A stretch of 64,000 nucleotides of DNA, from NCBI RefSeq assembly GCF_902459465.1, contig NC_047065.1, forward strand, positions 18,972,001 to 19,036,000. Reading direction: 5' to 3'. This DNA is from Asterias rubens (Eukaryota). The position numbers were made by a program, and so were the translations under genes. The notes below the pieces were generated by a model, which searched no databases, was not told the DNA's origin, and was given only the letters and a program-made list of their open reading frames with translations. How positions within the stretch are numbered: the first letter of the stretch is position 1; every line of letters starts with the position of its first letter. Below, piece after piece: positions 1 through 64,000 of this stretch.

Positions 1-3000
1 GGTCCCTTTATCCATAAGTTTCTTGAAGGTGAAGAGTTGACCCAAGTACGTGGTTAGAATGGTAATCTGTGTGGGTTCGTATCCTTGATGCAACAAGTAC
101 CTACACATTTCAACAAGAACCTCGGCTTCATACTGGTTGGACTTGGTTTTGTTGTCATCACCTTCATCTTCAAACTGGTTGTGATCAATGAAAAACATGT
201 TATGCGCCACCCCTTTGATGTCATCGAAACCCTTCACTGATTCATCGTCATAAAGATTGTTATAAAAATGTTTCTTCATGAGTTTTGAGATTTCAGGACG
301 CATACGATGCTGGTGGTTCAGTGTTTGACAAGGCACGCCATTGTTGATCATCCTTTCAAACAAGGAGGTATCCATATTGAAGACCTTAGCCAGGCGATAG
401 ACTGTTGGGTTTGGCTTCAGCTGCTGATGATCTCCAATCAGAATGAGATGCTGACATTTTGCAGTCAGGGCGGTGATGATATGAGCTTCAAGAACTTCAG
501 CAGCCTCTTCCACTATCACGATACGGGGATGTAGAAGCTGCAACACAGAACGAAGCCTTGCTGCACCCGTTGTCGTCATCCCAATCACGCTTGCCTCTTT
601 GAGGATCAGTACATCATCTTGATCGTTCACACTCTGCATTTGCTTTGAAAGCTTTTCATACTTCTGGCGATACTCGTCTAGTTTATCCTCGTGTATTTCG
701 GTATACCTCTTGGCCCAAAGCCTATACAGACGCCACCGATCCCAAATCATAAGAGACCAAATACTCCTGACTTGATTCGCCTCTTCATCTGTCATACAAT
801 CTTGCTTTTGAAGTTCTGCTTGTGGTGTAGAGCACTGATTCTTCCCACATCGTTTGTTGCACCTGGAACCATAAGCTACTATCTTCTCAAAGAGGTTATC
901 TTCTTCGGTCTGACTAGGTTGGTTGCGAGACCCCCTGGGGTCAATGCGACGTTCCTGTTGAATTCGGTAACCCTCATCTTCCACGTAGATTCGGTTCTCT
1001 CTCCCTTGAGCTTGTCCCCGCTGAGGTGGCTGTAAGGGAACATCAACAGTTGAATCAACCACATTCAACCACCATAACAGGTTTGTATTTGGATGGAATC
1101 TGTTATCACCCCTGAGCCAAGGCATGATGAGATCTCTGTTGTTCTCTCTACTACAGTAGCCTTCGAGTTCAAAAAAGTGAAGGATATTAGTTTTAGCCAG
1201 ATCTAGTTTCAATAGAGTGGCCTTAACATTTTCTTCTGCTTGATGTAGTTCTCGCTTTAGGAAGCCAACCGGTACACTCTGTTGACGACGTCTGTGTGGT
1301 CTATCTCGTCTTATTTGAGAAAGGTTCTTCGACTTAAGAACTTCGCTGCTACTGCGTCCACCAACACGGATGACGTTTTCCTCCCCGAAGGCAACAATTC
1401 CTTCAAGAAACTGGTCGAGGGCGTGGTTTGTGTAGCATACAACAAGAATTGGTGACTCGGTGTTATCTTCCTCCTCGTCTGATAATGACGACTCACTTTC
1501 ATCTGAATCAGGCGATGAAGACCTTGTCCATGGTTTATTGCCTAGAAGTATCTGGATAATCTTGAGACCAATGTACGTCTTCCCTGTTCCTGGTGGACCT
1601 TGGATGACAGCAAATTCATTCGTTAATGCTGCCTGCAGAGCTACCTTCTGTGATTGGTCAAGATGTAGAGTTTCAGCTGCGGGCCACTTGATTGGCCGTA
1701 AAATCGGAACTCTGGCAGCCTTTAGGCCTATGCGAGAGGCGCGTGCGCTTAAATATCGAGCGGTATGTGAGCTGATCTGAGCGATTTGGTCTGTTAAACC
1801 AAAGAGATCATCAATAGATGACCGGCGACTTGTTGGAACAAGTGAACGAAGATCATAAGTGATCTCTTCATTGCCTTCTAGGTATGCTGGTGGATCAACA
1901 TCCGATGAAACTTCAACAATAAACTTCTTAAAAGGAAAAGTGCTTGGTGTCATCTGTTGTAGTCCCTGCAAGACGTGGCGGCATGCTTCAAAGTATGCTG
2001 ATGTTTCTGCCATGATGAAGGGACCGTTGGGAGCAGTGTTACCAATCTCGCTAAGAAAACGGATCTCCACTATGCCTTTCTGAAGATTATTGATGTCCCG
2101 ATTCTCTATTGTTGCGCCTAAAATAGTCTGGAACTTGTCTTTTGTAAGGCAAATGAAGGAGCCATATATTAATCGCTTACTAGATTCCCATCGAACGCGC
2201 TGCAGCCCATTCACATCGAACTGCAGCCTGTAAACAAAGCCGCTGTTGGTCAACTTTCCCTTGTCTATGATCCTCGCATTCCTGTAAATCCGAATATCCT
2301 GCAGACGGTTCTTGGTGTTCGATAGATATTCCGCGACCCCCTCCCGTAGAGGTGCTACAAAATCCTCTCTCAGCAACCTGAACTGCACATCAAGATAATG
2401 CTCCACGCTGTCATACCTCCCCTTTATAATATTCTTTCGCAGAAATGGCCTCGTAGGCTTTCGAATCTCTGGGCCGTCAGGAAAGATCGGAATGTCTCTA
2501 AAGTTATCCGGTGGTTGTCTTTCCCTGGCTTTCTCTCTTGCCGACTGCTGAGCCTTCTCCAAGTGGGTGAAAATGCCGCTTAGATGCTGTACCTGCTTCA
2601 TTAGTACACACTGCGGATCAAAGTCCTCATCGTCTAATGCCAGAGTCGTCACTATTTTATCTAGCAGAATCAAAACCACACCCACTTCCCCACAACTACT
2701 CGGTTTATGCTGTAAGAACACTGAAACCAACTTGAGAATCAGTTCGATTTCAGATGCGAGAGTGTCGGTAGTGGAGCTACCACAATCTGTAGTCTGAGAT
2801 TGTTTTGTGGTCAAACCAACTAGATACCTGGACATGTGCTTACTAAGGAAACTAGAGGAATCTACTATACTGAGTGCAACATTTAGATCTTCCCTAACTG
2901 CTATAACTGAATCTAAATTGCATATACGCGACAGAACTTGCAGCGTTAACGTAAATGCATCATCAGTAAATTGATTTTGCTCCAATAATGCTATGAACTC

Positions 3001-3208
3001 ATCCTTCCTACTCACAAACGTCTTGAGAATATCTGATGGATCCTCTTCAAGAAGGTTCTGAAGTGTCTCCTGCGGGACTGGTGGTGATGTTGTCTTCCGT
3101 TTTGCCTGAGGTTTGGATGGAGAAGTTAACGAATCATGACCACCTTCTCTCCCTTGCCGCCGGGTGTCATTCGTAACGCCATTGCCCGGGACGAAGGTTG
3201 AAGCATTA
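1..3208 (-). CDS. ZNFX1: ZNFX1-like gene A, large coding exon (partial; continues beyond the left edge): N-terminal helical domain and SF1 helicase
   Basis: Manual translation. Acceptor tttaacAG ends at 3209; the frame has codon starts at multiples of 3 and is open to base 1. It contains NFRDIPIFP, YLDVQFRLLREDF, Walker A QGPPGTGKT (about 1580-1605), VVCYTNHALDQFLEG, VEEAAEVLEAH, LIGDHQQL, QHRMRPEIS and QITILTTYLGQ. It is missing from the ORF track because no stop falls inside the window. Confidence 0.93.
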
Positions 3209-3428
3209 CTGTTAAAGAAAAAATAAATAATGACGTTAACATCTTGTCTATGGCGACATGCAAAGTGAGGGTCTCAAAAATTGTACTTTTGCATAATCTT
3301 TTTGTTCGCATCAGAACCTCGTAACAAATGTTCCCCTGCCTGTAATAAAACTTTTTTGCAAGGCAGAACGAGAGTGAGAAGGACAGAAGGTCGAGCAGAA
3401 GACGGAATTGCAAGAATAATAACATTAG

Positions 3429-3535
3429 TAGGGTTTGAAACTTTGCTTGGTGGAAGTACGATATAGAAAGGTTTGCGGTAACACCATGTAATGACTATCT
3501 CTAATGAGTTGGGGTGGTTCTGAAAAGAACCGTTT
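3429..3535. repeat. Partial copy of the palindromic MITE family also found at 15290-15485
   Basis: Shares gtttgaaactttgc...aaaggtttgcggtaacaccatgtaatgactatctct...ggttctgaaaagaaccgtt with 15258-15360. Confidence 0.75.
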
Positions 3536-3686
3536 GTTTCAACTCCTAAGATAACATGTAATAGGATTGTAAATTTGTCAAAATCGGTTGATGAGGGAAC
3601 ATGAAAGGTAGAAAGAGTTGGTTTGAAAGTCATCGGCAGTGCTACAACGACCCCGTTATGGGTCGACCGGTAGGGACAAAACTTAC

Positions 3687-4393
3687 CTTTCTTTGGTCTT
3701 CCCGAGGTACCGATTTGTTGGCTGCGTGAATCTGAACCCGCGTTCTCTGCCGGAATCGCTTCCATCGCTCGCCCTGTGGGTGCCGGAGAACTGCCCCTCA
3801 CCCTGCCGGGGTCTACCGTTAAAAGGTGCACCCCTTCTTCCGTATCCACCTCGCTGTTGTTCAGATGACTTATCACCATGTTCGTCATTGCACCTCGTTC
3901 TGTTACGGTCAGCATCACAGTGACGAACGGCACTGATGGGTCTCCCGCGACTTGTAAATGGTTGATGACCTATTCCTCTTCCACGGTCATTTCCAGAGTG
4001 ACCCCTTTCTCTTCCTCGGTCACCTCCAGAGTAACCCCTTCCTCGGTCACCTCCAGAGTAACCCCTTCCTCTTCCACGGTCAGCTTCAGAGTAAACCCTC
4101 CCTCTTCCACGTTCAGCTCCAGAGTAACCCCTTCCTCTTCCACGGTCAGCTTCAGAGTAAACCCTCCCTCTTCCACGTTCAGCTCCAGAGTAACCCCTTC
4201 CTCTTCCACGTTCAGCCCCTCCAAATGTGACGTTGGGACCACGATGATGGAATCCTCTATAACCTCTCGATGGATCAGTGCCTCTTGTTTTTGGCCGAGC
4301 TCCACCGACTATACCCCCTCTATCATCAAGCTGGCCATAGGCATGATTATTGGGGTCGTATCCGTAGAAGCCATCCTCCAATGGGCTGGCCAT
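3687..4393 (-). CDS. ZNFX1: ZNFX1-like gene A, first coding exon (RG/RGY-rich disordered N-terminus)
   Basis: ATG at 4393, 2 nt after acceptor ttccAG (4396-4397). Donor AG|GTAAGT at 3686. Length 707 nt (phase 2); AG+T joins in frame to the exon at 3208. Confidence 0.85.
3975..4215 (-). repeat. Coding tandem repeat of about 30 nt (RGRGRGYSGAE / RGRGRVYSEAD)
   Basis: About 8 degenerate units visible in both DNA and protein, including two near-identical 60-nt blocks. Confidence 0.9.
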
Positions 4394-5539
4394 ACCTGGA
4401 AAATAAGTTTATAAATGGAAACAAAATATTACAAACCAAAGCTAGGAAACTCATAACTAAAGAAATATAATTCCCTTTGTATAATTACAAACTTTGTAAT
4501 TAATTTTTAACTGATAAATTGTACAAATGTATGCCCATATTACCAGCTGTCACGTAAAAGGATATACGCATAATGTATAATGCTGAAAGTTAATGAAGTA
4601 ACTGATACCATGATATATTTATTGTAAAGTTACTGTTCGGTAGAGCAGCTATTTTATTTTGATTTTCGAAGGCACTTTTTTCCAGAGCAGCTATTTTTTT
4701 ATTTTGTCTCCAAAACGCGACCATCTTTTGAACATCTTCTGAGACGTTAGTTTCACTGTCTATTACGACATACATATATGATTATAAAAACTGTACGATT
4801 AAACAGCCTAAAGGTATACTTTATATGCATTCAAAGCAAATTTGTACTTAAGTGGTCCCACAAATATTCAAATACGCCCTCAGGAGACGCGCACGGTCTA
4901 CGTGCATTGAACCTACTTAACAAAATTTCCAAAAGAACTTGTAAACATGCCAGTAATTAGAAGAAGAAAAAAAACTAAACTTAACCAAGTTTAAATTCTC
5001 AAACATGCGATTGATTTGTTAAGTTCTAACCGCTTTAGCTTTTAGCTCAACTGTTTATTATAATTGAATGGCCATTAGGTGGAGAAAAAGTAAAATCACA
5101 CCTATATGAAAACAATAAAGGTGATGCCTGGAAATTTGTCAATTTTGTTTTCTTCAGCTGACACAATTGTCATTTTTACTAAGAACTCGGGTCAGACTGA
5201 TTCTGGAATTGGTCAGACCCCAAGGCCCCAAGGGACCCTGAACGGGGTCAAATAGAACCCGATCATTTTTAAAGATATTGCAATTACACACATTTGCCTC
5301 GAAATTGCATGGTTTTCCTTTTACTTTGAGCACTAACACGGTCGGCCATTTATGTGAGTCAAATAAATGGCCGACCGTGTTTTTCGACGAGATAAAAGGA
5401 AATCCACGCAATTTCGAGTGATACTTGTGTGGATCATTATATTCTATTTTTAAAACATCTTTCTAATCATATGCATTAAACGGTTAAACACGCTTTTCAA
5501 AGACCAACTCAACCGATCCAAGGCAACGTGTTCCTTTAA

Positions 5540-8055
5540 AGGCAGTGGACACTTTTGGTAATTACTCAAAATAATTATTAGGTGTTCGTGCTGATGCACG
5601 AACACCTATTGTTATTGCTCTGTTTTTTTTTCTTCTCCATCTTCCTTCTTCTTCCCGTCAACTCTTATCTACAGCATAACTCAAGATTCAAGCCAAACTG
5701 AACCTTGAAACTCACCAGACAATTGAACCTCAATACGAAGACGGCACAGTTTTCATTACGTCATGATGACGTCATTAGGTGTCAAATTACAGGGTTTTAA
5801 AGTTGAAAAGGGACCATTTTCGTTTTGCTGTATCTCAACGAATATGAAAGCTATGATGTTCAAAGTTTTCGCATCTGATAGGCCAAGACTGGGGCAACAT
5901 TTGAAAAGTTAACGCCAAAATCGTACGACCTTAGCATCCGGGTCGTTACCCTGGGTCGAAGTTCCCCTTCGGTTTTTTTTCGTCAAAAAACAACTTTCGA
6001 GCTTTTCTACGGAATAACTCAAGATTGAGATTGAATGGAATGTTGAAACTCAACAGATAGTTGAACCTCAGTATCAAGACAACACATACTTAATTACGTC
6101 ATTATGACGTCATCGGGAATTGAATTACGTTAGATCAAAGTTTAATATTTGTAAAAATCATAACTCAAAAACTATGATTCGGATTTTGACAATCTACACA
6201 TCATCGGATAGATCATTAAAAGTTCGACAAATGCTTCACAGAACACGTAAAATATTTTTAATACTTCTAGTGCAAAACAAAATTTGAAAATTTCATAAAA
6301 TCTTATCGTATTCATGTTTTTAAAACTACTGATCATTTCCACGTAATTTTTGTTTCAGATTGTAAAACAGCAATCCCGCTCAATCTTTTGCACAGAAATA
6401 ACAATTTGGACCTTTACATCAGTCGAAAAGGGACGTCAAAGCACCTGTTGACCCACGCGTTTACCCCATTTTGATCAACAACGCACGCTATGTACGCTAT
6501 GCAGTGCAAGCGCGGGAATTCCCAAAAGTGCTCTCTTTAGTCCAGCGAAAGAGGGCGCTGTAACGTTTTTAGTAACATCGAGCGCTGAGTGAATCGTGGT
6601 GAATCGCAATAGTTGAGTAATAATGAACAACGTCTCGCACCAAAACTACAAGTAGGAATACATATGCATTGATGTCATAAGATACATTATACACCTTCAG
6701 ATAGTCCATCACATAATAATAAAATGTTTACAAGTCATACATCAGCTGAAAGGTTTTAATGAACTAGTCAGGATCTACACAAATGAAATCAGTTTAAACT
6801 TGGCTTCTTGTTCAAACCAGAGGTTGAAAATAATTGGTCAAAGAAAAATAATTTCACAACCACACATTTGATTTTTTATATATTTATACGTCATTGGGTA
6901 GGAATGTAACAACTTAAGAAACGATACACAACATTGACTATTAAACCTTGACCTCCAGTTAAACAGGAAGATGCAGTTAATTATTTGAAAAAATATTACC
7001 CCAGAACCAGAAATTAGTTGTTTATTATCTGAACGTCGTCAGATAAGGCTTTGAAAAACATTACTAACGCTATAATTTGTGACCTGACAAAAATAATTGT
7101 CTTCCGGTTCAAACCGGATGTTTAATATTTGAAAAAAATCATAACATCTGATCCATACATTGGATTTTTTCAATCTATGCATCATCTGAAAGGTCTTAAT
7201 ATACTTATCACGTGCTATACAATATGCGACCCTGTTTGACCTTGACTTCCAGTTAAAGTTGGAAACTGATATATAATGTTTGAAAAATAAAAAATCCTAA
7301 ACCACATGATTTGATTTTTATCATCTATACGTCAAAAGAACGAACTCAAAAGACATCACCAACGCTACCAAGTGTGACCTCATTTGACAGTACCTTCCGG
7401 TTCAAAACGGAAGTTGAAACTTTATATTTGAAAAAATCATAACTTCTAAACCAAATATTGGATTTGTATAACCAATCCATCATTTAAAAGGTCTTAATAA
7501 ACTTATCACGCGCTACATAAAAAGTAACCCCTATTTGACCTTTTATCCGATGCAAACCGGAAGTTGGTGTTTAATTTGTAAACCAATCATAACTCCTTAA
7601 CCAGTCATTGGATTGATGAGGTAAATGTTGTCACCAATTCATTCACTCACTCACCACGAACACCTTGTTTTTGTAGTAAACAAAAACTGTACATGTACCT
7701 CTAGTTATCATTAAACCTATCTTGACTACGAGTAATGGGGAGAGGTTGATAGTATAAAACATTGTGAGAAACAGCTCCCTCAGAAGTGACGTGTTTTCGA
7801 AAAGGAATTAATTTTCCTCGATTTTAATTTCGAAACCTCAGATTTAGAATTTGATGTCTCGAAATTAAGCATTTGGAAAGCACACAACTTCGTGTGACCA
7901 TGGTACAAGGGTGTTTTTTTTTCTTTCATTAATATCTCGCAACTTCAACGACCGATTCAGCTCAAATTTTCACAGGTTTGTTATGTTATGCATATACATT
8001 GAGATACACCAAGTGTGAAGACTCGTCTTTGACAAACCAATAGTGTCCAGTGTCT
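5540..8055. mobile_element. TTAA-flanked Kolobok-like MITE (family K1) split by a nested element of about 2.1 kb
   Basis: TTAA|AGGCAGTGGACAC at 5536-5552 and GTGTCCAGTGTCT|TTAA ending 8059. The K1 body resumes near 7708. It shares its left TTAA with a family-K2 right end (ccgatccaaggcaacgtgttcct). Confidence 0.75.
5579..7705 (+). mobile_element. Helentron-associated non-autonomous element (HINE/DINE-1-like)
   Basis: 5' hairpin ggtgttcgtgc-tgat-gcacgaacacc (5581-5606) followed by a CTT-rich tract. The 3' subterminal repeat cacgaacacc (7655-7664) is followed by an 8-bp stem-loop gtttttgt-agtaa-acaaaaac (7667-7687). No ORF. Confidence 0.65.
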
Positions 8056-8075
8056 TTAACCGGTTGATTGTTTAA

Positions 8076-8294
8076 AGCCATTGGACACTTTCGGTAAACA
8101 GTATTTTCCAAAGGCCCACAGTTCGTGTATCACAATTTATATATAAAATAACAAACCTGTAAAAAAATTGAGGCTCAATCGGTCATCGGAGTCGGGAGAA
8201 AATAACGGGAAAACCCACCCTCGTTTCCGCACGCTTCGCCGTGTCATGACAGTGTTTACGTAATTTTTTTCTGTTCCGAAAGTGTATAATGGCT
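8076..8294. mobile_element. TTAA-flanked MITE (family K5)
   Basis: TTAA|AGCCATTGGACACTTTCGG ... CCGAAAGTGTATAATGGCT|TTAA, imperfect TIRs. Confidence 0.7.
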
Positions 8295-9931
8295 TTAATC
8301 CAATAATGATAATACAATAAAATCAATACTTGCGAAAGTTTCCTTGCGAAAGTTTCATTTCACAATTTTCAAGAAACTATTAGGTTGGATAAAAATTGCA
8401 TGGGAAATAATATACCTTACAACAACAGTATGCATAGTGCATTATTTTCTGTATACACTCACCGCAGTGTTAAAACCCCCGCATTTGACTCCTGTCCCAT
8501 AGTTGAACGATGAATACCAGAAAGAACAGTGACAGGCGATAAGAATTTCCTCACCGTGCACATGCAGAGCTATATATAAATAATGCAGATTGCCTGGCTG
8601 ATTTTTTGTTTGGTGTGGTACAGTTTACAAAGTTGACAATACTTCGAGATATATGACGTAAATTAGCCTCATGTCTAACTTTGACAAAAAAATCCTGTTT
8701 AGTATCATCATACACTCTAGTTAATTTTCTTCAAAAAACCATGGCTGACTTACCAATTACACACTGCAATCAGGACTTGTATACAAACACGTCTCACACC
8801 CGTTGCCCGTTATTATTTCTGTCAACTCTGACCAGACCACTGGAAACCCCAGCTTGTCTATCAATAGCATGAGCGATGTCTGTCTGGGTGTTTGTCACCC
8901 ATGCCAGTACACATTACGCGATAGCAAAGAGCGAATTTAACATAAAATAGTCCTACTGAGATTGTATGTCACCCGTCAGATATCACTACACACATCAGCT
9001 CTTCCAGGAAGGTGCGGTTCGGTTCAAAGGGCAGACGGTGGAAGCTACTAATAATTTATGTTAATAATTATGCACAAGCTGGAAGGTACAGGCGGAAACA
9101 CGTCTACATAGACTTGTGGACAAGTCTCATGATCATCAGGTATAGCGCGGAGAATGCAGTTGTGAGTTATAGTGATCGAGGGGCCCGGTTCGCTATTTAC
9201 CGCAAAGGAATGACTTGTCCGATTCACAAGTCTAAATTCTACCCCGAATTCAGATTCTGCAGGAATCCGGTGCCAGCGAGAACTTAACTGGGATCTCTAC
9301 AAGCTATTCCCGTTGTCTTCTTGATGCAGGCAAATCCTTATTATAAAGGGCCTATAACGTGAATTTGTTACAACAGTAAACAAGAACCTGATCGGAGCTA
9401 ATTAATCTCACTGCTCCTTTGACTATAACAGAATCATAAAGATGCAATATATTTTATAACCAGTTTATATTTTAATAGCCTTTGTCACACGAGGCAACTT
9501 ATACACGCAACGATGGAGACACACGAACGTTGAAGACCACTTTGTAGCACGAGAGCCATTTCTTCAAACACGATTCCCAAGAATAATATAATAATTTATG
9601 TGAATTGGTTTCCTGTAAATTGCCACTTGCGACATGAACCTTATGCGCAGCTCATTCCAGACCGCAGCCAAAACATTAGGAATTACAACCAAATCAACTA
9701 TAAGAAACATATTACTCACATACCACAGTGGATTTGATCCACTGCAGAAAACAATCAACATGCAGTGTCTACAGATGACCCCTATCAATACAAATTATTA
9801 CAATGGTACAAAGTAAATACCAATATTGTTGACCCAGGCAGAATTTCTCATAATGGAAATCCCCACAGCACGCAACACACTCATTGCAACAGTCGGAACT
9901 ACTTTGTAATTTCCAGAACGATTGCTCAAGC

Positions 9932-9943
9932 GGGGAATTCCCC
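9932..9943. promoter_or_regulatory. Perfect palindromic NF-kB site GGGGAATTCCCC
   Basis: Exact match to the kB consensus GGGRNWYYCC on both strands, in the divergent A/B intergenic region. Function untested. Confidence 0.45.
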
Positions 9944-10425
9944 TATAAACTGCGACGTCATCGTGTGGGTTAATTACACATCACAGTGCGCAACATAATC
10001 TTGCACAGTACATTTTCAGTCGTTCGTGGGGAGTGTCAATGCTGCTTTGGACGGCGCTTCTGCTGTTGTTCTGTTTAAGCGCTGAATATTTGGGCAGTTT
10101 AGAAGACGTCAACCCATGGTAATGTATGTAGGCCTACTAGTATACCTTGGTGTTCTTGTTGTAAATAATAGTGGTCTTAAACTAGGCCTAGACTACGATA
10201 GAAACAAGTACAGGTTTATACTGTACACAATGGCGGTAAACAGAGTCAAGCTCATGGTTCATGCAGTCTGCCAAGGCCGCCGTCTGCAACATAAATGATT
10301 CGTTAGGGACCGTCTACAAAGTTCCCACATTAAACAAACCTTTCGCCTATGTTTGTTGGCTTGCTGTAACAAGTGGTGTTTATCTGTGACTATAATTTTA
10401 TAAAAGTAGATGCTAGCTTGTTCCT

Positions 10426-10593
10426 TGCAACCCGTTTCTGCTTAGCAGTAAGCTTGTGCTTGGCTAATATTTCGCCTGATGATACCACCAGCAGAGGAAT
10501 ATACCTCCAGCTGGAATATTAGCTAAGCAGCAATGGTTGCTTAGCTGATATTCCTCCTGGTGAAAACCTATTTCTAAGCAGAAACGGGTTGCA
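10426..10593. mobile_element. Short palindromic MITE
   Basis: Perfect 20-bp TIR tgcaacccgtttctgcttag / ctaagcagaaacgggttgca. Confidence 0.75.
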
Positions 10594-10959
10594 GATTGAA
10601 ATTGTTTATGGCATGTCTGGTTTATACTGCAACTTTGCATAGCAGTAGATAGGCCCTATAGGGGTGCACAAAATGGTGGCTGTGTTAGAAATGGTACGGT
10701 CACAGCAGCAGCAGCCGCTAAGCGGAAGCTTCGATATTTTTTGAACGCAAATCAGTTTCAATTCAATTTAAACTAATATTTGTTTCCAATCACATTGAGC
10801 CAAGTATATTCACATAGCAGATATGACGTGTCAGTGTGGTTGAGGTTAGATTGGCGTGTCATGGCGGAGCACTGAGCATTGAGCTCAATCTCTGGTGTTT
10901 CTGATCAGCCAGAGTGTGATGGGTTCAAGTCTCGGTCTTGCCACTGTCTTGTGTCAATG

Positions 10960-11302
10960 ATATTTATCAGCATAAAACCTCACTTGGTAACGAGTAATGG
11001 GGAGAGGTTGATAGTATAAAACATTAATTAGAAACGACTCCCTCTGAAGTGACATAGTTTTCGAGAAAGATTGTAATTTTCCACCAATTTGATTTCGAGA
11101 CCTCAAGTTTAGAATTTGAGGTCTCGAAATCAAGCATCTGAAAGCACACAACTTCGTGTGACAAGGGTGTTTTTTTTTTACTTTCATAGTTATCTCGCAA
11201 CTCCGACGACCAATCGAGCTAAATTTTTCACAGGTTTGTTATTTTATGCATATGTTGAGATACACCAAATGAGAAGACCCCAATAGTGTCAATTATCTTT
11301 AA
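10960..11302. mobile_element. K1 MITE, 5'-truncated copy
   Basis: K1 body (gcataaaacctcacttggtaacgagtaatggggagagg...) ending caatagtgtcaattatctttaa. Confidence 0.7.
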
Positions 11303-11365
11303 GCCGTCTAGGTCTCATATATATTTTCCAATAGTAGTGAACTGTCTTAAAAAAACAACCTACTA

Positions 11366-11664
11366 AGCCCTTTTCGCATTGTATCTGTTATCCCCGTGGA
11401 AAACAGCCCCGAGGGGGCCCGGGATTATTTTTACCTCACGGTTTAACATACCCTGGCGCGCTTTCACACTGTATCCCATTTCCACGGGGTTCCGGCTGCA
11501 CGAATAGCCCGGGGTTTTACCGCTTACCGCTACTCCAGAGCAGGGGCGGCTATTCCCCGGGGTCTGTCCATTAGCCGGGGGCAGACCGGGGGTAAAGCGA
11601 CCATAGTGTGAACAGGCTGACCGTTATTCCATGGGGGGAATATAGTAGTGTGAAAAGGGGCTTT
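11366..11664. mobile_element. GC-rich MITE, possibly PIF/Harbinger type
   Basis: Termini aagcccttttcgca / gtgtgaaaaggggctt with internal inverted segments. Confidence 0.45.
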
Positions 11665-11924
11665 ATTGTGGAAGAGTATGGGTCACGTAACCCCGGTGTT
11701 TCTGGGCATGACAAGCACCCTTGTGGGATGTTCCCCAATGTTGCAGCTATTAAAGGGACACTATTGTCGTAACCATATTGAGTCTGTTGCCAGACGTTAA
11801 GATTTGAACTCTCAGTCAGTTTCATAATGATGGTGCCCTTTAAAACTAGTAAATGGGTAAAGAGTTTATGTTTCCATGTCCCGCATAAAGCAAACTTAAT
11901 CTCAAAACCAAAGTACCTACTTAA

Positions 11925-12473
11925 AATCACCTGGAAGTGGTATTTTTTCAAAATAAAGCTTTTGTCACTAATATATGTGTTTTGATGAGTGGAATGTGAA
12001 TGAACAGTTAACTAAGGTTTTTAAAAATCAGTTCTTATGTTATTTACAAATTTAAGAGTAGACCCCCACCCGAGAGGGCGTTGTTCGTGACGTAAATCGA
12101 GGCAGACTTTGCATGTAATGCGTAGAGTAAACACAATTGCGAAGTACATGTACGGACCAAGTCGTGAGTTTGTACGTTTCGAAAAAAAAATAGTTTTTTG
12201 TTTTCTTCCGGCAATGCCGACCAGGTGTATTGCTGCTGAATGCAGAAAAACACTTTTTGAAATGTACTTTGCACGTGTGTTTACTATACGCATTGCAGGC
12301 AAAGTCTGCCTCGATTGACGTCACAAAAGGGGTAGGCGGAGTCAGCCCCAAACAACTTTATATGTTTTAAACATATAAATCGTGACAAACAATTACTAAA
12401 ACCATTTTTTTATTGTTCGTAAGCATATATACTCTTATGTTTGAAAGAAAAAGACTTATATTTCCAGGTGACT
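11925..12473. mobile_element. Kolobok-like non-autonomous element (family K4) with THAP-like start
   Basis: TTAA on both sides; TIR a(a/g)tcacctggaa / ttccaggtgact; inner inverted repeats; MPTRCIAAEC at 12214 resembles a THAP-domain N-terminus. Confidence 0.65.
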
Positions 12474-12860
12474 TTAAGTTCAATTATAAGGCACCGTTGG
12501 TAACAGATGATGACGAAAGCGCCCCAAATATATAATGATAATAGATGTACGGGAAAGCGCACAAATTGTGTAATGATATATGATAGATGTTAACGAAAGC
12601 GCCCAAATCGACAACTAGTAAAGGGAAATGTCAATTTAAGTTTTGTTATTGTATGTAGGCCTACTCATTTTTCAACAGAGGCCTCAAGTGAAAGGGGAAC
12701 CATTACATGTCTCTATAACTCCAACGTTTAAATGGTGTTAAATGCCTTTGTATTTTATACCCTCCCACAGTATAAAATGTGTCAAGAGTCAAAATATCCG
12801 ATGACATAATTCTGAGTAAAATGGGTCCCTTTATTTTTGAATGGGGGTGTGTTTGTTCAC

Positions 12861-13765
12861 AATAAAATAAATAATAATAATAAGACTTGTAATGCGCACA
12901 TATCCGCCCTGCTGGGTGTTCAAGGCGCAGTAAAACCAAAAACAAAACAAAAACAAAACAAAAACAAAACACAACACAAAGAAAAAAAGACACAACAAAA
13001 TTGGTCATTGAAAACCTGTGACATAAGATAAGTTTTGAGAAGAGACTTGAATTTTGCAGTACAAAGACAAGATCGAAGATTAAGTGGTAGAGAGTTCCAG
13101 ATGCGTGGCACGGCTGAAGAAAAAGACCTGTCACCCCATGAGTGTCCAGACTTGGGTTCAATGAGGAGAAGCATAGAACTTGATCGAAGATTCCTTGATG
13201 GAGTGTTAACTTGAAGCAGTTCAGAAATATAGTGGGGAGCCTTGCCATTAAGAGCTTTGTGGACAATGAGCATCAGCTTGAAGATGATTCGTTGAGAGAT
13301 AGGGAGCCAGTGTAGTTGTTTCAAAATGGGGGTGATAGAACAGGATTTTCTAGACAGTGTCACAATGCGGGCAGCAGTATTTTGGAGCCGTTGAAGTCTG
13401 GAAATCTGGTTGTTAGGAAGACTGTAGAGAAGAGCATTGCCGTTGTCAAGACGAGAAGTAACAAATGCGTGAATGACCTTTTCAGTGGCGCTTTTGTCCA
13501 AGTACTTGCGAATCTTACCTATATTCCTGATGTGATGTGATATGATGATAAACGAACAATGTTGTTGATGTTTGGCTGAAGTGTCATTGATGAATCAAAA
13601 ATAACCCCTAAGTTCCGAGCTTTCAGCGAGGGAGCTATCACTACTGACTTTCAAAGTGAAAATTTGGTATGAGGCCTAACGTCATAGGATTTCAATTTTA
13701 ATGGGTCTTACATGCCGAGGAGGACATAGTTTATTTCGACAATCAAAATGTCAAATTCAATGCTC
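12861..13765 (-). mobile_element. L2-clade LINE, 5'-truncated (RT C-terminus, 3'UTR and tail)
   Basis: ARNLGVIFDSSM (about 13590-13625) and ORF 12920-13501 with HAFVTSRLDNGNALL, LQNTAARIV, LHWLPI, GDRSFS, WNSLP. (TTA)n tail at 12861-12883. Confidence 0.9.
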
Positions 13766-13824
13766 TGATTCGATATCATTGAAATATCCCCGTTAACAAA
13801 TGTACAGGCCCGTTTTTTTCTCAG

Positions 13825-14964
13825 GTGATGACTTAGATAGAATTCTTGACTGGTCTAAAACATGGCGTCTATTTCTTAACGTTAACAAATGTAGCATTTT
13901 AACCCTGACTCTTAAGAAGAAGCCTGTCAAATTTGATTATACCTTAGGTGATAATATTCTTACTCGTGTTGATGTCCAAAAAGATCTTGGTATTTTTCTT
14001 GACAGCAGACTCACTTTCAACTCGCATGTTAATACTATTATCAAAAAAGCCAATCGCATGAGTGGTTTAGTATGGCGTAACTTTCGCTCCTTAAAGAATG
14101 AGCATGTTTTACGTACCTTGTTTTGTTCTCTCATCAGACCTAATCTTGAATTTTGTACCATTGTATTTAACTCTATTTCAGCCCATCAAGCACATAGACT
14201 AGAGGGAGTTCAGTTACGTTTTCTCAAATTTATTCATAGGACACTAAATAATGGCACTGTTTATAACTTGGATTATCTTGACCTATGTAAAATGTACAGA
14301 CTTCCACCCCTTAGACAGAGAAGAATATTGAATGACTGTCTATTTCTATACAAATCTTTCCACAATCATTTTAGCAACACTGAGTTCAACCCCTTTGCCT
14401 TACATGTTCCTAACCGTAATACTAGACAGTCTATTAAACACATCTTATATGTGCCAAGGAATCGGGTAGATGTGACAAAGCGTGGCTTTTTGTCAAGGAT
14501 TTCCTCCACATATAATAGTATCCATGGTTCTTGTGATGTGTTCGGAGCCCCTTCTCTTAATTCCTTTCGTGTTCAGGTTTTGAGTGCCATATCCTCTTCC
14601 AGTAACTAATGTATACATGTATTTACAGTGTTTTGTTTTATTTTATTTGGTATTGTTTACATCCATTTTTTTTTTTTTTCCCTTGTCTTTTTTATCGTTT
14701 ATTCTGTTTATAATTTATTTTAAATATATTTTCACAGTCGTTCATGGTGGTCTGTTTCTGTTCCCTATTTTATTTTACTTAATCTTTAATGTATGCTTTA
14801 ATTTTCTTTCCTAAGATGATTCTATTTTAATTGTTAACTTTGTACATATCAGATTGTTTTTATATAGGCTATATGAATATTTCTTATTGTTTTTTTTTGT
14901 ATCCTTTCCTGTAATTGGCGGCTCGTCCGCTGTTGGTTTGGTCAATAAATATAAATATAAATAT
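13825..14964 (+). mobile_element. CR1/Jockey-group LINE, 5'-truncated (RT C-terminus, 3'UTR and tail)
   Basis: ORF 13800-14609 with DWSKTWRLFLNVNKC, KDLGIFLDSRLTF, LIRPNLEFC, LEGVQLRF, LRQRR. T-rich 3'UTR and (AATATA)n tail. Confidence 0.88.
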
Positions 14965-15289
14965 ATTGGATAATTTGAATGTTGAAAAATGTTGCCCCAA
15001 AAGTAATGGAATATAATGGCAATACGTCACATTTGAACATCTGGAAGACAATTAGGCTTGTAACTTTCCCCTCACTCACAACAGGACTGTATCTATTGGA
15101 AAGTAAGTACATCACAAAATTGAAGTTGACTTTTCTATTCTTTTTAACGATGGCGAATGTTCATTTGGGAAACATCCATAATTTGAGGAACAACGATTGT
15201 ACGGAAACACGCCTTATTTTAAAGTTGGTCTAAAAAGTATGCCTTTAATTTATATAATAGGATTTGAAACTTTGCATGGTTGAAATACG

Positions 15290-15485
15290 ATATGGAAAGG
15301 TTTGCGGTAACACCATGTAATGACTATCTCTATAATGAGTGGTTCTGAAAAGAACCGTTTCTCCAGAAGACGATCAGAGCATACTGATGATCGGAACGTC
15401 GAGTTAAAACCAACGGTTCTTCTCAGAACCACCCCAACTCATTACAGAGAGTCATTACACGGTGTTACCGCAAACCTTTCCATAT
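15290..15485. mobile_element. Palindromic MITE flanked by TA
   Basis: Perfect 25-bp TIR atatggaaaggtttgcggtaacacc / ggtgttaccgcaaacctttccatat, extending imperfectly to about 75 bp. Confidence 0.8.
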
Positions 15486-17599
15486 TTAATTTATACGTTT
15501 AACCTTTTTTATTGCAGTTCAAATTCAATTTTGCGTCCGGCCGTGACTTTAAGCATGTTTAATGAACCAAAATACAAAATATTACATTCAGCCCTACACA
15601 GGCGCTTGGTAGGCCAATTTTCAGAGACTTTGTGGACGAATTTAATAACGAAATCAGTTTAATAGTTTATGTCAAAGTAAAACAGGTAATGGTGCCTTTA
15701 CCATCACCAACACTTACAACAGAAATCGTTTGACATATTTTGTTGCTGGGCATGTTTTATCGTAATAAAAACGTGTTTATAATACCAGATAAGGTATTAG
15801 GAGTGAACGACATTCTTTCATACTACTGGCCGGTAAAAATCATGCATCGCAACACCACAGACATAACTTAATTATATTGGTTGTTTTCACTAAAAAAGAA
15901 TCACATTATTTGACGTTTTTCATTTTTGAAACTAACTGAAAGGTAATAAGATTAATAAAATAAAATAAACATTATTTCCTTTAAAAACGGAGAGTAAAGT
16001 CCTGTTTAATCATCTACAGAAACCTCGCCATGTTAACACTATGTGACTAAAGGTCTCATTCGTCTGGGCTCTGTGGGTGTGTGGGTGGGGGGTACATCTT
16101 TCAATGCATAATTTAAAACAAATTGAAGTAACTGGTACTGATTTCGAGTTTCTTTTAAATAAAATCTATTACATGTGTTGAGCTTGTCCAATATTGTTTT
16201 ACAAACACAGATTTGTATCATGCCTTTAAAGTACAACTTTTAAAGTACAATACATTTTTTGTACTTCAGAGATTAGGGCTAAAAAAACCTTTTAGAAACC
16301 TAACGAATGAAACAAAAAGACCTCGAAGCGAGTTAACCCACAGCACCCACAGCGATTGCCGTAGTTTTGCCGTGCTTTTGCCGTGGTGCCCTTTGAAAGG
16401 GCGAAGTTCAAAGCTGTGTATTTGCTGTGAAAATAATAATAATAATTAACCATTCTTATACACGCATAACACATAGAAATCAAACATGTCCCTAAGTGCT
16501 CTTGAGAAAAACACAACAGAATACAACGACAAGATGTACTGGGTAACAAATAAAATGGATGAATTAAATGTTAAATAAGTGCGTCTTTAAAGCAATCTTA
16601 AACTTAATAATGGAGTCAATGTTTTGTATATGTTCTGGGAGACTGTTCCATAAGGTTGATTTGGTCATCACTGGTGGAATAACAAACAATTTTTCTTTTT
16701 AGAACGAAGATTTCTAGAAGGTGTGTACAATGTTAACAGCTTTGATATGGAGGCGCAAAATCAATAAAAAAAACATTCATAAGACCGTGGCATGACTGTA
16801 CGTGTAGTTTTACAACATACAATGCTAAAAACCTGAATTGTTTATTGATTCACAAACGTTTTACTTTAGTTTTGTAAGAAGGGTGATGAAACGATGTTTA
16901 TGAAACACCTATTTCGTAGTGTTTTACTAATAAAGGGGAATATAGTTTTGTAAAGTTTGTAAAGTTCAACATGAAACTTGTTTTTCGTATTGTAGACATT
17001 CAAGTTTTTATTTGCGGTATTTAGATAACAAAAACAAAAGTAATGCTTGCTTCCTATTTTGTGTAATGCATCGTCATGATTATTTTTGGCTTGCTGTTAG
17101 TATGACACAATGGAACAATGGGCCTTCAAAGTGTTCTTTGTTTAACTTGAACCACAGAACAGATGTTTCTGGAAAGATACTAACGAGCCCCCACAAATCA
17201 GATCCGAAAGATTGCGTAGGTTTGTGTGGGCGTGTACACTCACTCATTCATACCTCTAAAGGTGGGGCAACTTCCAACTCGAAAAACTAATGACAAAAAA
17301 CAACTTTCTTGGTCTTCAGCATTGAATCTGTTGGTAGTATAAACTGTTTACTTTCACCGAAAAACATTTGTATGTAAAATGACTCACGCATAAATCGTTT
17401 GTCAGATATCTGATGGTTGATGTCTGTGTGTGAATGCTGCGGCTGGTGCCCGCTGTCACCTCGCTACACCGGTCCTGGAATCCCAAGATGTTCTTGCGAA
17501 AACAAAGTGACAGTTTTGCTCTGTTTTCTCAGCAAGGAGTCACTGTTTTCAGCTTTTGTGACTGGAGTCTTCTGTTGTTGTACATTTTTGAACAATTTG

Positions 17600-17900
17600 G
17601 TCTGTAGACGATGTGACCTGTGACATCACATGTTTACAAAAGAGCCACAGAGCCTGGACTTCCTGCAGGCACGATTTGTATACAGCCTAATGGAAGAAAA
17701 CATAAAATATTATATTTTATGCAGATTGCATTGTCTAAGCCTTATAAACTTTTGATATGATGAAAGGGGGCCAGCTTTTACTTTTATAATTCTTGAATTT
17801 TTGTGGAAACAATGACACAAAATGTCAACTCTCACATAGGACCTATGCAGTATCTTGCCTGCCAGAATTCTCAAAGAATTTACACGGTCACACTTGTTGT
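17600..17900. repeat. Dispersed repeat with an inverted copy at about 62250-62500
   Basis: gtgacctgtgacatcacatgtttacaaaagagccacagagcctggacttcctgcaggca is the near reverse complement of 62436-62495; further blocks match 62265-62330. Confidence 0.7.
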
Positions 17901-18077
17901 TAACAATGTTCACATGGTCTATATATTTTTTGGAAAGACTCTTTCAGTTCCGGTATAACTAAGTTAATAGTTTTCTCTAACAAGGGGACGGGACAATCTT
18001 TTGAGACTATCAAAAAGAGTTTTAACTATTTAGTTAATTGTTTTGTTTACACACTAATCATGTCCGCCTTTTTGGGA

Positions 18078-18400
18078 GTAATAATAATAACCGTATTTAT
18101 ACGCGCCTTTTGCCAAAGGATACAAAGCACCGGGTATTTAACTGCAAGATGGGTGGGACGAAGTTTGAATTATAAGACCTAATCCTTTGTACCATGTAAT
18201 GGTTTACAAGGTGCTATGGCACTAGTTGCTGCCAATCCAGCCAGGAACACCGGGGCGAACCCCTTCTCTTTTCGATAGAAGTGCACTGGGTTCGTTTACA
18301 TGCGTTTACACAACACATGGGACCAACGGCTTAACGTCCAATCCGAAGGACGAAGCAATGGTTAAGTGTCTTGCTCAAAGATACACCATGTCACGGCTGG
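18078..18400 (-). mobile_element. SINE with Deu/Nin-like central domain and LINE-derived tail
   Basis: gggttcgtttacatgcg...acatgggaccaacggcttaacgtccaatccgaaggacg resembles the Deu domain (recalled, not searched). L2-like 3' end and (TTA)n tail at about 18078-18125. Confidence 0.5.
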
Positions 18401-18415
18401 TTCCTAGCAAAAAAA

Positions 18416-18460
<45 letters not shown>

Positions 18461-19054
18461 GTTCCAAGTGGTGTATGCGATCCCGGTATGCCATTATTGT
18501 ATTTCACAGTATGCCTTGCTCAATCGCTACCATTGGTGTGTTTTCGCGGTCGTAACCAATAACTTGGTTGAAATTACCCTTTGGTTAAATCACTGGTCAA
18601 TTCGCCTGACACACAAGGCCTGAAGGCCATTTCGAGGTGTGGGCTACAATTATACTTTCCAGAGGCCGTTGCCACCTACTCCTAAGGCTGAAACAGGGTT
18701 ACCCCTTTCACAGTCCATACGAATGTTGGCTTGGGTATCATCAATTCGAAGCCTGGCCGGTAGAGCAGAAAGCACTACATCCCCAAATTTATGTAGCAAG
18801 TGTTACGACCGCCTAAACGCTTCTCTGGAAGTGTGACTTTGAAATGTTCAAGTATATTAGATAAGTGAAGAATTAGCCCGAGGTTGATCCATTCGGTGTT
18901 AGAGACAACGCAAAGTGCGCACTAATAAGACACATACATTCAAAGAGTAGCTCACTCTTTCTTTACAATCTTTTAATAGTAGTAGGCTTAGTTGTTTGTC
19001 AGTAATTGTTATCTAATGTTACTTTTTTATATAATTTTGTAGTGTGCGGTTGAT

Positions 19055-19094
<40 letters not shown>

Positions 19095-19129
19095 GTTAAA
19101 ATAAATTGTGTATAATTTGCAGATCAAAC

Positions 19130-19326
19130 ATGGATGGAAATCCGTTCCGTGTGCGAGGGCGAGCCGATCACAACGGCGGTCAAGACAGACGATTCAACGG
19201 CCAAGGTAATCGACACGATGCAGATAATCCTGATCGTAACCGCAGACAGGACAATGGGCGTGGTCAAGGAAGAGGACAAGGGCGTGGTCAAGGGCGTGGT
19301 CAAGGAAGAGGACAAGGCTATGCGAG
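19130..19326 (+). CDS. ZNFX1: ZNFX1 gene B, first coding exon (GRGQ repeats)
   Basis: Acceptor ttgcAG at 19121-19122 after a poly-T tract; ATG at 19130; (GRGQ)x5; donor GAG|GTCAGA at 19327. Phase 2; AG+A joins in frame to 20425. Confidence 0.82.
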
Positions 19327-19481
19327 GTCAGATTTATGTACACGAAAATCAATTTCGTTCATCATATTAAGATCGGCATAAGAATTCTTGATAACACAAA
19401 CTTTTGATTGCTGATACCACTGTAGCTTTGATTCAATTACACGTAAATGAATACACATGACTGTTTGTTTCGTTGTGTTAA

Positions 19482-20384
19482 AGGCACCGGACACTATTTG
19501 GTAATTACTCAAAATAGTTGTCAGCATATAACGAGCAATGAAGAGATTCAATGTTCAATAATAAACGTTTATTCCATACTCTTGTTGAAAAAAAATACAA
19601 TTGTTGATAGTATACAAATATTGACTGCTTCGAGTGCTATGGTTAAAACTATGACTCCTGAGGTGATCCCCGGAGCGTTCTATTTTCCTGAGGCAAAGCC
19701 GAGGGGAAATAGAACGCTACGGGGATCACCGAGGAAGTCATAGTGTTAACCATTGCACGAGTAAAAAGCAGTCAATATTTGTTTTATAACTCCCCAAACA
19801 TTTCTCTAAAAGCTGTACTATTATTATTAAGTACAGACCTGAATGCTACAATCCACGGACGACGCGAATACAGATTGCAAAAACTTTTACTATACTTTGC
19901 TGCATGTAGTGTCGTGCAATCCAAAATGGTAACAGACTATTAATTTATCATCCTCGTACACGCAACGGACGTCTGGGTACTGCACGCCGTGTGCTAGTCT
20001 TCGGACTAGCGCACGGTAAACCGACGCACTATCACACGGCCGTCGTCTAGCAAAACTAAGACATGTCATGTGATGCGCTCTAAACCAATGAGCAGGCAGA
20101 ATACTTGTGAGGGGTGTTATAATATACATTATTGTGATAAACGACTGCCTCTGAAGTGACATGGTTTTCCGAGGAGTTAATTACTCACTCAAATAATAAA
20201 AACTTCAGCTGAAGCCTTCTATTCATGCATTTGGAAGCACAAAAGCTAATGCAACACGGGTGTTTTTTCTTTGATTATTTTCGTCAAAATTTTTGGACTA
20301 TATGACCCCAAATGCTCATGGGTTATGATTTATATTTGGGTACACCTAGTGATGACATTAACTAAATAATCCAGTGTCCAGTGC
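19482..20384. mobile_element. K1-like MITE in the gene B intron, interrupted by a nested insertion containing a hairpin
   Basis: ttaaaggcaccggacac start and gtgtccagtgcatttaa end. Non-K1 sequence at about 19560-20110. Confidence 0.6.
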
Positions 20385-20424
20385 ATTTAAACCGATCTTC
20401 CATTTCACTTATTTCACCATACAG

Positions 20425-23400
20425 AAATGATCATCACAACCAACTTGGTCGCCCAGACGGTCCACCACGACAGCAAACCAATCAGAGAGAACGCCCCTCG
20501 AGACCTCCAGGGTTTAAGAAGCTTGAATCTTTGCTGTCAGTCGATCCCGCAGTGGTAGTACAAGAGTTGAATTCATTTGGTAAAGGGTTCGAGAGTTTAC
20601 TGAACGAACGGGCGATACGTCGTGACATGATGGCTCTACTCATCGAGGTGCTGGGTAAAGTATGCGATTGTACTACCTCACCACAGTCTGTCATTAGGGT
20701 CCTGACTATTGTAGTTGACGTTGACTTTCTATCCCGAAACCTCACCAAATACATCTATAGCATGATGACTGAATATGACCCCAGGTTCTTAGCTAAAACA
20801 TCAGATCAGATCAACTTGATACTGAAGCTGATGAAATCTCTTGTGCAGCGAGTCAAGACTAGCATCAAAGACGTACAGGTTGTGCTGACCGTCATTGAGG
20901 CAGTTGCAAAGGGTCTAGGAATGAGAGGGTTCCCTTTGAGCGAAGATGCTGAAGTATTGCTAGTGGAGCTGCAGGCATTGTCAGCGCAGATTCAAGAAGA
21001 ACTTGCCCTGAAGAACACACGTCAAAGAAGAGGACAAGAAGGCCCACCGCCAAATGACTTCAGGGAGATCCCAATTTTCCCAAGTATTGAGGAAATCAAC
21101 ACCAATGCTGAGCCATACTTGAGACATAATGTGGTGAAAGGACGATACGAGGATCTTAACCATTACCTAGATGTTCAGTTCCGTCTGTTGCGACAGGACT
21201 TCCTGGAGCCTTTGAGGCTCGGGATCGCTCAGTATCTACTTCTTCAGGATGAGAATGGAAAGAAGAGCAAGGTGAAAGACATTCGAATTTACCATGACGT
21301 GAGGGTTCACTTTCCTATCTGCACCAACGAGGGGATAACTCACCGTGTTAGCTTCGATGTCACCAAGTTTGGGAAGATAAGGTGGCAGGCCACAAAGCGG
21401 CTAACCTACGGTGCATTGGTTTGCTTGTCCAATGATGACTTCAAGACGGTAATTGTCTTTGCAACAGTCGCCAACAGGAAACCAGAGCACCTGCAAGAGG
21501 GTTTGGTAGACTTAAGATTTCAAGACATGGGGCAGCTTGCAGATATTAAATCCTCAGATAAGTTCATCATGGCCGAGTCCTCTGCTTACTTTGAGGCTTA
21601 CCGTCATGTCTTGGAGGGTCTTCAAGAAGTAAGAGGCAACAGCCTACCACTGCAACGCTACATCATTGACGTCTCCAGCGATGTGAATCCCCCGCGGTAT
21701 CTTCACAGAAACAGAGCTGCAACCTATGACCTGTCACCATTGACAGCTGAAAGTCCGGAGGAAGAAGTTGTCTTGGGGCTTCGCAGTCTAAATTTGAGGA
21801 GGACAAATCCTCGAGCAAAGGCTGTGCAGGTTCTGAGTGAAGCAAGCTGGCCACGAGCAGATGTTTTGCAGTTCGATGAATCACAGATGGAAGCGGTTCG
21901 GGCAGCTCTCACGCAGGAAATAGCCGTCATTCAGGGGCCGCCTGGTACAGGTAAAACATACATCGGCCTGAAGATTGTGCGGGCTCTGTTGCACAACATG
22001 TCTGTGTGGAACGAGGAAGAAGATGAGAGTCCAATCCTAGTGGTTTGCTATACAAACCACGCCCTTGATCAATTTCTTGAAGGCATATTAGAGTTCAATC
22101 AAAACATCGTCCGGGTCGGAGGAAGGAGTAACAGCGAGGACATGAAGAACAAGAATCTGAACTTCTTAAAGAGAGAGGAGCGCCGGCGCAGGAAAGTCCA
22201 GGTAGCAATTCATCGTCGAACAACAGAGGTGCTAAGGGAAATGTACACTCTTCGCCAGCACATGGAGGCATCTCAACATAAAGTAGAGAAAAGTATGAAT
22301 GGGATAATCAGTGAATTGTACCTGGAACAGTTTATGACGAAAGATCACTACGCAACTCTCATGGTTGACTTGGGTTATCCACTTCAGTCGTCTCGTATAT
22401 TAGAATGGTTGGGTGTAGGTGGTGGTAACTTTCGTGTTGCAGGGAATGATCAAGGTCTAGCTGCTGCTGCTGCGATGTGGCAAACAGAACCAGATGAAGC
22501 GGAGCAACAAGAAGATGATGAGATAGAAGTAGATGAAGAGGCAGACATCTTAGCTGAGCAACGGATTCTTGATGATGACGATGATGACCTCTTCAACTTA
22601 GATCAGGACGCCCCGCAAGAAAATCACGTGGTCCTTGATTTAAATGATCTTGACAGGGAAGAAGGTAACGTCATCAATCCAGAACAGTGGCAGTACCAGA
22701 GCAAACAAAAGAAGAGGATGAAGAGAATGCTTCAACATAATCTTCGCAAACCTGACAGAATGACAAAAGAACAAGCTGAAAGAATTCATAATGTGTGGAC
22801 AGTGAGACTTATTGAAGACAGATGGCAGCTTTACCGCTACTGGGTGTCGGAGTACTGCAGCTCGGAGCGCAGAAGGATGGAAGTGATTCAAGGGAAATAT
22901 GAAAATCTCTCCCAGGAACTAAGGGAGGTTCGAGTAGAGGAGGACCTGGCAATTCTCCGTCGTGCTAATGTTATCGGTATGACAACAACAGGAGCTGCAA
23001 AGCACAGGAATGTTCTCCATCGTGTTGGCCCTAAGATTGTGGTTGTTGAGGAGGCAGCTGAAGTCTTGGAATCACATATTATAACGACACTGAGTGCGGA
23101 ATGTCAGCATCTTATACTCATAGGTGATCACCAGCAACTGAGACCCAACCCAACTGTCTACCGGCTGGCGAAAGACTTCAACCTTGACATTTCACTTTTT
23201 GAGAGGATGCTTAAAAATGGTGTCCCCTGTAAGACACTAGTTGAGCAGCACCGAATGCGCCCTGAGATCTCGTCAATAATGAAAAACCACTTCTACTCAA
23301 ATCTTCTTGACCATGGCGTTGTCAAAAATTATCCCAAGGTTGCAGGAGTCAGATCTGATGTGTTTTTCTTGGACCATGATATTGCCGAGCAGCATGTGGA

Positions 23401-25759
23401 TGACTCGATGAGCAAGTCGAACCTACACGAGGCTGACTTCTTGGCAGCTTTCTGCAAGTACATTATACAGCAGGGGCAGTACCAACCATCGCAGATCACT
23501 ATCCTAACTACGTATGTTGGTCAACTCTTTAACTTCAGAAAGCTCTTGAAACGTTCTGTGTTTAGTGGTGTGCGGGTCTGTGCAGTCGACAACTTCCAAG
23601 GAGAAGAAAATGACATCATCTTGTTATCTTTGGTCCGTAGCAATCAGGAAGGTCAAATTGGTTTTCTGAAGGTATCTAACCGAATGTGCGTGGCGTTGTC
23701 CAGAGCCAGACATGGCTTTTATTGTATAGGCAATTTTCAAGCTCTTGCTCATGGGAGTGCACTTTGGAGTGATATCGTTCATGAAGTAACAACTAAAGGA
23801 ATACTGGGGAAACACTTGGAATTGGTTTGTCATAATCACCCTGAGAAAATGTCCCGGGTACGCATGAAGGAAGACTTTTTGAACGTTGCTGAGGGAGGTT
23901 GCAACAAGCCCTGCGAGTACCGACTCAACTGTGGTCACAGTTGCACCATGTTATGCCATCCGACCGATCTCGACCACAAAGAATTCAAGTGTATGAAGTC
24001 CTGTAATAAGGTACTGATTTGTGGACATAAATGTGATCAGCTATGCTTCAATAACTGTGGCAAATGCAATACCAAAGTAAACAAGACGTTACCATGCGGG
24101 CATCAGAAGAAGATTCCGTGCTATCAGAATCCAGACTCGGCCACTTGCAAAGAACAATGCACCGAAAGACTTGCCTGTGGACACATATGCCAGAAGTTAT
24201 GCGGCCAAGAGTGTACTGTCCTCTGTGTTAAAACTACCTTTCGCAGCAACTGGCCTTGTAAACACATGGTGGGCGTAAAATGCAGCGATGGTCCGGAGGA
24301 CTGTCCAGAGCCATGCACAGCTGTGCTGAAATGTTCTCACGTGTGTACGGGCACTTGCGGCTCCTGCACACGAGGTCGGCTGCATAAGCAATGCTCTAAG
24401 AGTTGCGGTCGCACTTTAGTCTGCGGGCATGCATGTGATGCCCTGTGCACGAAAAACTGCCCTCCATGCAACAAGAAGTGTCATAATAGGTGTGTCCATA
24501 GTATATGCCCAAATCGCTGTGGCGAACCATGCAAGCCTTGTCAGGAGCCATGTGCCTGGCAATGTCGCCACCACGAGTGTCGCAAGAAATGCAGCGAGGT
24601 TTGTGACAGGCTACCATGCAACATTCCTTGTAATAAGAGGCTCAAGTGCGGTCACCCTTGTATTGGTCTTTGTGGGGAGCCATGTCCAAAGAAATGTCGT
24701 GAATGTGACAGAGAAGAGGTGACAACTGTTGTGTTTGGACCGGAAGACGAACCAGATGCTCGATTTGTTGAGCTTGAAGATTGTAAACACATCGTGGAAG
24801 TGGGAAGTCTTGACCATTGGATGAGTTTACAGACTGAGAAAGGTCAGATAAAGTTAAAGGTTTGTCCGCTTTGCAAAACTCCAATTCGGCGCAATCTGCG
24901 CTACGGTAGCATCGTAAACGCTGTACTCAATGACATAGAAACCGTCAAGGCTCGTATGTTTGGGGACAGAGTGGCCATTGCAACCAAACGACGGCAGGTA
25001 GCTCGCAGTGTTTTTCAACAGAGAAGCTCTATACCAAACGGGGTCGCCGATGACTTTAAAGAGCAGATGGAATCCCAGCTAAGCCTTGGGGAACTGACCT
25101 GCATTGAGAACAAGTTAAATATCCTGGTTGCCATAGAAAAGGCAAAGAAAAGAGCAGAGGATACAGATTGCAGGTTCGAAAAGGAGAAAAAGCAAATGAA
25201 ACAAGACCTCGTGCAATTGCAGTATTGGCTGCTGAAACCTCGCATGTATCTCAGCGATCAAGAGTTAGATGATTGCAGCAACGAAGAACATCGCCTCTCA
25301 CTGTGTCTTAGTCTGTTCCAAGTTAAAAGCAGGCTCCCACCTTCAGAGTTAAAGAGTGCAACCTTAAAGATTGCCGAAGATTTACTGTTGGGCGGAAGGG
25401 CTTTGGAGGAGAACAGCAGGAAGACTGTGCGAACTTTTTTGAACGAGTTGAAGAGAAAACATACTCCTCTGTGCATATCAGACGAAGAGCGAGTGATGAT
25501 CTTAAAAGCTATGGATCTTACGAAAGGCCACTGGTTCAAGTGTCCCAATGGTCACGTTTACGCGATTGGAGAATGTGGCGGGGCTACTGAGGAATCCACC
25601 TGTCCCGATTGCGGTGCAAACATTGGGGGTCTCGGCCATCGACTGGACTCGAGAAATGCACTGGCGTCTGAAATGGACGGGGCTACGCATCCATCGTTTG
25701 GAACAGTTGCTAACAACATGAACAATTTCGACCTGCTCAACGTTCCTGATGATATCTAG
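20425..25759 (+). CDS. ZNFX1: ZNFX1 gene B, large coding exon: helical N-domain, SF1 helicase, about 10 NF-X1-type fingers, RING-like finger, helical region, RZ finger
   Basis: Intact ORF with QGPPGTGKT, VVCYTNHALDQFLEG, VEEAAEV, LIGDHQQL, QHRMRPEIS, VDNFQGEENDIILLSLVRSN, NRMCVALSRAR, EDCKH...CPLC and GHWFKCPNGHVYAIGECGGATEESTCPDC. Acceptor catacAG at 20423-20424. Spliced product about 1843 aa. Confidence 0.96.
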
Positions 25760-36518: not shown

Positions 36519-39500
36519 TGGTCAAAGACATGATGTTATTAAAATTTGGGATTTGGCTGTTCAGCGTGAAGTTTTTTGGTATTGCAACGTTGGCGAAGGA
36601 GGCTGTTAAAACAAGTAATTACAATGAATGAAAGCTTAAATTTGTGTTTCCTTATTAAATGTTTGTTTACACATTTACTTTGTTTCCTTTTTTTTTGGGG
36701 GGGGGGGGTACACAGATCAAAATATCATGTAACAAAACTGAACTGCTTTGACAGTACATGTGTATATTGTTATACATGCACATGTAGGTACTGAACAAGT
36801 ATGCCATTGGCAGTATGAAATAATCAGTCTCTTACTGCCAAGTTTGAGAAGCATTCATCCGGCCTTTGTTGGCAGCATGACCTCTCCTGTTGTGTTGGCA
36901 TCTCCCTACAGTTGGTACAAACACACCAGCTTGGCTAGCCCAGGTTGGACTCCTCCGTTGCAGGCAACGCGACGGAGTCCAGGGTATAAAGGTCTCGTAC
37001 CATTGCGAAAAAAATTCAAAAATCTGTTAACAATATTTCTACCTAAGTCGGGAGTCTGAACTTTTACTCACATGTTCCTTGTAGTTGGAACTCAAAGTTC
37101 GCATTATTTAAAACTGTTGAATTTTCTCCTTTGGTGTTAATATTTTGTGATAAGAAAATTGAAATTAGCGTGTTCCGATCCCACGTCGTGCACTAACTTC
37201 CGTGTAAACACTTTCTTGCACTGATCACTGGCGGCCTACTATTTGCAGCCAAATCGCTGTCAACCTGCGTTAACCAAACACTAAGCAGATGGATAATAGT
37301 CGGTGAGCAATTTACACAAAGCGCAGAACTATGCGATATCGAGCATTGACGTCTTGTGCCAAGACTCCATGAGCCGGAAACGTATTTTTTTCCTAGGACA
37401 AATGAGGCCACCTTTTACCATAAATTAGCGCATGCTAACCGTCCCAAGAAAAAAAAATATACGCGCGCAGGAAAGCGCCCTCTGTTGTCCGCACATGTAC
37501 AAGAAGCACTGTGAAAAAGCAAGACGGCGCGCGGCAGACGATTTTTTGCTGCACGCTTGGATTTTTTTTGTTGGTTTTACAAGAAAAAAAACTTGATATT
37601 TGTAACCGAAATTCAACCTGAAATTTATAAACAAATTCTATTTGAGCTAGAATATTCTATGCCTCCTGGATTTTAAAATGTATATTGGAGGCGTTGAAGG
37701 CGAGTTAACGGCACCTACCCTGTTTTGACGGCGAATAGCGGCAAGATAATGCACTGTACTCAAAGCCATGCGCACTTGTGCTCACAATATCAAATGGTAC
37801 ACGATGATCAACATCGCCAGCGCAGAACTTCGACATATTTTCGGAATGATAATTTCTTCCATGGATATATTTGTTAGCTGTGAACTTGTTGAGAATATAG
37901 TTAGGGACCCCCTAAATATATGAACGGAATTTCAGCTTCTCAAATCAGGTAAAAAATAAAGAAAATTGTAGTCAAGCTTGTGTTCGCATTGTAAAGAACC
38001 TTTATACCCAGGACGTCAGTGCAGTGGCACTGACTGACATCCTACCAGGGCTACAGCTTGGCAAGAGCTTTGCGGAGGTGGATGATGTGGACTTGGAGGT
38101 GCCGGGTTTGATGAGGTCTCCAAAATGTTTACGCCAAGTCCTGGCATCTGCTCACATAGTACCTTCAACAAGAAATTGATAACCATTAATATAACTTATT
38201 AGTTTTATTTTTTATTGTTTGAAAGGTCACACTTCTTTGAAAGAATTCGGGTTGACTTGGGTACGAGTTGACTTGGGTGCAATATTTTGGGCAAACTGTT
38301 TAAAACAAACAACAAACATTAATTTTTTAATAAACCTGTACTATTTTTAAAATTGACTTCTACAATTTTTACAAAAGCCCTCTCCTTCCCAGCCAGATAA
38401 GCGACTCTTTTAACTGTAGCATCAAAGTAAATTAGTGTAAATTATGTTATTAAGTCATTAGGACGCTAGACACTCGATTCAATACAAAATTACATGTAAA
38501 CTCGTCATAGTACATGTACATAAGGTTTATCGCGAATAGCAAAATATCAAGAGAGGGCGCTGTTGAACCCACACAAAGGTATAGGCGCTGCGTGCGTGAG
38601 TCTTAGAAACTGCATATAAACTGCCCCAAATTCCTTCCCACAATGCATTGCGTTTCTGAATCGCGATAAACCTTATGTACGTACTCTCACAACTCAGTAC
38701 TGCGGCTGTCATGACTGTGAATTTTACGTGTCATGTCCACAATAATAACTAACATTCCCCCCTGTGTATAAACAATCACGGTCCGTTCTCTCTCTCGTCT
38801 GCTAATCCATGTCCCATTACATTATTCTTACCCTGATCGTGTCTTCCATCATCTCTTTGCGTAGAGCAAGGAGCTGAATCTGTGTTTTTCAGCGATCCAT
38901 TTTGACAGCAAAATGGTGTGTTTACATTTCACACAACGTCGCGAGGTAGAGAACGATATGTTTACCTCGTGTTCTTCTGTTAGGTTTACCAGGCCATCGG
39001 CTACGGCGCCAGCCTAACTGCTGTTCATCGCGCATAAACGGACGATCGTTTTGACGTCTTGAAAAACGTATATATTTCGCGGGACATGTTTCGGGGTCAG
39101 AGGTCAGTTTTTTTTATTTTAAATTACCATTCACTAATTATAACACATTAAATGTGTTTTATTGCAAAAAACAACTCTTAATAAGTATAAGTAACACCCT
39201 CAAACGTGAAATTTCGTGTAATCTGAAGGCAACGTGTTCCTATAAAGACACTGGACACTATTGGTATGTGTCAAAGACTAGTCTTCTCACTTGGTGTATC
39301 TCAACTATGCATAAAATAGCAAACCTGTGAAAAATTGAACTCAATTGGTTGTCGAAATTGCGAGATAATAATGAAAGAAAAGAAAAAAACCTCGTCGCAC
39401 GAAGTTGCGTGCTTTCAGATGCTTGATTTCGCGGCCTCAAAATCTAATTCTGAGGTCTCGAAATCAAATTCGTGGAAGAAGAAAAAAAAATCCTCGAAAA

Positions 39501-39673
39501 ACTATGCGTTACTTCAGAGGGAGCCGTTTTTAACAACAACATTAATATTCTTTATCCCCGATGCAACGTCAGGTTAGTTTTACAGTGACAGATGAAACGG
39601 TGAAACTTAAATGGATTTTAGGTCTGCTTGAATTTAAAATTGATTTTTATATGATTTTTTTCTCTTCAGAATA

Positions 39674-40200
39674 ATGGAGGTTGATGCGGATGATCGAAGT
39701 GGTCACGAGAAACAGGCTGGTTCCAATAACCTCCATCGAGCTTCGCAAAGCCACGAAGTCAGACAGACGTCTTCCAGGGGGCGAGGGGCCGCACGAACGT
39801 CTGCCAGTGGGCGAGGGACTGCACGAACGTCTTCCAGGGGGGAGGGACTGCACGAAGAGCAAAATGGAAGATCACACGGTGCTTTTGGTGGTCGGTCTCA
39901 AATGAACTCTTCGACTCGACAGACACATGTAACCCCAACTGACACCTCAAGTAGAAGTACCAACATCGACAGGGGTGCAAGTGTTAGTCACCCTGGAGGT
40001 GCTCGACCCAAAGAGGGTAGACATTCTTGGAGGAGGGGAGAAAACCTGAAAAGTGGTTTTAAAAGCCACGAAAGATCCTCGAATCCGACAGGATGTACGG
40101 CTGATAGTGCAGGGCCGGAAAGTGAAAAATCGCAGCGAGGCAGATCTAAGGGGTCGCGGGACGGCGGCTTTAGGCGGACAGATAGAGCGAGCTACCAGGG
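39674..40200 (+). CDS. ZNFX1: Gene C first coding exon, copy 2
   Basis: Acceptor at 39668-39669, ATG at 39674, donor GG|GTAAGT at 40201. Phase 2; GG+T joins to 42315. Confidence 0.8.
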
Positions 40201-40462
40201 GTAAGTCACTCTAGGATTTCACTCGATGCTAAAGGCACTGGACACCTTTGGTAATTGTCTAGTCTTCTAACTTTGTGTGTATCTCAACATATACATAAAA
40301 CACCAAACCTGTTAAAATTTTGACTCAATATTGGTCGCCGAAGTTGCGAGAGAATAATGACAGAAAAAACATTCTTGTTATTGTGTGCTTTCAGATGCTT
40401 TGAAATCGGCTGAGGGCTCTTATCAAATTCGAACATTTTAGTGAGAAATTACTCCTTTTTAA

Positions 40463-40845
40463 AGGAACACGTTGCCTTGGATCGGTCGAGTTGGTCTTTG
40501 AAAAGCGTTTGTAACCGTTTAATATGAAACGCAAGTGGTTAGACTAGATAGTGTAAAAGTAGAATATAATGATTCATACAAACATGCCTCAAAGTTGCAC
40601 GGTTTTCCTTTTACGTCGCGAAGAAAAACGGTCGGCCAAGTTGTGGAGTCAAAATTTTGAACCCACAAAATGGCAGACCATGTTAGTTCGCGACGTAAAA
40701 GGAAACTCGCGCAATTTCGATTGATACTTGTGTGGATGGATCATTATATTCTACTTTTAAAATGTCTTTCTAAATGCGTTTCATAACAAACGGTTTCAAA
40801 CACTTTTCAAAGACCAACTCGACCGATCCAAGGCAACGTGTTCCT
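40463..40845. mobile_element. K2 MITE
   Basis: Same 23-bp TIRs and TTAA flanks as the other K2 copies. Confidence 0.85.
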
Positions 40846-40901
40846 TTAAGCTCAGTGGGTTATTAGAGTCATAAGGAAATCACAGTAAAAAAACACTTTA
40901 A

Positions 40902-41274
40902 AGGGTTTGGGTACTTTTTGTAACACAGCACACAATGTCCACAGATATACATTAAACTTACACCGTTTGAAGATAATGACAGCAGCAAGCGTAACTTAAA
41001 GTATTAGTTGCTGAGGTGCTATAGTTTTTGAGAAATGAGTAAAACAATGTCATGAAAATACGATTTGTACATGCAAAAATAATTTTCGTCTCATGATCAC
41101 CGAAACGGAAATCATTTTCATGACAATATTTTACCCATTTCTCAAAACCTACAGCACCTCAGCAAGTAATATTTTAAGGGTAGCTTTCTACTATAATTAT
41201 CTTCAAACGGTGTAAGTTTAGTGTAAATCTGTAGACATTGTGTTTGTTTGTCCTACAAAAAGTACATATATCCT
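40902..41274. mobile_element. TTAA-flanked MITE (family K3)
   Basis: TTAA|AGGGTTTGGGTACTTTTTGTA ... TACAAAAAGTACATATATCCT|TTAA with long internal inverted arms. A truncated copy lies at about 35530-35597. Confidence 0.75.
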
Positions 41275-42314
41275 TTAATGCTAACACAAGGGTTTTAAAT
41301 CACGAAATCATTTTTTATTGGTTTACTAAATTTTAAAAACCATAGTGTTTTAAACCTGTACTTAAAAGAAAAATTTGTCCACCCTGATAACCATCCTAAT
41401 ACTTGAAACTTGTTCAAATCTATGTTTCCATTTACACAATAATCTTGCGTACACCAATCAAAGTACCATTAACACTTTGGTATGGAAACTAAAAAACAAT
41501 GTCACGAATAAAAGAGTTGACGTATTTTTAAGAACTTTGAAAAAAACACCCACGTACATACCGGTATTATCTCAACCGTTCGCTTTGTGTAAAAACGAAG
41601 TCACCCACGAAATGTTGCCATTACATCAACAGGAATACTCCATGGGTCGTCAATTGTATAATTGTCTAGCCTTCTAAGCACAGAACAGGCGTGACCTACA
41701 CAACGTATTGTTAACCCCTTTAGTAAACTATGCGAGCTAAAGGGGGAAACCAAAACTATTTATGGATTTATAATGTTTACGTTATACAAATTATACAATG
41801 TATTACATAAATAAATAATACACGGTACGATGACCAGCAGCGACCCCAGGTAGGGGAGTTGGGGGGGTCTACACCGGACACATTTTCACTAGCTGCTTAA
41901 GCATAACAAAGTAGCTAAACACAGCAAAACAATGCTTAAGTTTAACAGTTGTTAAATACAAAATTTTCAGGTTCGATTAAAAAAGGTTTCGTTAGCTACA
42001 ATAATTTGGCGTTGGTTATTTACAATACATCCAAAACCACATTTAGTTGGTGGGTATCTTTAATTTTGCAATGATAATAAAGCCACCCTTGGTTCTTCGA
42101 CAAAACCAAGTGATAGTTCTATACGTTGGAGCAAAAATACAAATTTTCAAAGAATAAGGACAATCCTACTTGGTTATGAAAAAAGATTACTCAACATTGT
42201 ACAGATGTATGGTAAAAAGGGGCAGGCTTCTGAAAGTCAAATCCTTAGAAAAGCTCAGTCGACTTAGTAAAACACTAACAAAAATGGTATACTACTTTAA
42301 TTCTTTCTTTACAG

Positions 42315-45300
42315 TGATCCAAGCGGGGGTTATCAAAGATGGCGGAGAAATCAAAGTGACGCTCCTCAAACCTCAGGGCGGTACCAAGGTCAAGTTCAAG
42401 TTCAGCGCAGGTCGACTGTGCGTCCGATCCCAGAGGCAGAATTGCAGAAACTATTAAGAGAACAACCAATAAACATACTGTCTTGTCTAGTGAGTAAGAA
42501 GGGTGAATGGTCATCTTTATTAAACCAAAACATTTTCAGTGATGATCTAGTTATCCTTACACTGCGTGTGTTATACTGCATTTGTGATATAGACTCTGTT
42601 CAGGATGCCAGATTAAACTTAAATATAATATTTGATCTGCTAGCATCCTCTTGCTTTCTCAGCAAACATTTGTCGAGGTATTTAGTTTCTGTAACCGAGA
42701 AGATGCAACTGGGTGAAGATGGTAATGAAAGCATAGGTCTTAATGTTAACATGATGTTGAAAGTACTGAGTGTATACTTGCAGCATAAACCAAATGGTTA
42801 TGGAGAGATGGCAGTAGTATTGATTCTTCTTGATAAGTTGACGTCGTCACCAGCATTTGTTAGTCAGGCTTATTTGATGATTGAGGTGCAGAAACTAAAA
42901 GAAAGTTTTCATATCCTGGAAGAGTCTCAGCAAACCAAGCAAACAGTGAAGGTTAAACCACCACCAAACAACTTCAGAGATATTCCAATCTTCCCCGACA
43001 GCTCAGAAATTAGGACACCGACGCAGCCATTCCTACGAAAGAACATCATTCATGGAAGATATCAAGACGTGGAGCATTATCTTGATGTGCAGTTCAGGTT
43101 GCTGAGAGAGGACTTTGTGGCACCGCTACGGGAAGGTATCATAGAGTTTCTCTCTGTGACAAACAGTCGCCATCAAGATATTCGGGTGTACCGCAATGTC
43201 ACTATTCAAAGTAAGAAGATGGGGAGACGTAGTCTTCAGTACACCGTGAAGTTGGACGTCAACGGTCTCAAACAGATTAACTGGGGAAAGCGTTTCCTAT
43301 ATGGTTCATTTGTCTGCCTTACACAAGACAAGTTCCAGCACATCATCTGTGCGTCTGTGGCAGATAGGAACGAAAAGGACTTGAAAAAAGGTCTTGTTGA
43401 TGTTTGTTTTCTTACCGAGTGTAGTAGCACGCCTACAGGTACCTTTGTCATGGTTGAATCAGTTGCTTTCTTTGAACCCTATCGACACGTCTTACTAGGG
43501 CTACAACGAATGATCAGCGACGATTTCCCCTTTGAAAGGTACATCGTGAATGTTTTCTCTTTTGTTAGAACACCCAAGTATCTGAGTGGAGAGTGCTCTG
43601 ATGTGTATGACCTACGATCATTGGTTGTTGAAACTGATCAGGTCTTTGAAGATGAGGGTCTGACTGAAACCTTCGTAAATGCAACCTGTGTTTCGATTTT
43701 AGATCCACAAAGTTGGCCGACTGCAGAGGCCTTACATCTTGATGAGTCACAGAAGGCAGCTGTGCAGGCAGCATTGACGAAGGAGTTTGCCATCATCCAA
43801 GGTCCACCAGGAACGGGGAAGACTTACATTGGTCTCAAAATCATCGAATTACTTCTGTACAATTTACTTACGACAACAGATGCATCTCCGATTCTTGTGG
43901 TGTGCTACACGAACCATGCTCTCGACCAGTTTTTGGAGGGAGTTCTACGTTTTGGTGAGAGGAATCTGGTTCGTGTTGGACGCCAAAGCAAAAGTGAAGT
44001 GCTTAAATCTTTTAAGTTTTCGTCTCTCAAAAAACAGCTTGGAAGACATCACCCTATGAAGGACATACAGAAAGAAAAAGAACTCAGGGCAATCACATCG
44101 AGGCTACAATATACACTTTTAAGTGTAGCTTTTGCTAAAACTGTCGTATATAAAGCAGAGACACTACAACCATTCATGACTGATGACACACAAAGAACAC
44201 TTTTTGAAAAATTCAAGACTGAGAAGGATCCAACAGCAAACCTTCTGAACTGGCTGTTTGTAGTTGATATCGAAGGTGAAACAGATCGACCAGATTGTTT
44301 AGATTCAAATCAAGACCAGGATAAGTTTATAGACGTAGAAGATGAAAGCAATCGGATACAGCAAGAACGCCAAGCCGAGGACGAAGCCGGCTTCAGTTTT
44401 TTTGACGCGCAACGTAAGCAACAGGAACATTCCGTTTTAAGACGAAATGCAGCATACAGCAGTGAATGCGAAAAGCGATGTGGTAATTCAGGATATAATC
44501 TTCAGGAAGAACTTCAGAAGGATGACATGATGTCTGAAACAGAAGTTTCTAGAGTCACAAATGTGTGGAGTCTGACGTTAAGCGACCGTTGGCGGCTTTA
44601 CCGACTCTGGGTGAACAGGTACATTGAGGAGCAGGAGGAGTTGCTCTCGAAATATCGCAGGAGTTATGACAGCCTTTCAAAGGAAGTTGAAACTATAAAT
44701 GCAAGCGTCGATTTAGAAGTTCTCTCAAAAGCAAGGGTAATTGGAATGACGACAACAGGTGCGGCCAGATGTCAGTCGATGTTGCAGCTTCTTGGTCCCC
44801 GTATCGTGATAGTGGAAGAGGCTGCTGAAGTTCTTGAAGCTCATATCATCACCACCCTGACTGCAAAGTGTCAGCATCTCATTATGATTGGAGATCATCA
44901 GCAGTTGAAGCCAAACCCAACAGTCTATCGCCTGGCTAAGGTCTTCAAAATGGATACCTCTTTGTTTGAACGGATGATCAACAATGGCGTACCTTGTCAA
45001 ACACTAACCCATCAGCATCGTATGCGTCCTGAAATCTCAAAACTCATGAAGAAACATTTTTATAAGAATCTTCATGACGATGAGTCAGTGAAGGGTTTCG
45101 ATGACATCAAAGGAGTGGCACATAACATGTTTTTCATTGATCATACTAAGCTTGAAGATGGATCAGGCGATGACAACAAAACCAAATCCAACCATCATGA
45201 GGCTGAGGTCCTTGTCGAGTTGTGTAGGTACTTGTTGCATCAAGGATACCGGCCCAAACAGATTACCATTCTAACCACGTACTTGGGTCAACTCTCCACC

Positions 45301-47325
45301 TTCAAGAAACTTATGGATAAAGAGACCTTTGAGGGAGTTCGGGTGTCTGTGGTTGACAATTTCCAGGGAGAAGAAAATGACATCATACTTTTGTCTTTGG
45401 TTCGAAGCAACAAAGAGGGCTCCATTGGGTTCCTGAAGACTTCGAACCGTGTATGTGTGGCCTTGTCTAGAGCTCGCATGGGTTTCTATTGCATAGGTAA
45501 CGGCACCATCTTGAAGAAAACACAGATCTGGCAGGATATCATTGGCACTCTTGAAGCTGAGAATCAAGTTGGTTCGACACTGCAGCTTGTCTGTCAAAAT
45601 CACCCTGGCACAGTGGCTGAAGTTGCCTCAGCGGAAGACTTCAGATTCAAGGTTCCGCTGGGAGGTTGCGGGAGGCCGTGTGAGTTCACGCTTGCGTGTG
45701 GCCACCGTTGTGAATCATCCTGCCACCCGTACGACTGTGATCATACCACGTACAAGTGCAGAGTTCGATGCACACAGTTATGCAAAAGGGGCGAACATTC
45801 TCGTAACATTGAATGCTTTGAATCTGACAACCCCTGTAAAGAGATGGTGTTGAAGTTAACACCCAAGTGCGGTCATGAATCACAAGTAATGTGTGACGAT
45901 TTTGAGTCGGCCGATTGCACCGTTCCATGTACTAAGAAAATCACATGTGGACATTCATGTACAAACCTATGTTGGCAAGAGTGCACATTAGCATCATCAT
46001 GTACAGTAAAGGTTACGAGAACCTTAAGACAATGTCGTCATAAATTTGTCACGGAATGCTCCGGAAAAAAATATTTGGCAGAATGTCCTCATGAATGTGA
46101 CAAAATATTGAGCTGTGGACACAAATGTCCAAACAAATGCGGCAAGTCGTGTCCAAAAACAAAGCGGGATATAGTAGGCTGGCGTGTATCTGAGTACAAG
46201 AATTGCAATGATTTCTGCACAGAAAGGTGTGGAGATCAATTATCTTGTGGACATACATGTCCTAATAAATGTGGCGAACCATGTCCAAAAGCAGAAGTTG
46301 ATCCAAACTTTGGGGAATATCTTGAGCTTGAAGATTACCAGATTCCACTTATATGTACAGTCATGGTGAGCAAGAGGCTTCCTAGGTGTGGTCACACTGT
46401 TATTGAGGAGTGTTACCGGGATGTGAATTTGAGATCTTGCACAGTGATTTGTAACAAGGAGTTGCCGTGTGGTCATCGATGTAGTCTGACATGCAGCGAA
46501 CCATGTACATGCTTACTAAGTGTCAAGAAGACGCTACAACCTTGTGGCCATTCTTTCCAGATTCCCTGCAACAAGACGGACGATCTTAACAAATGTACCA
46601 AGAAATGTCCGAAGTTATTAACATGTGGGCATCGGTGTCCTAATAACTGTGGAGATCCATGCCCAGGAGGAGCTGACCATAACCCAAGCTCAGCTCAAAT
46701 TAACAATGTAGTAGCAATTGTTTGTCAGCGTTCGGTAATGAAGAAACTACCTGGATGTGGCCACAGTTTGGCCTTGCCTTGTTTCAAAGACGTCGAGTCA
46801 GTTGCATGCTTAGAAAAGTGCACTGAAATTCTACCATGTAAACACAATTGCCCCAACAGGTGCGGCGAGCCATGCCCAACAACTACCGATGAGGGTGACG
46901 ATTACAGTTTGTCTGACAACAGACAACCCTTTGCAATGAAATGCCAAGAAGGTGTCACCAAAAAGCTAGTTTGTGGCCACATCGTAAGAATGCCATGCTT
47001 TCAGAACAACAAATTGCTGTTATGCCCCAAACCCTGTGAGAACATTCTGTCATGTGGTCACCGATGCTCCAGAAAATGCGGCGAGGCGTGTCTTAGTGGA
47101 GGTCACCATGCAGAGTCGGAGAGCGAAAACGAAGGGGAGACACTCTGTTCTGGTGCGGATGCTGAGGTAGAACTGCCATCGTGGAAATGCCAAGAGTCTG
47201 TCTACAAAATGTTACCTAAATGTGGTCATTTTGTAAAACTGCCATGCTGCAAAAAAGCAACAACTGCGATATGTCCAGAAAGTTGCCAAAGGGTTTTTCC
47301 TTGTGGTCACAAGTGCCCCAAATAG
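42315..47325 (+). CDS. ZNFX1: ZNFX1-like gene C, large coding exon up to an in-frame TAG (helicase and about 17 zinc-finger units)
   Basis: Acceptor tttacAG at 42313-42314, in frame with ORF 42418-47325. All SF1 motifs present (QGPPGTGKT, VEEAAEV, IGDHQQL, VDNFQGEEND, VALSRAR). About 1845 aa when spliced to copy 2. Confidence 0.93.
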
Positions 47326-48372
47326 TGCGGAGAAGTGTGTCTGACTCCAGAAGAATGCAAAGCAGTGGTTAAGAAGAGCCTTCCGCTTTGTGGCCACGTT
47401 GTTGAAACTTGGTGTCAAAGGAACATCGACTTAATTAAGTGCACAGAAGACTGTGAAAAGGTGTTACCCTGTGGTCATGTATGTTCCAACACCTGCAGCA
47501 GGCCTTGCAAAGCTGAATGTTCAGAACCATGCAGCCATCGACTACGTCGATGTGGTCATAGATGTCCTGGTGAATGCGGTGTTTGCTTAGCATCTTCATA
47601 TCACGAGCTATGTGACAGTAAATGTGAGAAACCGCTCATCTGCGGCCACATCTGCAAAAGTGCATGCGGAAAATGTTCAGAGGACTGCGATGATTGTGAA
47701 CCTAGCTCTACGACGAAAGAGAGTCTCGATACGGGCTCATCATCAGCGGATGCCGAGGACTTTCAACAGTGCAGACATAACACTAAAAAGAGTCAACTTT
47801 TCCCACATGCCTGTACCTTACCTTGCAGTAAAAAATTGCAGACACGTGCGCACAACTGCAATCATTTTTGTATTGGTGTCTGCAACGAGCCATGCCCTCC
47901 ATTTTGTTTAACTTGCAACAAAAATAAAGTAGTTGCATCTTTACCCCAGCAAACTTGTCGTCGAGGTGACACGTTCATCTACCTCCCAGACTGCAACCAC
48001 CTCTGTGAGACACGGTTTCTCGACAAAATGATGGCAGGTTTCAGAAGTTCATCTGACTGCGTTCAGGTACGTTCTCCAACATGTCCCAAATGTGACCGGC
48101 CAATACGCAAGTGTCAGCGATATCAAGACTTACTTAAGGTTATCGATGAGTCAATTGACTCGGCGAGAAAACAAGACGCAAGAAGTAAACCGAGGAACAC
48201 CACTCGTGACGTCAGCAGATCCGCCATTGTTGTCGGAAGTTGGATGAGATGTCCAAAAAGTCACGTGTTCAATCACAAACGGACTACAAGCTCGCATGAC
48301 AACAGAGACAACAAAATTGTACTTTGTCAAATGTGTAGGCAACTTTTTTCTAACATCTCACCCAGTACTTAG
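47326..48372 (+). CDS. ZNFX1: In-frame continuation of gene C past the TAG: about 6 more fingers, RING-like finger, degenerate RZ-like finger
   Basis: Same frame as 42418, with no further stop for about 348 codons. LPDCNHLC...CPKC and GSWMRCPKSH...CQMC. Whether it is translated is unknown. Confidence 0.7.
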   Translation, partial: CGEVCLTPEECKAVVKKSLPLCGHVVETWCQRNIDLIKCTEDCEKVLPCGHVCSNTCSRPCKAECSEPCSHRLRRCGHRCPGECGVCLASSYHELCDSKCEKPLICGHICKSACGKCSEDCDDCEPSSTTKESLDTGSSSADAEDFQQCRHNTKKSQLFPHACTLPCSKKLQTRAHNCNHFCIGVCNEPCPPFCLTCNKNKVVASLPQQTCRRGDTFIYLPDCNHLCETRFLDKMMAGFRSSSDCVQVRSPTCPKCDRPIRKCQRYQDLLKVIDESIDSARKQDARSKPRNTTRDVSRSAIVVGSWMRCPKSHVFNHKRTTSSHDNRDNKIVLCQMCRQLFSNISPST

Positions 48373-49483
48373 ATTTTGCAACGTGACTGGTTCAGAGCGG
48401 GTCACACGAGGTCTTCCATACCCCTTCCACGTGACGTCACACACATAAAAAGCGCCCTCACTGGGATCAAAGGAGGCAAATGATTTGAAGATAGCTGTGC
48501 GTACAAAAATGTGCGCATTTTACAAGGGTCACATTGTTACTAGAAAGCAGCGCGAGCGTGACACACTCTACCATTAGCAACTAATGGACAGTACTAAACC
48601 CGCAGCAACCAATCATTTACTGCTTTTATACTCGTGCTCTTTTATAACAAATTGCAGCACTCGAAACAGCAAAAAAATACACGATTAACATAGATAGGGG
48701 TCAATAAATAAAACAAATTTTACAACAGAAGCGCAACTTGCGCCTATCCTGGCCGCTTTTTGGGGAATCCAAACATACAAATAGGACTCGACTCTAAAAA
48801 ATAATGTTCAATATTATGTTGGACGACAACAATATTGATCGTTGCTGAAATTCACAAAAATACTTTCAATCAATAAGGACAAGTTCAATTAAACAAATTT
48901 TGATTGTGTAGGAAAATCCCTGTTACGTCATCACTAATGTGACGCTTTGTTCAGCGAGGAGCTATAACAAAGAAAACCTCCACACACGACGTCAAAGTAC
49001 TAGTTAATTTGTCATTATGACGTACGCCGTCAACGGCAGTATAGTGTTCCTAGTTTTCAAAACGTTTAGGGTGGGCTTGATTTTTTAATCGATAGTTACT
49101 ACAGTTTCAAAAGTGTACAAATATCTTACTTATCTCAAATAATAAACAAACGTATTATAAACAAGTCTAAATAGCATGCCAGTTATTATTATTACTATTT
49201 TTTTTTTGCTCAGACAATTTAACGTTTCACTTGTATTCACACTTTCATCCGCAAGTTTCTGAAATGTACAGTGTATACAAAACAAAACTTTAGTCTCAAT
49301 CACCACCTTTTTGGATTTTGTGTACACAGGTCTAGTACACTTAGAATTTGATGGCCCTACTTCGTAGTGTTGTTTTAATATCTACAACACAAGGGATATA
49401 TTGTCAAGACAATAATTATTGACAACATTGAAGGCACCGGGAAATATAGTTTAAATTTTTTCAAACATAGAGTATTATGTTAA

Positions 49484-49862
49484 AGGCAGTTGACACTATT
49501 GGTAATTGTCAAAGATTAGCTTTCACAGTTGGTGCATCTCAACATATGTATAAAATAACAAACCTGTGAAAATTTGAGCTCAATCGGTCATCGAAGTTGC
49601 GAGATAATAATGAAAGGAAAAAACACCCCTGTCACACTAAGTTGTGTGCGTTCAGATGGTTGATTTCGAGACCCCAAGTTCTAAACCTGAGGTCTCGATA
49701 TCAAATTCGTGGAAAATTACTTCTTTCTCGAAAACTATGGCACTTCAGAGGGAGCCGTTTCTCACAATGTTTTATACCATCAACTTCTCCCCATTACTCG
49801 TCACCAAGAAAGGTTCTATGCCAATAATTATTTTGAGTAATTACCAATAGTGTCCACTGCCT
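49484..49862. mobile_element. K1 MITE, full length
   Basis: TTAA|AGGCAGTTGACACTATTGG ... CCAATAGTGTCCACTGCCT|TTAA. Confidence 0.85.
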
Positions 49863-49866
49863 TTAA

Positions 49867-50407
49867 GTCACACTAAAACGACTTTTTAGTAATTGTTTGT
49901 AACGATTTATATGTTTAAAAACTAGAAAGTTGTTTGAGTGGTTGATTCCTCCTATACCGCTTAAGTGACGTCAATTGAGGCAGACTTTGCCTTCATGCGT
50001 AGAGTAAACACACGTGCAAAGTACATGCACATCCAAGTCGTGAGTTTTTTTTTTCTTCTTCTTGCATTTTCCGGCAACGCCGACCAAATGTATTGCTGCT
50101 GGATGCAGCAAACCAACTAAAGGTGTGGTCAGTCTGCATGGCTGGTCAGACTCACAATAGCAACAGTGCCCAGTGGTCCGGTCCGACGTCTTTTTCAGTG
50201 CTGTGCAGCATTTTCTCTTCAAATATCGCGCCTCGATTGACGTCACAAACAGCGCCGTCTCGGGTCGGGCCTGTTCTTAAATTTGTAAATAAGATAATAA
50301 CTAATTTTGTAGAACCTTCGTTAACTGTTTATTCACATTCCACTCATCAAAACACATATATTAGTGACAAAAGCTTTATTTTGACAAAATACCACTTCCA
50401 GGTGACT
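49867..50407. mobile_element. K4 element, second copy, with a longer THAP-like remnant
   Basis: Arms homologous to 11925-12473. (T)PTKCIAAGCSKPTKGVVSLHGW starts at 50077 (ACG in place of ATG). Confidence 0.65.
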
Positions 50408-51212
50408 TGAAGCTTGAAAATGATTGTACCCAACAAGTATACAAATATTGTGTTCGAAGGCATTCAGATCGTTTACTTAAAGGCACTGGGCACGTTTGGT
50501 AATAAGTGTCAAATACCAGTATTCTCACTTGGTGGGCATACCCAAACTTAAAGGGACACGTTGTCCTGGATCGGGCGAGTTGGTCTATAAAACATCTTTC
50601 TCATTCTAACCATATGCATTTCATGACAAACGGTTTTCAAATTACTTTTCATAGACCAACTCGCCCGATCGAAGACAACGTGAACCTTTAAGCATAAATA
50701 ACAAACTGATTGTTATGAACATTCGAATTAAGAGCGAGTTTAATATTTTGGGTATTAAAATCGGTCACAGCTCTGAGTGCTGATTTCATAATAACTAATG
50801 AATTAAGACTTATAGTAAAGAAGTTTATCTCTTTGATACGTAATTGTAGAGTGATGTTAGCATTATGAGATACTCCTGCCTTGCTTGAACGTTGTTATTT
50901 TGTTTTTATAGTCTTAAACAATTATTAGATTTAATTGTGGCTCGAATAAGGAACGGCAGTTGGTGAATGGATCATGCATGGGAAGATCTTTCATTTTACT
51001 GATCAGTTTTAATTTTGCGAGAAGTGGTTTTGTTTTGTTAATGTACGTATAGTTTCTGTGACTTCTGATTGTTACACACAGACGTGCCTATATATGGCAA
51101 GCATGTACAGAGAGGATTTTCCCCTTTTTCTTTTACAAGAGACTCAATGATTTTGTATGTTAATACAAAATGTAGCACTAGTTTCATTTTCATAGAGAGT
51201 TTTGCGTTTTGA

Positions 51213-51712
51213 NNNNNNNNNNNNNNNNNNNNNNNNNNNNNNNNNNNNNNNNNNNNNNNNNNNNNNNNNNNNNNNNNNNNNNNNNNNNNNNNNNNNNNNN
51301 NNNNNNNNNNNNNNNNNNNNNNNNNNNNNNNNNNNNNNNNNNNNNNNNNNNNNNNNNNNNNNNNNNNNNNNNNNNNNNNNNNNNNNNNNNNNNNNNNNNN
51401 NNNNNNNNNNNNNNNNNNNNNNNNNNNNNNNNNNNNNNNNNNNNNNNNNNNNNNNNNNNNNNNNNNNNNNNNNNNNNNNNNNNNNNNNNNNNNNNNNNNN
51501 NNNNNNNNNNNNNNNNNNNNNNNNNNNNNNNNNNNNNNNNNNNNNNNNNNNNNNNNNNNNNNNNNNNNNNNNNNNNNNNNNNNNNNNNNNNNNNNNNNNN
51601 NNNNNNNNNNNNNNNNNNNNNNNNNNNNNNNNNNNNNNNNNNNNNNNNNNNNNNNNNNNNNNNNNNNNNNNNNNNNNNNNNNNNNNNNNNNNNNNNNNNN
51701 NNNNNNNNNNNN
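51213..51712. other. Assembly gap (500 N)
   Basis: Run of exactly 500 N, a placeholder length. Confidence 1.
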
Positions 51713-52083
51713 ATTCGATTTGGTATGTCAAAGATCAGTCTTCTCAATTGGTGTATCTCAACAGCATGCATAAAATAACAAACCTGTGAAATTTTGAGCT
51801 CTATTGGTCGTCGAAGTTGCGAGATAATAATGAAAGAAAAAAACACCCTTGTCACACGAAGTTGTGTGCGTTAAGATGGTTGATTTCGAGACCTCAAATT
51901 CTAAATCTGAGGTCTCAAAATCAAATTCGTTGAAAATTACTTCTTTCTCGAAAACTGTGGCACTTCAGAGGGAGCCGTTTCTCACAATGTTTTTTACCAT
52001 CAACTTCTCCCCATTACCCGTCACCAAGTAAGGTTTTAGGCTAATAATTTTTTTGAGCTAATTACCACTAGTGTCCACTGCCT
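51713..52083. mobile_element. K1 MITE abutting the gap
   Basis: K1 body ending ccactagtgtccactgcct|ttaa. Confidence 0.8.
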
Positions 52084-52682
52084 TTAAGGTTTACAAAAAG
52101 CATCAACTTTTACATGACTAGTATTGGAATGTCAAACTATCTTTTTCTATCAAAAGAAAATGAAATACACTGTATATACGAAGCTATTTCCGAAGGTATT
52201 AGTTTTCTCTTTAAACAGTTCAGTAGACTAAAGGGTAATCTTTTTGATGTTGTGTTAAAGAAACTATAAGAAATTTCCTTGTTTTGTAAACAAATAATGC
52301 AAAAGTTTCACCTATAACTTCTCGATACAAGTTCTTGTATTGTATAATACCTGTTTTTGCAAAGTGATCTTACGATGAAAAGCCAATGTAAAAATAACAT
52401 TCATTACATAATGACCATGATCTTCGTTGTACAACCATACCACGCGTTACCTTAACAGTGCGAATAGTGCCCCACTCTCTATTTTCGCATTGAGTGTTGC
52501 TCCAATAAGAGCTATCAATTACCTTTAAATCAAGATGAAGGCTAACCTTGAATAAGTACGTATACGATCACGTGACCATCACGTGACCCATCACAGATCC
52601 ATTATTTGAACCAATTACGTAAATCTTAACTATAGAAAAAAGCTCAAGATCTGAGCTAAATAACAACATAAAATCATCCTTC

Positions 52683-52859
52683 ATAGACCTTATTCACTTG
52701 ACGTCATTTCAGTAGACTGCCCTCGCCTATAGAGGTCAAAAGGAGGTTGTTCATTGGCCAATTCTGTGCGCCGCGCGTACACATCTGTGCGTTTCGATTG
52801 TTTCGCCACCGTTTTACCTCTAAAATGGCGGCTGGATGACGTCAATGCATAAGGTCTAT
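52683..52859. mobile_element. Short MITE
   Basis: TIR atagaccttattcacttgacgtcat / atgacgtcaatgcataaggtctat. Confidence 0.65.
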
Positions 52860-53042
52860 TGATGAGTTAAATCTAAATAAATGCAATAGTGAGAAAGAAA
52901 GTATACGCCACGAATAGTAACCCAATGTTTCCAAATCTCCGATATTTAGCGTTTGATTTGTTACTGAGAACTTCCTAAATACAGTCCTGCCATTCCACTG
53001 AGGCTTTAAAACATCTGCTTCCCATGGTGTCGGTATTCGTTC

Positions 53043-54786
53043 TCATTCAAAGTATTCCATATCATCACTTGAAGATTCTGATTGACAGTCAGAAAAGCAA
53101 TCAGGGCAAAGTGCGCAATCTTCTAAATCATCTGATGCTTTGTCTTGACAGAACACATGACCTTCCGGACACCTCATCCACCCACCAACAGCAAAAGAAA
53201 GCTTAACAAATCGGTCTTCGTTACAGTTCTCTCTGGCTATATCCACTGACTCTCTGATTGTCTGAAGGACGTTTTCATAACGTGGACATGTACGGATTGG
53301 TGTCTGGCATTTAGGGCACAGAGCTGGTTGGATCTGCACACAGCCTGTTCCAGAGGTCTGGAAACCTGCAAACATTTCATCAAGAAACTGTGTTTCACAA
53401 AGATGTCTACAGTCTTTAAGGTAGATGAACGTTTCCTTTGGACGGATAGGTCCCGGAGGATATTTGTCAGCGATAAACTGTTTGTGACAGATACGACAAA
53501 CAGGTGGACAGGGTTCACCACAAACACCAAGACATAAATGATTGCAACGAAGTCTTTGGATGCATGGAAGGTTACAGGAAGTGGTATGTGTTTTGCGCTG
53601 ATGCTTACATTTGAGACTCTGCGTAGATATTTGAGGTAATCCCCTTGGCGACTTGTTGCAAAATTTGTGTGTTGGACAGACGTCATGTCCGCACAATTCC
53701 GAGCACCTATGTCCACAAAGAAGAATAGCGCCACAATTGTTATTGCAGAATGTATGTGTTCTACCAGGTCCTGCGCACGAACCACATGAACCGGGACATT
53801 TGTGACCACAACGAAGTACATGAATGCACGGTTCCTGGCAACTAGTGATAGCTGTACAATCAGATGCTTCCCAGCATGGCAATTTGATAACATGACCGCA
53901 TGGCGGAAGGGTCTTTTCCACACACTCGTCACACTGTTCTGACTCAAGACACGTCTCACCACATTCATTTGGGCATTTATGACCACACTTCATTATCTTC
54001 TCACATGGTTTTGAACATTCAGCGGACCCTGCTTTCTTGTGGCACGGAAGATTCATAAAATGGAAACACTCAGGTAGCTGCTTGTATACGGTGACTTGAC
54101 ATTTCTGTTTTACAAATTCGTTTTCATTCATTTCCTCTTCATCGTCACTGGATGTACATTCTTCGTTCGGGCACGGCTCCCCACATTTGTTCTCGCATTG
54201 ATGACCACATGAAAGAATCTTCTCACAGGGCTTCGGGCATACCAGTGATTCAACGCTTTTATAGCATGGACTTTCTATGACGTGACCGCAAAAAGGTATC
54301 TTTTTGTTCACAAACTGTTCTGACATAGAGGTCATCTTGTTCAGACGACCTGTTGCCATCATCATCCCAGTCACAGTAAGTTTCGTTCTTCTTTCGAGTG
54401 CTCTCTGTTGGGTCGTCTTCGCCATCCGCCGGGCAGGGTTCACAACATTTATTGGAACATGAATGGCCACATGGTAACATTTTCTGACATTTCTTCACAC
54501 ATTGATAGGAGTTGACATCTTGGTAGCAAGGGAGCCGAGCAGAATGTTCACAAGATGGCAGCTTTCTGTTAACTCTCAGTTTGCATTTGCAGGGGACGCC
54601 ACATTTATCTTTGCACCGGTGACCACATGATAACTCTTTGTTGCAGGTCTCTTTGCAAGTTAATGACGTAATATCAGCATGACATGGCACCGATTCAGTA
54701 TGATCACACCCAGGAAGCTTTTTATTTGTGATTTGGGTACACACCATAAACAGTATGCCGGCAACAATAATATAACAATAAACTTC
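53043..54786 (-). pseudogene. ZNFX1: Disrupted 3' part of gene D: zinc fingers, RING-like finger and RZ-like finger downstream of a TAA and across a frameshift
   Basis: ORF 54259-54747 is in the same frame as the main ORF. The finger pattern then continues in a different frame (ORF 53043-54470: NKKIPFCGH ... LKDCRHLC...CPKC ... GGWMRCPEGH...CPDC). Confidence 0.75.
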
Positions 54787-57700
54787 TTAGTGAAGCTGTA
54801 TGTATTCACCATAGGTTGGGTCCACTGTTTCCTTTGGGCACGGTTCGCCACATTTATTAGGACAGGGATTGCCGCAAGGTAATGACCGCTCACACTTCTC
54901 TTTGCAAAATGCTTCATAATGCCGCATAATCTTGGCGTCATCTAATCTTTCCCTTGTACAGGACATACCGCAGTACCGAGAGCAACGATGGCCACATTCC
55001 AACAACTTTTCACATAGATGACGCGGCGTGGAGTCGGGGTTCTTAGCACAATCCATCAGGACGTCATGGCCACACTTGGTAACGTGTTTAGAGACCTTGA
55101 CAGTACAGTAAGTAGTGCATTTAGCACCACACGCCCCTTTACATGCATGTCCACATGACAGTGTTCTAGGACATGGTTCTGTACAAGTGATTGACTCATA
55201 CCAACGACATTGAACCTGGATAACATGACCACACTCTGGCATCGATATAGAAACCTTGACAATACAAGTAGAACACGAATCTCCGCACGCCTTCCTACAT
55301 GGATGGCCACATGGCAATGATCTAGGACATGGTTCGGTACAAGTAACTGAATCAAACATTTCACATTCAACCTGAATAACATGACCACACTTTGGCATCA
55401 GTTTCTGTAGATTTCTCGAGCACGGTTCGCATTTCAAGTGGCATTTTAGAGGACACATGTGTTTCCTTCTACACATTTTTGAGCAGGGCTCTTTACATTC
55501 GTACTTTTCGTGGCATAAATCAAAGGGATGGCAGTGTAATTTGCATATGTGATTACATGGAAGCCTGTTTCCACATGGCTCGCCACAACCTCCGTCTTGA
55601 ACCTTCTCCTTGAAATCTCTGGCCGACGCTACCGCTGTTACTACTAAATGGTTTTGACAAACCAATGCAAGCGAGGAGCTAATTTTCTTCTCATCTTCAA
55701 GGGTTCTTAGTATGCTACTCCAGATAGAAGACTTTCTCAGGATGTTGGCGTTGCCAATACAGTAGAAACCCATGCGAGCTCTAGACAAGGCAACACAGAC
55801 ACGGTTTGAAGTCTTCAGGAACCCGATGGAGCCCTCTTCGTTGCTTCGAACCAAAGACAAAAGTATGATGTCATTTTCTTCTCCCTGGAAATTGTCAACC
55901 ACAGACACCCGAACTCCCTCAAAGGTCTCTTTATCCATGAGTTTCTTGAAGGTGAAGAGTTGACCCAAGTAGGTGGTTAGAATGGTAATCTGTTTGGGCC
56001 GGTATCCTTGATGTAACAAGTACCTACACAACTCGACAAGAACCTCCGCTTCATGCTGATTGGACTTGGTTTTGTTGTCATCACCCTCATCTTCAAACTG
56101 ATTGTGATCAATGAAAAACATGTTATGCGCCACCCCTTTGATGTCATCGAAACCCTTCACTGATTCATCGTCATAAAGATTGTTATAAAAATGTTTCTTC
56201 ATGAGTTTTGAGATTTCAGGACGCATACGATGCTGGTGGTTCAATGTTTGACAAGGCACGCCGTTGTTGACCATTCGTTCAAACAAAGAAGTATCCAAGT
56301 TGAAGCCCTTGGCCAGGCGATAGACTGTTGGGTTTGGTTTCAGATGCTGATGATCTCCAATCAGAATGAGATGCTGACATTTTGCAGTCAGAGCGGTGAT
56401 GATATGAGCTTCAAGAACTTCAGCGGCCTCTTCCACTATCACAATACGAGGACCAAGAAGCTTTAACATCGACTGACATCTGGCCGCACCTGTTGTAGTC
56501 ATTCCAATCACTCTTGCTTTTGAGAGAACTTCTAAATCGACGCTCGCCTTTATAGCTTCATATTCATTTGAAAGGCTGTCATAACTTATGCGGTAACCCG
56601 TCAGCATCTCCTCTTGCTCTTCAATGTACTTCTTAACCCAGAGTCTGTAAAGCCGCCAACGATCGCTTAACGTCAGACTCCATACATTTGTGACTCTAGA
56701 AGCTTCTCTATCGGACATCATGTCGTCCTTCTTAAGTTCTTCTTTTGGGGTGGTATCCAAATTCATACCACAGCGTTTCTCACACTCAATGCTGTATGCT
56801 GTAATTTCTTCTTCATCGTCAGAACTACTTGATTCATCTTCATCATCATCATCCTGTTTCTGTTTGCTGTCATCATCTACGCCAATGGACTTATCGTATA
56901 CTTCATAAGAATCTGTCGAGTCAACTACGTTCAGCCATTTCAGGAGGTTGGTTGTTGGTTCTCCTTGTCTCTTGATATTATTTTGAAAACCTGTTCGATT
57001 TTTGTCGCTCATGTAATAGATAAGCGTCTCGACTTTAAGTATGGCCGTTTTTGCACAAGCTACATCTGAAAGTGTAGATTGAATTTCCAATTTTGTTCGA
57101 TGCAGTTTTTTTTTAGCATTTTTTTCACGCTGTATTTGCTTCAACCTAAACTCCCTGGGAAGTTTCTTTTTTTCTTTGAGATTCTTTTCTCCCAATGCAT
57201 CACTTTTGCTTCGGCCTCCAACACGAACTAGGTTCTCCTCACCAAAATTTAAAACTCCCTCCAGAAACTGATCCAGCGCGTGGTTTGTATAGCACACCAC
57301 AAGAATTGGAGATGCATCTGGAGTTTTAGGTGTATTGAAGAGAAGTAATTCGATGATCTTGAGACCAATGTAAGTCTTCCCCGTTCCTGGTGGACCTTGG
57401 ATGATGGCAAACTCCTTCGTCAACGCTGCCTGCACAGCTGCCTTCTGTGACTCATCAAGATGTAAGGCCTCTGCAGTCGGCCAACTTTGTGGATCTAAAA
57501 TCGACACGAAGGCTGCATTTTCAAAGGTTTCAGTCAGACCCTCATCTTGAAAGACCTGATCAGTTTCAACAACCAATGGTCGTAGGTCATACACATCAGA
57601 GCAGTCTTCGCTCAGATACTTAGGTGTTCTAACATTAGATGAAACGTTCACAATATACCTTTCAAAAGGGAAGTTGTCACTATCCATCCGTTGTAGCCCT

Positions 57701-58933
57701 AGTAAGACGTGTCGATAGGGTTCAAAGAAAGAAACTGATTCAACCATGACAAAGGTACCGGTAGGCGCGTTACTAGACTCGGGAAGAAAACAAACATCAA
57801 CGAGACCTTTTTCCAAGTTCTCCGTATTCCTATCTGCCACAAACGCACATAACAAGCTCTTGAAGTTGTCTTTTGAAAGACAGACAAATGAACCGTATAT
57901 CAAACGGTTTTCCCAGTTGATCCGTCTGAGACTCTTGACATCTAACTTCAGGGTGTACTGAAGACTACGTCTCCCCATCTTCTTACTTTGAAAGGTGACA
58001 TTGCGGTACACCCGAATATCTTGATGGTGACTGTTTGCCACAGAGAGAAACTCTATGATACCTTCTCGTAGCGGTGCCACAAAGTCTTCTCTCAGCAACC
58101 TGAACTGCACATCAAGATAATGCTCGACATCTTGATATCTTCCCTTTATGATGTTCTTTCGTAAGAATGGCTTTGTTGGTTCCCAAATCTCTGAGCTGGT
58201 AGGGAATATTTTGATATCTCTGAAGTTAACTTGTGGCTTGTTCTCTATTTTTTGTTTTGTTTGACCTGACTCGGCGACAGAATGATAGCACTTCTTCAGT
58301 TTCTGTACCTGGATCATGTAATTCTGACCTTCGTGATCGATGTCAGTACAATCTACCAGGGAAACAGCCTTCTCGAGAAGAATCAGAACCACGCCCATTT
58401 CACCATAAATAATTGGCTTGTGTTCAAGGAATACTTTCAGCAATTTAAAAATCAATCTGATGTTGTTTGCAAGGGTTGCACCATGTCCACTGTCATGATC
58501 CCGTTGGTTTTGTGTGGACAAACCTACTAAGTATCTCGTCAAATGTCTACTGAGAAACCCTTCAGACTCTATCATACTGAATACCATATAAACATCTTGC
58601 TTTACTTTTGGATCTACACTTAAATCACAAATACACGACAAAACACGGAGTATTAACGTCATTATATTACTATTGAATGAGTCTAGATTTAAAAGTGCCA
58701 ACCATTCGTGTTTTCTGCTCAGAAGCTTGGAGAGAACTTCTTGTGGACTGGCCGTCAGCAGTGTCTTGAGTTCTTCCTCTGACATTGAGGGCGCCTTGGG
58801 AGTCTGCTTTACTTGAACTTGACCTGTGTATGTCCCTGAACCAGAACAAAAGTCGCTCTGTCCCCGACGCCATTTAGTTTCTTCTACAGGGGTTGGAGGA
58901 CTGTTCGGGCTCGAGGTTGTTGCACCACTGGAA
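54787..58933 (-). CDS. ZNFX1: ZNFX1-like gene D, large coding exon up to an in-frame TAA (helicase and about 9 zinc-finger units)
   Basis: Acceptor gtttcAG at 58934-58935, in frame with ORF 54787-58785. SF1 motifs present, with motif III reading GDHQHL. About 1551 aa spliced. Confidence 0.9.
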
Positions 58934-59195
58934 CTGAAACAATAAAAACATTTTTCGAATAATGAATTTGCTTACAGATATTTGTTTTGTTTTATGAAGA
59001 TTCTGCCCTAGTATTTGAATGGTAAAATAATAATGTTTTATATAGTACTTTCAGCTAGTTGTCGAAAATAGACAACAACATTTCTTTCAAACGTTTGCTC
59101 GCTTGAAATGCATTTCTTTGATAACGGAGTATTATTTTGTTTGCAATACTAAAAATAAATGACTAGGTTTATAAATGTTTCTATTATGAACTTAC

Positions 59196-59704
59196 CTGCT
59201 GTTCATCGGTTTACCTGGCCGTCTGAAGAAGTCACGACTATTAATCGTAGAAGTGTCCCTTAGCTGTTCCGTTGTCCTTTCTCCCTGACGCTCTGCTCTA
59301 CCACGTCGCCAGTTTGTCGTTTCCTGACGTTCTATTTGAGTCTTCGAGTCTCCTTCTTTCTCTAAATTGTTTCTCCTCCAAGACGTATTGCTTTCCTTGG
59401 GCCGAGCACCTTCACTTGCTTCCCTGTTGATGTTCCTCCAGGAGCCAGCAGCCGGAGCAGCGCTTTGATTACTTGATCGAGTCCACGTTAAGTTATTCCT
59501 GTAGGACTGTCCGCCAAAGACACCTCGAGACATTTTGTCGTTGCCCAAGGATCGTTCATGTCTTGTTTCTGGACCCAATGAATCGCTGTAAGCCGAACCG
59601 GTTTTGTGGATAAAAGGAGAAATGCGTCTGGTTCCCGACTGTTTGTGTTCTTGGTCGTCGACTGATGGACCGGTAGATTCATCTGAATCTGTGTCGGGAT
59701 CCAT
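59196..59704 (-). CDS. ZNFX1: Gene D first coding exon (disordered N-terminus)
   Basis: ATG at 59704, 2 nt after acceptor ctatAG. Donor AG|GTAAGT at 59195. Length 509 nt (phase 2); AG+T joins in frame to 58933. Confidence 0.85.
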
Positions 59705-60059
59705 AACTATAGAACAGGGGCAATATAAAAAATAATATTCTACTGGAGTAAGGAATTTAAAATTAAATATCTTTTGACAAAAGGGAAATAATAATAATAG
59801 ACGCGGCTGAAACCGCTTCAGTGCTGCTATCCTCGGCAATCGCATTGCATCCACCCACTATAGCAAACTGACAGCAGGTACCAAACACATCTCTGGCCGC
59901 ACCATTCACATGACACGGCATAAATTTTTTATGCAGAAGACGCCTATACGATTACAGTTTATTGGAAATTCATTTCGACTTCTTGTATTGATTTCGAATC
60001 AACGGGCGCACTCACTAAAATAGTTTCACGGGATGCTTACTGTAACCATCTTTAAAAGG

Positions 60060-60511
60060 GGGGATTCCCCTTCCCCTCCCCATCCCCGGCTAGTCCGTGA
60101 CGTGAGACAATCCCTTAAAACACTCACTTAGCCTGTCATCTCTTCCTTACACAAGTTAATATACCATATAGCATTTTTTCATGGATAGACTTATGAAGTT
60201 TATGCATCACCTTGGTGAGAACACATTTCTAGAAACCCCATACCCCTATAGACAACCGTTTCTCCCACAATAAAAGCCAAATTGCTTTACCCCAGCCACA
60301 CCAAAAACCCATCCACAGTTAATACCCAATTACAATGGTATATGTGACATTGTAGTTTGGCTGGTAACCTTGTTCATGTTAGCATATTTTTGTTGTGCTA
60401 AGCTACTGTTTGTGTTGAAGCAGCTTTATAAAATGGGGCCCTGGTTGGTCGCTATCACATGAACCCCAACCATCAAAAGCCACGGTTGATTTCTTATCCG
60501 CGGGAATTTCC
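60060..60511. promoter_or_regulatory. Two NF-kB consensus sites 5' of gene D (GGGGATTCCCC 60060-60070; GGGAATTTCC 60502-60511)
   Basis: Exact consensus matches 350-800 nt upstream of the gene D acceptor, next to a CpG-richer patch. Confidence 0.5.
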
Positions 60512-60695
60512 CCATATGTCGCAATGCCTGCGCTAACTACGGGCGGCCATTTGGGCAAAAAAGGCAACCGAAAATAAACACAACGTGAAAACTAGCCTTG
60601 CTCAAGGCAGTCGAATTATTCATTTCGAAAAAAGTCCGCCACTGTATAAAAACCCACCCGTATTCACTGTGCGTAAATGTGTGTAACCACATCGC

Positions 60696-61136
60696 ACGAC
60701 ACGATGTCCCCGTACACTATCACCATGCGTCGGGTCAGGCCTCCGCATGCGGTTATAGTGGTACGAGTGCGGATGGCTTGTGTGCACAGTGGTCGTACGA
60801 TGTGACAGTGTGTGTACGGTGGGTCGTGCGATGTGATTACTTGCACCACGCACAGTATATACGGGTGGGTTTACAGCGGCGTCTTCTCGGAGCGAATAAT
60901 GTGACTGCCGTGAGCAAGGCAAGGCTAAGTGAAAACAGACAAATATTTCCAAATTAAACAAGTGCAAAAATTGTGCTAACATTGGGGCATTCAGAAATTA
61001 GGAAAACGTATCTCCCTCATTTGCAATTTTGATTTCATATTTTTGTAATTGTCAAAGATCAGTCTTTTCATACGCACAAAATAATACACCTGTGAAAATT
61101 TGAACTCAATTGGTCGTCGAAGTTACGAGATAAATA
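60696..61136 (+). repeat. Direct duplication, copy 1 (partner 63560-64000, offset 2864 nt)
   Basis: Identical by eye over 441 nt up to the window end. It starts inside the left arm of a small TIR element (about 60666-60873) and runs into a K1 fragment. Confidence 0.92.
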
Positions 61137-63559
61137 AAAACACCCTTGTCTCACGAAGTTGTGTGCTTTTAGATGCTTTATTTCGGGACCTCAAAATCTA
61201 ATTCTGAGGTTTCGGAAACTACGTTACTTCAGAGGGAGCCGTTTCTCACCATGTTTTCTACTATCAACAGTCATCCATTGGTTGTTACCAAGTAAGTTTT
61301 TATGCTAACAATTATTTTGAGTAATGACCAATAGTGTCCACTGCCTTTAAGCACCAACAACCAAATAAATAAAAACACTTTTAATTTTCGTTGGTGTTCA
61401 TTAATATGTTTTTACACTTCGAAAACGCAGAATTATTGTACACTACCCTGACCTAAAATAATTTATAACTTAAGATAAGGGACCATAAGTAACTGCCTAA
61501 AGGTTTATATAGACAACGACAATCGAACCCGTCTGAGGATAGAACTTATAGAAGGGTCGCTTAACGAAACTGAACGAGTAATTGAGGAACATTTGTTTTC
61601 GGTATAAAACAGTGAATTTCACAAAGAGTTGAGACAAGTCTTTGGGGTTATGACGAGTTACTCTCATGACGTCCTAAATTATAGGATTAGCCTTAAGTTG
61701 TTTTTACAATTGGTAGCTAGTCCAAAGTTAGGACTAGTCCTAACTCTTTGAGAAATCAACCCCAGTTTACATTTGAAAATGTCCTCAAAAACTTTCAATG
61801 CAATACGTTTTTTTGGTTCGCATCACAGCAATCATTGGTATTTACAACATAAGACTTATGCCATACAACATATCAGTATTTAAGTTTAACATTCGTGGGA
61901 AGAAACAAAAGGAAGTTAACATACCTGTAGCTGCCGTCGGGTTGGTTGCAAACCTTATCAAACTATTTCAAACTGTACAACTTGAATCGAATGAAGCAAA
62001 TAGTTGTTCATAAAACGCGAGTCTCATTACAGTATGCATATAGTGATACCACATACAGAGCAGTTATGATAGGGCCAAAAGTAAAAACCTTTTCACTTTT
62101 TAACACGCCCACACATACACCGGACCGACGGACCCGAGCACCGTTTGACACAATGAGTTATTCATCCGCCTATAGACCATGTGAACCTTGTTTACATTAA
62201 GCGTGACCTTGTACATTCTTGAAGTATTCTGGCCGGCACTGTACTACACTGGTACTTTGGGAAATTTGACATTTTGTGTCATAATTTCACATAACTAAGA
62301 GTTTTGAAAGTAAAAGCTGGACAAGTTTTGAGATGTGCCCCTTTCATGATATCAAAAGTTGATAAGATTTAAACAGTGCAATCTCCATAACATATAAGAT
62401 TTCATGTTTTCTTCCATTGAGCTGTGTACAAATCATGCCTGCAGGAAGTCCAGGGTCTGTGGCTCTTGTGTAAACATGTGAGGTCACAGGTCACAGCGTC
62501 TATTCTTTACCAAGTAATAATGTACTGGTTTTTCCAAGTCACACATATAGTATTTTAATGACAATTTACTTTTCATTAAATAATTTACTTTTCATTAAAT
62601 AATTTGTTTAGCCTCACCTTTAAGCTTATATATTTCAAAGACTTTGATGAACTACTTTCTACTAATCCGCATGTGTTAGAGGGGAAAACACAGTGCTCAA
62701 AACATGCACAGTATAATAAATAAAAACTTGTTTGTGGTAGTACATTACCGAATGGTTACATCTGAGTATAACTATCTTACAATTTGCCCATGATTGTAAT
62801 ATTTCGTTGTGAGATTTTCTGGACAATTAAATTCTTCATCTAAAGTCTAAGGCTACCTATACCCCCCCCCCCCACCCTTCAATACGGCATACCTGGTCGT
62901 TCTCGGGAGTTGACGGGGAAGAGGTTTGGAGGAAGACATACACTCCTTAGGCCTACACAGTTTTTCCAGGGAGAGATTGGCCTCAACTAACATTTAAGAA
63001 ACACAAACAACTTGTATAGGTACCATGTTTTAATGTCCGACGTTTAAAAACTGGTTTTGGTCTCATTGCAGTTATTGGACTATAGCCTATAGACGTATTT
63101 CGAATTAGTGCCTTCTGCGCACATTCGCGTCGAAACCGAGGCTCACTGTGCTACATTCTCAACAGGGCTGCACAAACTACTCGTCGTATGTCAACAACAA
63201 CGGAGGTAAGTCGGTCCCTGCATGGAAGATGTACGTTTCATACCTTATTTTTGTGGCTGAAGTTGCATGGAATAAATCAGATGTTGAATTGTTATGAATT
63301 CGTTATCGTGGCACTTATAATGAAAGGATAATTTGACCATTTTCTGTCGTGGTTTTTACGCACCGTTTGTGTTTGTGCTTCTGATCCTTGACGCGACGTG
63401 GAACCTGACGAATACGTAGAGTTACTGCTTGTTGAAGTTCAGAAACTCGACCACTTAATGTGGAGCACCTTGTCTTTGACACTTTCCTCCGCTTTTCGAG
63501 GTTAGTGTTGCCACATTTCGTCGTTGACAAATTCCAATTTTATTCAGTGAATTACTGGT

Positions 63560-64000
63560 ACGACACGATGTCCCCGTACACTATCACCATGCGTCGGGTC
63601 AGGCCTCCGCATGCGGTTATAGTGGTACGAGTGCGGATGGCTTGTGTGCACAGTGGTCGTACGATGTGACAGTGTGTGTACGGTGGGTCGTGCGATGTGA
63701 TTACTTGCACCACGCACAGTATATACGGGTGGGTTTACAGCGGCGTCTTCTCGGAGCGAATAATGTGACTGCCGTGAGCAAGGCAAGGCTAAGTGAAAAC
63801 AGACAAATATTTCCAAATTAAACAAGTGCAAAAATTGTGCTAACATTGGGGCATTCAGAAATTAGGAAAACGTATCTCCCTCATTTGCAATTTTGATTTC
63901 ATATTTTTGTAATTGTCAAAGATCAGTCTTTTCATACGCACAAAATAATACACCTGTGAAAATTTGAACTCAATTGGTCGTCGAAGTTACGAGATAAATA
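63560..64000 (+). repeat. Direct duplication, copy 2 (continues past the right edge)
   Basis: Matches 60696-61136. Confidence 0.92.

Follow-up and report, generated by a model that had tools for sequence, protein, structure and literature searches.

The window, the whole 64-kb stretch of Asterias rubens DNA that was analysed (LR699095.1:18972001-19036000), is the left portion of a tandem ZNFX1 family cluster. The evidence as a whole was best explained, with a probability of about 0.75, by a cluster in which a canonical ZNFX1 gene (B) lies beside an old lineage of paralogs devoid of the RZ catalytic cysteine, and which has been shaped by duplication, gene conversion and truncation.

Organization of the cluster

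Four ZNFX1-type genes (A-, B+, C+, D-) were present, each with an NCBI gene model aligning to the window at 100% identity; together with the Pfam results, these models confirmed the positions and orientations proposed in the first-pass annotation. In B, C and D, Pfam assigned the ZNFX1 domain (PF25396), AAA_11 and AAA_12 to the long ORFs, the same three domains are on record for the gene A model, and helicase motifs I, III and VI were intact in all four genes. A tblastn search of the whole window revealed no ZNFX1-like pieces beyond A-D. The gene order was IPO5, A-, B+, C+, D-, followed outside the window by P0123+, P0208+ and P0124+. The locus had been described as a four-gene cluster, which is correct for the window but not for its total size of at least seven genes, as three more paralogs lie just past the window. 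The models of A and B comprise the following features.

4393..3689 + 3210..1, minus strand: gene A, NCBI model P0127; the gene extends 1862 nt beyond the window start
3689..4393, minus strand: gene A exon 1, P0127 aa 1-235 at 100%; 235-aa RG-rich disordered N-terminus
1..3210, minus strand: gene A giant exon 2 (partial), P0127 aa 236-1305 at 100%; ZNFX1/armadillo domain and SF1 helicase
19130..19326, plus strand: gene B exon 1, 65 aa plus 2 nt, RG-rich (GRGQ repeats), with a GT donor directly after
20425..25759, plus strand: gene B exon 2, canonical ZNFX1

Exon 1 of gene A contained a 33-nt tandem repeat (3973-4216), and no Pfam match was found in its 235-aa product. This N-terminus had been thought peculiar to A; an RG-rich first exon is in fact common to all four genes, and the type is not unique.

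A canonical copy and an old RZ-less lineage

Joined, the two exons of gene B make exactly 1843 codons, which matches the 1843 aa recorded for its product. Exon 2 encoded, in order, the ZNFX1 domain, the SF1 helicase, NFX1 fingers (6 by regular expression, ~7 by eye), a Miz-like module, a helical spacer of ~190 aa and an RZ finger with the motif IGECGG. Among the four genes, only B had a Pfam RZ finger (PF20173, E 2e-22), and alignment to ZNFX1 with human numbering showed that B keeps the cysteine equivalent to C1860. Phylogenetic analysis placed B in the canonical echinoderm clade and grouped it with canonical deuterostome ZNFX1. B is thus a conserved ZNFX1 ortholog, and the full canonical domain order ascribed to it was supported by the Pfam domains, the RZ finger with its catalytic cysteine and the position in the tree.

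The phylogeny that had been suggested as a check separated A, C and D from B in a clade of their own (support 99-100). When conversion tracts were removed, A grouped with Patiria and Acanthaster genes (98/100). A, C and D are a second, old asterozoan lineage, so that the description of the locus as one canonical copy with divergent paralogs in a real multigene family was upheld. The deeper tie of this clade to RZ-less genes of hemichordates, brachiopods and crinoids sits on long branches. The duplications differ in age: the A lineage has counterparts in valvatid starfish, C and the D group predate the split between A. rubens and A. amurensis, and P0123, P0124 and P0208 are recent. The birth-and-death pattern envisaged for the locus agrees with these duplications of several ages and with disrupted frames in the reference.

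The helicase of A, C and D was intact, but these genes have lost both the catalytic cysteine of the RZ finger and the helix that binds ubiquitin. Gene A had no Miz-like or RZ module, its protein ending within the fingers. In C and D, the Miz-like module persisted together with a C-H-C-C knuckle, which is invariant and derived from the RZ finger but devoid of the catalytic cysteine. By the same regular expression, there were 11-13 NFX1 fingers in C and D, 6 in B and 4 in a mammalian (Pongo) ZNFX1, and acidic loops lay between the fingers of C and D. No RZ finger was matched by Pfam in the C and D tails even at E<=10. AlphaFold modelled this tail with mediocre confidence (pLDDT 67), and the RING/RCR/RBR-type structures that Foldseek retrieved from the PDB were all non-significant (E>=0.41). 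Judging from the modules retained, RZ-less copies could at most be one-step Miz-type E3 ligases.

Premature stops in C and D

The frames of C and D continue past the ends of their NCBI models, as follows.

33908-34207, 39671-40201, 42316-47325, plus strand: gene C, NCBI model P0125 at 100%
33650..34207, plus strand: gene C, copy 1 of the RG-rich first exon (NCBI model uses 33908-34207)
39671..40201, plus strand: gene C RG-rich exon, copy 2, P0125 aa 101-277 at 100%
42316..47325, plus strand: gene C giant exon to the in-frame TAG (47323-47325)
47326..48372, plus strand: gene C post-TAG frame, 348 codons in the same frame; last 4 fingers, Miz-like module, RZ-derived knuckle
51213..51712, no strand: assembly gap, intergenic, with the 3' ends of C and D converging on it
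59704..59198 + 58935..54787, minus strand: gene D, NCBI model P0121 at 100%
59198..59704, minus strand: gene D exon 1, P0121 aa 1-169 at 100%; 169-aa disordered N-terminus
54787..58935, minus strand: gene D giant exon, P0121 at 100%; terminated within an inter-finger loop by TAA (54787-54789)
54321..54786, minus strand: gene D, still-open frame from the TAA to the 8-bp deletion
53046..54320, minus strand: gene D distal frame; last fingers, Miz-like module, RZ-derived knuckle; natural stop 53046-53048

Copy 1 of the gene C exon lies in a 1.37-kb duplication (33503-34868 and 39530-40850, 94.5% identity), and A. amurensis has the same two-copy layout. The TAG of gene C falls inside the 9th of its 13 fingers by regular expression (CGHKCPK*CGEVC), at a codon that is AAG (Lys) in the A. 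amurensis ortholog P0202. A single HSP from 42328 to 48369, spanning the stop, had 95.7% identity to P0202 with the same natural stop; the 348 post-TAG codons carried no further lesions and are annotated by NCBI as a separate 348-aa protein, P0203. A 61-nt probe of the TAG site listed no sequencing run, the stop being known from the assembly.

In gene D, the TAA replaces an AAA found in A. amurensis, and the paralog P0208 has Lys at this position. DNA alignment placed a frame-shifting deletion of 8 bp between 54320 and 54319; the distal frame beyond it matched aa 1731-2155 of A. amurensis P0122 with 96.7% amino acid identity. The TAA codon read GAA in contigs from two runs (X1 and X18). TAA recurred in a contig of another run (X3), which differed from the reference at 28/648 positions and probably came from an independent individual. 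Contigs of D were also present in RNA-labelled runs, but coverage there was thin: the 27 raw reads in X23 were mostly 95-99% alike and hence probably derive from a relative.

Thus the reference versions of C, D and P0124 are truncated by lesions in the finger array, while the A. amurensis orthologs of C and D are intact and full length. The remodelled C-termini noted earlier for C and D are therefore real as regards the rebuilt tail, but part of the remodelling is premature termination in this assembly. It is unlikely that C and D are pseudogenes being lost, with only A, B and perhaps some distal copies functional in A. rubens. The stops do cost C 348 codons and D about 570, the Miz-like module included, the NCBI models end at them, D has the second lesion, and pN/pS after the TAG of C was 0.72 (5 synonymous and 14 non-synonymous changes). 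However, the helicase parts of both genes were intact with all motifs, pN/pS upstream of the stops was 0.32-0.44, the downstream codons (348 in C, about 580 in D) held no further lesions, stop-free GAA alleles or copies of D occurred, and the A. amurensis orthologs were undamaged. There is rather little probability, too, that C, D and P0124 are really intact and owe their stops and frameshifts to faulty assembly or polishing of a repetitive region rich in paralogs. Paralog reads can mislead polishing, three of the six RZ-less copies were hit, every time in the repetitive finger array, and P0124 has lost 1 nt from an A-rich run (GAAATAAAT), as is typical of long-read errors. The stops of C and D, however, are A>T substitutions and not homopolymer indels, the TAA of D recurred in X3, and an insertion at the 8-bp site was seen in none of the runs examined. 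Truncating lesions within the finger array would be a third mode of evolution of the locus, and the truncated alleles of C and D would be left without any E3 module.

Collinearity with A. amurensis

The first-pass annotation had named mis-assembled haplotypes of one gene (C and D, or A and D) as what would overturn its reading. Such haplotypes or assembly duplicates are extremely improbable. The best DNA run did contain variant contigs of the D region at ~96% identity, and the assembly gap does sit between C and D, but C and D share only ~60% amino acid identity, A shares ~54% with either, and synonymous sites among A, C and D were saturated outside conversion tracts. The synteny comparison contradicted the idea directly: in the independently assembled A. 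amurensis genome, A, C and D each have their own collinear ortholog at ~95% nucleotide identity. The gap is flanked by the natural stops of C (48372) and D (53046), no coding frame crosses it, and none of the genes A-D is affected by it. It adjoins a dispersed repeat of ~370 bp. The equivalent interval in A. amurensis was ~7.7 kb compared to 1.1 kb in A. rubens, with both flanks in the same order and orientation, and no gene was called in it.

Gene conversion and selection

Two tracts and one insertion in the helicase region departed from the divergence of their surroundings.

42970..43997, plus strand: conversion tract 1 in C; armadillo end, RecA1, insertion 1B; 88% nucleotide identity to D 58227..57200
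44439..45519, plus strand: conversion tract 2 in C; end of RecA1 and RecA2; 89% to D 56813..55733 and 90% to A 1-594
56450..57400 (approximate bounds), minus strand: 1C regulatory insertion of D; not orthologous to 1C of the A. amurensis D gene

Four-fold-site divergence was 0.14 in tract 1 and 0.6 in its flanks. Between C and D, four-fold differences were 38/231 (0.16) in the core and 48/87 (0.55) in other regions (p=3e-11), and for A-C and A-D they were 0.20-0.21 in the RecA2 tract compared to 0.60-0.67 elsewhere (p about 1e-8 to 1e-10). Tract edges were sharp, segment trees collapsed within the RecA2 tract, and B-C four-fold sites were saturated throughout. The similarity of the helicase core among A, C and D thus stems largely from gene conversion and not from purifying selection alone, which is insufficient to leave core four-fold sites 3-4 times less diverged. 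The two tracts of the helicase core are homogenised by conversion between A, C and D, with B never taking part.

The 1C insertion behaved differently from the rest of D. Against the A. amurensis D gene, dS was about 0.5 in 1C and 0.03-0.07 elsewhere, with 13/29 four-fold differences in 1C and 2/100 in the fingers. In the 1C segment tree, A. amurensis D grouped with A. rubens P0123/P0124, with 3/51 four-fold differences to P0123. This auto-inhibitory insertion would be exchanged as a cassette between copies.

Compared with A. amurensis, pN/pS was 0.55 in the fingers, about 0.25 (0.17-0.33) in the helicase core and <1 in every domain. The per-domain dN/dS test proposed earlier, run here as pN/pS, thus gave a raised finger value that does not demonstrate diversifying selection. 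The contrast between motor and fingers would suit purifying selection on the motor with fast or diversifying evolution elsewhere and no gene conversion, but this is very improbable given the sharp tract edges, the 3-4-fold drop in divergence at four-fold sites, the D pair broken in 1C, where A. amurensis D matches P0123, and the B-C comparison, in which core synonymous divergence was not lowered. The N-terminus and finger array do vary, as first proposed, and so does the 1C insertion; conservation of the core by constraint alone does not hold.

Relation to known ZNFX1 systems

Human ZNFX1 combines an SF1 RNA helicase with bi-catalytic E3 activity and has a Miz-like domain, an RZ finger with C1860, a 1C plug helix and a rigid finger stalk, and by homology with it we infer that the A-D proteins are RNA-binding helicases in antiviral defence or RNA surveillance (bioRxiv 10.1101/2025.10.14.682297). 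B resembles vertebrate ZNFX1 in domain order, helicase motifs, acidic 1C plug motif, Miz-like C-x-H...C-x2-C module, F1575 and the RZ finger with its C1860-equivalent cysteine. Whereas mammals have essentially a single gene, B shares its tandem array with six or more divergent paralogs, and A, C and D differ from vertebrate ZNFX1 by the losses described above.

It is conceivable but doubtful that, instead of acting in antiviral immunity, the RZ-less paralogs serve germline or small-RNA silencing, as do C. elegans ZNFX-1 and S. pombe Hrr1. RG/RGG-rich N-terminal exons are typical of RNA-binding proteins that form granules, and without the RZ E3 site the paralogs are less likely to signal through ubiquitin as mammalian ZNFX1 does. 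Defence loci, however, seem the more usual setting for truncations, fast turnover and tandem expansion. ZNFX-1 and Hrr1 likewise combine an SF1 helicase with NFX1-type fingers, and to our knowledge E3 activity has not been demonstrated for either. They hint at an RZ-independent working mode that A, C and D may share. The tree traces A, C and D to a ZNFX1-like ancestor within Ambulacraria, so such a likeness would be convergent.

A metazoan survey of ZNFX1 was reportedly made by Blasi et al. in 2022. The tandem cluster with a canonical B and an old RZ-less lineage resembles other invertebrate expansions in being multi-copy, and the tree also contained several copies from sea urchin, amphioxus, crinoids and hemichordates. 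Excerpts of published reports give 11 copies in the earthworm Eisenia andrei (PMC7253469) and three genes in Aplysia (PMC9334734); these excerpts concern copy counts and describe no subfamily lacking the RZ cysteine, core conversion, 1C exchange or allele- or species-specific truncations. A literature search joining NFX1-type zinc finger-containing with sea star found nothing, and the top-ranked matches of a broader search included none on ZNFX1 in starfish or sea urchin. Other tandem immune arrays (vertebrate TRIM, MHC-linked families, plant NLR clusters and sea-urchin 185/333) differ in protein family, and pN/pS in the starfish locus did not exceed 1. They share with this locus mixed duplication ages, conversion tracts, variable modules beside a conserved engine, and truncated members.

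Gene Content and Extent of the Cluster

Four long ZNFX1-like reading frames were present in the window, the fourth of which (A) was recovered by tblastn with ZNFX1 proteins and extends off the window start. A tblastn search over the window with ZNFX1-type proteins revealed no ZNFX1-like piece besides A–D. The genome was identified by protein search as that of Asterias rubens, with a 100% match to P0121, the NCBI model of D, and mapping of the D gene placed the window at LR699095.1:18972001-19036000, onto which the NCBI models fall at 100% identity. The four ZNFX1-type genes reported in the first-pass annotation were therefore confirmed by reading frames, Pfam, tblastn and NCBI models, while its interpretation of them was partly supported.

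Gene A: 4393..3689 + 3210..1, minus strand, NCBI model, with 1862 nt more beyond the window
Gene B: 19130-19326 + 20425-25759, plus strand, NCBI record, 1843 aa
Gene C: 33908-34207, 39671-40201, 42316-47325, plus strand, NCBI model
Gene D: 59704..59198 + 58935..54787, minus strand, NCBI model

With the exon 1 assigned here, the length of B exactly equals that of its recorded product. NCBI models truncate C, D and a further paralog, P0124, or split them in two proteins, and need care in use.

All four genes had a common layout, with a short RG-rich, repeat-bearing first exon followed by one giant exon. The N-terminus of A, described earlier as its own, is thus distinct in sequence but of the shared type, and Pfam gave no match on its exon 1. 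A 33-nt tandem repeat (7.6 copies) lies at 3973-4216 within the first exon of A, and 30-nt tandem repeats (3–4 copies) lie at 33743-33863 and 39767-39856 within first exons of C. Because the first-exon tandem repeats encode RG-rich peptide repeats, the N-terminal tail probably varies in length. A 1.37-kb duplication (33503-34868 = 39530-40850, 94.5% identity) bears the RG-rich first exon of C, and both copies of this exon are spliced in series in the NCBI models. The same two copies, ∼20 kb apart, were found in the C ortholog of A. amurensis, indicating that the duplication is older than the species split.

Three more paralogs were located on LR699095.1 within ∼60 kb past the window, so that the cluster has at least seven genes.

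P0123: 2224 aa, beyond the window, A. rubens
P0208: 2803 aa, 19 fingers, beyond the window, A. rubens
P0124: 2009 aa plus a split 659-aa piece (P0206), beyond the window, A. rubens

That C and D, or A and D, might be mis-assembled haplotypes of one gene was not borne out. Amino acid identity was ∼60% between C and D and ∼54% between A and either, and collinear orthologs of A, C and D (P0204, P0202, and P0122) occur in the independent A. amurensis assembly, with IPO5 adjoining A in both species. Neither B's own protein nor an A. amurensis ortholog of B turned up in the protein search, and the A. amurensis loci examined held no B-like match at ≥70% identity; this ortholog presumably sits in an 11-kb stretch outside those loci.

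Domain Architecture

The N-terminal armadillo-type ZNFX1 domain (PF25396) was matched in B, C and D at E-values of 7.5e-34, 1.2e-26, and 2.2e-27, respectively, and is recorded for the NCBI model of A. The SF1 (Upf1-like) helicase domains AAA_11 and AAA_12 were matched by Pfam in B, C and D at E 1e-28 to 1e-45, and helicase motifs I, III and VI were intact in A–D (GPPGTGKT, IGDHQQL, and VALSRAR, with IGDHQHL in D). After the helicase, NFX1-type fingers, counted with the regular expression C-x(1,2)-H-x-C-x(2,4)-C-x(2,5)-C, numbered 6 in B, 13 in C, 11 in D and 7 in A, compared to 4 in mammalian (Pongo) ZNFX1. The Pfam zf-NF-X1 model had no match at the thresholds used, including E ≤ 10 on the finger arrays of C and D.

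The human domain map (bioRxiv 10.1101/2025.10.14.682297) was transferred via alignment. As proposed, B was canonical: it kept the acidic plug motif of the regulatory 1C insertion, a Miz-like module with F1575 and a helical spacer of ∼190 aa. The canonical RZ feature, defined as PF20173, the catalytic Cys (human C1860, IG[DE]CGG) and the preceding ubiquitin-binding helix, separated the copies, with the PF20173 finger found in B only (E 2e-22) and its IGECGG motif bearing the Cys equivalent to C1860. The Miz-like C-x-H...C-x2-C-x2-P-I-R was aligned in B, C and D, the F1575 position being F in B, L in C and Y in D. C and D lacked the catalytic Cys, the ubiquitin-binding helix and the spacer in the alignment, and Pfam on their tails at E ≤ 10 gave no RZ match, just two chance-level matches to unrelated families (E ∼0.25). 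Both kept a knuckle, W-M-R-C-x3-H-V-F...C-x2-C, which was invariant in ten asteroid sequences and conserved in both starfish orders sampled. A stops within the fingers, without Miz-like and RZ modules. AlphaFold2 modelled the D tail with mediocre confidence (pLDDT 67), and a Foldseek search of the PDB with this model returned nothing at E ≤ 0.001; the top-ranked matches, none of them significant, were RCR, RING, RBR and U-box E3 modules, the best being an RCR E3 (E 0.41).

Phylogeny and Ages of Duplication

A tree was built from 62 sequences. It placed B among canonical echinoderm ZNFX1 genes, next to those of Acanthaster and Amphiura, then sea urchins. A, C and D, together with genes of Patiria and Acanthaster and one from Amphiura, made up another clade with strong support. 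Once gene-conversion tracts were removed, A grouped with valvatid genes at 98/100, which implies that its lineage predates the split of the two sampled starfish orders. C and the D group form separate old lineages, older than the Asterias species split, and P0123, P0124 and P0208 are recent duplicates, found in A. rubens only, against one sampled A. amurensis gene, P0207. The duplication part of the birth-and-death process put forward earlier is supported by these tandem duplicates of differing ages and lineage-specific gains.

Five ZNFX1-like proteins from a crinoid, two hemichordates and Lingula (P0135, P0137, P0139, P0152, and P0181) had no Pfam RZ match and joined the asterozoan RZ-less clade with support of 92–93, on long branches. 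Possible explanations are an origin of the RZ-less subfamily long before the echinoderms, and long-branch attraction after independent RZ losses.

Truncating Lesions

C carries an in-frame TAG at 47323-47325 within a finger (CGHKCPK*CGEVC), past which the frame stays open for 348 codons up to a natural stop; the distal piece is a separate NCBI protein, P0203. In A. amurensis the codon is AAG, and the ortholog there is full-length (2345 aa) and 95.7% identical across the stop. D carries two lesions, a TAA at 54787-54789, where A. amurensis has AAA and the paralog P0208 has Lys, and an 8-bp deletion between 54320 and 54319, 470 nt beyond the TAA. After the deletion, D still has 425 codons, which match the A. 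amurensis protein at 96.7% identity up to a shared terminal stop. In P0124, a 1-nt frameshift was observed in the A-rich run GAAATAAAT, within near-identical finger cassettes (L004 16780-16900, a stretch beyond the window; LR699095.1, ∼19.0976 Mb), and the remainder is a separate 659-aa NCBI protein (P0206). A long-read homopolymer error is a likely candidate for this frameshift.

Read data for D comprised fragmentary contigs and 27 raw RNA reads, from runs whose organisms are coded. A contig of the best DNA run (X1) and one of an RNA-labelled run (X18) have GAA at the TAA codon, and a contig from another run (X3), with 28 differences from the reference over 648 positions, keeps the TAA. The reads make a real, unfixed TAA in D probable; alternatively, this codon differs between near-identical copies. 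The fragmentary contigs had no insertion at the 8-bp site. A small intron at the TAA was rejected because the A. amurensis ortholog and P0208 read through this loop as coding, with Lys there; neither the contigs nor the 27 RNA reads had a spliced joint in this region. For the TAG of C, a 61-nt probe centred on the stop, with every 31-mer spanning it, yielded just two sampled words and zero runs listed.

The remodelled C-termini ascribed earlier to C and D hold in that both lack the RZ catalytic Cys and have 11–13 fingers, but part of the remodelling is truncation (the TAG in C; the TAA and 8-bp deletion in D). As for disabled members in the birth-and-death process, the reference shows lesions in C, D and P0124, but the D TAA, seen again in a second data set, occurs alongside non-stop versions.

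Gene Conversion and Selection

Divergence at four-fold synonymous sites was highly uneven along the genes.

Four-fold synonymous-site divergence inside and outside conversion tracts
C–D: both tracts, in the helicase core, 38/231 (0.16); N-terminus, 1C and fingers, 48/87 (0.55); p = 3e-11
A–C and A–D: RecA2 tract only, 0.20–0.21; other regions, 0.60–0.67; p 1e-8 to 1e-10
B–C: saturated in tracts; saturated elsewhere; not significant

Segment trees collapsed likewise in the RecA2 tract. A conserved helicase with varied ends had been proposed, and the cores are indeed alike, but the four-fold data point to gene conversion rather than constraint alone. Since purifying selection by itself would not produce such unevenness, the similarity of the helicases appears, from the sequences compared, to be concerted evolution in large part. 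The conserved-helicase, variable-ends pattern in a paralog array can thus stem from gene conversion, which bears on any dN/dS or phylogenetic reading of such families. Between D and its A. amurensis ortholog, dS was 0.03–0.07 along most of the length and ∼0.5 in the 1C insertion, where A. amurensis D almost matches P0123 of A. rubens (3/51 four-fold differences), which indicates that the 1C cassette was replaced in one species since the split.

Overall dN/dS between the two Asterias species was ∼0.18 for A, 0.36 for C and 0.44 for D. For C and D pooled, pN/pS was 0.55 in the fingers and ∼0.25 in the core, a significant difference in non-synonymous versus synonymous counts (p = 0.0015). Across every domain the pooled values lay between 0.17 and 0.56, with 0.66 for the non-orthologous 1C block of D alone, and values >1 occurred in small windows only, on very few changes. 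No domain thus had a positive-selection signature (>1) between A. rubens and A. amurensis, which lends no support to diversifying selection as the source of the diversification first suggested. The finger stalk would fit relaxed constraint, or constraint and adaptation mixed.

Relation to Known ZNFX1 Genes

In mammals, ZNFX1 is a single, strongly constrained gene whose loss leads to severe immunodeficiency. Compared to human ZNFX1, the starfish locus presents natural variants of its modules side by side: a canonical copy, copies without the RZ Cys that keep the knuckle, stalks about twice as long, one copy without the E3 end, and alleles cut before it. Homology suggests an immune role for the locus. 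A literature search, to which a metazoan survey of ZNFX1 reportedly made by Blasi et al. in 2022 did not belong, found no paper joining ZNFX1 with starfish. Multi-copy ZNFX1 in invertebrates is already on record, with 11 copies in an earthworm (PMC7253469) and 3 in Aplysia (PMC9334734), and separate roles have been assigned to the helicase, 1C plug, finger stalk, Miz-like domain and RZ finger (bioRxiv 10.1101/2025.10.14.682297). As far as can be told, the asterozoan subfamily with a doubled finger stalk and without the RZ catalytic Cys, the helicase-core conversion with 1C cassette exchange, and the truncated reference alleles of ZNFX1 paralogs are new.

Taken together, and with a probability of only about 0.2, the asterozoan subfamily without the RZ catalytic site could be a modular receptor array, in which conversion would keep a shared helicase "engine", the 1C plug cassette and the doubled, acidic-looped finger stalk would be exchanged and diversified between copies, and truncated alleles without the E3 module would segregate as regulators or decoys. 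If true, such an array would diversify innate immunity in a way that is not described for SF1 helicases.

Assembly Gap and Repeats

C and D converge, and an assembly gap falls between their 3′ ends (stops 48372 and 53046, respectively).

51213-51712: N run

Tblastn between the two stops gave no ZNFX1-like coding sequence, and none of the four genes is affected by the gap. Both flanks are found in A. amurensis with order and orientation kept, the interval being ∼7.7 kb there versus 1.1 kb in A. rubens, and no gene was called in the ∼7.7-kb interval. The right flank opens with a copy of a ∼370-bp dispersed repeat, with 8 copies in the window. Copies of this family (∼310–390 bp, 75–90% identity between copies), also found at the A. 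amurensis locus, are as follows.

7714-8060, 10964-11278, 30258-30634, 33043-33348: dispersed repeat
39243-39536, 49480-49867, 51720-52088 (adjoining the gap), 61069-61351: dispersed repeat

Between A and B, ORFs of 187–269 aa on both strands (12703-14609) resemble retroelement remnants by eye, and 13800-14609 might, as a guess, be a reverse-transcriptase remnant of a retrotransposon; Pfam had no match on the intergenic ORFs at 12.7–14.6 kb and 60.6–63.8 kb. The two copies of a 441-bp direct repeat (60696-61136 and 63560-64000) are 100% identical and lie 2.9 kb apart, the later one being truncated where the window ends. Either a very recent duplication or an artefact of assembly may explain them. 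The segment upstream of D at 60843-63092 recurs at 96% identity downstream of P0123 (20771-22941 of L002, another stretch beyond the window). Inside the cluster, ∼5.6 kb upstream of P0123, lies a THAP / HTH_Tnp_4 / DDE_Tnp_4 gene encoding a Harbinger-type transposase (L002 2800-4365).

What the first reader, a model, noticed from the sequence alone, without database searches (positions are those of the whole stretch)
45660..47890. Doubled zinc-finger array with periodic hypervariable inserts in C and D
Seen: about 23 C-x-H finger units in C and about 22 in D, against about 10 in B. A repeating module CGH.C...CGE.CP-[insert]-C...V.K.LP.CGH carries 15-35 aa inserts that differ at almost every position. 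C has KTKRDIVGWRVSEYKN, KAEVDPNFGEYLELEDYQIP, GGADHNPSSAQINNVV, TTTDEGDDYSLSDNRQP and SGGHHAESESENEGETL...; D has RERLDDAKIMRHYEA, ADGEDDPTESTRKKNETY... and NEECTSSDDEEEMNENE. B has no such inserts. Inference: a rigid zinc scaffold displaying variable, often acidic loops, possibly for ligand recognition or nucleic-acid mimicry. I know of no description of this in ZNFX1.
Basis: partly seen in the sequence, partly recalled or inferred. Interest (0 to 1): 0.72.

Follow-up and report, generated by a model that had tools for sequence, protein, structure and literature searches.

The report
Sea-star ZNFX1 paralogs: long looped zinc stalk
Two extra copies of the antiviral helicase gene ZNFX1 in the starfish Asterias rubens carry a zinc-finger stalk more than twice the usual length, with floppy, often acidic loops; the loops are an old sea-star trait that drifts fast, not a hypervariable recognition surface.

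Summary
Gene C (array at 45697-47907, +) has 25 C-x-H units in 737 aa and gene D (55557-53496, -) has 23. The canonical copy B has 10 in 256 aa. In five or six modules the last loop between zinc ligands is 16-38 aa, against 1-8 aa in B.

- **Age and spread.** The loops sit at matching positions in C, D and their paralogs, and in Asterias amurensis, Acanthaster and Patiria proteins. Of 120 homologs, 100 have no such loop. They are an old sea-star trait.
- **Rate of change.** Loops diverge about 1.3-2 times faster than the scaffold. dN/dS between intact copies is 0.72 in loops and 0.44 in scaffold (not significantly different).
- **Alleles.** Four other samples show almost no differences across C's array.
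- **Structure.** AlphaFold2 predicts a confident scaffold with low-confidence loops. One conserved loop is predicted as a hairpin.
- **Introns.** The loops are not unspliced introns.

C's in-frame TAG (47323) reads AAG in all four other samples, so C is probably intact and transcribed. D is a pseudogene here, with a nonsense codon, an 8-nt deletion and a lost zinc ligand.

The likeliest role is an elongated rigid stalk between the helicase and the E3 module, carrying disordered loops. The scan noted the same acidic-loop modules in the neighbouring cluster (s1-172681, s1-172791).

The parts
42316..48372 (+). Gene C, large last exon: ZNFX1 domain, SF1 helicase, zinc-finger array and short tail. 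[quoted passage not shown]
   Evidence: Pfam ZNFX1, AAA_11 and AAA_12 hits. 100% match to P0001. Exon mapping.
45697..47907 (+). C zinc-finger array: 737 aa, 13 canonical cores, 25 C-x-H units.
   Evidence: AlphaFold2 scaffold pLDDT 82-94. Foldseek best PDB match is 7zw0_sh, E 1.4e-5.
46156..46203 (+). C loop 1, basic (starts KTKRD), in a single-finger module.
   Evidence: pLDDT 51-54.
46288..46353 (+). C loop 2 (K-A-E-V-D-P..G-E-Y), conserved among sea-star paralogs.
   Evidence: pLDDT 83-85 with two short strands.
46666..46722 (+). C loop 3 (starts GGADHNPSS).
   Evidence: pLDDT 55-69.
46879..46941 (+). C loop 4 (starts TTTDEGDDYS), acidic.
   Evidence: pLDDT about 49.
47092..47187 (+). C loop 5 (starts LSGGHHAESESENEGE), acidic, 32 aa.
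   Evidence: pLDDT 43-44.
47323..47325 (+). In-frame TAG in the reference assembly. It reads AAG (Lys) in all four other samples, which fits the C-P-x-K-C-G-E consensus.
47698..47769 (+). C loop 6 (starts EPSSTTKESLD), in the penultimate module.
47908..48372 (+). C tail: a Miz/RING-like segment and a degenerate RZ-like motif (W-M-R-C-P-K-S-H-V-F). It lacks the roughly 200-aa spacer of B.
   Evidence: No PF20173 hit.
53496..55557 (-). D zinc-finger array: 12 canonical cores and 23 C-x-H units, collinear with C's array.
54907..54957 (-). D loop 1. It carries a 15-nt in-frame deletion relative to the A. amurensis ortholog.
54742..54837 (-). D loop 2, containing the nonsense codon TAA at 54787-54789 (AAA in A. 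amurensis) and a 3-nt insertion.
54319..54432 (-). D fused loop, made from two ancestral loops after loss of one module. An 8-nt deletion at its end removes the closing Lys-Cys and shifts the frame.
54102..54170 (-). D acidic loop (starts NEECTSSDDEEEMNENE), identical or nearly identical in D, E, G and the A. amurensis ortholog.
23930..24697 (+). B (canonical ZNFX1) array used for comparison: 256 aa, 10 C-x-H units, loops of 2-8 aa.
   Evidence: RZ finger PF20173 present.

Best explanation
The interval encodes the NFX1-type zinc-finger stalk of a sea-star-specific ZNFX1-like paralog. Gene D is a disabled sister copy.

Shown:
- The internal 52-aa two-finger module, present twice in canonical ZNFX1 (B), is present about eight times in C and D. 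This lengthens the array from 256 to about 740 aa.
- In every other finger of five or six modules, the last loop between zinc ligands has grown from 1-8 aa to 16-38 aa. This is the segment that already varies in length in the family consensus.
- The module amplification is ancient. There is no DNA-level repeat, and arrays with 13 cores also occur in coral homologs.
- The long loops were already present in the common ancestor of Asterias, Patiria and Acanthaster.
- Zinc ligands and scaffold are under purifying selection.
- Loops are weakly constrained (dN/dS about 0.7). They tolerate indels, and most are predicted to be disordered and rich in Asp, Glu, Ser and Thr. One loop is conserved and predicted to fold as a hairpin.

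Inferred, by analogy with human ZNFX1: there the fingers form a rigid stalk that links the RNA-sensing helicase to the Miz/RZ ubiquitin-ligase module and makes the lateral contacts of ZNFX1 filaments. The doubled stalk would therefore change the reach and geometry between helicase and ligase. The protruding flexible loops would modulate stalk-mediated contacts, such as self-assembly or partner, RNA or ubiquitin binding. They would not act as a diversified recognition surface.
For: - Family and architecture: Pfam ZNFX1 plus helicase domains; sequence match to human ZNFX1 chain 9q9z; Foldseek best match to the NFX1-type array in 7zw0_sh.
- Counts and module anatomy.
- Positional orthology of loops in C, D/AmD, E and P0002.
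- Taxonomic spread: three or more long loops occur only in sea-star proteins P0001-P0013 and P0016. Of 120 homologs, 100 have none.
- Rates: loop identity 24-34% against scaffold 48-59%. For Acanthaster against Patiria it is 46% against 66%, or 59% without Cys and His. dN/dS is 0.72 in loops, 0.44 in scaffold and 0.35 in the helicase between two intact genes.
- Indels: all three array indels between D and its A. amurensis ortholog lie in loops, and a whole-module deletion has its breakpoints in loops.
- Structure: scaffold pLDDT 82-94; loops 43-55, except loop 2 at 83-85.
- Not introns, and not allelically variable: no GT..AG borders; a single contig spans 45526-48485 with 2 differences and no gaps or joints.
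- C intact elsewhere: 47323 reads T>A in 4 of 4 runs.
- Role of the stalk in human ZNFX1: PMC13710534 and bioRxiv 10.1101/2025.10.14.682297.
Against: - No functional data exist for any sea-star ZNFX1-like protein. The role of the longer stalk and the loops rests on analogy with the human protein.
- D against its A. amurensis ortholog gives a loop dN/dS of about 4 (18 non-synonymous to 1 synonymous change). This could hint at adaptive change, but D is a pseudogene and the changes cluster around its nonsense codon.
- The kind of the runs laid (RNA or DNA) is not on record, so transcription of C is inferred, not shown.
- Low pLDDT is not proof of disorder.
- The alignment used for folding had only 43 rows.
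Confidence: 0.68

Rival explanations
1. The loops are a diversified, adaptively evolving display surface on a zinc scaffold. They would recognise ligands such as viral RNA or proteins, or mimic nucleic acid.
For: - Loops evolve faster than the scaffold.
- Loop dN/dS is about 4 for D against the A. amurensis ortholog.
- Several loops are acidic.
- Human ZNFX1 already uses an acidic helix to plug its RNA groove, so acidic mimicry has a precedent in the family.
- The genes sit in a birth-and-death cluster typical of immune genes.
Against: - There is no allelic variation in C's loops in four samples.
- dN/dS is 0.72 between intact copies and does not differ significantly from the scaffold (Fisher p = 0.11).
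- One acidic loop is identical or nearly identical in D, E, G and A. amurensis.
- D-lineage loops are not net acidic.
- The high dN/dS comes from a pseudogene and from 19 changes.
Confidence: 0.12
2. C and D are decaying pseudogenes, and the inserts are junk tolerated because the genes no longer function.
For: - D has a TAA, an 8-nt frameshifting deletion and a CGN in place of CGH at one finger.
- The reference copy of C has a TAG.
- One run shows a 4-nt deletion at 48128.
- Paralogs F and G also have broken frames.
Against: - C's TAG reads AAG in 4 of 4 other samples, and the frame stays open for 348 codons beyond it.
- The same loops occur in intact annotated genes: E (P0003), A. amurensis P0007, P0002, and Acanthaster and Patiria proteins.
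- All zinc ligands of C are intact, and scaffold dN/dS is 0.44.
- The loops predate the lesions by a long way.
Confidence: 0.12
3. The inserts are short unspliced introns, or an annotation or assembly artefact.
For: - The inserts recur at the same place in each module.
- Both of D's frame-disrupting lesions lie in inserts.
Against: - There are no GT..AG borders at any of the six C inserts.
- All inserts are in frame and free of stop codons.
- Contigs from four runs show no joints within the array.
- The inserts are kept in the gene models of four species.
- Loop 2 is conserved at the protein level and predicted to fold.
Confidence: 0.02

Closest known systems
Human ZNFX1 zinc-finger stalk (12 ZnF motifs between the helicase and the Miz/RZ E3 module; PDB 9q9z; PMC13710534; bioRxiv 10.1101/2025.10.14.682297)
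   Same: Same family and same position in the protein. The finger chemistry matches: C-x-H-x-C-x3-C cores alternate with C-x-H half fingers. The first 78 aa of C's array align to 9q9z. Window gene B is the canonical counterpart.
   Different: C and D have about 25 units instead of 10-12. Five or six of their loops are 16-38 aa instead of 1-8 aa. The helical spacer after the Miz-like part is missing, and the RZ finger is degenerate with no PF20173 hit.
NFX1 / yeast Fap1 NFX1-type finger arrays (7zw0 chain sh)
   Same: This is the best structural match to the AlphaFold2 model (E 1.4e-5, probability 0.99). It is a tandem array of the same finger type.
   Different: A different protein family, with no helicase and a PHD/RING plus R3H context (from my own knowledge, not tested here). 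The overall TM-score is low (0.18) because both are long and flexible. No long periodic loops were seen in that comparison.
Coral (Acropora, Montipora, Stylophora) ZNFX1-like proteins with 13 finger cores
   Same: The number of cores is likewise doubled, with module spacing of 51-56 aa. The doubled array is therefore not unique to C and D.
   Different: Their loops are 1-7 aa. They carry one single 225-340 aa insertion in mid-array instead of periodic 16-38 aa loops.
Sea-star paralogs and orthologs (A. rubens A, E, F, G; A. amurensis P0007; Acanthaster P0005; Patiria P0006 and P0011)
   Same: The arrays are collinear, with loops at the same positions and of similar composition.
   Different: Module numbers differ through in-register gains and losses. 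Loop sequences diverge, and several copies are broken.

Membership tests
[quoted passage not shown] | ZNFX1 domain (PF25396) followed by a UPF1-like SF1 helicase (AAA_11 and AAA_12) | tested here: met
   C: PF25396 at 1.2e-26, AAA_11 at 1.1e-32, AAA_12 at 2.7e-45. D: 2.2e-27, 4.3e-28 and 8.6e-45.
[quoted passage not shown] | Array of NFX1-type fingers directly after the helicase | tested here: met
   13 C-x-H-x-C-x3-C cores in C and 12 in D. Match to human ZNFX1 chain 9q9z at 4e-13. Foldseek match to 7zw0_sh.
[quoted passage not shown] | A match to the Pfam model for NFX1-type fingers (recalled as PF01422) | tested here: inconclusive
   No zinc-finger family was reported even at E up to 10, for C and also for canonical B. 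The scan does not detect the fingers even in a bona fide member.
[quoted passage not shown] | C-terminal RZ-type finger (PF20173) with the catalytic Cys in a G-E-C-G context | tested here: not met
   B has PF20173 at 2.1e-22. C and D have no hit. Only a W-x-R-C-P-x-(G/S)-H-V-F .. C-x-x-C remnant is present. C and D are therefore ZNFX1-like paralogs, not orthologs of ZNFX1.
[quoted passage not shown] | Helical spacer (coiled coil or bundle) between the Miz-like domain and the RZ finger | tested here: not met
   From the start of the last finger core, B runs 371 aa to its stop, C 172 aa and D 168 aa. The alignment shows no spacer in the sea-star subfamily.
Hypervariable display scaffold (diversified recognition loops) | Allelic or copy-to-copy hypervariability concentrated in the loops | tested here: not met
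   At most about 2 differences in 2.96 kb of C's array in each of four samples, and no loop indels. One acidic loop is identical or nearly identical in D, E, G and A. amurensis.
Hypervariable display scaffold (diversified recognition loops) | dN/dS above 1 in the loops | tested here: inconclusive
   0.72 between intact copies AmD and E. About 4 for the pseudogene D against AmD, from 18 non-synonymous and 1 synonymous change. No multi-species codon model was run.
Pseudogene | Frame-disrupting lesions relative to an intact ortholog | tested here: met
   This row is for D. It has TAA at 54787-54789, an 8-nt deletion near 54319 and a CGN in place of CGH, against intact A. amurensis P0007. For C the feature is not met: its TAG reads AAG in 4 of 4 other samples.

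The most novel reading that the evidence does not exclude
Sea stars evolved a separate class of ZNFX1-like sensor and ligase proteins. In these, a double-length rigid zinc stalk carries acidic, Ser/Thr-rich flexible loops with a working role. The loops might act as phospho-regulated RNA mimics that auto-inhibit the helicase, like the acidic blocking helix of human ZNFX1. Alternatively they might act as a paralog-specific code that governs which copies co-polymerise. Either way they would have been maintained since the common ancestor of living sea stars.
Probability: 0.12. Interest if true: 0.6.

Novelty: new variant of a known kind. Interest (0 to 1): 0.35.

Why it matters
In human ZNFX1 the zinc-finger stalk is needed for function, since patient mutations map to it, but its role is unknown. 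Sea stars offer a natural experiment. Within one 130-kb cluster there is a canonical copy beside copies whose stalk is more than twice as long, carries floppy loops and is joined to a pared-down ligase end.

Comparing these copies could show what stalk length and surface do for RNA sensing, polymerisation and ubiquitin transfer. The cluster also shows how an innate-immunity gene family turns over. Modules are gained and lost in register, lesions and indels concentrate in the loops, and disabling alleles are present.

It is not a new kind of variable receptor.

Tried and rejected
- **Unspliced introns.** Rejected: no GT..AG borders and no joints in contigs.
- **Pfam scan for NFX1-type fingers.** A scan at E up to 10 reported no zinc-finger family even for canonical B, so it is uninformative.
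- **Tandem Repeats Finder on both arrays.** No module-level DNA repeat was found, so the amplification is old.
- **C ortholog in A. amurensis.** None lies within 10 kb either side of the D ortholog. No close protein ortholog appeared among 120 hits. C could therefore not be put through an ortholog dN/dS test.
- **DNA for P0002.** It could not be fetched because the sample file was too large.
- **Blasi et al. 2022 survey of metazoan ZNFX1 (PubMed 35063603).** Not held in the library. I cannot exclude that it mentions variable finger numbers.
- **Literature searches.** Searches for ZNFX1 with starfish or echinoderm terms found nothing relevant.
- **RNA or DNA.** The kind of runs X4-X9 is not on record. 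The intron test leans towards RNA but is confounded by polymorphism.
- **First attempts.** The first genome search used an out-of-frame reference and failed. The first sequencing-run run found the tool busy.
Full report
**Where we are.** The window is chromosome piece C4:18972001-19036000 of the genome searched as G000. [quoted passage not shown]

The window holds four ZNFX1-like genes:
- A lies at the left edge, on the minus strand.
- B lies at 20381-25759 (+).
- C lies at 42316-48372 (+).
- D lies at 58785-53043 (-).

Three more copies (E, F, G) follow within 65 kb beyond the window. All carry the Pfam ZNFX1 domain and an SF1 helicase. Only B has the RZ finger PF20173.

**The observation.** Within the arrays I count these C-x-H units:
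- B has 10 in 256 aa (23930-24697).
- C has 25 in 737 aa (45697-47907).
- D has 23 (55557-53496).

Canonical C-x-H-x-C-x3-C cores number 7, 13 and 12. Splitting the proteins at each core shows a basic 52-aa two-finger module. B has two of them. C and D have about eight, of which five or six are stretched to 70-86 aa by an insert between the C-G-E-P-C(P) motif and the next Cys.

The insert occupies the last loop between zinc ligands. That loop is 2-8 aa in B and 1-7 aa in an Acropora homolog, but 16-38 aa in the sea-star proteins. As I recall the published NFX1-type consensus, this is the segment written X(1-10), the one already known to vary in length. That recollection was not tested here.

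**Are the inserts real coding sequence?** None of the six C inserts has GT..AG borders. All are in frame and free of stops. When contigs of four public runs were laid on 44000-49500, one contig spanned 45526-48485 with two differences, no gaps and no joints. The same inserts stand in gene models of A. amurensis, Acanthaster planci and Patiria miniata. The intron and artefact readings are rejected.

**Are C and D intact?**

C has one in-frame TAG at 47323-47325, and the NCBI model ends there. All four runs laid, from four studies, read A instead of T at 47323. That gives AAG (Lys), which restores the usual C-P-x-K-C-G-E motif. The stop is therefore private to the reference assembly, either a rare allele or an error. 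The frame is open for 348 further codons through the rest of the array and the tail. One run also shows a 4-nt deletion at 48128 at depth 6.6, possibly a disabling allele.

D was aligned to its intact A. amurensis ortholog (P0007; L015; 92.6% nucleotide identity). D has an AAA-to-TAA nonsense change at 54787-54789. It also has an 8-nt deletion near 54319 that removes the Lys-Cys closing a loop and shifts the frame. One finger reads C-G-N where the ortholog has C-G-H. D is a pseudogene in this assembly.

**Is C transcribed?** The runs' kind is not on record. Three points lean towards RNA:
- Their contigs total 116-171 million letters, against 551-560 million for runs marked as probable DNA.
- Contigs from a paralog-like conserved stretch (44736-45655) are 10-25 times deeper than C-specific contigs, more than the eight or so genomic copies could give.
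- Runs X4-X6 hold 0.96-0.97 of the array's words but only 0.39-0.52 of C's intron, and X7 and X9 do not appear among the intron's holders.

Intron polymorphism could explain part of that last point, so I rate transcription as probable, not shown.

**How old and how widespread are the loops?** A four-way alignment of the arrays of C, the A. amurensis D ortholog, E (P0003) and P0002 is collinear module by module, with loops at the same positions. Among the 120 best homologs, three or more long loops occur only in P0001-P0013 and P0016. Every named protein in that set is from a sea star. One hundred proteins have no long loop, and the few remaining proteins have one or two, among them one from a brittle star.

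Dozens of coral proteins also have 13 cores, but with 51-56 aa modules, short loops and one large 225-340 aa insertion. Neither array shows a DNA-level tandem repeat. So the doubled core count is an old, widespread variant of the family. The periodic long loops are a sea-star trait that predates the split of Asterias from Patiria and Acanthaster.

**Are the loops hypervariable or positively selected?**

Loops at matching positions are alignable:
- Old pairs show 24-34% identity in loops, against 48-59% in the scaffold.
- Close pairs show 64-76% in loops, against 82-90% in the scaffold.
- Acanthaster against Patiria shows 46% in loops against 66%, or 59% once Cys and His are left out.

One acidic loop (starting N-E-E-C-T-S-S-D-D-E-E-E) is identical or nearly identical in D, E, G and A. 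amurensis. Loop 2 keeps a K-x-E/T-V-D-P-x-x-G-E-Y motif across paralogs.

Nei-Gojobori estimates between two intact genes, A. amurensis D and A. rubens E:

| Partition | dN/dS |
|---|---|
| Helicase | 0.35 |
| Scaffold | 0.44 |
| Loops | 0.72 |
| Tail | 0.51 |

The loop-versus-scaffold contrast is not significant (Fisher p = 0.11). D against its ortholog gives about 4 in loops (18 non-synonymous to 1 synonymous change) and 0.46 in the scaffold. But D is a pseudogene, and most of those changes cluster around its nonsense codon.

Allelic variation in C's array is almost nil. Indels do favour the loops:
- All three array indels between D and its ortholog lie in loops.
- G's frameshift sits in the acidic loop.
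- The D lineage lost one whole module by a deletion whose ends lie in two neighbouring loops, fusing them.

The picture is weak constraint and indel tolerance, not diversifying selection.

**Structure.** AlphaFold2 was run on C residues 1233-1628 with 43 aligned homologs. Mean pLDDT was 78.

| Segment | pLDDT |
|---|---|
| Scaffold blocks | 82-94 |
| Loop 1 | 51-54 |
| Loop 2 | 83-85 |
| Loop 3 | 55-69 |
| Loop 4 | about 49 |
| Loop 5 | 43-44 |

Loop 2 is modelled with two short strands. The best PDB match by Foldseek is chain sh of 7zw0 (E 1.4e-5). I take that chain to be yeast Fap1, an NFX1 homolog, from my own knowledge. By sequence, the start of the array matches human ZNFX1 in 9q9z.

**How it most likely works.** Recent work on human ZNFX1 gives the frame for interpretation. 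[quoted passage not shown] It also reports that patient mutations of zinc ligands are deleterious and that the stalk makes contacts in ZNFX1 filaments (bioRxiv 10.1101/2025.10.14.682297). A second report finds ARM-to-ZnF contacts in tetramers and an acidic blocking helix that plugs the RNA groove (PMC13710534).

By analogy, C's array is a stalk more than twice as long. It is studded with flexible, often acidic or Ser/Thr-rich loops and joined to a shortened tail: the Miz-like segment is kept, the helical spacer is lost, and the RZ finger is degenerate.

I infer that this changes the reach between helicase and ligase and alters stalk-mediated contacts. Whether the loops bind anything, mimic RNA or are phosphorylated is untested.

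**Novelty.** The papers I could search describe six or twelve fingers and strong conservation of ZNFX1. None mentions sea-star paralogs or looped stalks.

I class this as a new variant of a known kind. The scan had already noted the same acidic-loop modules in the neighbouring cluster (s1-172681, s1-172791). I re-derived E, F and G only as far as their open frames.

Noticed in passing
window 47323: The reference T (codon TAG) reads A (AAG, Lys) in all four other runs laid. The NCBI protein model P0001 ends at this stop, so it is probably truncated by a private allele or an assembly error.
   Followed up: yes
window 48128: One run (X7) has a 4-nt deletion here at depth 6.6. This would shift the frame of C's tail and may be a segregating disabling allele.
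   Followed up: no
window 53043-58785 (-): In D against its A. amurensis ortholog, synonymous divergence is 0.165 in the helicase half but 0.052-0.057 in the array and tail. This threefold step suggests gene conversion or a mosaic history.
   Followed up: no
window 33647-34207 and 39671-40201: Two near-identical copies (88-96% at the protein level) of C's first coding exon. The NCBI model strings both into one N-terminus.
   Followed up: partly
window 48060-48372 and 53043-53200: The tails of C and D keep a W-M-R-C-P-x-(G/S)-H-V-F .. C-x-x-C remnant of the RZ finger. They lack the G-E-C-G context and the roughly 200-aa spacer of B. The Cys after H-V-F is present in D, E and P0002 but absent in C, Acanthaster and Patiria.
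   Followed up: partly
window 48447-48485: A short element just after C's stop codon has word depth of about 1000-6000 in all four runs and many loose ends. It is a highly repeated or highly expressed element.
   Followed up: no
L017 (G000:C4:19065500-19075499) and L018 (G000:C4:19090500-19100499): Paralog F has a 2647-codon open frame with still more modules, but it ends early inside the array. Paralog G is split by a frameshift inside the acidic D-D-E-E-E loop.
   Followed up: partly
window 51213-51712: A 500-base run of N lies between the 3' ends of C and D. I left it as it is.
   Followed up: no
window 44736-45655: Contigs 6-10% different from C, at 10-25 times C's depth, lie on the conserved end of the helicase. 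A paralog is far more abundant than C in these runs.
   Followed up: no

What the first reader, a model, noticed from the sequence alone, without database searches (positions are those of the whole stretch)
48060..48372. C and D have a compact RING-like/RZ-like tail lacking the helical spacer and the GECG motif
Seen: the distance from the RING-like CPxC to the RZ tryptophan is 219 aa in B, 49 in C and 42 in D (53043-53330). B has CPNGH-VYAIGECGG-ATEESTCPDC; C has CPKSH-VFNHKRTTSSHDNRDNKIVL-CQMC; D has CPEGH-VFCQDKASDDLEDCAL-CPDC. Established: the RZ finger shared by RNF213 and ZNFX1 is linked to non-canonical E3 activity, and the GECG cysteine is the proposed catalytic residue in RNF213. Inference: the C/D ancestor kept the zinc ligands but lost or rewired RZ catalysis, giving a decoy or a different ligase.
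Basis: partly seen in the sequence, partly recalled or inferred. Interest (0 to 1): 0.7.

Follow-up and report, generated by a model that had tools for sequence, protein, structure and literature searches.

The report
Sea-star ZNFX1 copies with dead RZ tail
A sea-star-only branch of the antiviral helicase and ubiquitin ligase ZNFX1 keeps the zinc-binding skeleton of its second ligase domain but has lost every residue known to make that domain work, although the two copies flagged here are cut short before this tail.

Summary
The window is Asterias rubens. The gap from the RING-like CPxC to the RZ tryptophan is exactly 219 aa in B, 49 in C and 42 in D. B has a canonical RZ finger (Pfam PF20173, 81-85 bits). 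The C and D tails get no RZ hit.

The compact tail is not debris. It defines a sea-star-specific ZNFX1 clade (100% support) in Asterias, Patiria and Acanthaster, 12 tails aligned. W, the C-x3-H and C-x2-C zinc ligands and the Z-RING ligands are invariant. The ~180-aa helical spacer, the GECG nucleophile, the general-base His and most of the ubiquitin-binding helix are gone.

Two 2025 preprints show that these are the residues human ZNFX1 needs for RZ transthiolation. RZ catalysis is therefore almost certainly lost. Any ligase activity left must come from the Z-RING, whose E2-contact Phe is Pro in 9 of 10 tails.

Caveat: in this genome C (TAG at 47323) and D (TAA at 54787, plus a frame change) stop upstream of the tail, and NCBI's models end there. 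Of six local clade copies only E, outside the window, is open through the tail. Expression could not be shown.

Similar degenerate RZ tails occur in paralogues of other animals. The scan lists this same stretch once more (s1-150626), not other DNA.

The parts
47968..48123 (+). Gene C Z-RING (Miz-type hemi-RING): DCNH ... CPKC, with the clade-specific extra Cys at H+2 and in PIRKCQRY
   Evidence: Translation. Alignments with human-numbered residues taken from the literature. AF2 model pLDDT is 90-95 here. RING and MYCBP2 structural hits.
48124..48189 (+). Gene C post-RING helix, the only remnant of the ~220-aa helical spacer
   Evidence: Alignment. Helix 116-139 in the AF2 model.
48190..48240 (+). 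Gene C short variable linker ending in the AIVVGS remnant of the RZ N-terminal helix
   Evidence: Alignments. Linker length varies among sea-star tails: CPxC-to-W is 42-62 aa.
48241..48336 (+). Gene C 'RZ-lite' zinc knuckle, W-M-R-C-P-K-S-H ... C-Q-M-C. It has no GECG loop and no downstream IGG-x2-H.
   Evidence: No PF20173 hit. Beta-hairpin plus short helix in the model.
48337..48372 (+). Gene C last 11 codons and the TAG stop
47323..47325 (+). In-frame TAG in gene C, 348 codons upstream of the end. The NCBI model P0197 ends here, so the tail is untranslated as assembled.
53277..53435 (-). Gene D Z-RING
53097..53180 (-). Gene D RZ-lite zinc knuckle, W-M-R-C-P-E-G-H-V-F-C ... C-P-D-C
   Evidence: D piece 3 (425 codons) is 96.7% identical to the intact A. 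amurensis orthologue P0002, with 4 nonsynonymous differences in the last 160 codons.
53043..53096 (-). Gene D acidic C-terminal extension and stop
54787..54789 (-). In-frame TAA in gene D, where paralogue E has Glu. The NCBI model P0196 ends here.
54320..54394 (-). Gene D frame change. About 90 residues (E residues ~1557-1645, one zinc-finger cassette) are missing.
   Evidence: tblastn of E on the window.
24758..24904 (+). Gene B Z-RING, for comparison. The E2-contact loop VVFGPE lies at 24722-24745.
24905..25531 (+). Gene B helical spacer (209 aa), absent from C and D
25532..25645 (+). Gene B canonical RZ finger with GECGG (25568-25582) and GGLGH
   Evidence: PF20173 at 81-85 bits. Matches the RNF213 RZ finger at E 1e-9.

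Best explanation
The compact tail is the conserved C-terminal module of a sea-star-specific subfamily of ZNFX1-like helicases. It has four pieces: (i) an intact Z-RING (Miz-type hemi-RING), (ii) one ~22-residue helix, (iii) a short variable linker, and (iv) a truncated RZ finger ('RZ-lite'). RZ-lite keeps only the Trp and the four zinc ligands (C-x3-H ... C-x2-C), and the protein ends a few residues later.

The nucleophile Cys (human C1860), the general-base His (H1881) and most of the ubiquitin-binding helix (I1835) are absent. These proteins therefore cannot run the RZ transthiolation route, which in human ZNFX1 builds K48 chains and drives self-turnover. Whatever ubiquitin-ligase activity remains must come from the Z-RING alone, as proposed for C. 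elegans ZNFX-1 and as seen in human C1860A or RZ-deleted constructs. RZ-lite then serves as a structural or regulatory zinc cap.

Shown here: the anatomy, its conservation, the clade and the lost residues. Inferred: loss of transthiolation (strong inference) and retention of Z-RING activity (weak, about even odds). In this A. rubens assembly C and D carry premature stops upstream of the tail, so here the module is expected to be made from paralogue E and not from C or D.
For: Spacing and motifs are exact.

Pfam RZ model (cut-off 27 bits): B 81-85 bits, E 10, Patiria 20, Acanthaster 18, C and D no hit. The partial hits cover only profile positions 9-39 of 54.

A profile search of 1.84 billion representatives found only 4 proteins at E<1e-30, all from sea stars.

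On the helicase tree the clade has 100% SH-aLRT support, with at least 3 orthogroups in Valvatida. Its sister is a brittle-star paralogue with a long spacer and a degenerate RZ (support 90).

In 12 tails the invariant residues are the Z-RING C, H, C, C and W, R, C, H, V, F, C, C of RZ-lite. The position after HVF is C, Y, H, L or N, so the loop holds no conserved Cys.

Intact ORFs run through the tail in E (2080 codons), in A. amurensis P0002 (a 1992-codon exon) and in P0003.

Tail dN/dS is 0.20-0.49.

AF2 models of the E and C tails are confident (pLDDT 77.6 and 85.6) and share one topology. Their best structural match is the MYCBP2 RING plus linker helix (Z 5.7 and 6.4), followed by many RING domains.

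Residue roles in human ZNFX1 come from 10.1101/2025.09.05.674436 and 10.1101/2025.10.14.682297.
Against: The E2-contact Phe (human F1575, whose mutation abolishes all E3 activity) is Phe in 48 of 60 other ZNFX1-like tails but Pro in 9 of 10 compact tails. Only a neighbouring Y, L or M remains. The linchpin position varies (Q, K, H, D, E). The Z-RING may therefore not bind the usual E2.

No expression evidence was obtained. The contig runs behave like DNA, and a raw RNA run from a related species gave about zero depth on both tails.

Five of six clade copies in this gene cluster are truncated or tail-less, which could mean the tail is dispensable.

All functional statements are transferred from human ZNFX1.
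Confidence: 0.62

Rival explanations
1. The module has no ligase activity at all. With the RZ dead and the E2-contact Phe replaced by Pro, these proteins are E3-null helicases. They act as RNA binders, adaptors, or decoys or dominant-negative partners of the canonical copies (B and the chromosome-4 11.2-Mb ZNFX1).
For: F to P at the F1575 column in 9 of 10 tails, shared with the brittle-star sister. Human F1575A/N/E abolishes all activity. The other local copies are truncated before the E3 module or lack the tail, yet are still annotated as proteins.
Against: The Z-RING zinc ligands and the fold-defining residues (TFIYL, LD, CP.C, RY) are invariant across the clade. That is hard to explain for a dead domain. 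A hydrophobic residue (Y, L or M) is kept next to the Pro. RING domains commonly use Leu, Ile or Met for E2 contact (my own knowledge).
Confidence: 0.28
2. Catalysis was rewired rather than lost. A new nucleophile takes over a Cys-relay, as in MYCBP2. Candidates are the two clade-specific invariant cysteines in the Z-RING (at H+2 and in PI..C.RY) or the Cys after HVF.
For: Cys at H+2 is present in 10 of 10 compact tails and in 0 of 60 others. The second Cys is present in 10 of 10 against 11 of 60. The best structural neighbour of both models is the MYCBP2 RCR ligase, spanning RING, helix and the start of its Cys domain.
Against: The Cys after HVF is not conserved. The two new cysteines sit where RING site-I ligands would be, so a second zinc site is the simpler reading. 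Z of 5.7-6.4 is below the level the tool calls reliable. Resemblance of the Z-RING to the MYCBP2 RING is already known for canonical ZNFX1.
Confidence: 0.06
3. The C and D tails are only the untranslated remains of two recently dead genes, and their features have no present function in this animal.
For: TAG in C, and TAA plus a frame change plus a missing cassette in D. The NCBI models stop there. No RNA depth on either tail.
Against: This holds for C and D at most, not for the tail as such. E, the A. amurensis D orthologue and all Patiria and Acanthaster copies are open through it. Downstream of the TAG, C stays open for 345 codons. C departs from otherwise invariant columns only 3 times in 37, which is within the 0-3 range of the intact genes. 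The lesions are therefore recent, polymorphic or read through.
Confidence: 0.55
4. Gene-model artefact: an unrecognised downstream exon restores the helical spacer and a canonical RZ finger.
For: None found.
Against: A six-frame scan of the whole genome with PF20173 found only B and the 11.2-Mb gene above threshold, and nothing between C and D. tblastn of the B and Z tails on the window hits only the RZ-lite motifs themselves. Gene models from four species end at the same place.
Confidence: 0.02

Closest known systems
Human ZNFX1 (bi-catalytic E3: Z-RING/Miz domain plus RZ finger)
   Same: Same family and domain order: SF1 helicase, NFX1-type zinc-finger stalk, hemi-RING with C-x-H ... C-x2-C zinc site II, then a C-terminal W-x2-C-x3-H ... 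C-x2-C knuckle.
   Different: The ~220-aa helical spacer is cut to one helix. The GECG nucleophile (C1860), the base H1881, the C-terminal half of the RZ sandwich and most of the ubiquitin-binding helix are missing. F1575 is replaced by Pro. Two extra invariant Cys sit in the Z-RING.
C. elegans ZNFX-1
   Same: A natural ZNFX1 without RZ catalysis. Naydenova et al. propose that it keeps ligase activity through the Miz domain alone.
   Different: The worm protein lacks the RZ domain entirely according to that paper. Sea stars keep its zinc knuckle under constraint. I did not examine the worm sequence here.
Engineered human ZNFX1 C1860A and the RZ-deleted E2BR fragment (residues 1462-1652)
   Same: Functional analogues: the transthiolation route is removed and only the Z-RING allosteric route remains (K63-biased chains, longer protein half-life).
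   Different: Those constructs keep F1575. The sea-star tails do not.
RNF213 RZ finger
   Same: Same zinc-ligand spacing in the first knuckle. B's RZ finger matches it at E 1e-9.
   Different: The compact tail gives no match to RNF213 at E<=10 and lacks equivalents of C4516 and H4537.
MYCBP2 RING-Cys-relay module (PDB 6t7f)
   Same: Best structural neighbour of both tail models, covering RING, linker helix and the start of the next zinc module (Z 5.7 and 6.4).
   Different: Z is modest. There are no equivalents of the two relay cysteines and no sequence similarity (14-17% identity). The resemblance is to the Z-RING in general.
Degenerate RZ tails in other ZNFX1 paralogues (Clavelina, Albula and Megalops, Dreissena, Blattella, Pocillopora, Amphiura)
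   Same: W-x2-C ... H ... C-x2-C kept and the GECG loop lost; in most the protein ends soon after CxxC (Clavelina runs on ~70 aa).
   Different: All but Clavelina keep a long spacer. They lie outside the sea-star clade wherever placed on the tree, which suggests separate losses.

Membership tests
RZ-type zinc finger (Pfam PF20173; RNF213/ZNFX1 E3 finger) | Scores at or above the Pfam gathering cut-off (27 bits) | tested here: not met
   C and D tails: no hit at E<=10. E tail 10 bits, Patiria 20, Acanthaster 18. B scores 81-85 bits.
RZ-type zinc finger (Pfam PF20173; RNF213/ZNFX1 E3 finger) | Four zinc ligands C-x3-H ... C-x2-C preceded by Trp | tested here: met
   Invariant in 12 compact tails, including C and D.
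RZ-type zinc finger (Pfam PF20173; RNF213/ZNFX1 E3 finger) | Nucleophile Cys in the G-[ED]-C-G loop (ZNFX1 C1860, RNF213 C4516) | tested here: not met
   The loop is replaced by a variable hydrophilic stretch with no conserved Cys.
RZ-type zinc finger (Pfam PF20173; RNF213/ZNFX1 E3 finger) | General-base His after I-G-G (ZNFX1 H1881, RNF213 H4537) and the C-terminal half of the beta-sandwich | tested here: not met
   The proteins end 3-20 residues after C-x2-C.
RZ-type zinc finger (Pfam PF20173; RNF213/ZNFX1 E3 finger) | N-terminal ubiquitin-binding helix (I1835) | tested here: inconclusive
   Only about 8 residues (SFAVG) align to its end. The model shows no helix there.
ZNFX1 / NFX1-type zinc-finger helicase family | SF1 helicase (PF13086/PF13087) plus ZNFX1 domain (PF25396) plus NFX1-type zinc-finger array | tested here: met
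   Precomputed Pfam domains for E (P0001) and its orthologues. The clade nests inside echinoderm ZNFX1 on the tree.
Z-RING / Miz-type hemi-RING of ZNFX1 | Zinc site II ligands (human C1591, H1593, C1619, C1622) | tested here: met
   Invariant in all 70 aligned tails, including C and D.
Z-RING / Miz-type hemi-RING of ZNFX1 | E2-contact Phe (human F1575), mapped by its 16-residue spacing from C1591 | tested here: not met
   Pro in 9 of 10 compact tails against Phe in 48 of 60 others.
Z-RING / Miz-type hemi-RING of ZNFX1 | RING-like cross-brace fold | tested here: met
   pLDDT about 90. MYCBP2 RING at Z 5.7-6.4 and many RING domains at Z 3-3.9. The Foldseek hits are RING domains but not significant.
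Z-RING / Miz-type hemi-RING of ZNFX1 | Binds an E2 and stimulates ubiquitin discharge | not testable with these tools
   No E2 sequence could be obtained from allowed sources. The UQ_con scan gave only exon fragments, and the five inspected looked like other E2 types, none like UBE2D. No complex job was run.
MYCBP2-type RING-Cys-relay ligase | Two relay cysteines in a tandem-Cys domain | tested here: not met
   The RZ-lite loop holds no conserved free Cys. The resemblance is structural only.

The most novel reading that the evidence does not exclude
The retained zinc knuckle is not a leftover. It is a functional C-terminal cap that animals keep whenever a ZNFX1 paralogue gives up transthiolation (sea stars, a brittle star, a tunicate, elopomorph fishes, a mussel, a cockroach, a coral). 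In sea stars it sits next to a Z-RING that gained two invariant cysteines. Those either rebuild the missing RING zinc site I or form a new active centre. That would make this clade a distinct, naturally 'single-route' or re-engineered ZNFX1 ligase.
Probability: 0.12. Interest if true: 0.7.

Novelty: new variant of a known kind. Interest (0 to 1): 0.5.

Why it matters
ZNFX1 was shown only in 2025 to run two ubiquitin routes from one E2-binding site. The RZ route drives K48-linked self-turnover. The Z-RING route builds K63 chains that aggregate ZNFX1 and trap RNA. The sea-star clade is a natural experiment in which the first route was removed and kept removed across both sampled sea-star orders, in a multi-copy, fast-evolving family (whole-gene dN/dS about 0.4).

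The clade offers ready-made proteins for three questions. Is a Z-RING-only ZNFX1 functional in immunity? What does the RZ zinc knuckle do apart from catalysis? How far can the E2-contact loop drift?

It also warns annotators. 'NFX1-type zinc finger-containing protein 1-like' covers proteins with quite different ligase equipment. In A. rubens most local copies, C and D included, are truncated before any E3 module or lack the tail.

Tried and rejected
Reads: the three contig runs cover the intergenic DNA as evenly as the genes, so they behave like DNA. The one raw RNA run is from a related species and gave about zero depth on both tails. This shows neither expression nor silence. Whether other individuals carry the TAG could not be read, because the table of differences was truncated.

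Second run search, with E's 3' end: only a marine metatranscriptome holding 12% of the words. Uninformative.

Complex prediction was not run. No E2 sequence was available from allowed sources. The UQ_con scan of the genome gave only single exons, and the five I inspected resembled other E2 types (UBE2C-, UBE2L3- and UBE2S-like among them), none UBE2D.

phmmer of the E tail against PDB sequences gave only weak rubredoxin-type CxxC matches. Foldseek against the PDB gave no significant hit.

Hidden exon: rejected.

The Cys after HVF as a replacement nucleophile: rejected, because it is not conserved.

P0003 as the orthologue of C: rejected. It is 56% identical to C and 51-55% to D and E.

C's orthologue was not found within 10 kb of the A. 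amurensis D orthologue.

Literature searches for sea-star or invertebrate ZNFX1 expansions found nothing relevant.

Full report
WHAT IS THERE. The window is from Asterias rubens chromosome contig C4 (18,972,001-19,036,000). Paralogue E is 100% identical to an NCBI A. rubens protein.

The window holds a tandem cluster of ZNFX1-like helicase genes:
- A: 1-3108, minus strand, cut by the window edge.
- B: 20381-25759, plus strand.
- C: 42418-48372, plus strand.
- D: 58785-53043, minus strand.

Three more copies (E, F, G) lie 16-63 kb beyond the window end.

I translated the tails and counted by script. All quoted motifs are present. Other ZNFX1 proteins have 196-310 residues there.

B IS CANONICAL; C AND D ARE NOT.
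- B scores 81-85 bits on Pfam ZnF_RZ-type (cut-off 27). It aligns with the RZ finger of RNF213 at E 1e-9, including GECG and the IGG-x2-H histidine.
- The C and D tails give no RZ hit even at E<=10. The E tail gives 10 bits.
- The Patiria and Acanthaster tails give 18-20 bits, and only over profile positions 9-39 of 54.
- The tail is therefore RZ-derived but fails the family threshold.
- A six-frame scan of the whole genome finds only two RZ fingers above threshold: B, and a 1816-aa canonical ZNFX1 at 11.2 Mb on the same contig.
- Nothing lies between C and D, and tblastn with the B and canonical tails finds no leftover spacer or RZ exon.

THE COMPACT TAIL IS A CONSERVED CLADE CHARACTER.
- The same tail ends intact proteins of A. 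rubens (E, a 2080-codon ORF), A. amurensis (P0002; its last exon is an unbroken 1992 codons), an unidentified ENA assembly (P0003), Patiria miniata (at least 4 genes) and Acanthaster planci (at least 3).
- A profile of the tail searched against 1.84 billion representative proteins gave only four hits at E<1e-30, all from sea stars.
- On a helicase-domain tree the sea-star clade has 100% SH-aLRT support and a long stem. It lies inside the echinoderm ZNFX1 group.
- Its sister, with support 90, is a brittle-star protein (Amphiura P0207) that keeps a long spacer but already has a degenerate RZ finger and the Phe-to-Pro change described below.
- The likely order is therefore RZ decay first, then deletion of the spacer on the sea-star stem.
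- In 12 aligned tails these residues are invariant: the four Z-RING zinc ligands, and W, R, C, H, V, F and the final C-x2-C of the knuckle.
- The loop between the knuckle halves varies in length and sequence. The position after HVF is C, Y, H, L or N.
- Pairwise dN/dS in the tail is 0.20 (D against its A. amurensis orthologue; few changes) and 0.47-0.49 (E against the D lineage). The whole-gene value is about 0.41-0.44.

WHAT WAS LOST, READ AGAINST THE LITERATURE. Two 2025 preprints dissect human ZNFX1.
- RZ finger: zinc ligands C1849, H1853, C1869 and C1872. The nucleophile is C1860 (the GECG Cys, shown by probe crosslinking and C1860K trapping). The general base is H1881. A preceding helix (I1835) binds ubiquitin.
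- This RZ route makes K48 chains and drives ZNFX1 turnover.
- Second module: the Z-RING or Miz domain. Its zinc ligands are C1591, H1593, C1619 and C1622, its E2 contact is F1575 and its linchpin is Q1623.
- The Z-RING binds the E2 for both routes. It has its own allosteric activity, which makes the K63 chains that aggregate ZNFX1 and trap RNA.
- C. elegans ZNFX-1 is said to lack the RZ domain and to rely on the Miz domain.

Against this map the compact tail:
- keeps all eight zinc ligands;
- lacks the nucleophile, the base, the C-terminal half of the RZ domain and all but about 8 residues of the ubiquitin-binding helix;
- lacks about 180 residues of helical spacer.

Loss of RZ transthiolation is a strong inference.

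IS THE Z-RING STILL A LIGASE? This is the weak step.
- In favour: the fold-defining residues are invariant.
- In favour: AF2 models of the E tail (pLDDT 77.6) and the C tail (pLDDT 85.6) give the same confident topology, namely RING, a long helix, then a beta-hairpin knuckle.
- In favour: for both models the single best solved neighbour is the MYCBP2 RING plus linker helix (Z 5.7 and 6.4), ahead of many RING domains at Z 3-3.9. These Z values are below the level the tool calls safe.
- Against: at the column of F1575, 48 of 60 other ZNFX1 tails have Phe, while 9 of 10 compact tails have Pro, with Y, L or M just before it. The linchpin position varies.
- I could not test E2 binding, because no complete E2 sequence was obtainable within the tool rules.
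- I put 'Z-RING-only ligase' and 'E3-null' at roughly even odds.

C AND D THEMSELVES.
- C has an in-frame TAG at 47323-47325, at a position where sister zinc-finger repeats have K or R.
- D has a TAA at 54787-54789 where E has Glu. It also has a frame change between 54394 and 54320, and lacks one ~90-aa cassette.
- The NCBI models P0197 (C, 1946 aa) and P0196 (D, 1551 aa) end at those stops. As assembled, neither tail is translated.
- The lesions look recent. C stays open for 345 codons after the TAG, and its tail departs from otherwise invariant columns only 3 times in 37, within the 0-3 range of intact genes.
- D's third ORF piece (425 codons, tail included) is 96.7% identical to the intact A. 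amurensis orthologue.
- G has a frame change in an acidic GAT/GAA loop, and NCBI's P0195 ends there. F has at least two frame changes near its Z-RING. A has no tail.
- Only E is open through the tail among the six local clade members. This is the birth-and-death pattern expected of a fast-evolving immune gene cluster. Some lesions could still be polymorphisms or assembly slips.

EXPRESSION. Not shown. The one reads call was uninformative, and a second run search found only a marine metatranscriptome with a small share of the words.

WIDER PATTERN.
- Degenerate RZ tails of the same logic (W-x2-C ... H ... C-x2-C kept, GECG gone, protein usually ending soon after) occur in paralogues from other animals.
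- These are the tunicate Clavelina (also with a compact spacer), the fishes Albula and Megalops, the mussel Dreissena, the cockroach Blattella and the coral Pocillopora.
- Those placed on the tree fall outside the sea-star clade, which suggests repeated loss.
- Conversely, Cyanophora (P0084) and probably a metagenomic protist (P0078, read by eye) combine a short spacer with a canonical RZ finger. Spacer loss and RZ decay are therefore separable.
- I found no paper describing any of this.

VERDICT. This is a new variant of a known kind, of moderate interest.

Noticed in passing
window 47323-47325: A single in-frame TAG splits gene C. It replaces the K/R position of a CP-x-[KR]-CGE zinc-finger repeat. 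NCBI's protein for C (P0197) ends exactly here, yet the frame stays open for 345 more codons.
   Followed up: partly
window 54787-54789 and 54320-54394 (minus strand): Gene D has a TAA where paralogue E has Glu. It also has a frame change and lacks one ~90-aa zinc-finger cassette. NCBI's protein for D (P0196) ends at the TAA, while the A. amurensis orthologue is intact.
   Followed up: yes
L020:6559-6571 (gene G); L021:7975-8140 (gene F); L014 ~8141 (end of gene A): G changes frame inside an acidic GAT/GAA loop. F has at least two frame changes near its Z-RING. A ends without any Z-RING or RZ tail. Only E of the six local clade members is open through the tail.
   Followed up: partly
window 47995-48003 and 48106-48108 (C); same columns in all compact tails: Two clade-specific invariant cysteines in the Z-RING. 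One is two residues after the zinc His (10 of 10 compact tails, 0 of 60 others, where the residue is hydrophobic). The other is in PI..C.RY (10 of 10 against 11 of 60).
   Followed up: partly
P0051, P0065, P0192, P0093, P0059, P0178, P0207: Degenerate RZ tails (zinc ligands kept, GECG lost, protein usually ends after CxxC) recur in ZNFX1 paralogues of a tunicate, two elopomorph fishes, a mussel, a cockroach, a coral and a brittle star.
   Followed up: partly
P0084 (Cyanophora paradoxa), P0078 (metagenome): A short, one-helix spacer (56 aa in P0084; short by eye in P0078) combined with a fully canonical RZ finger. The long helical spacer is therefore not universal in the family and may be an insertion of the animal lineage.
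   Followed up: no
window 49300-50700 and 51700-52100: Intergenic stretches between C and D reach read depths of 10^4-10^6 in every run, with many joints. They are high-copy repeats, presumably transposable elements.
   Followed up: no
window 53046-54320 versus 54790-58785, against L013: Synonymous divergence between D and its A. amurensis counterpart is 0.036 in the tail piece but 0.149 in the helicase piece. This suggests gene conversion among paralogues, or mosaic orthology.
   Followed up: no
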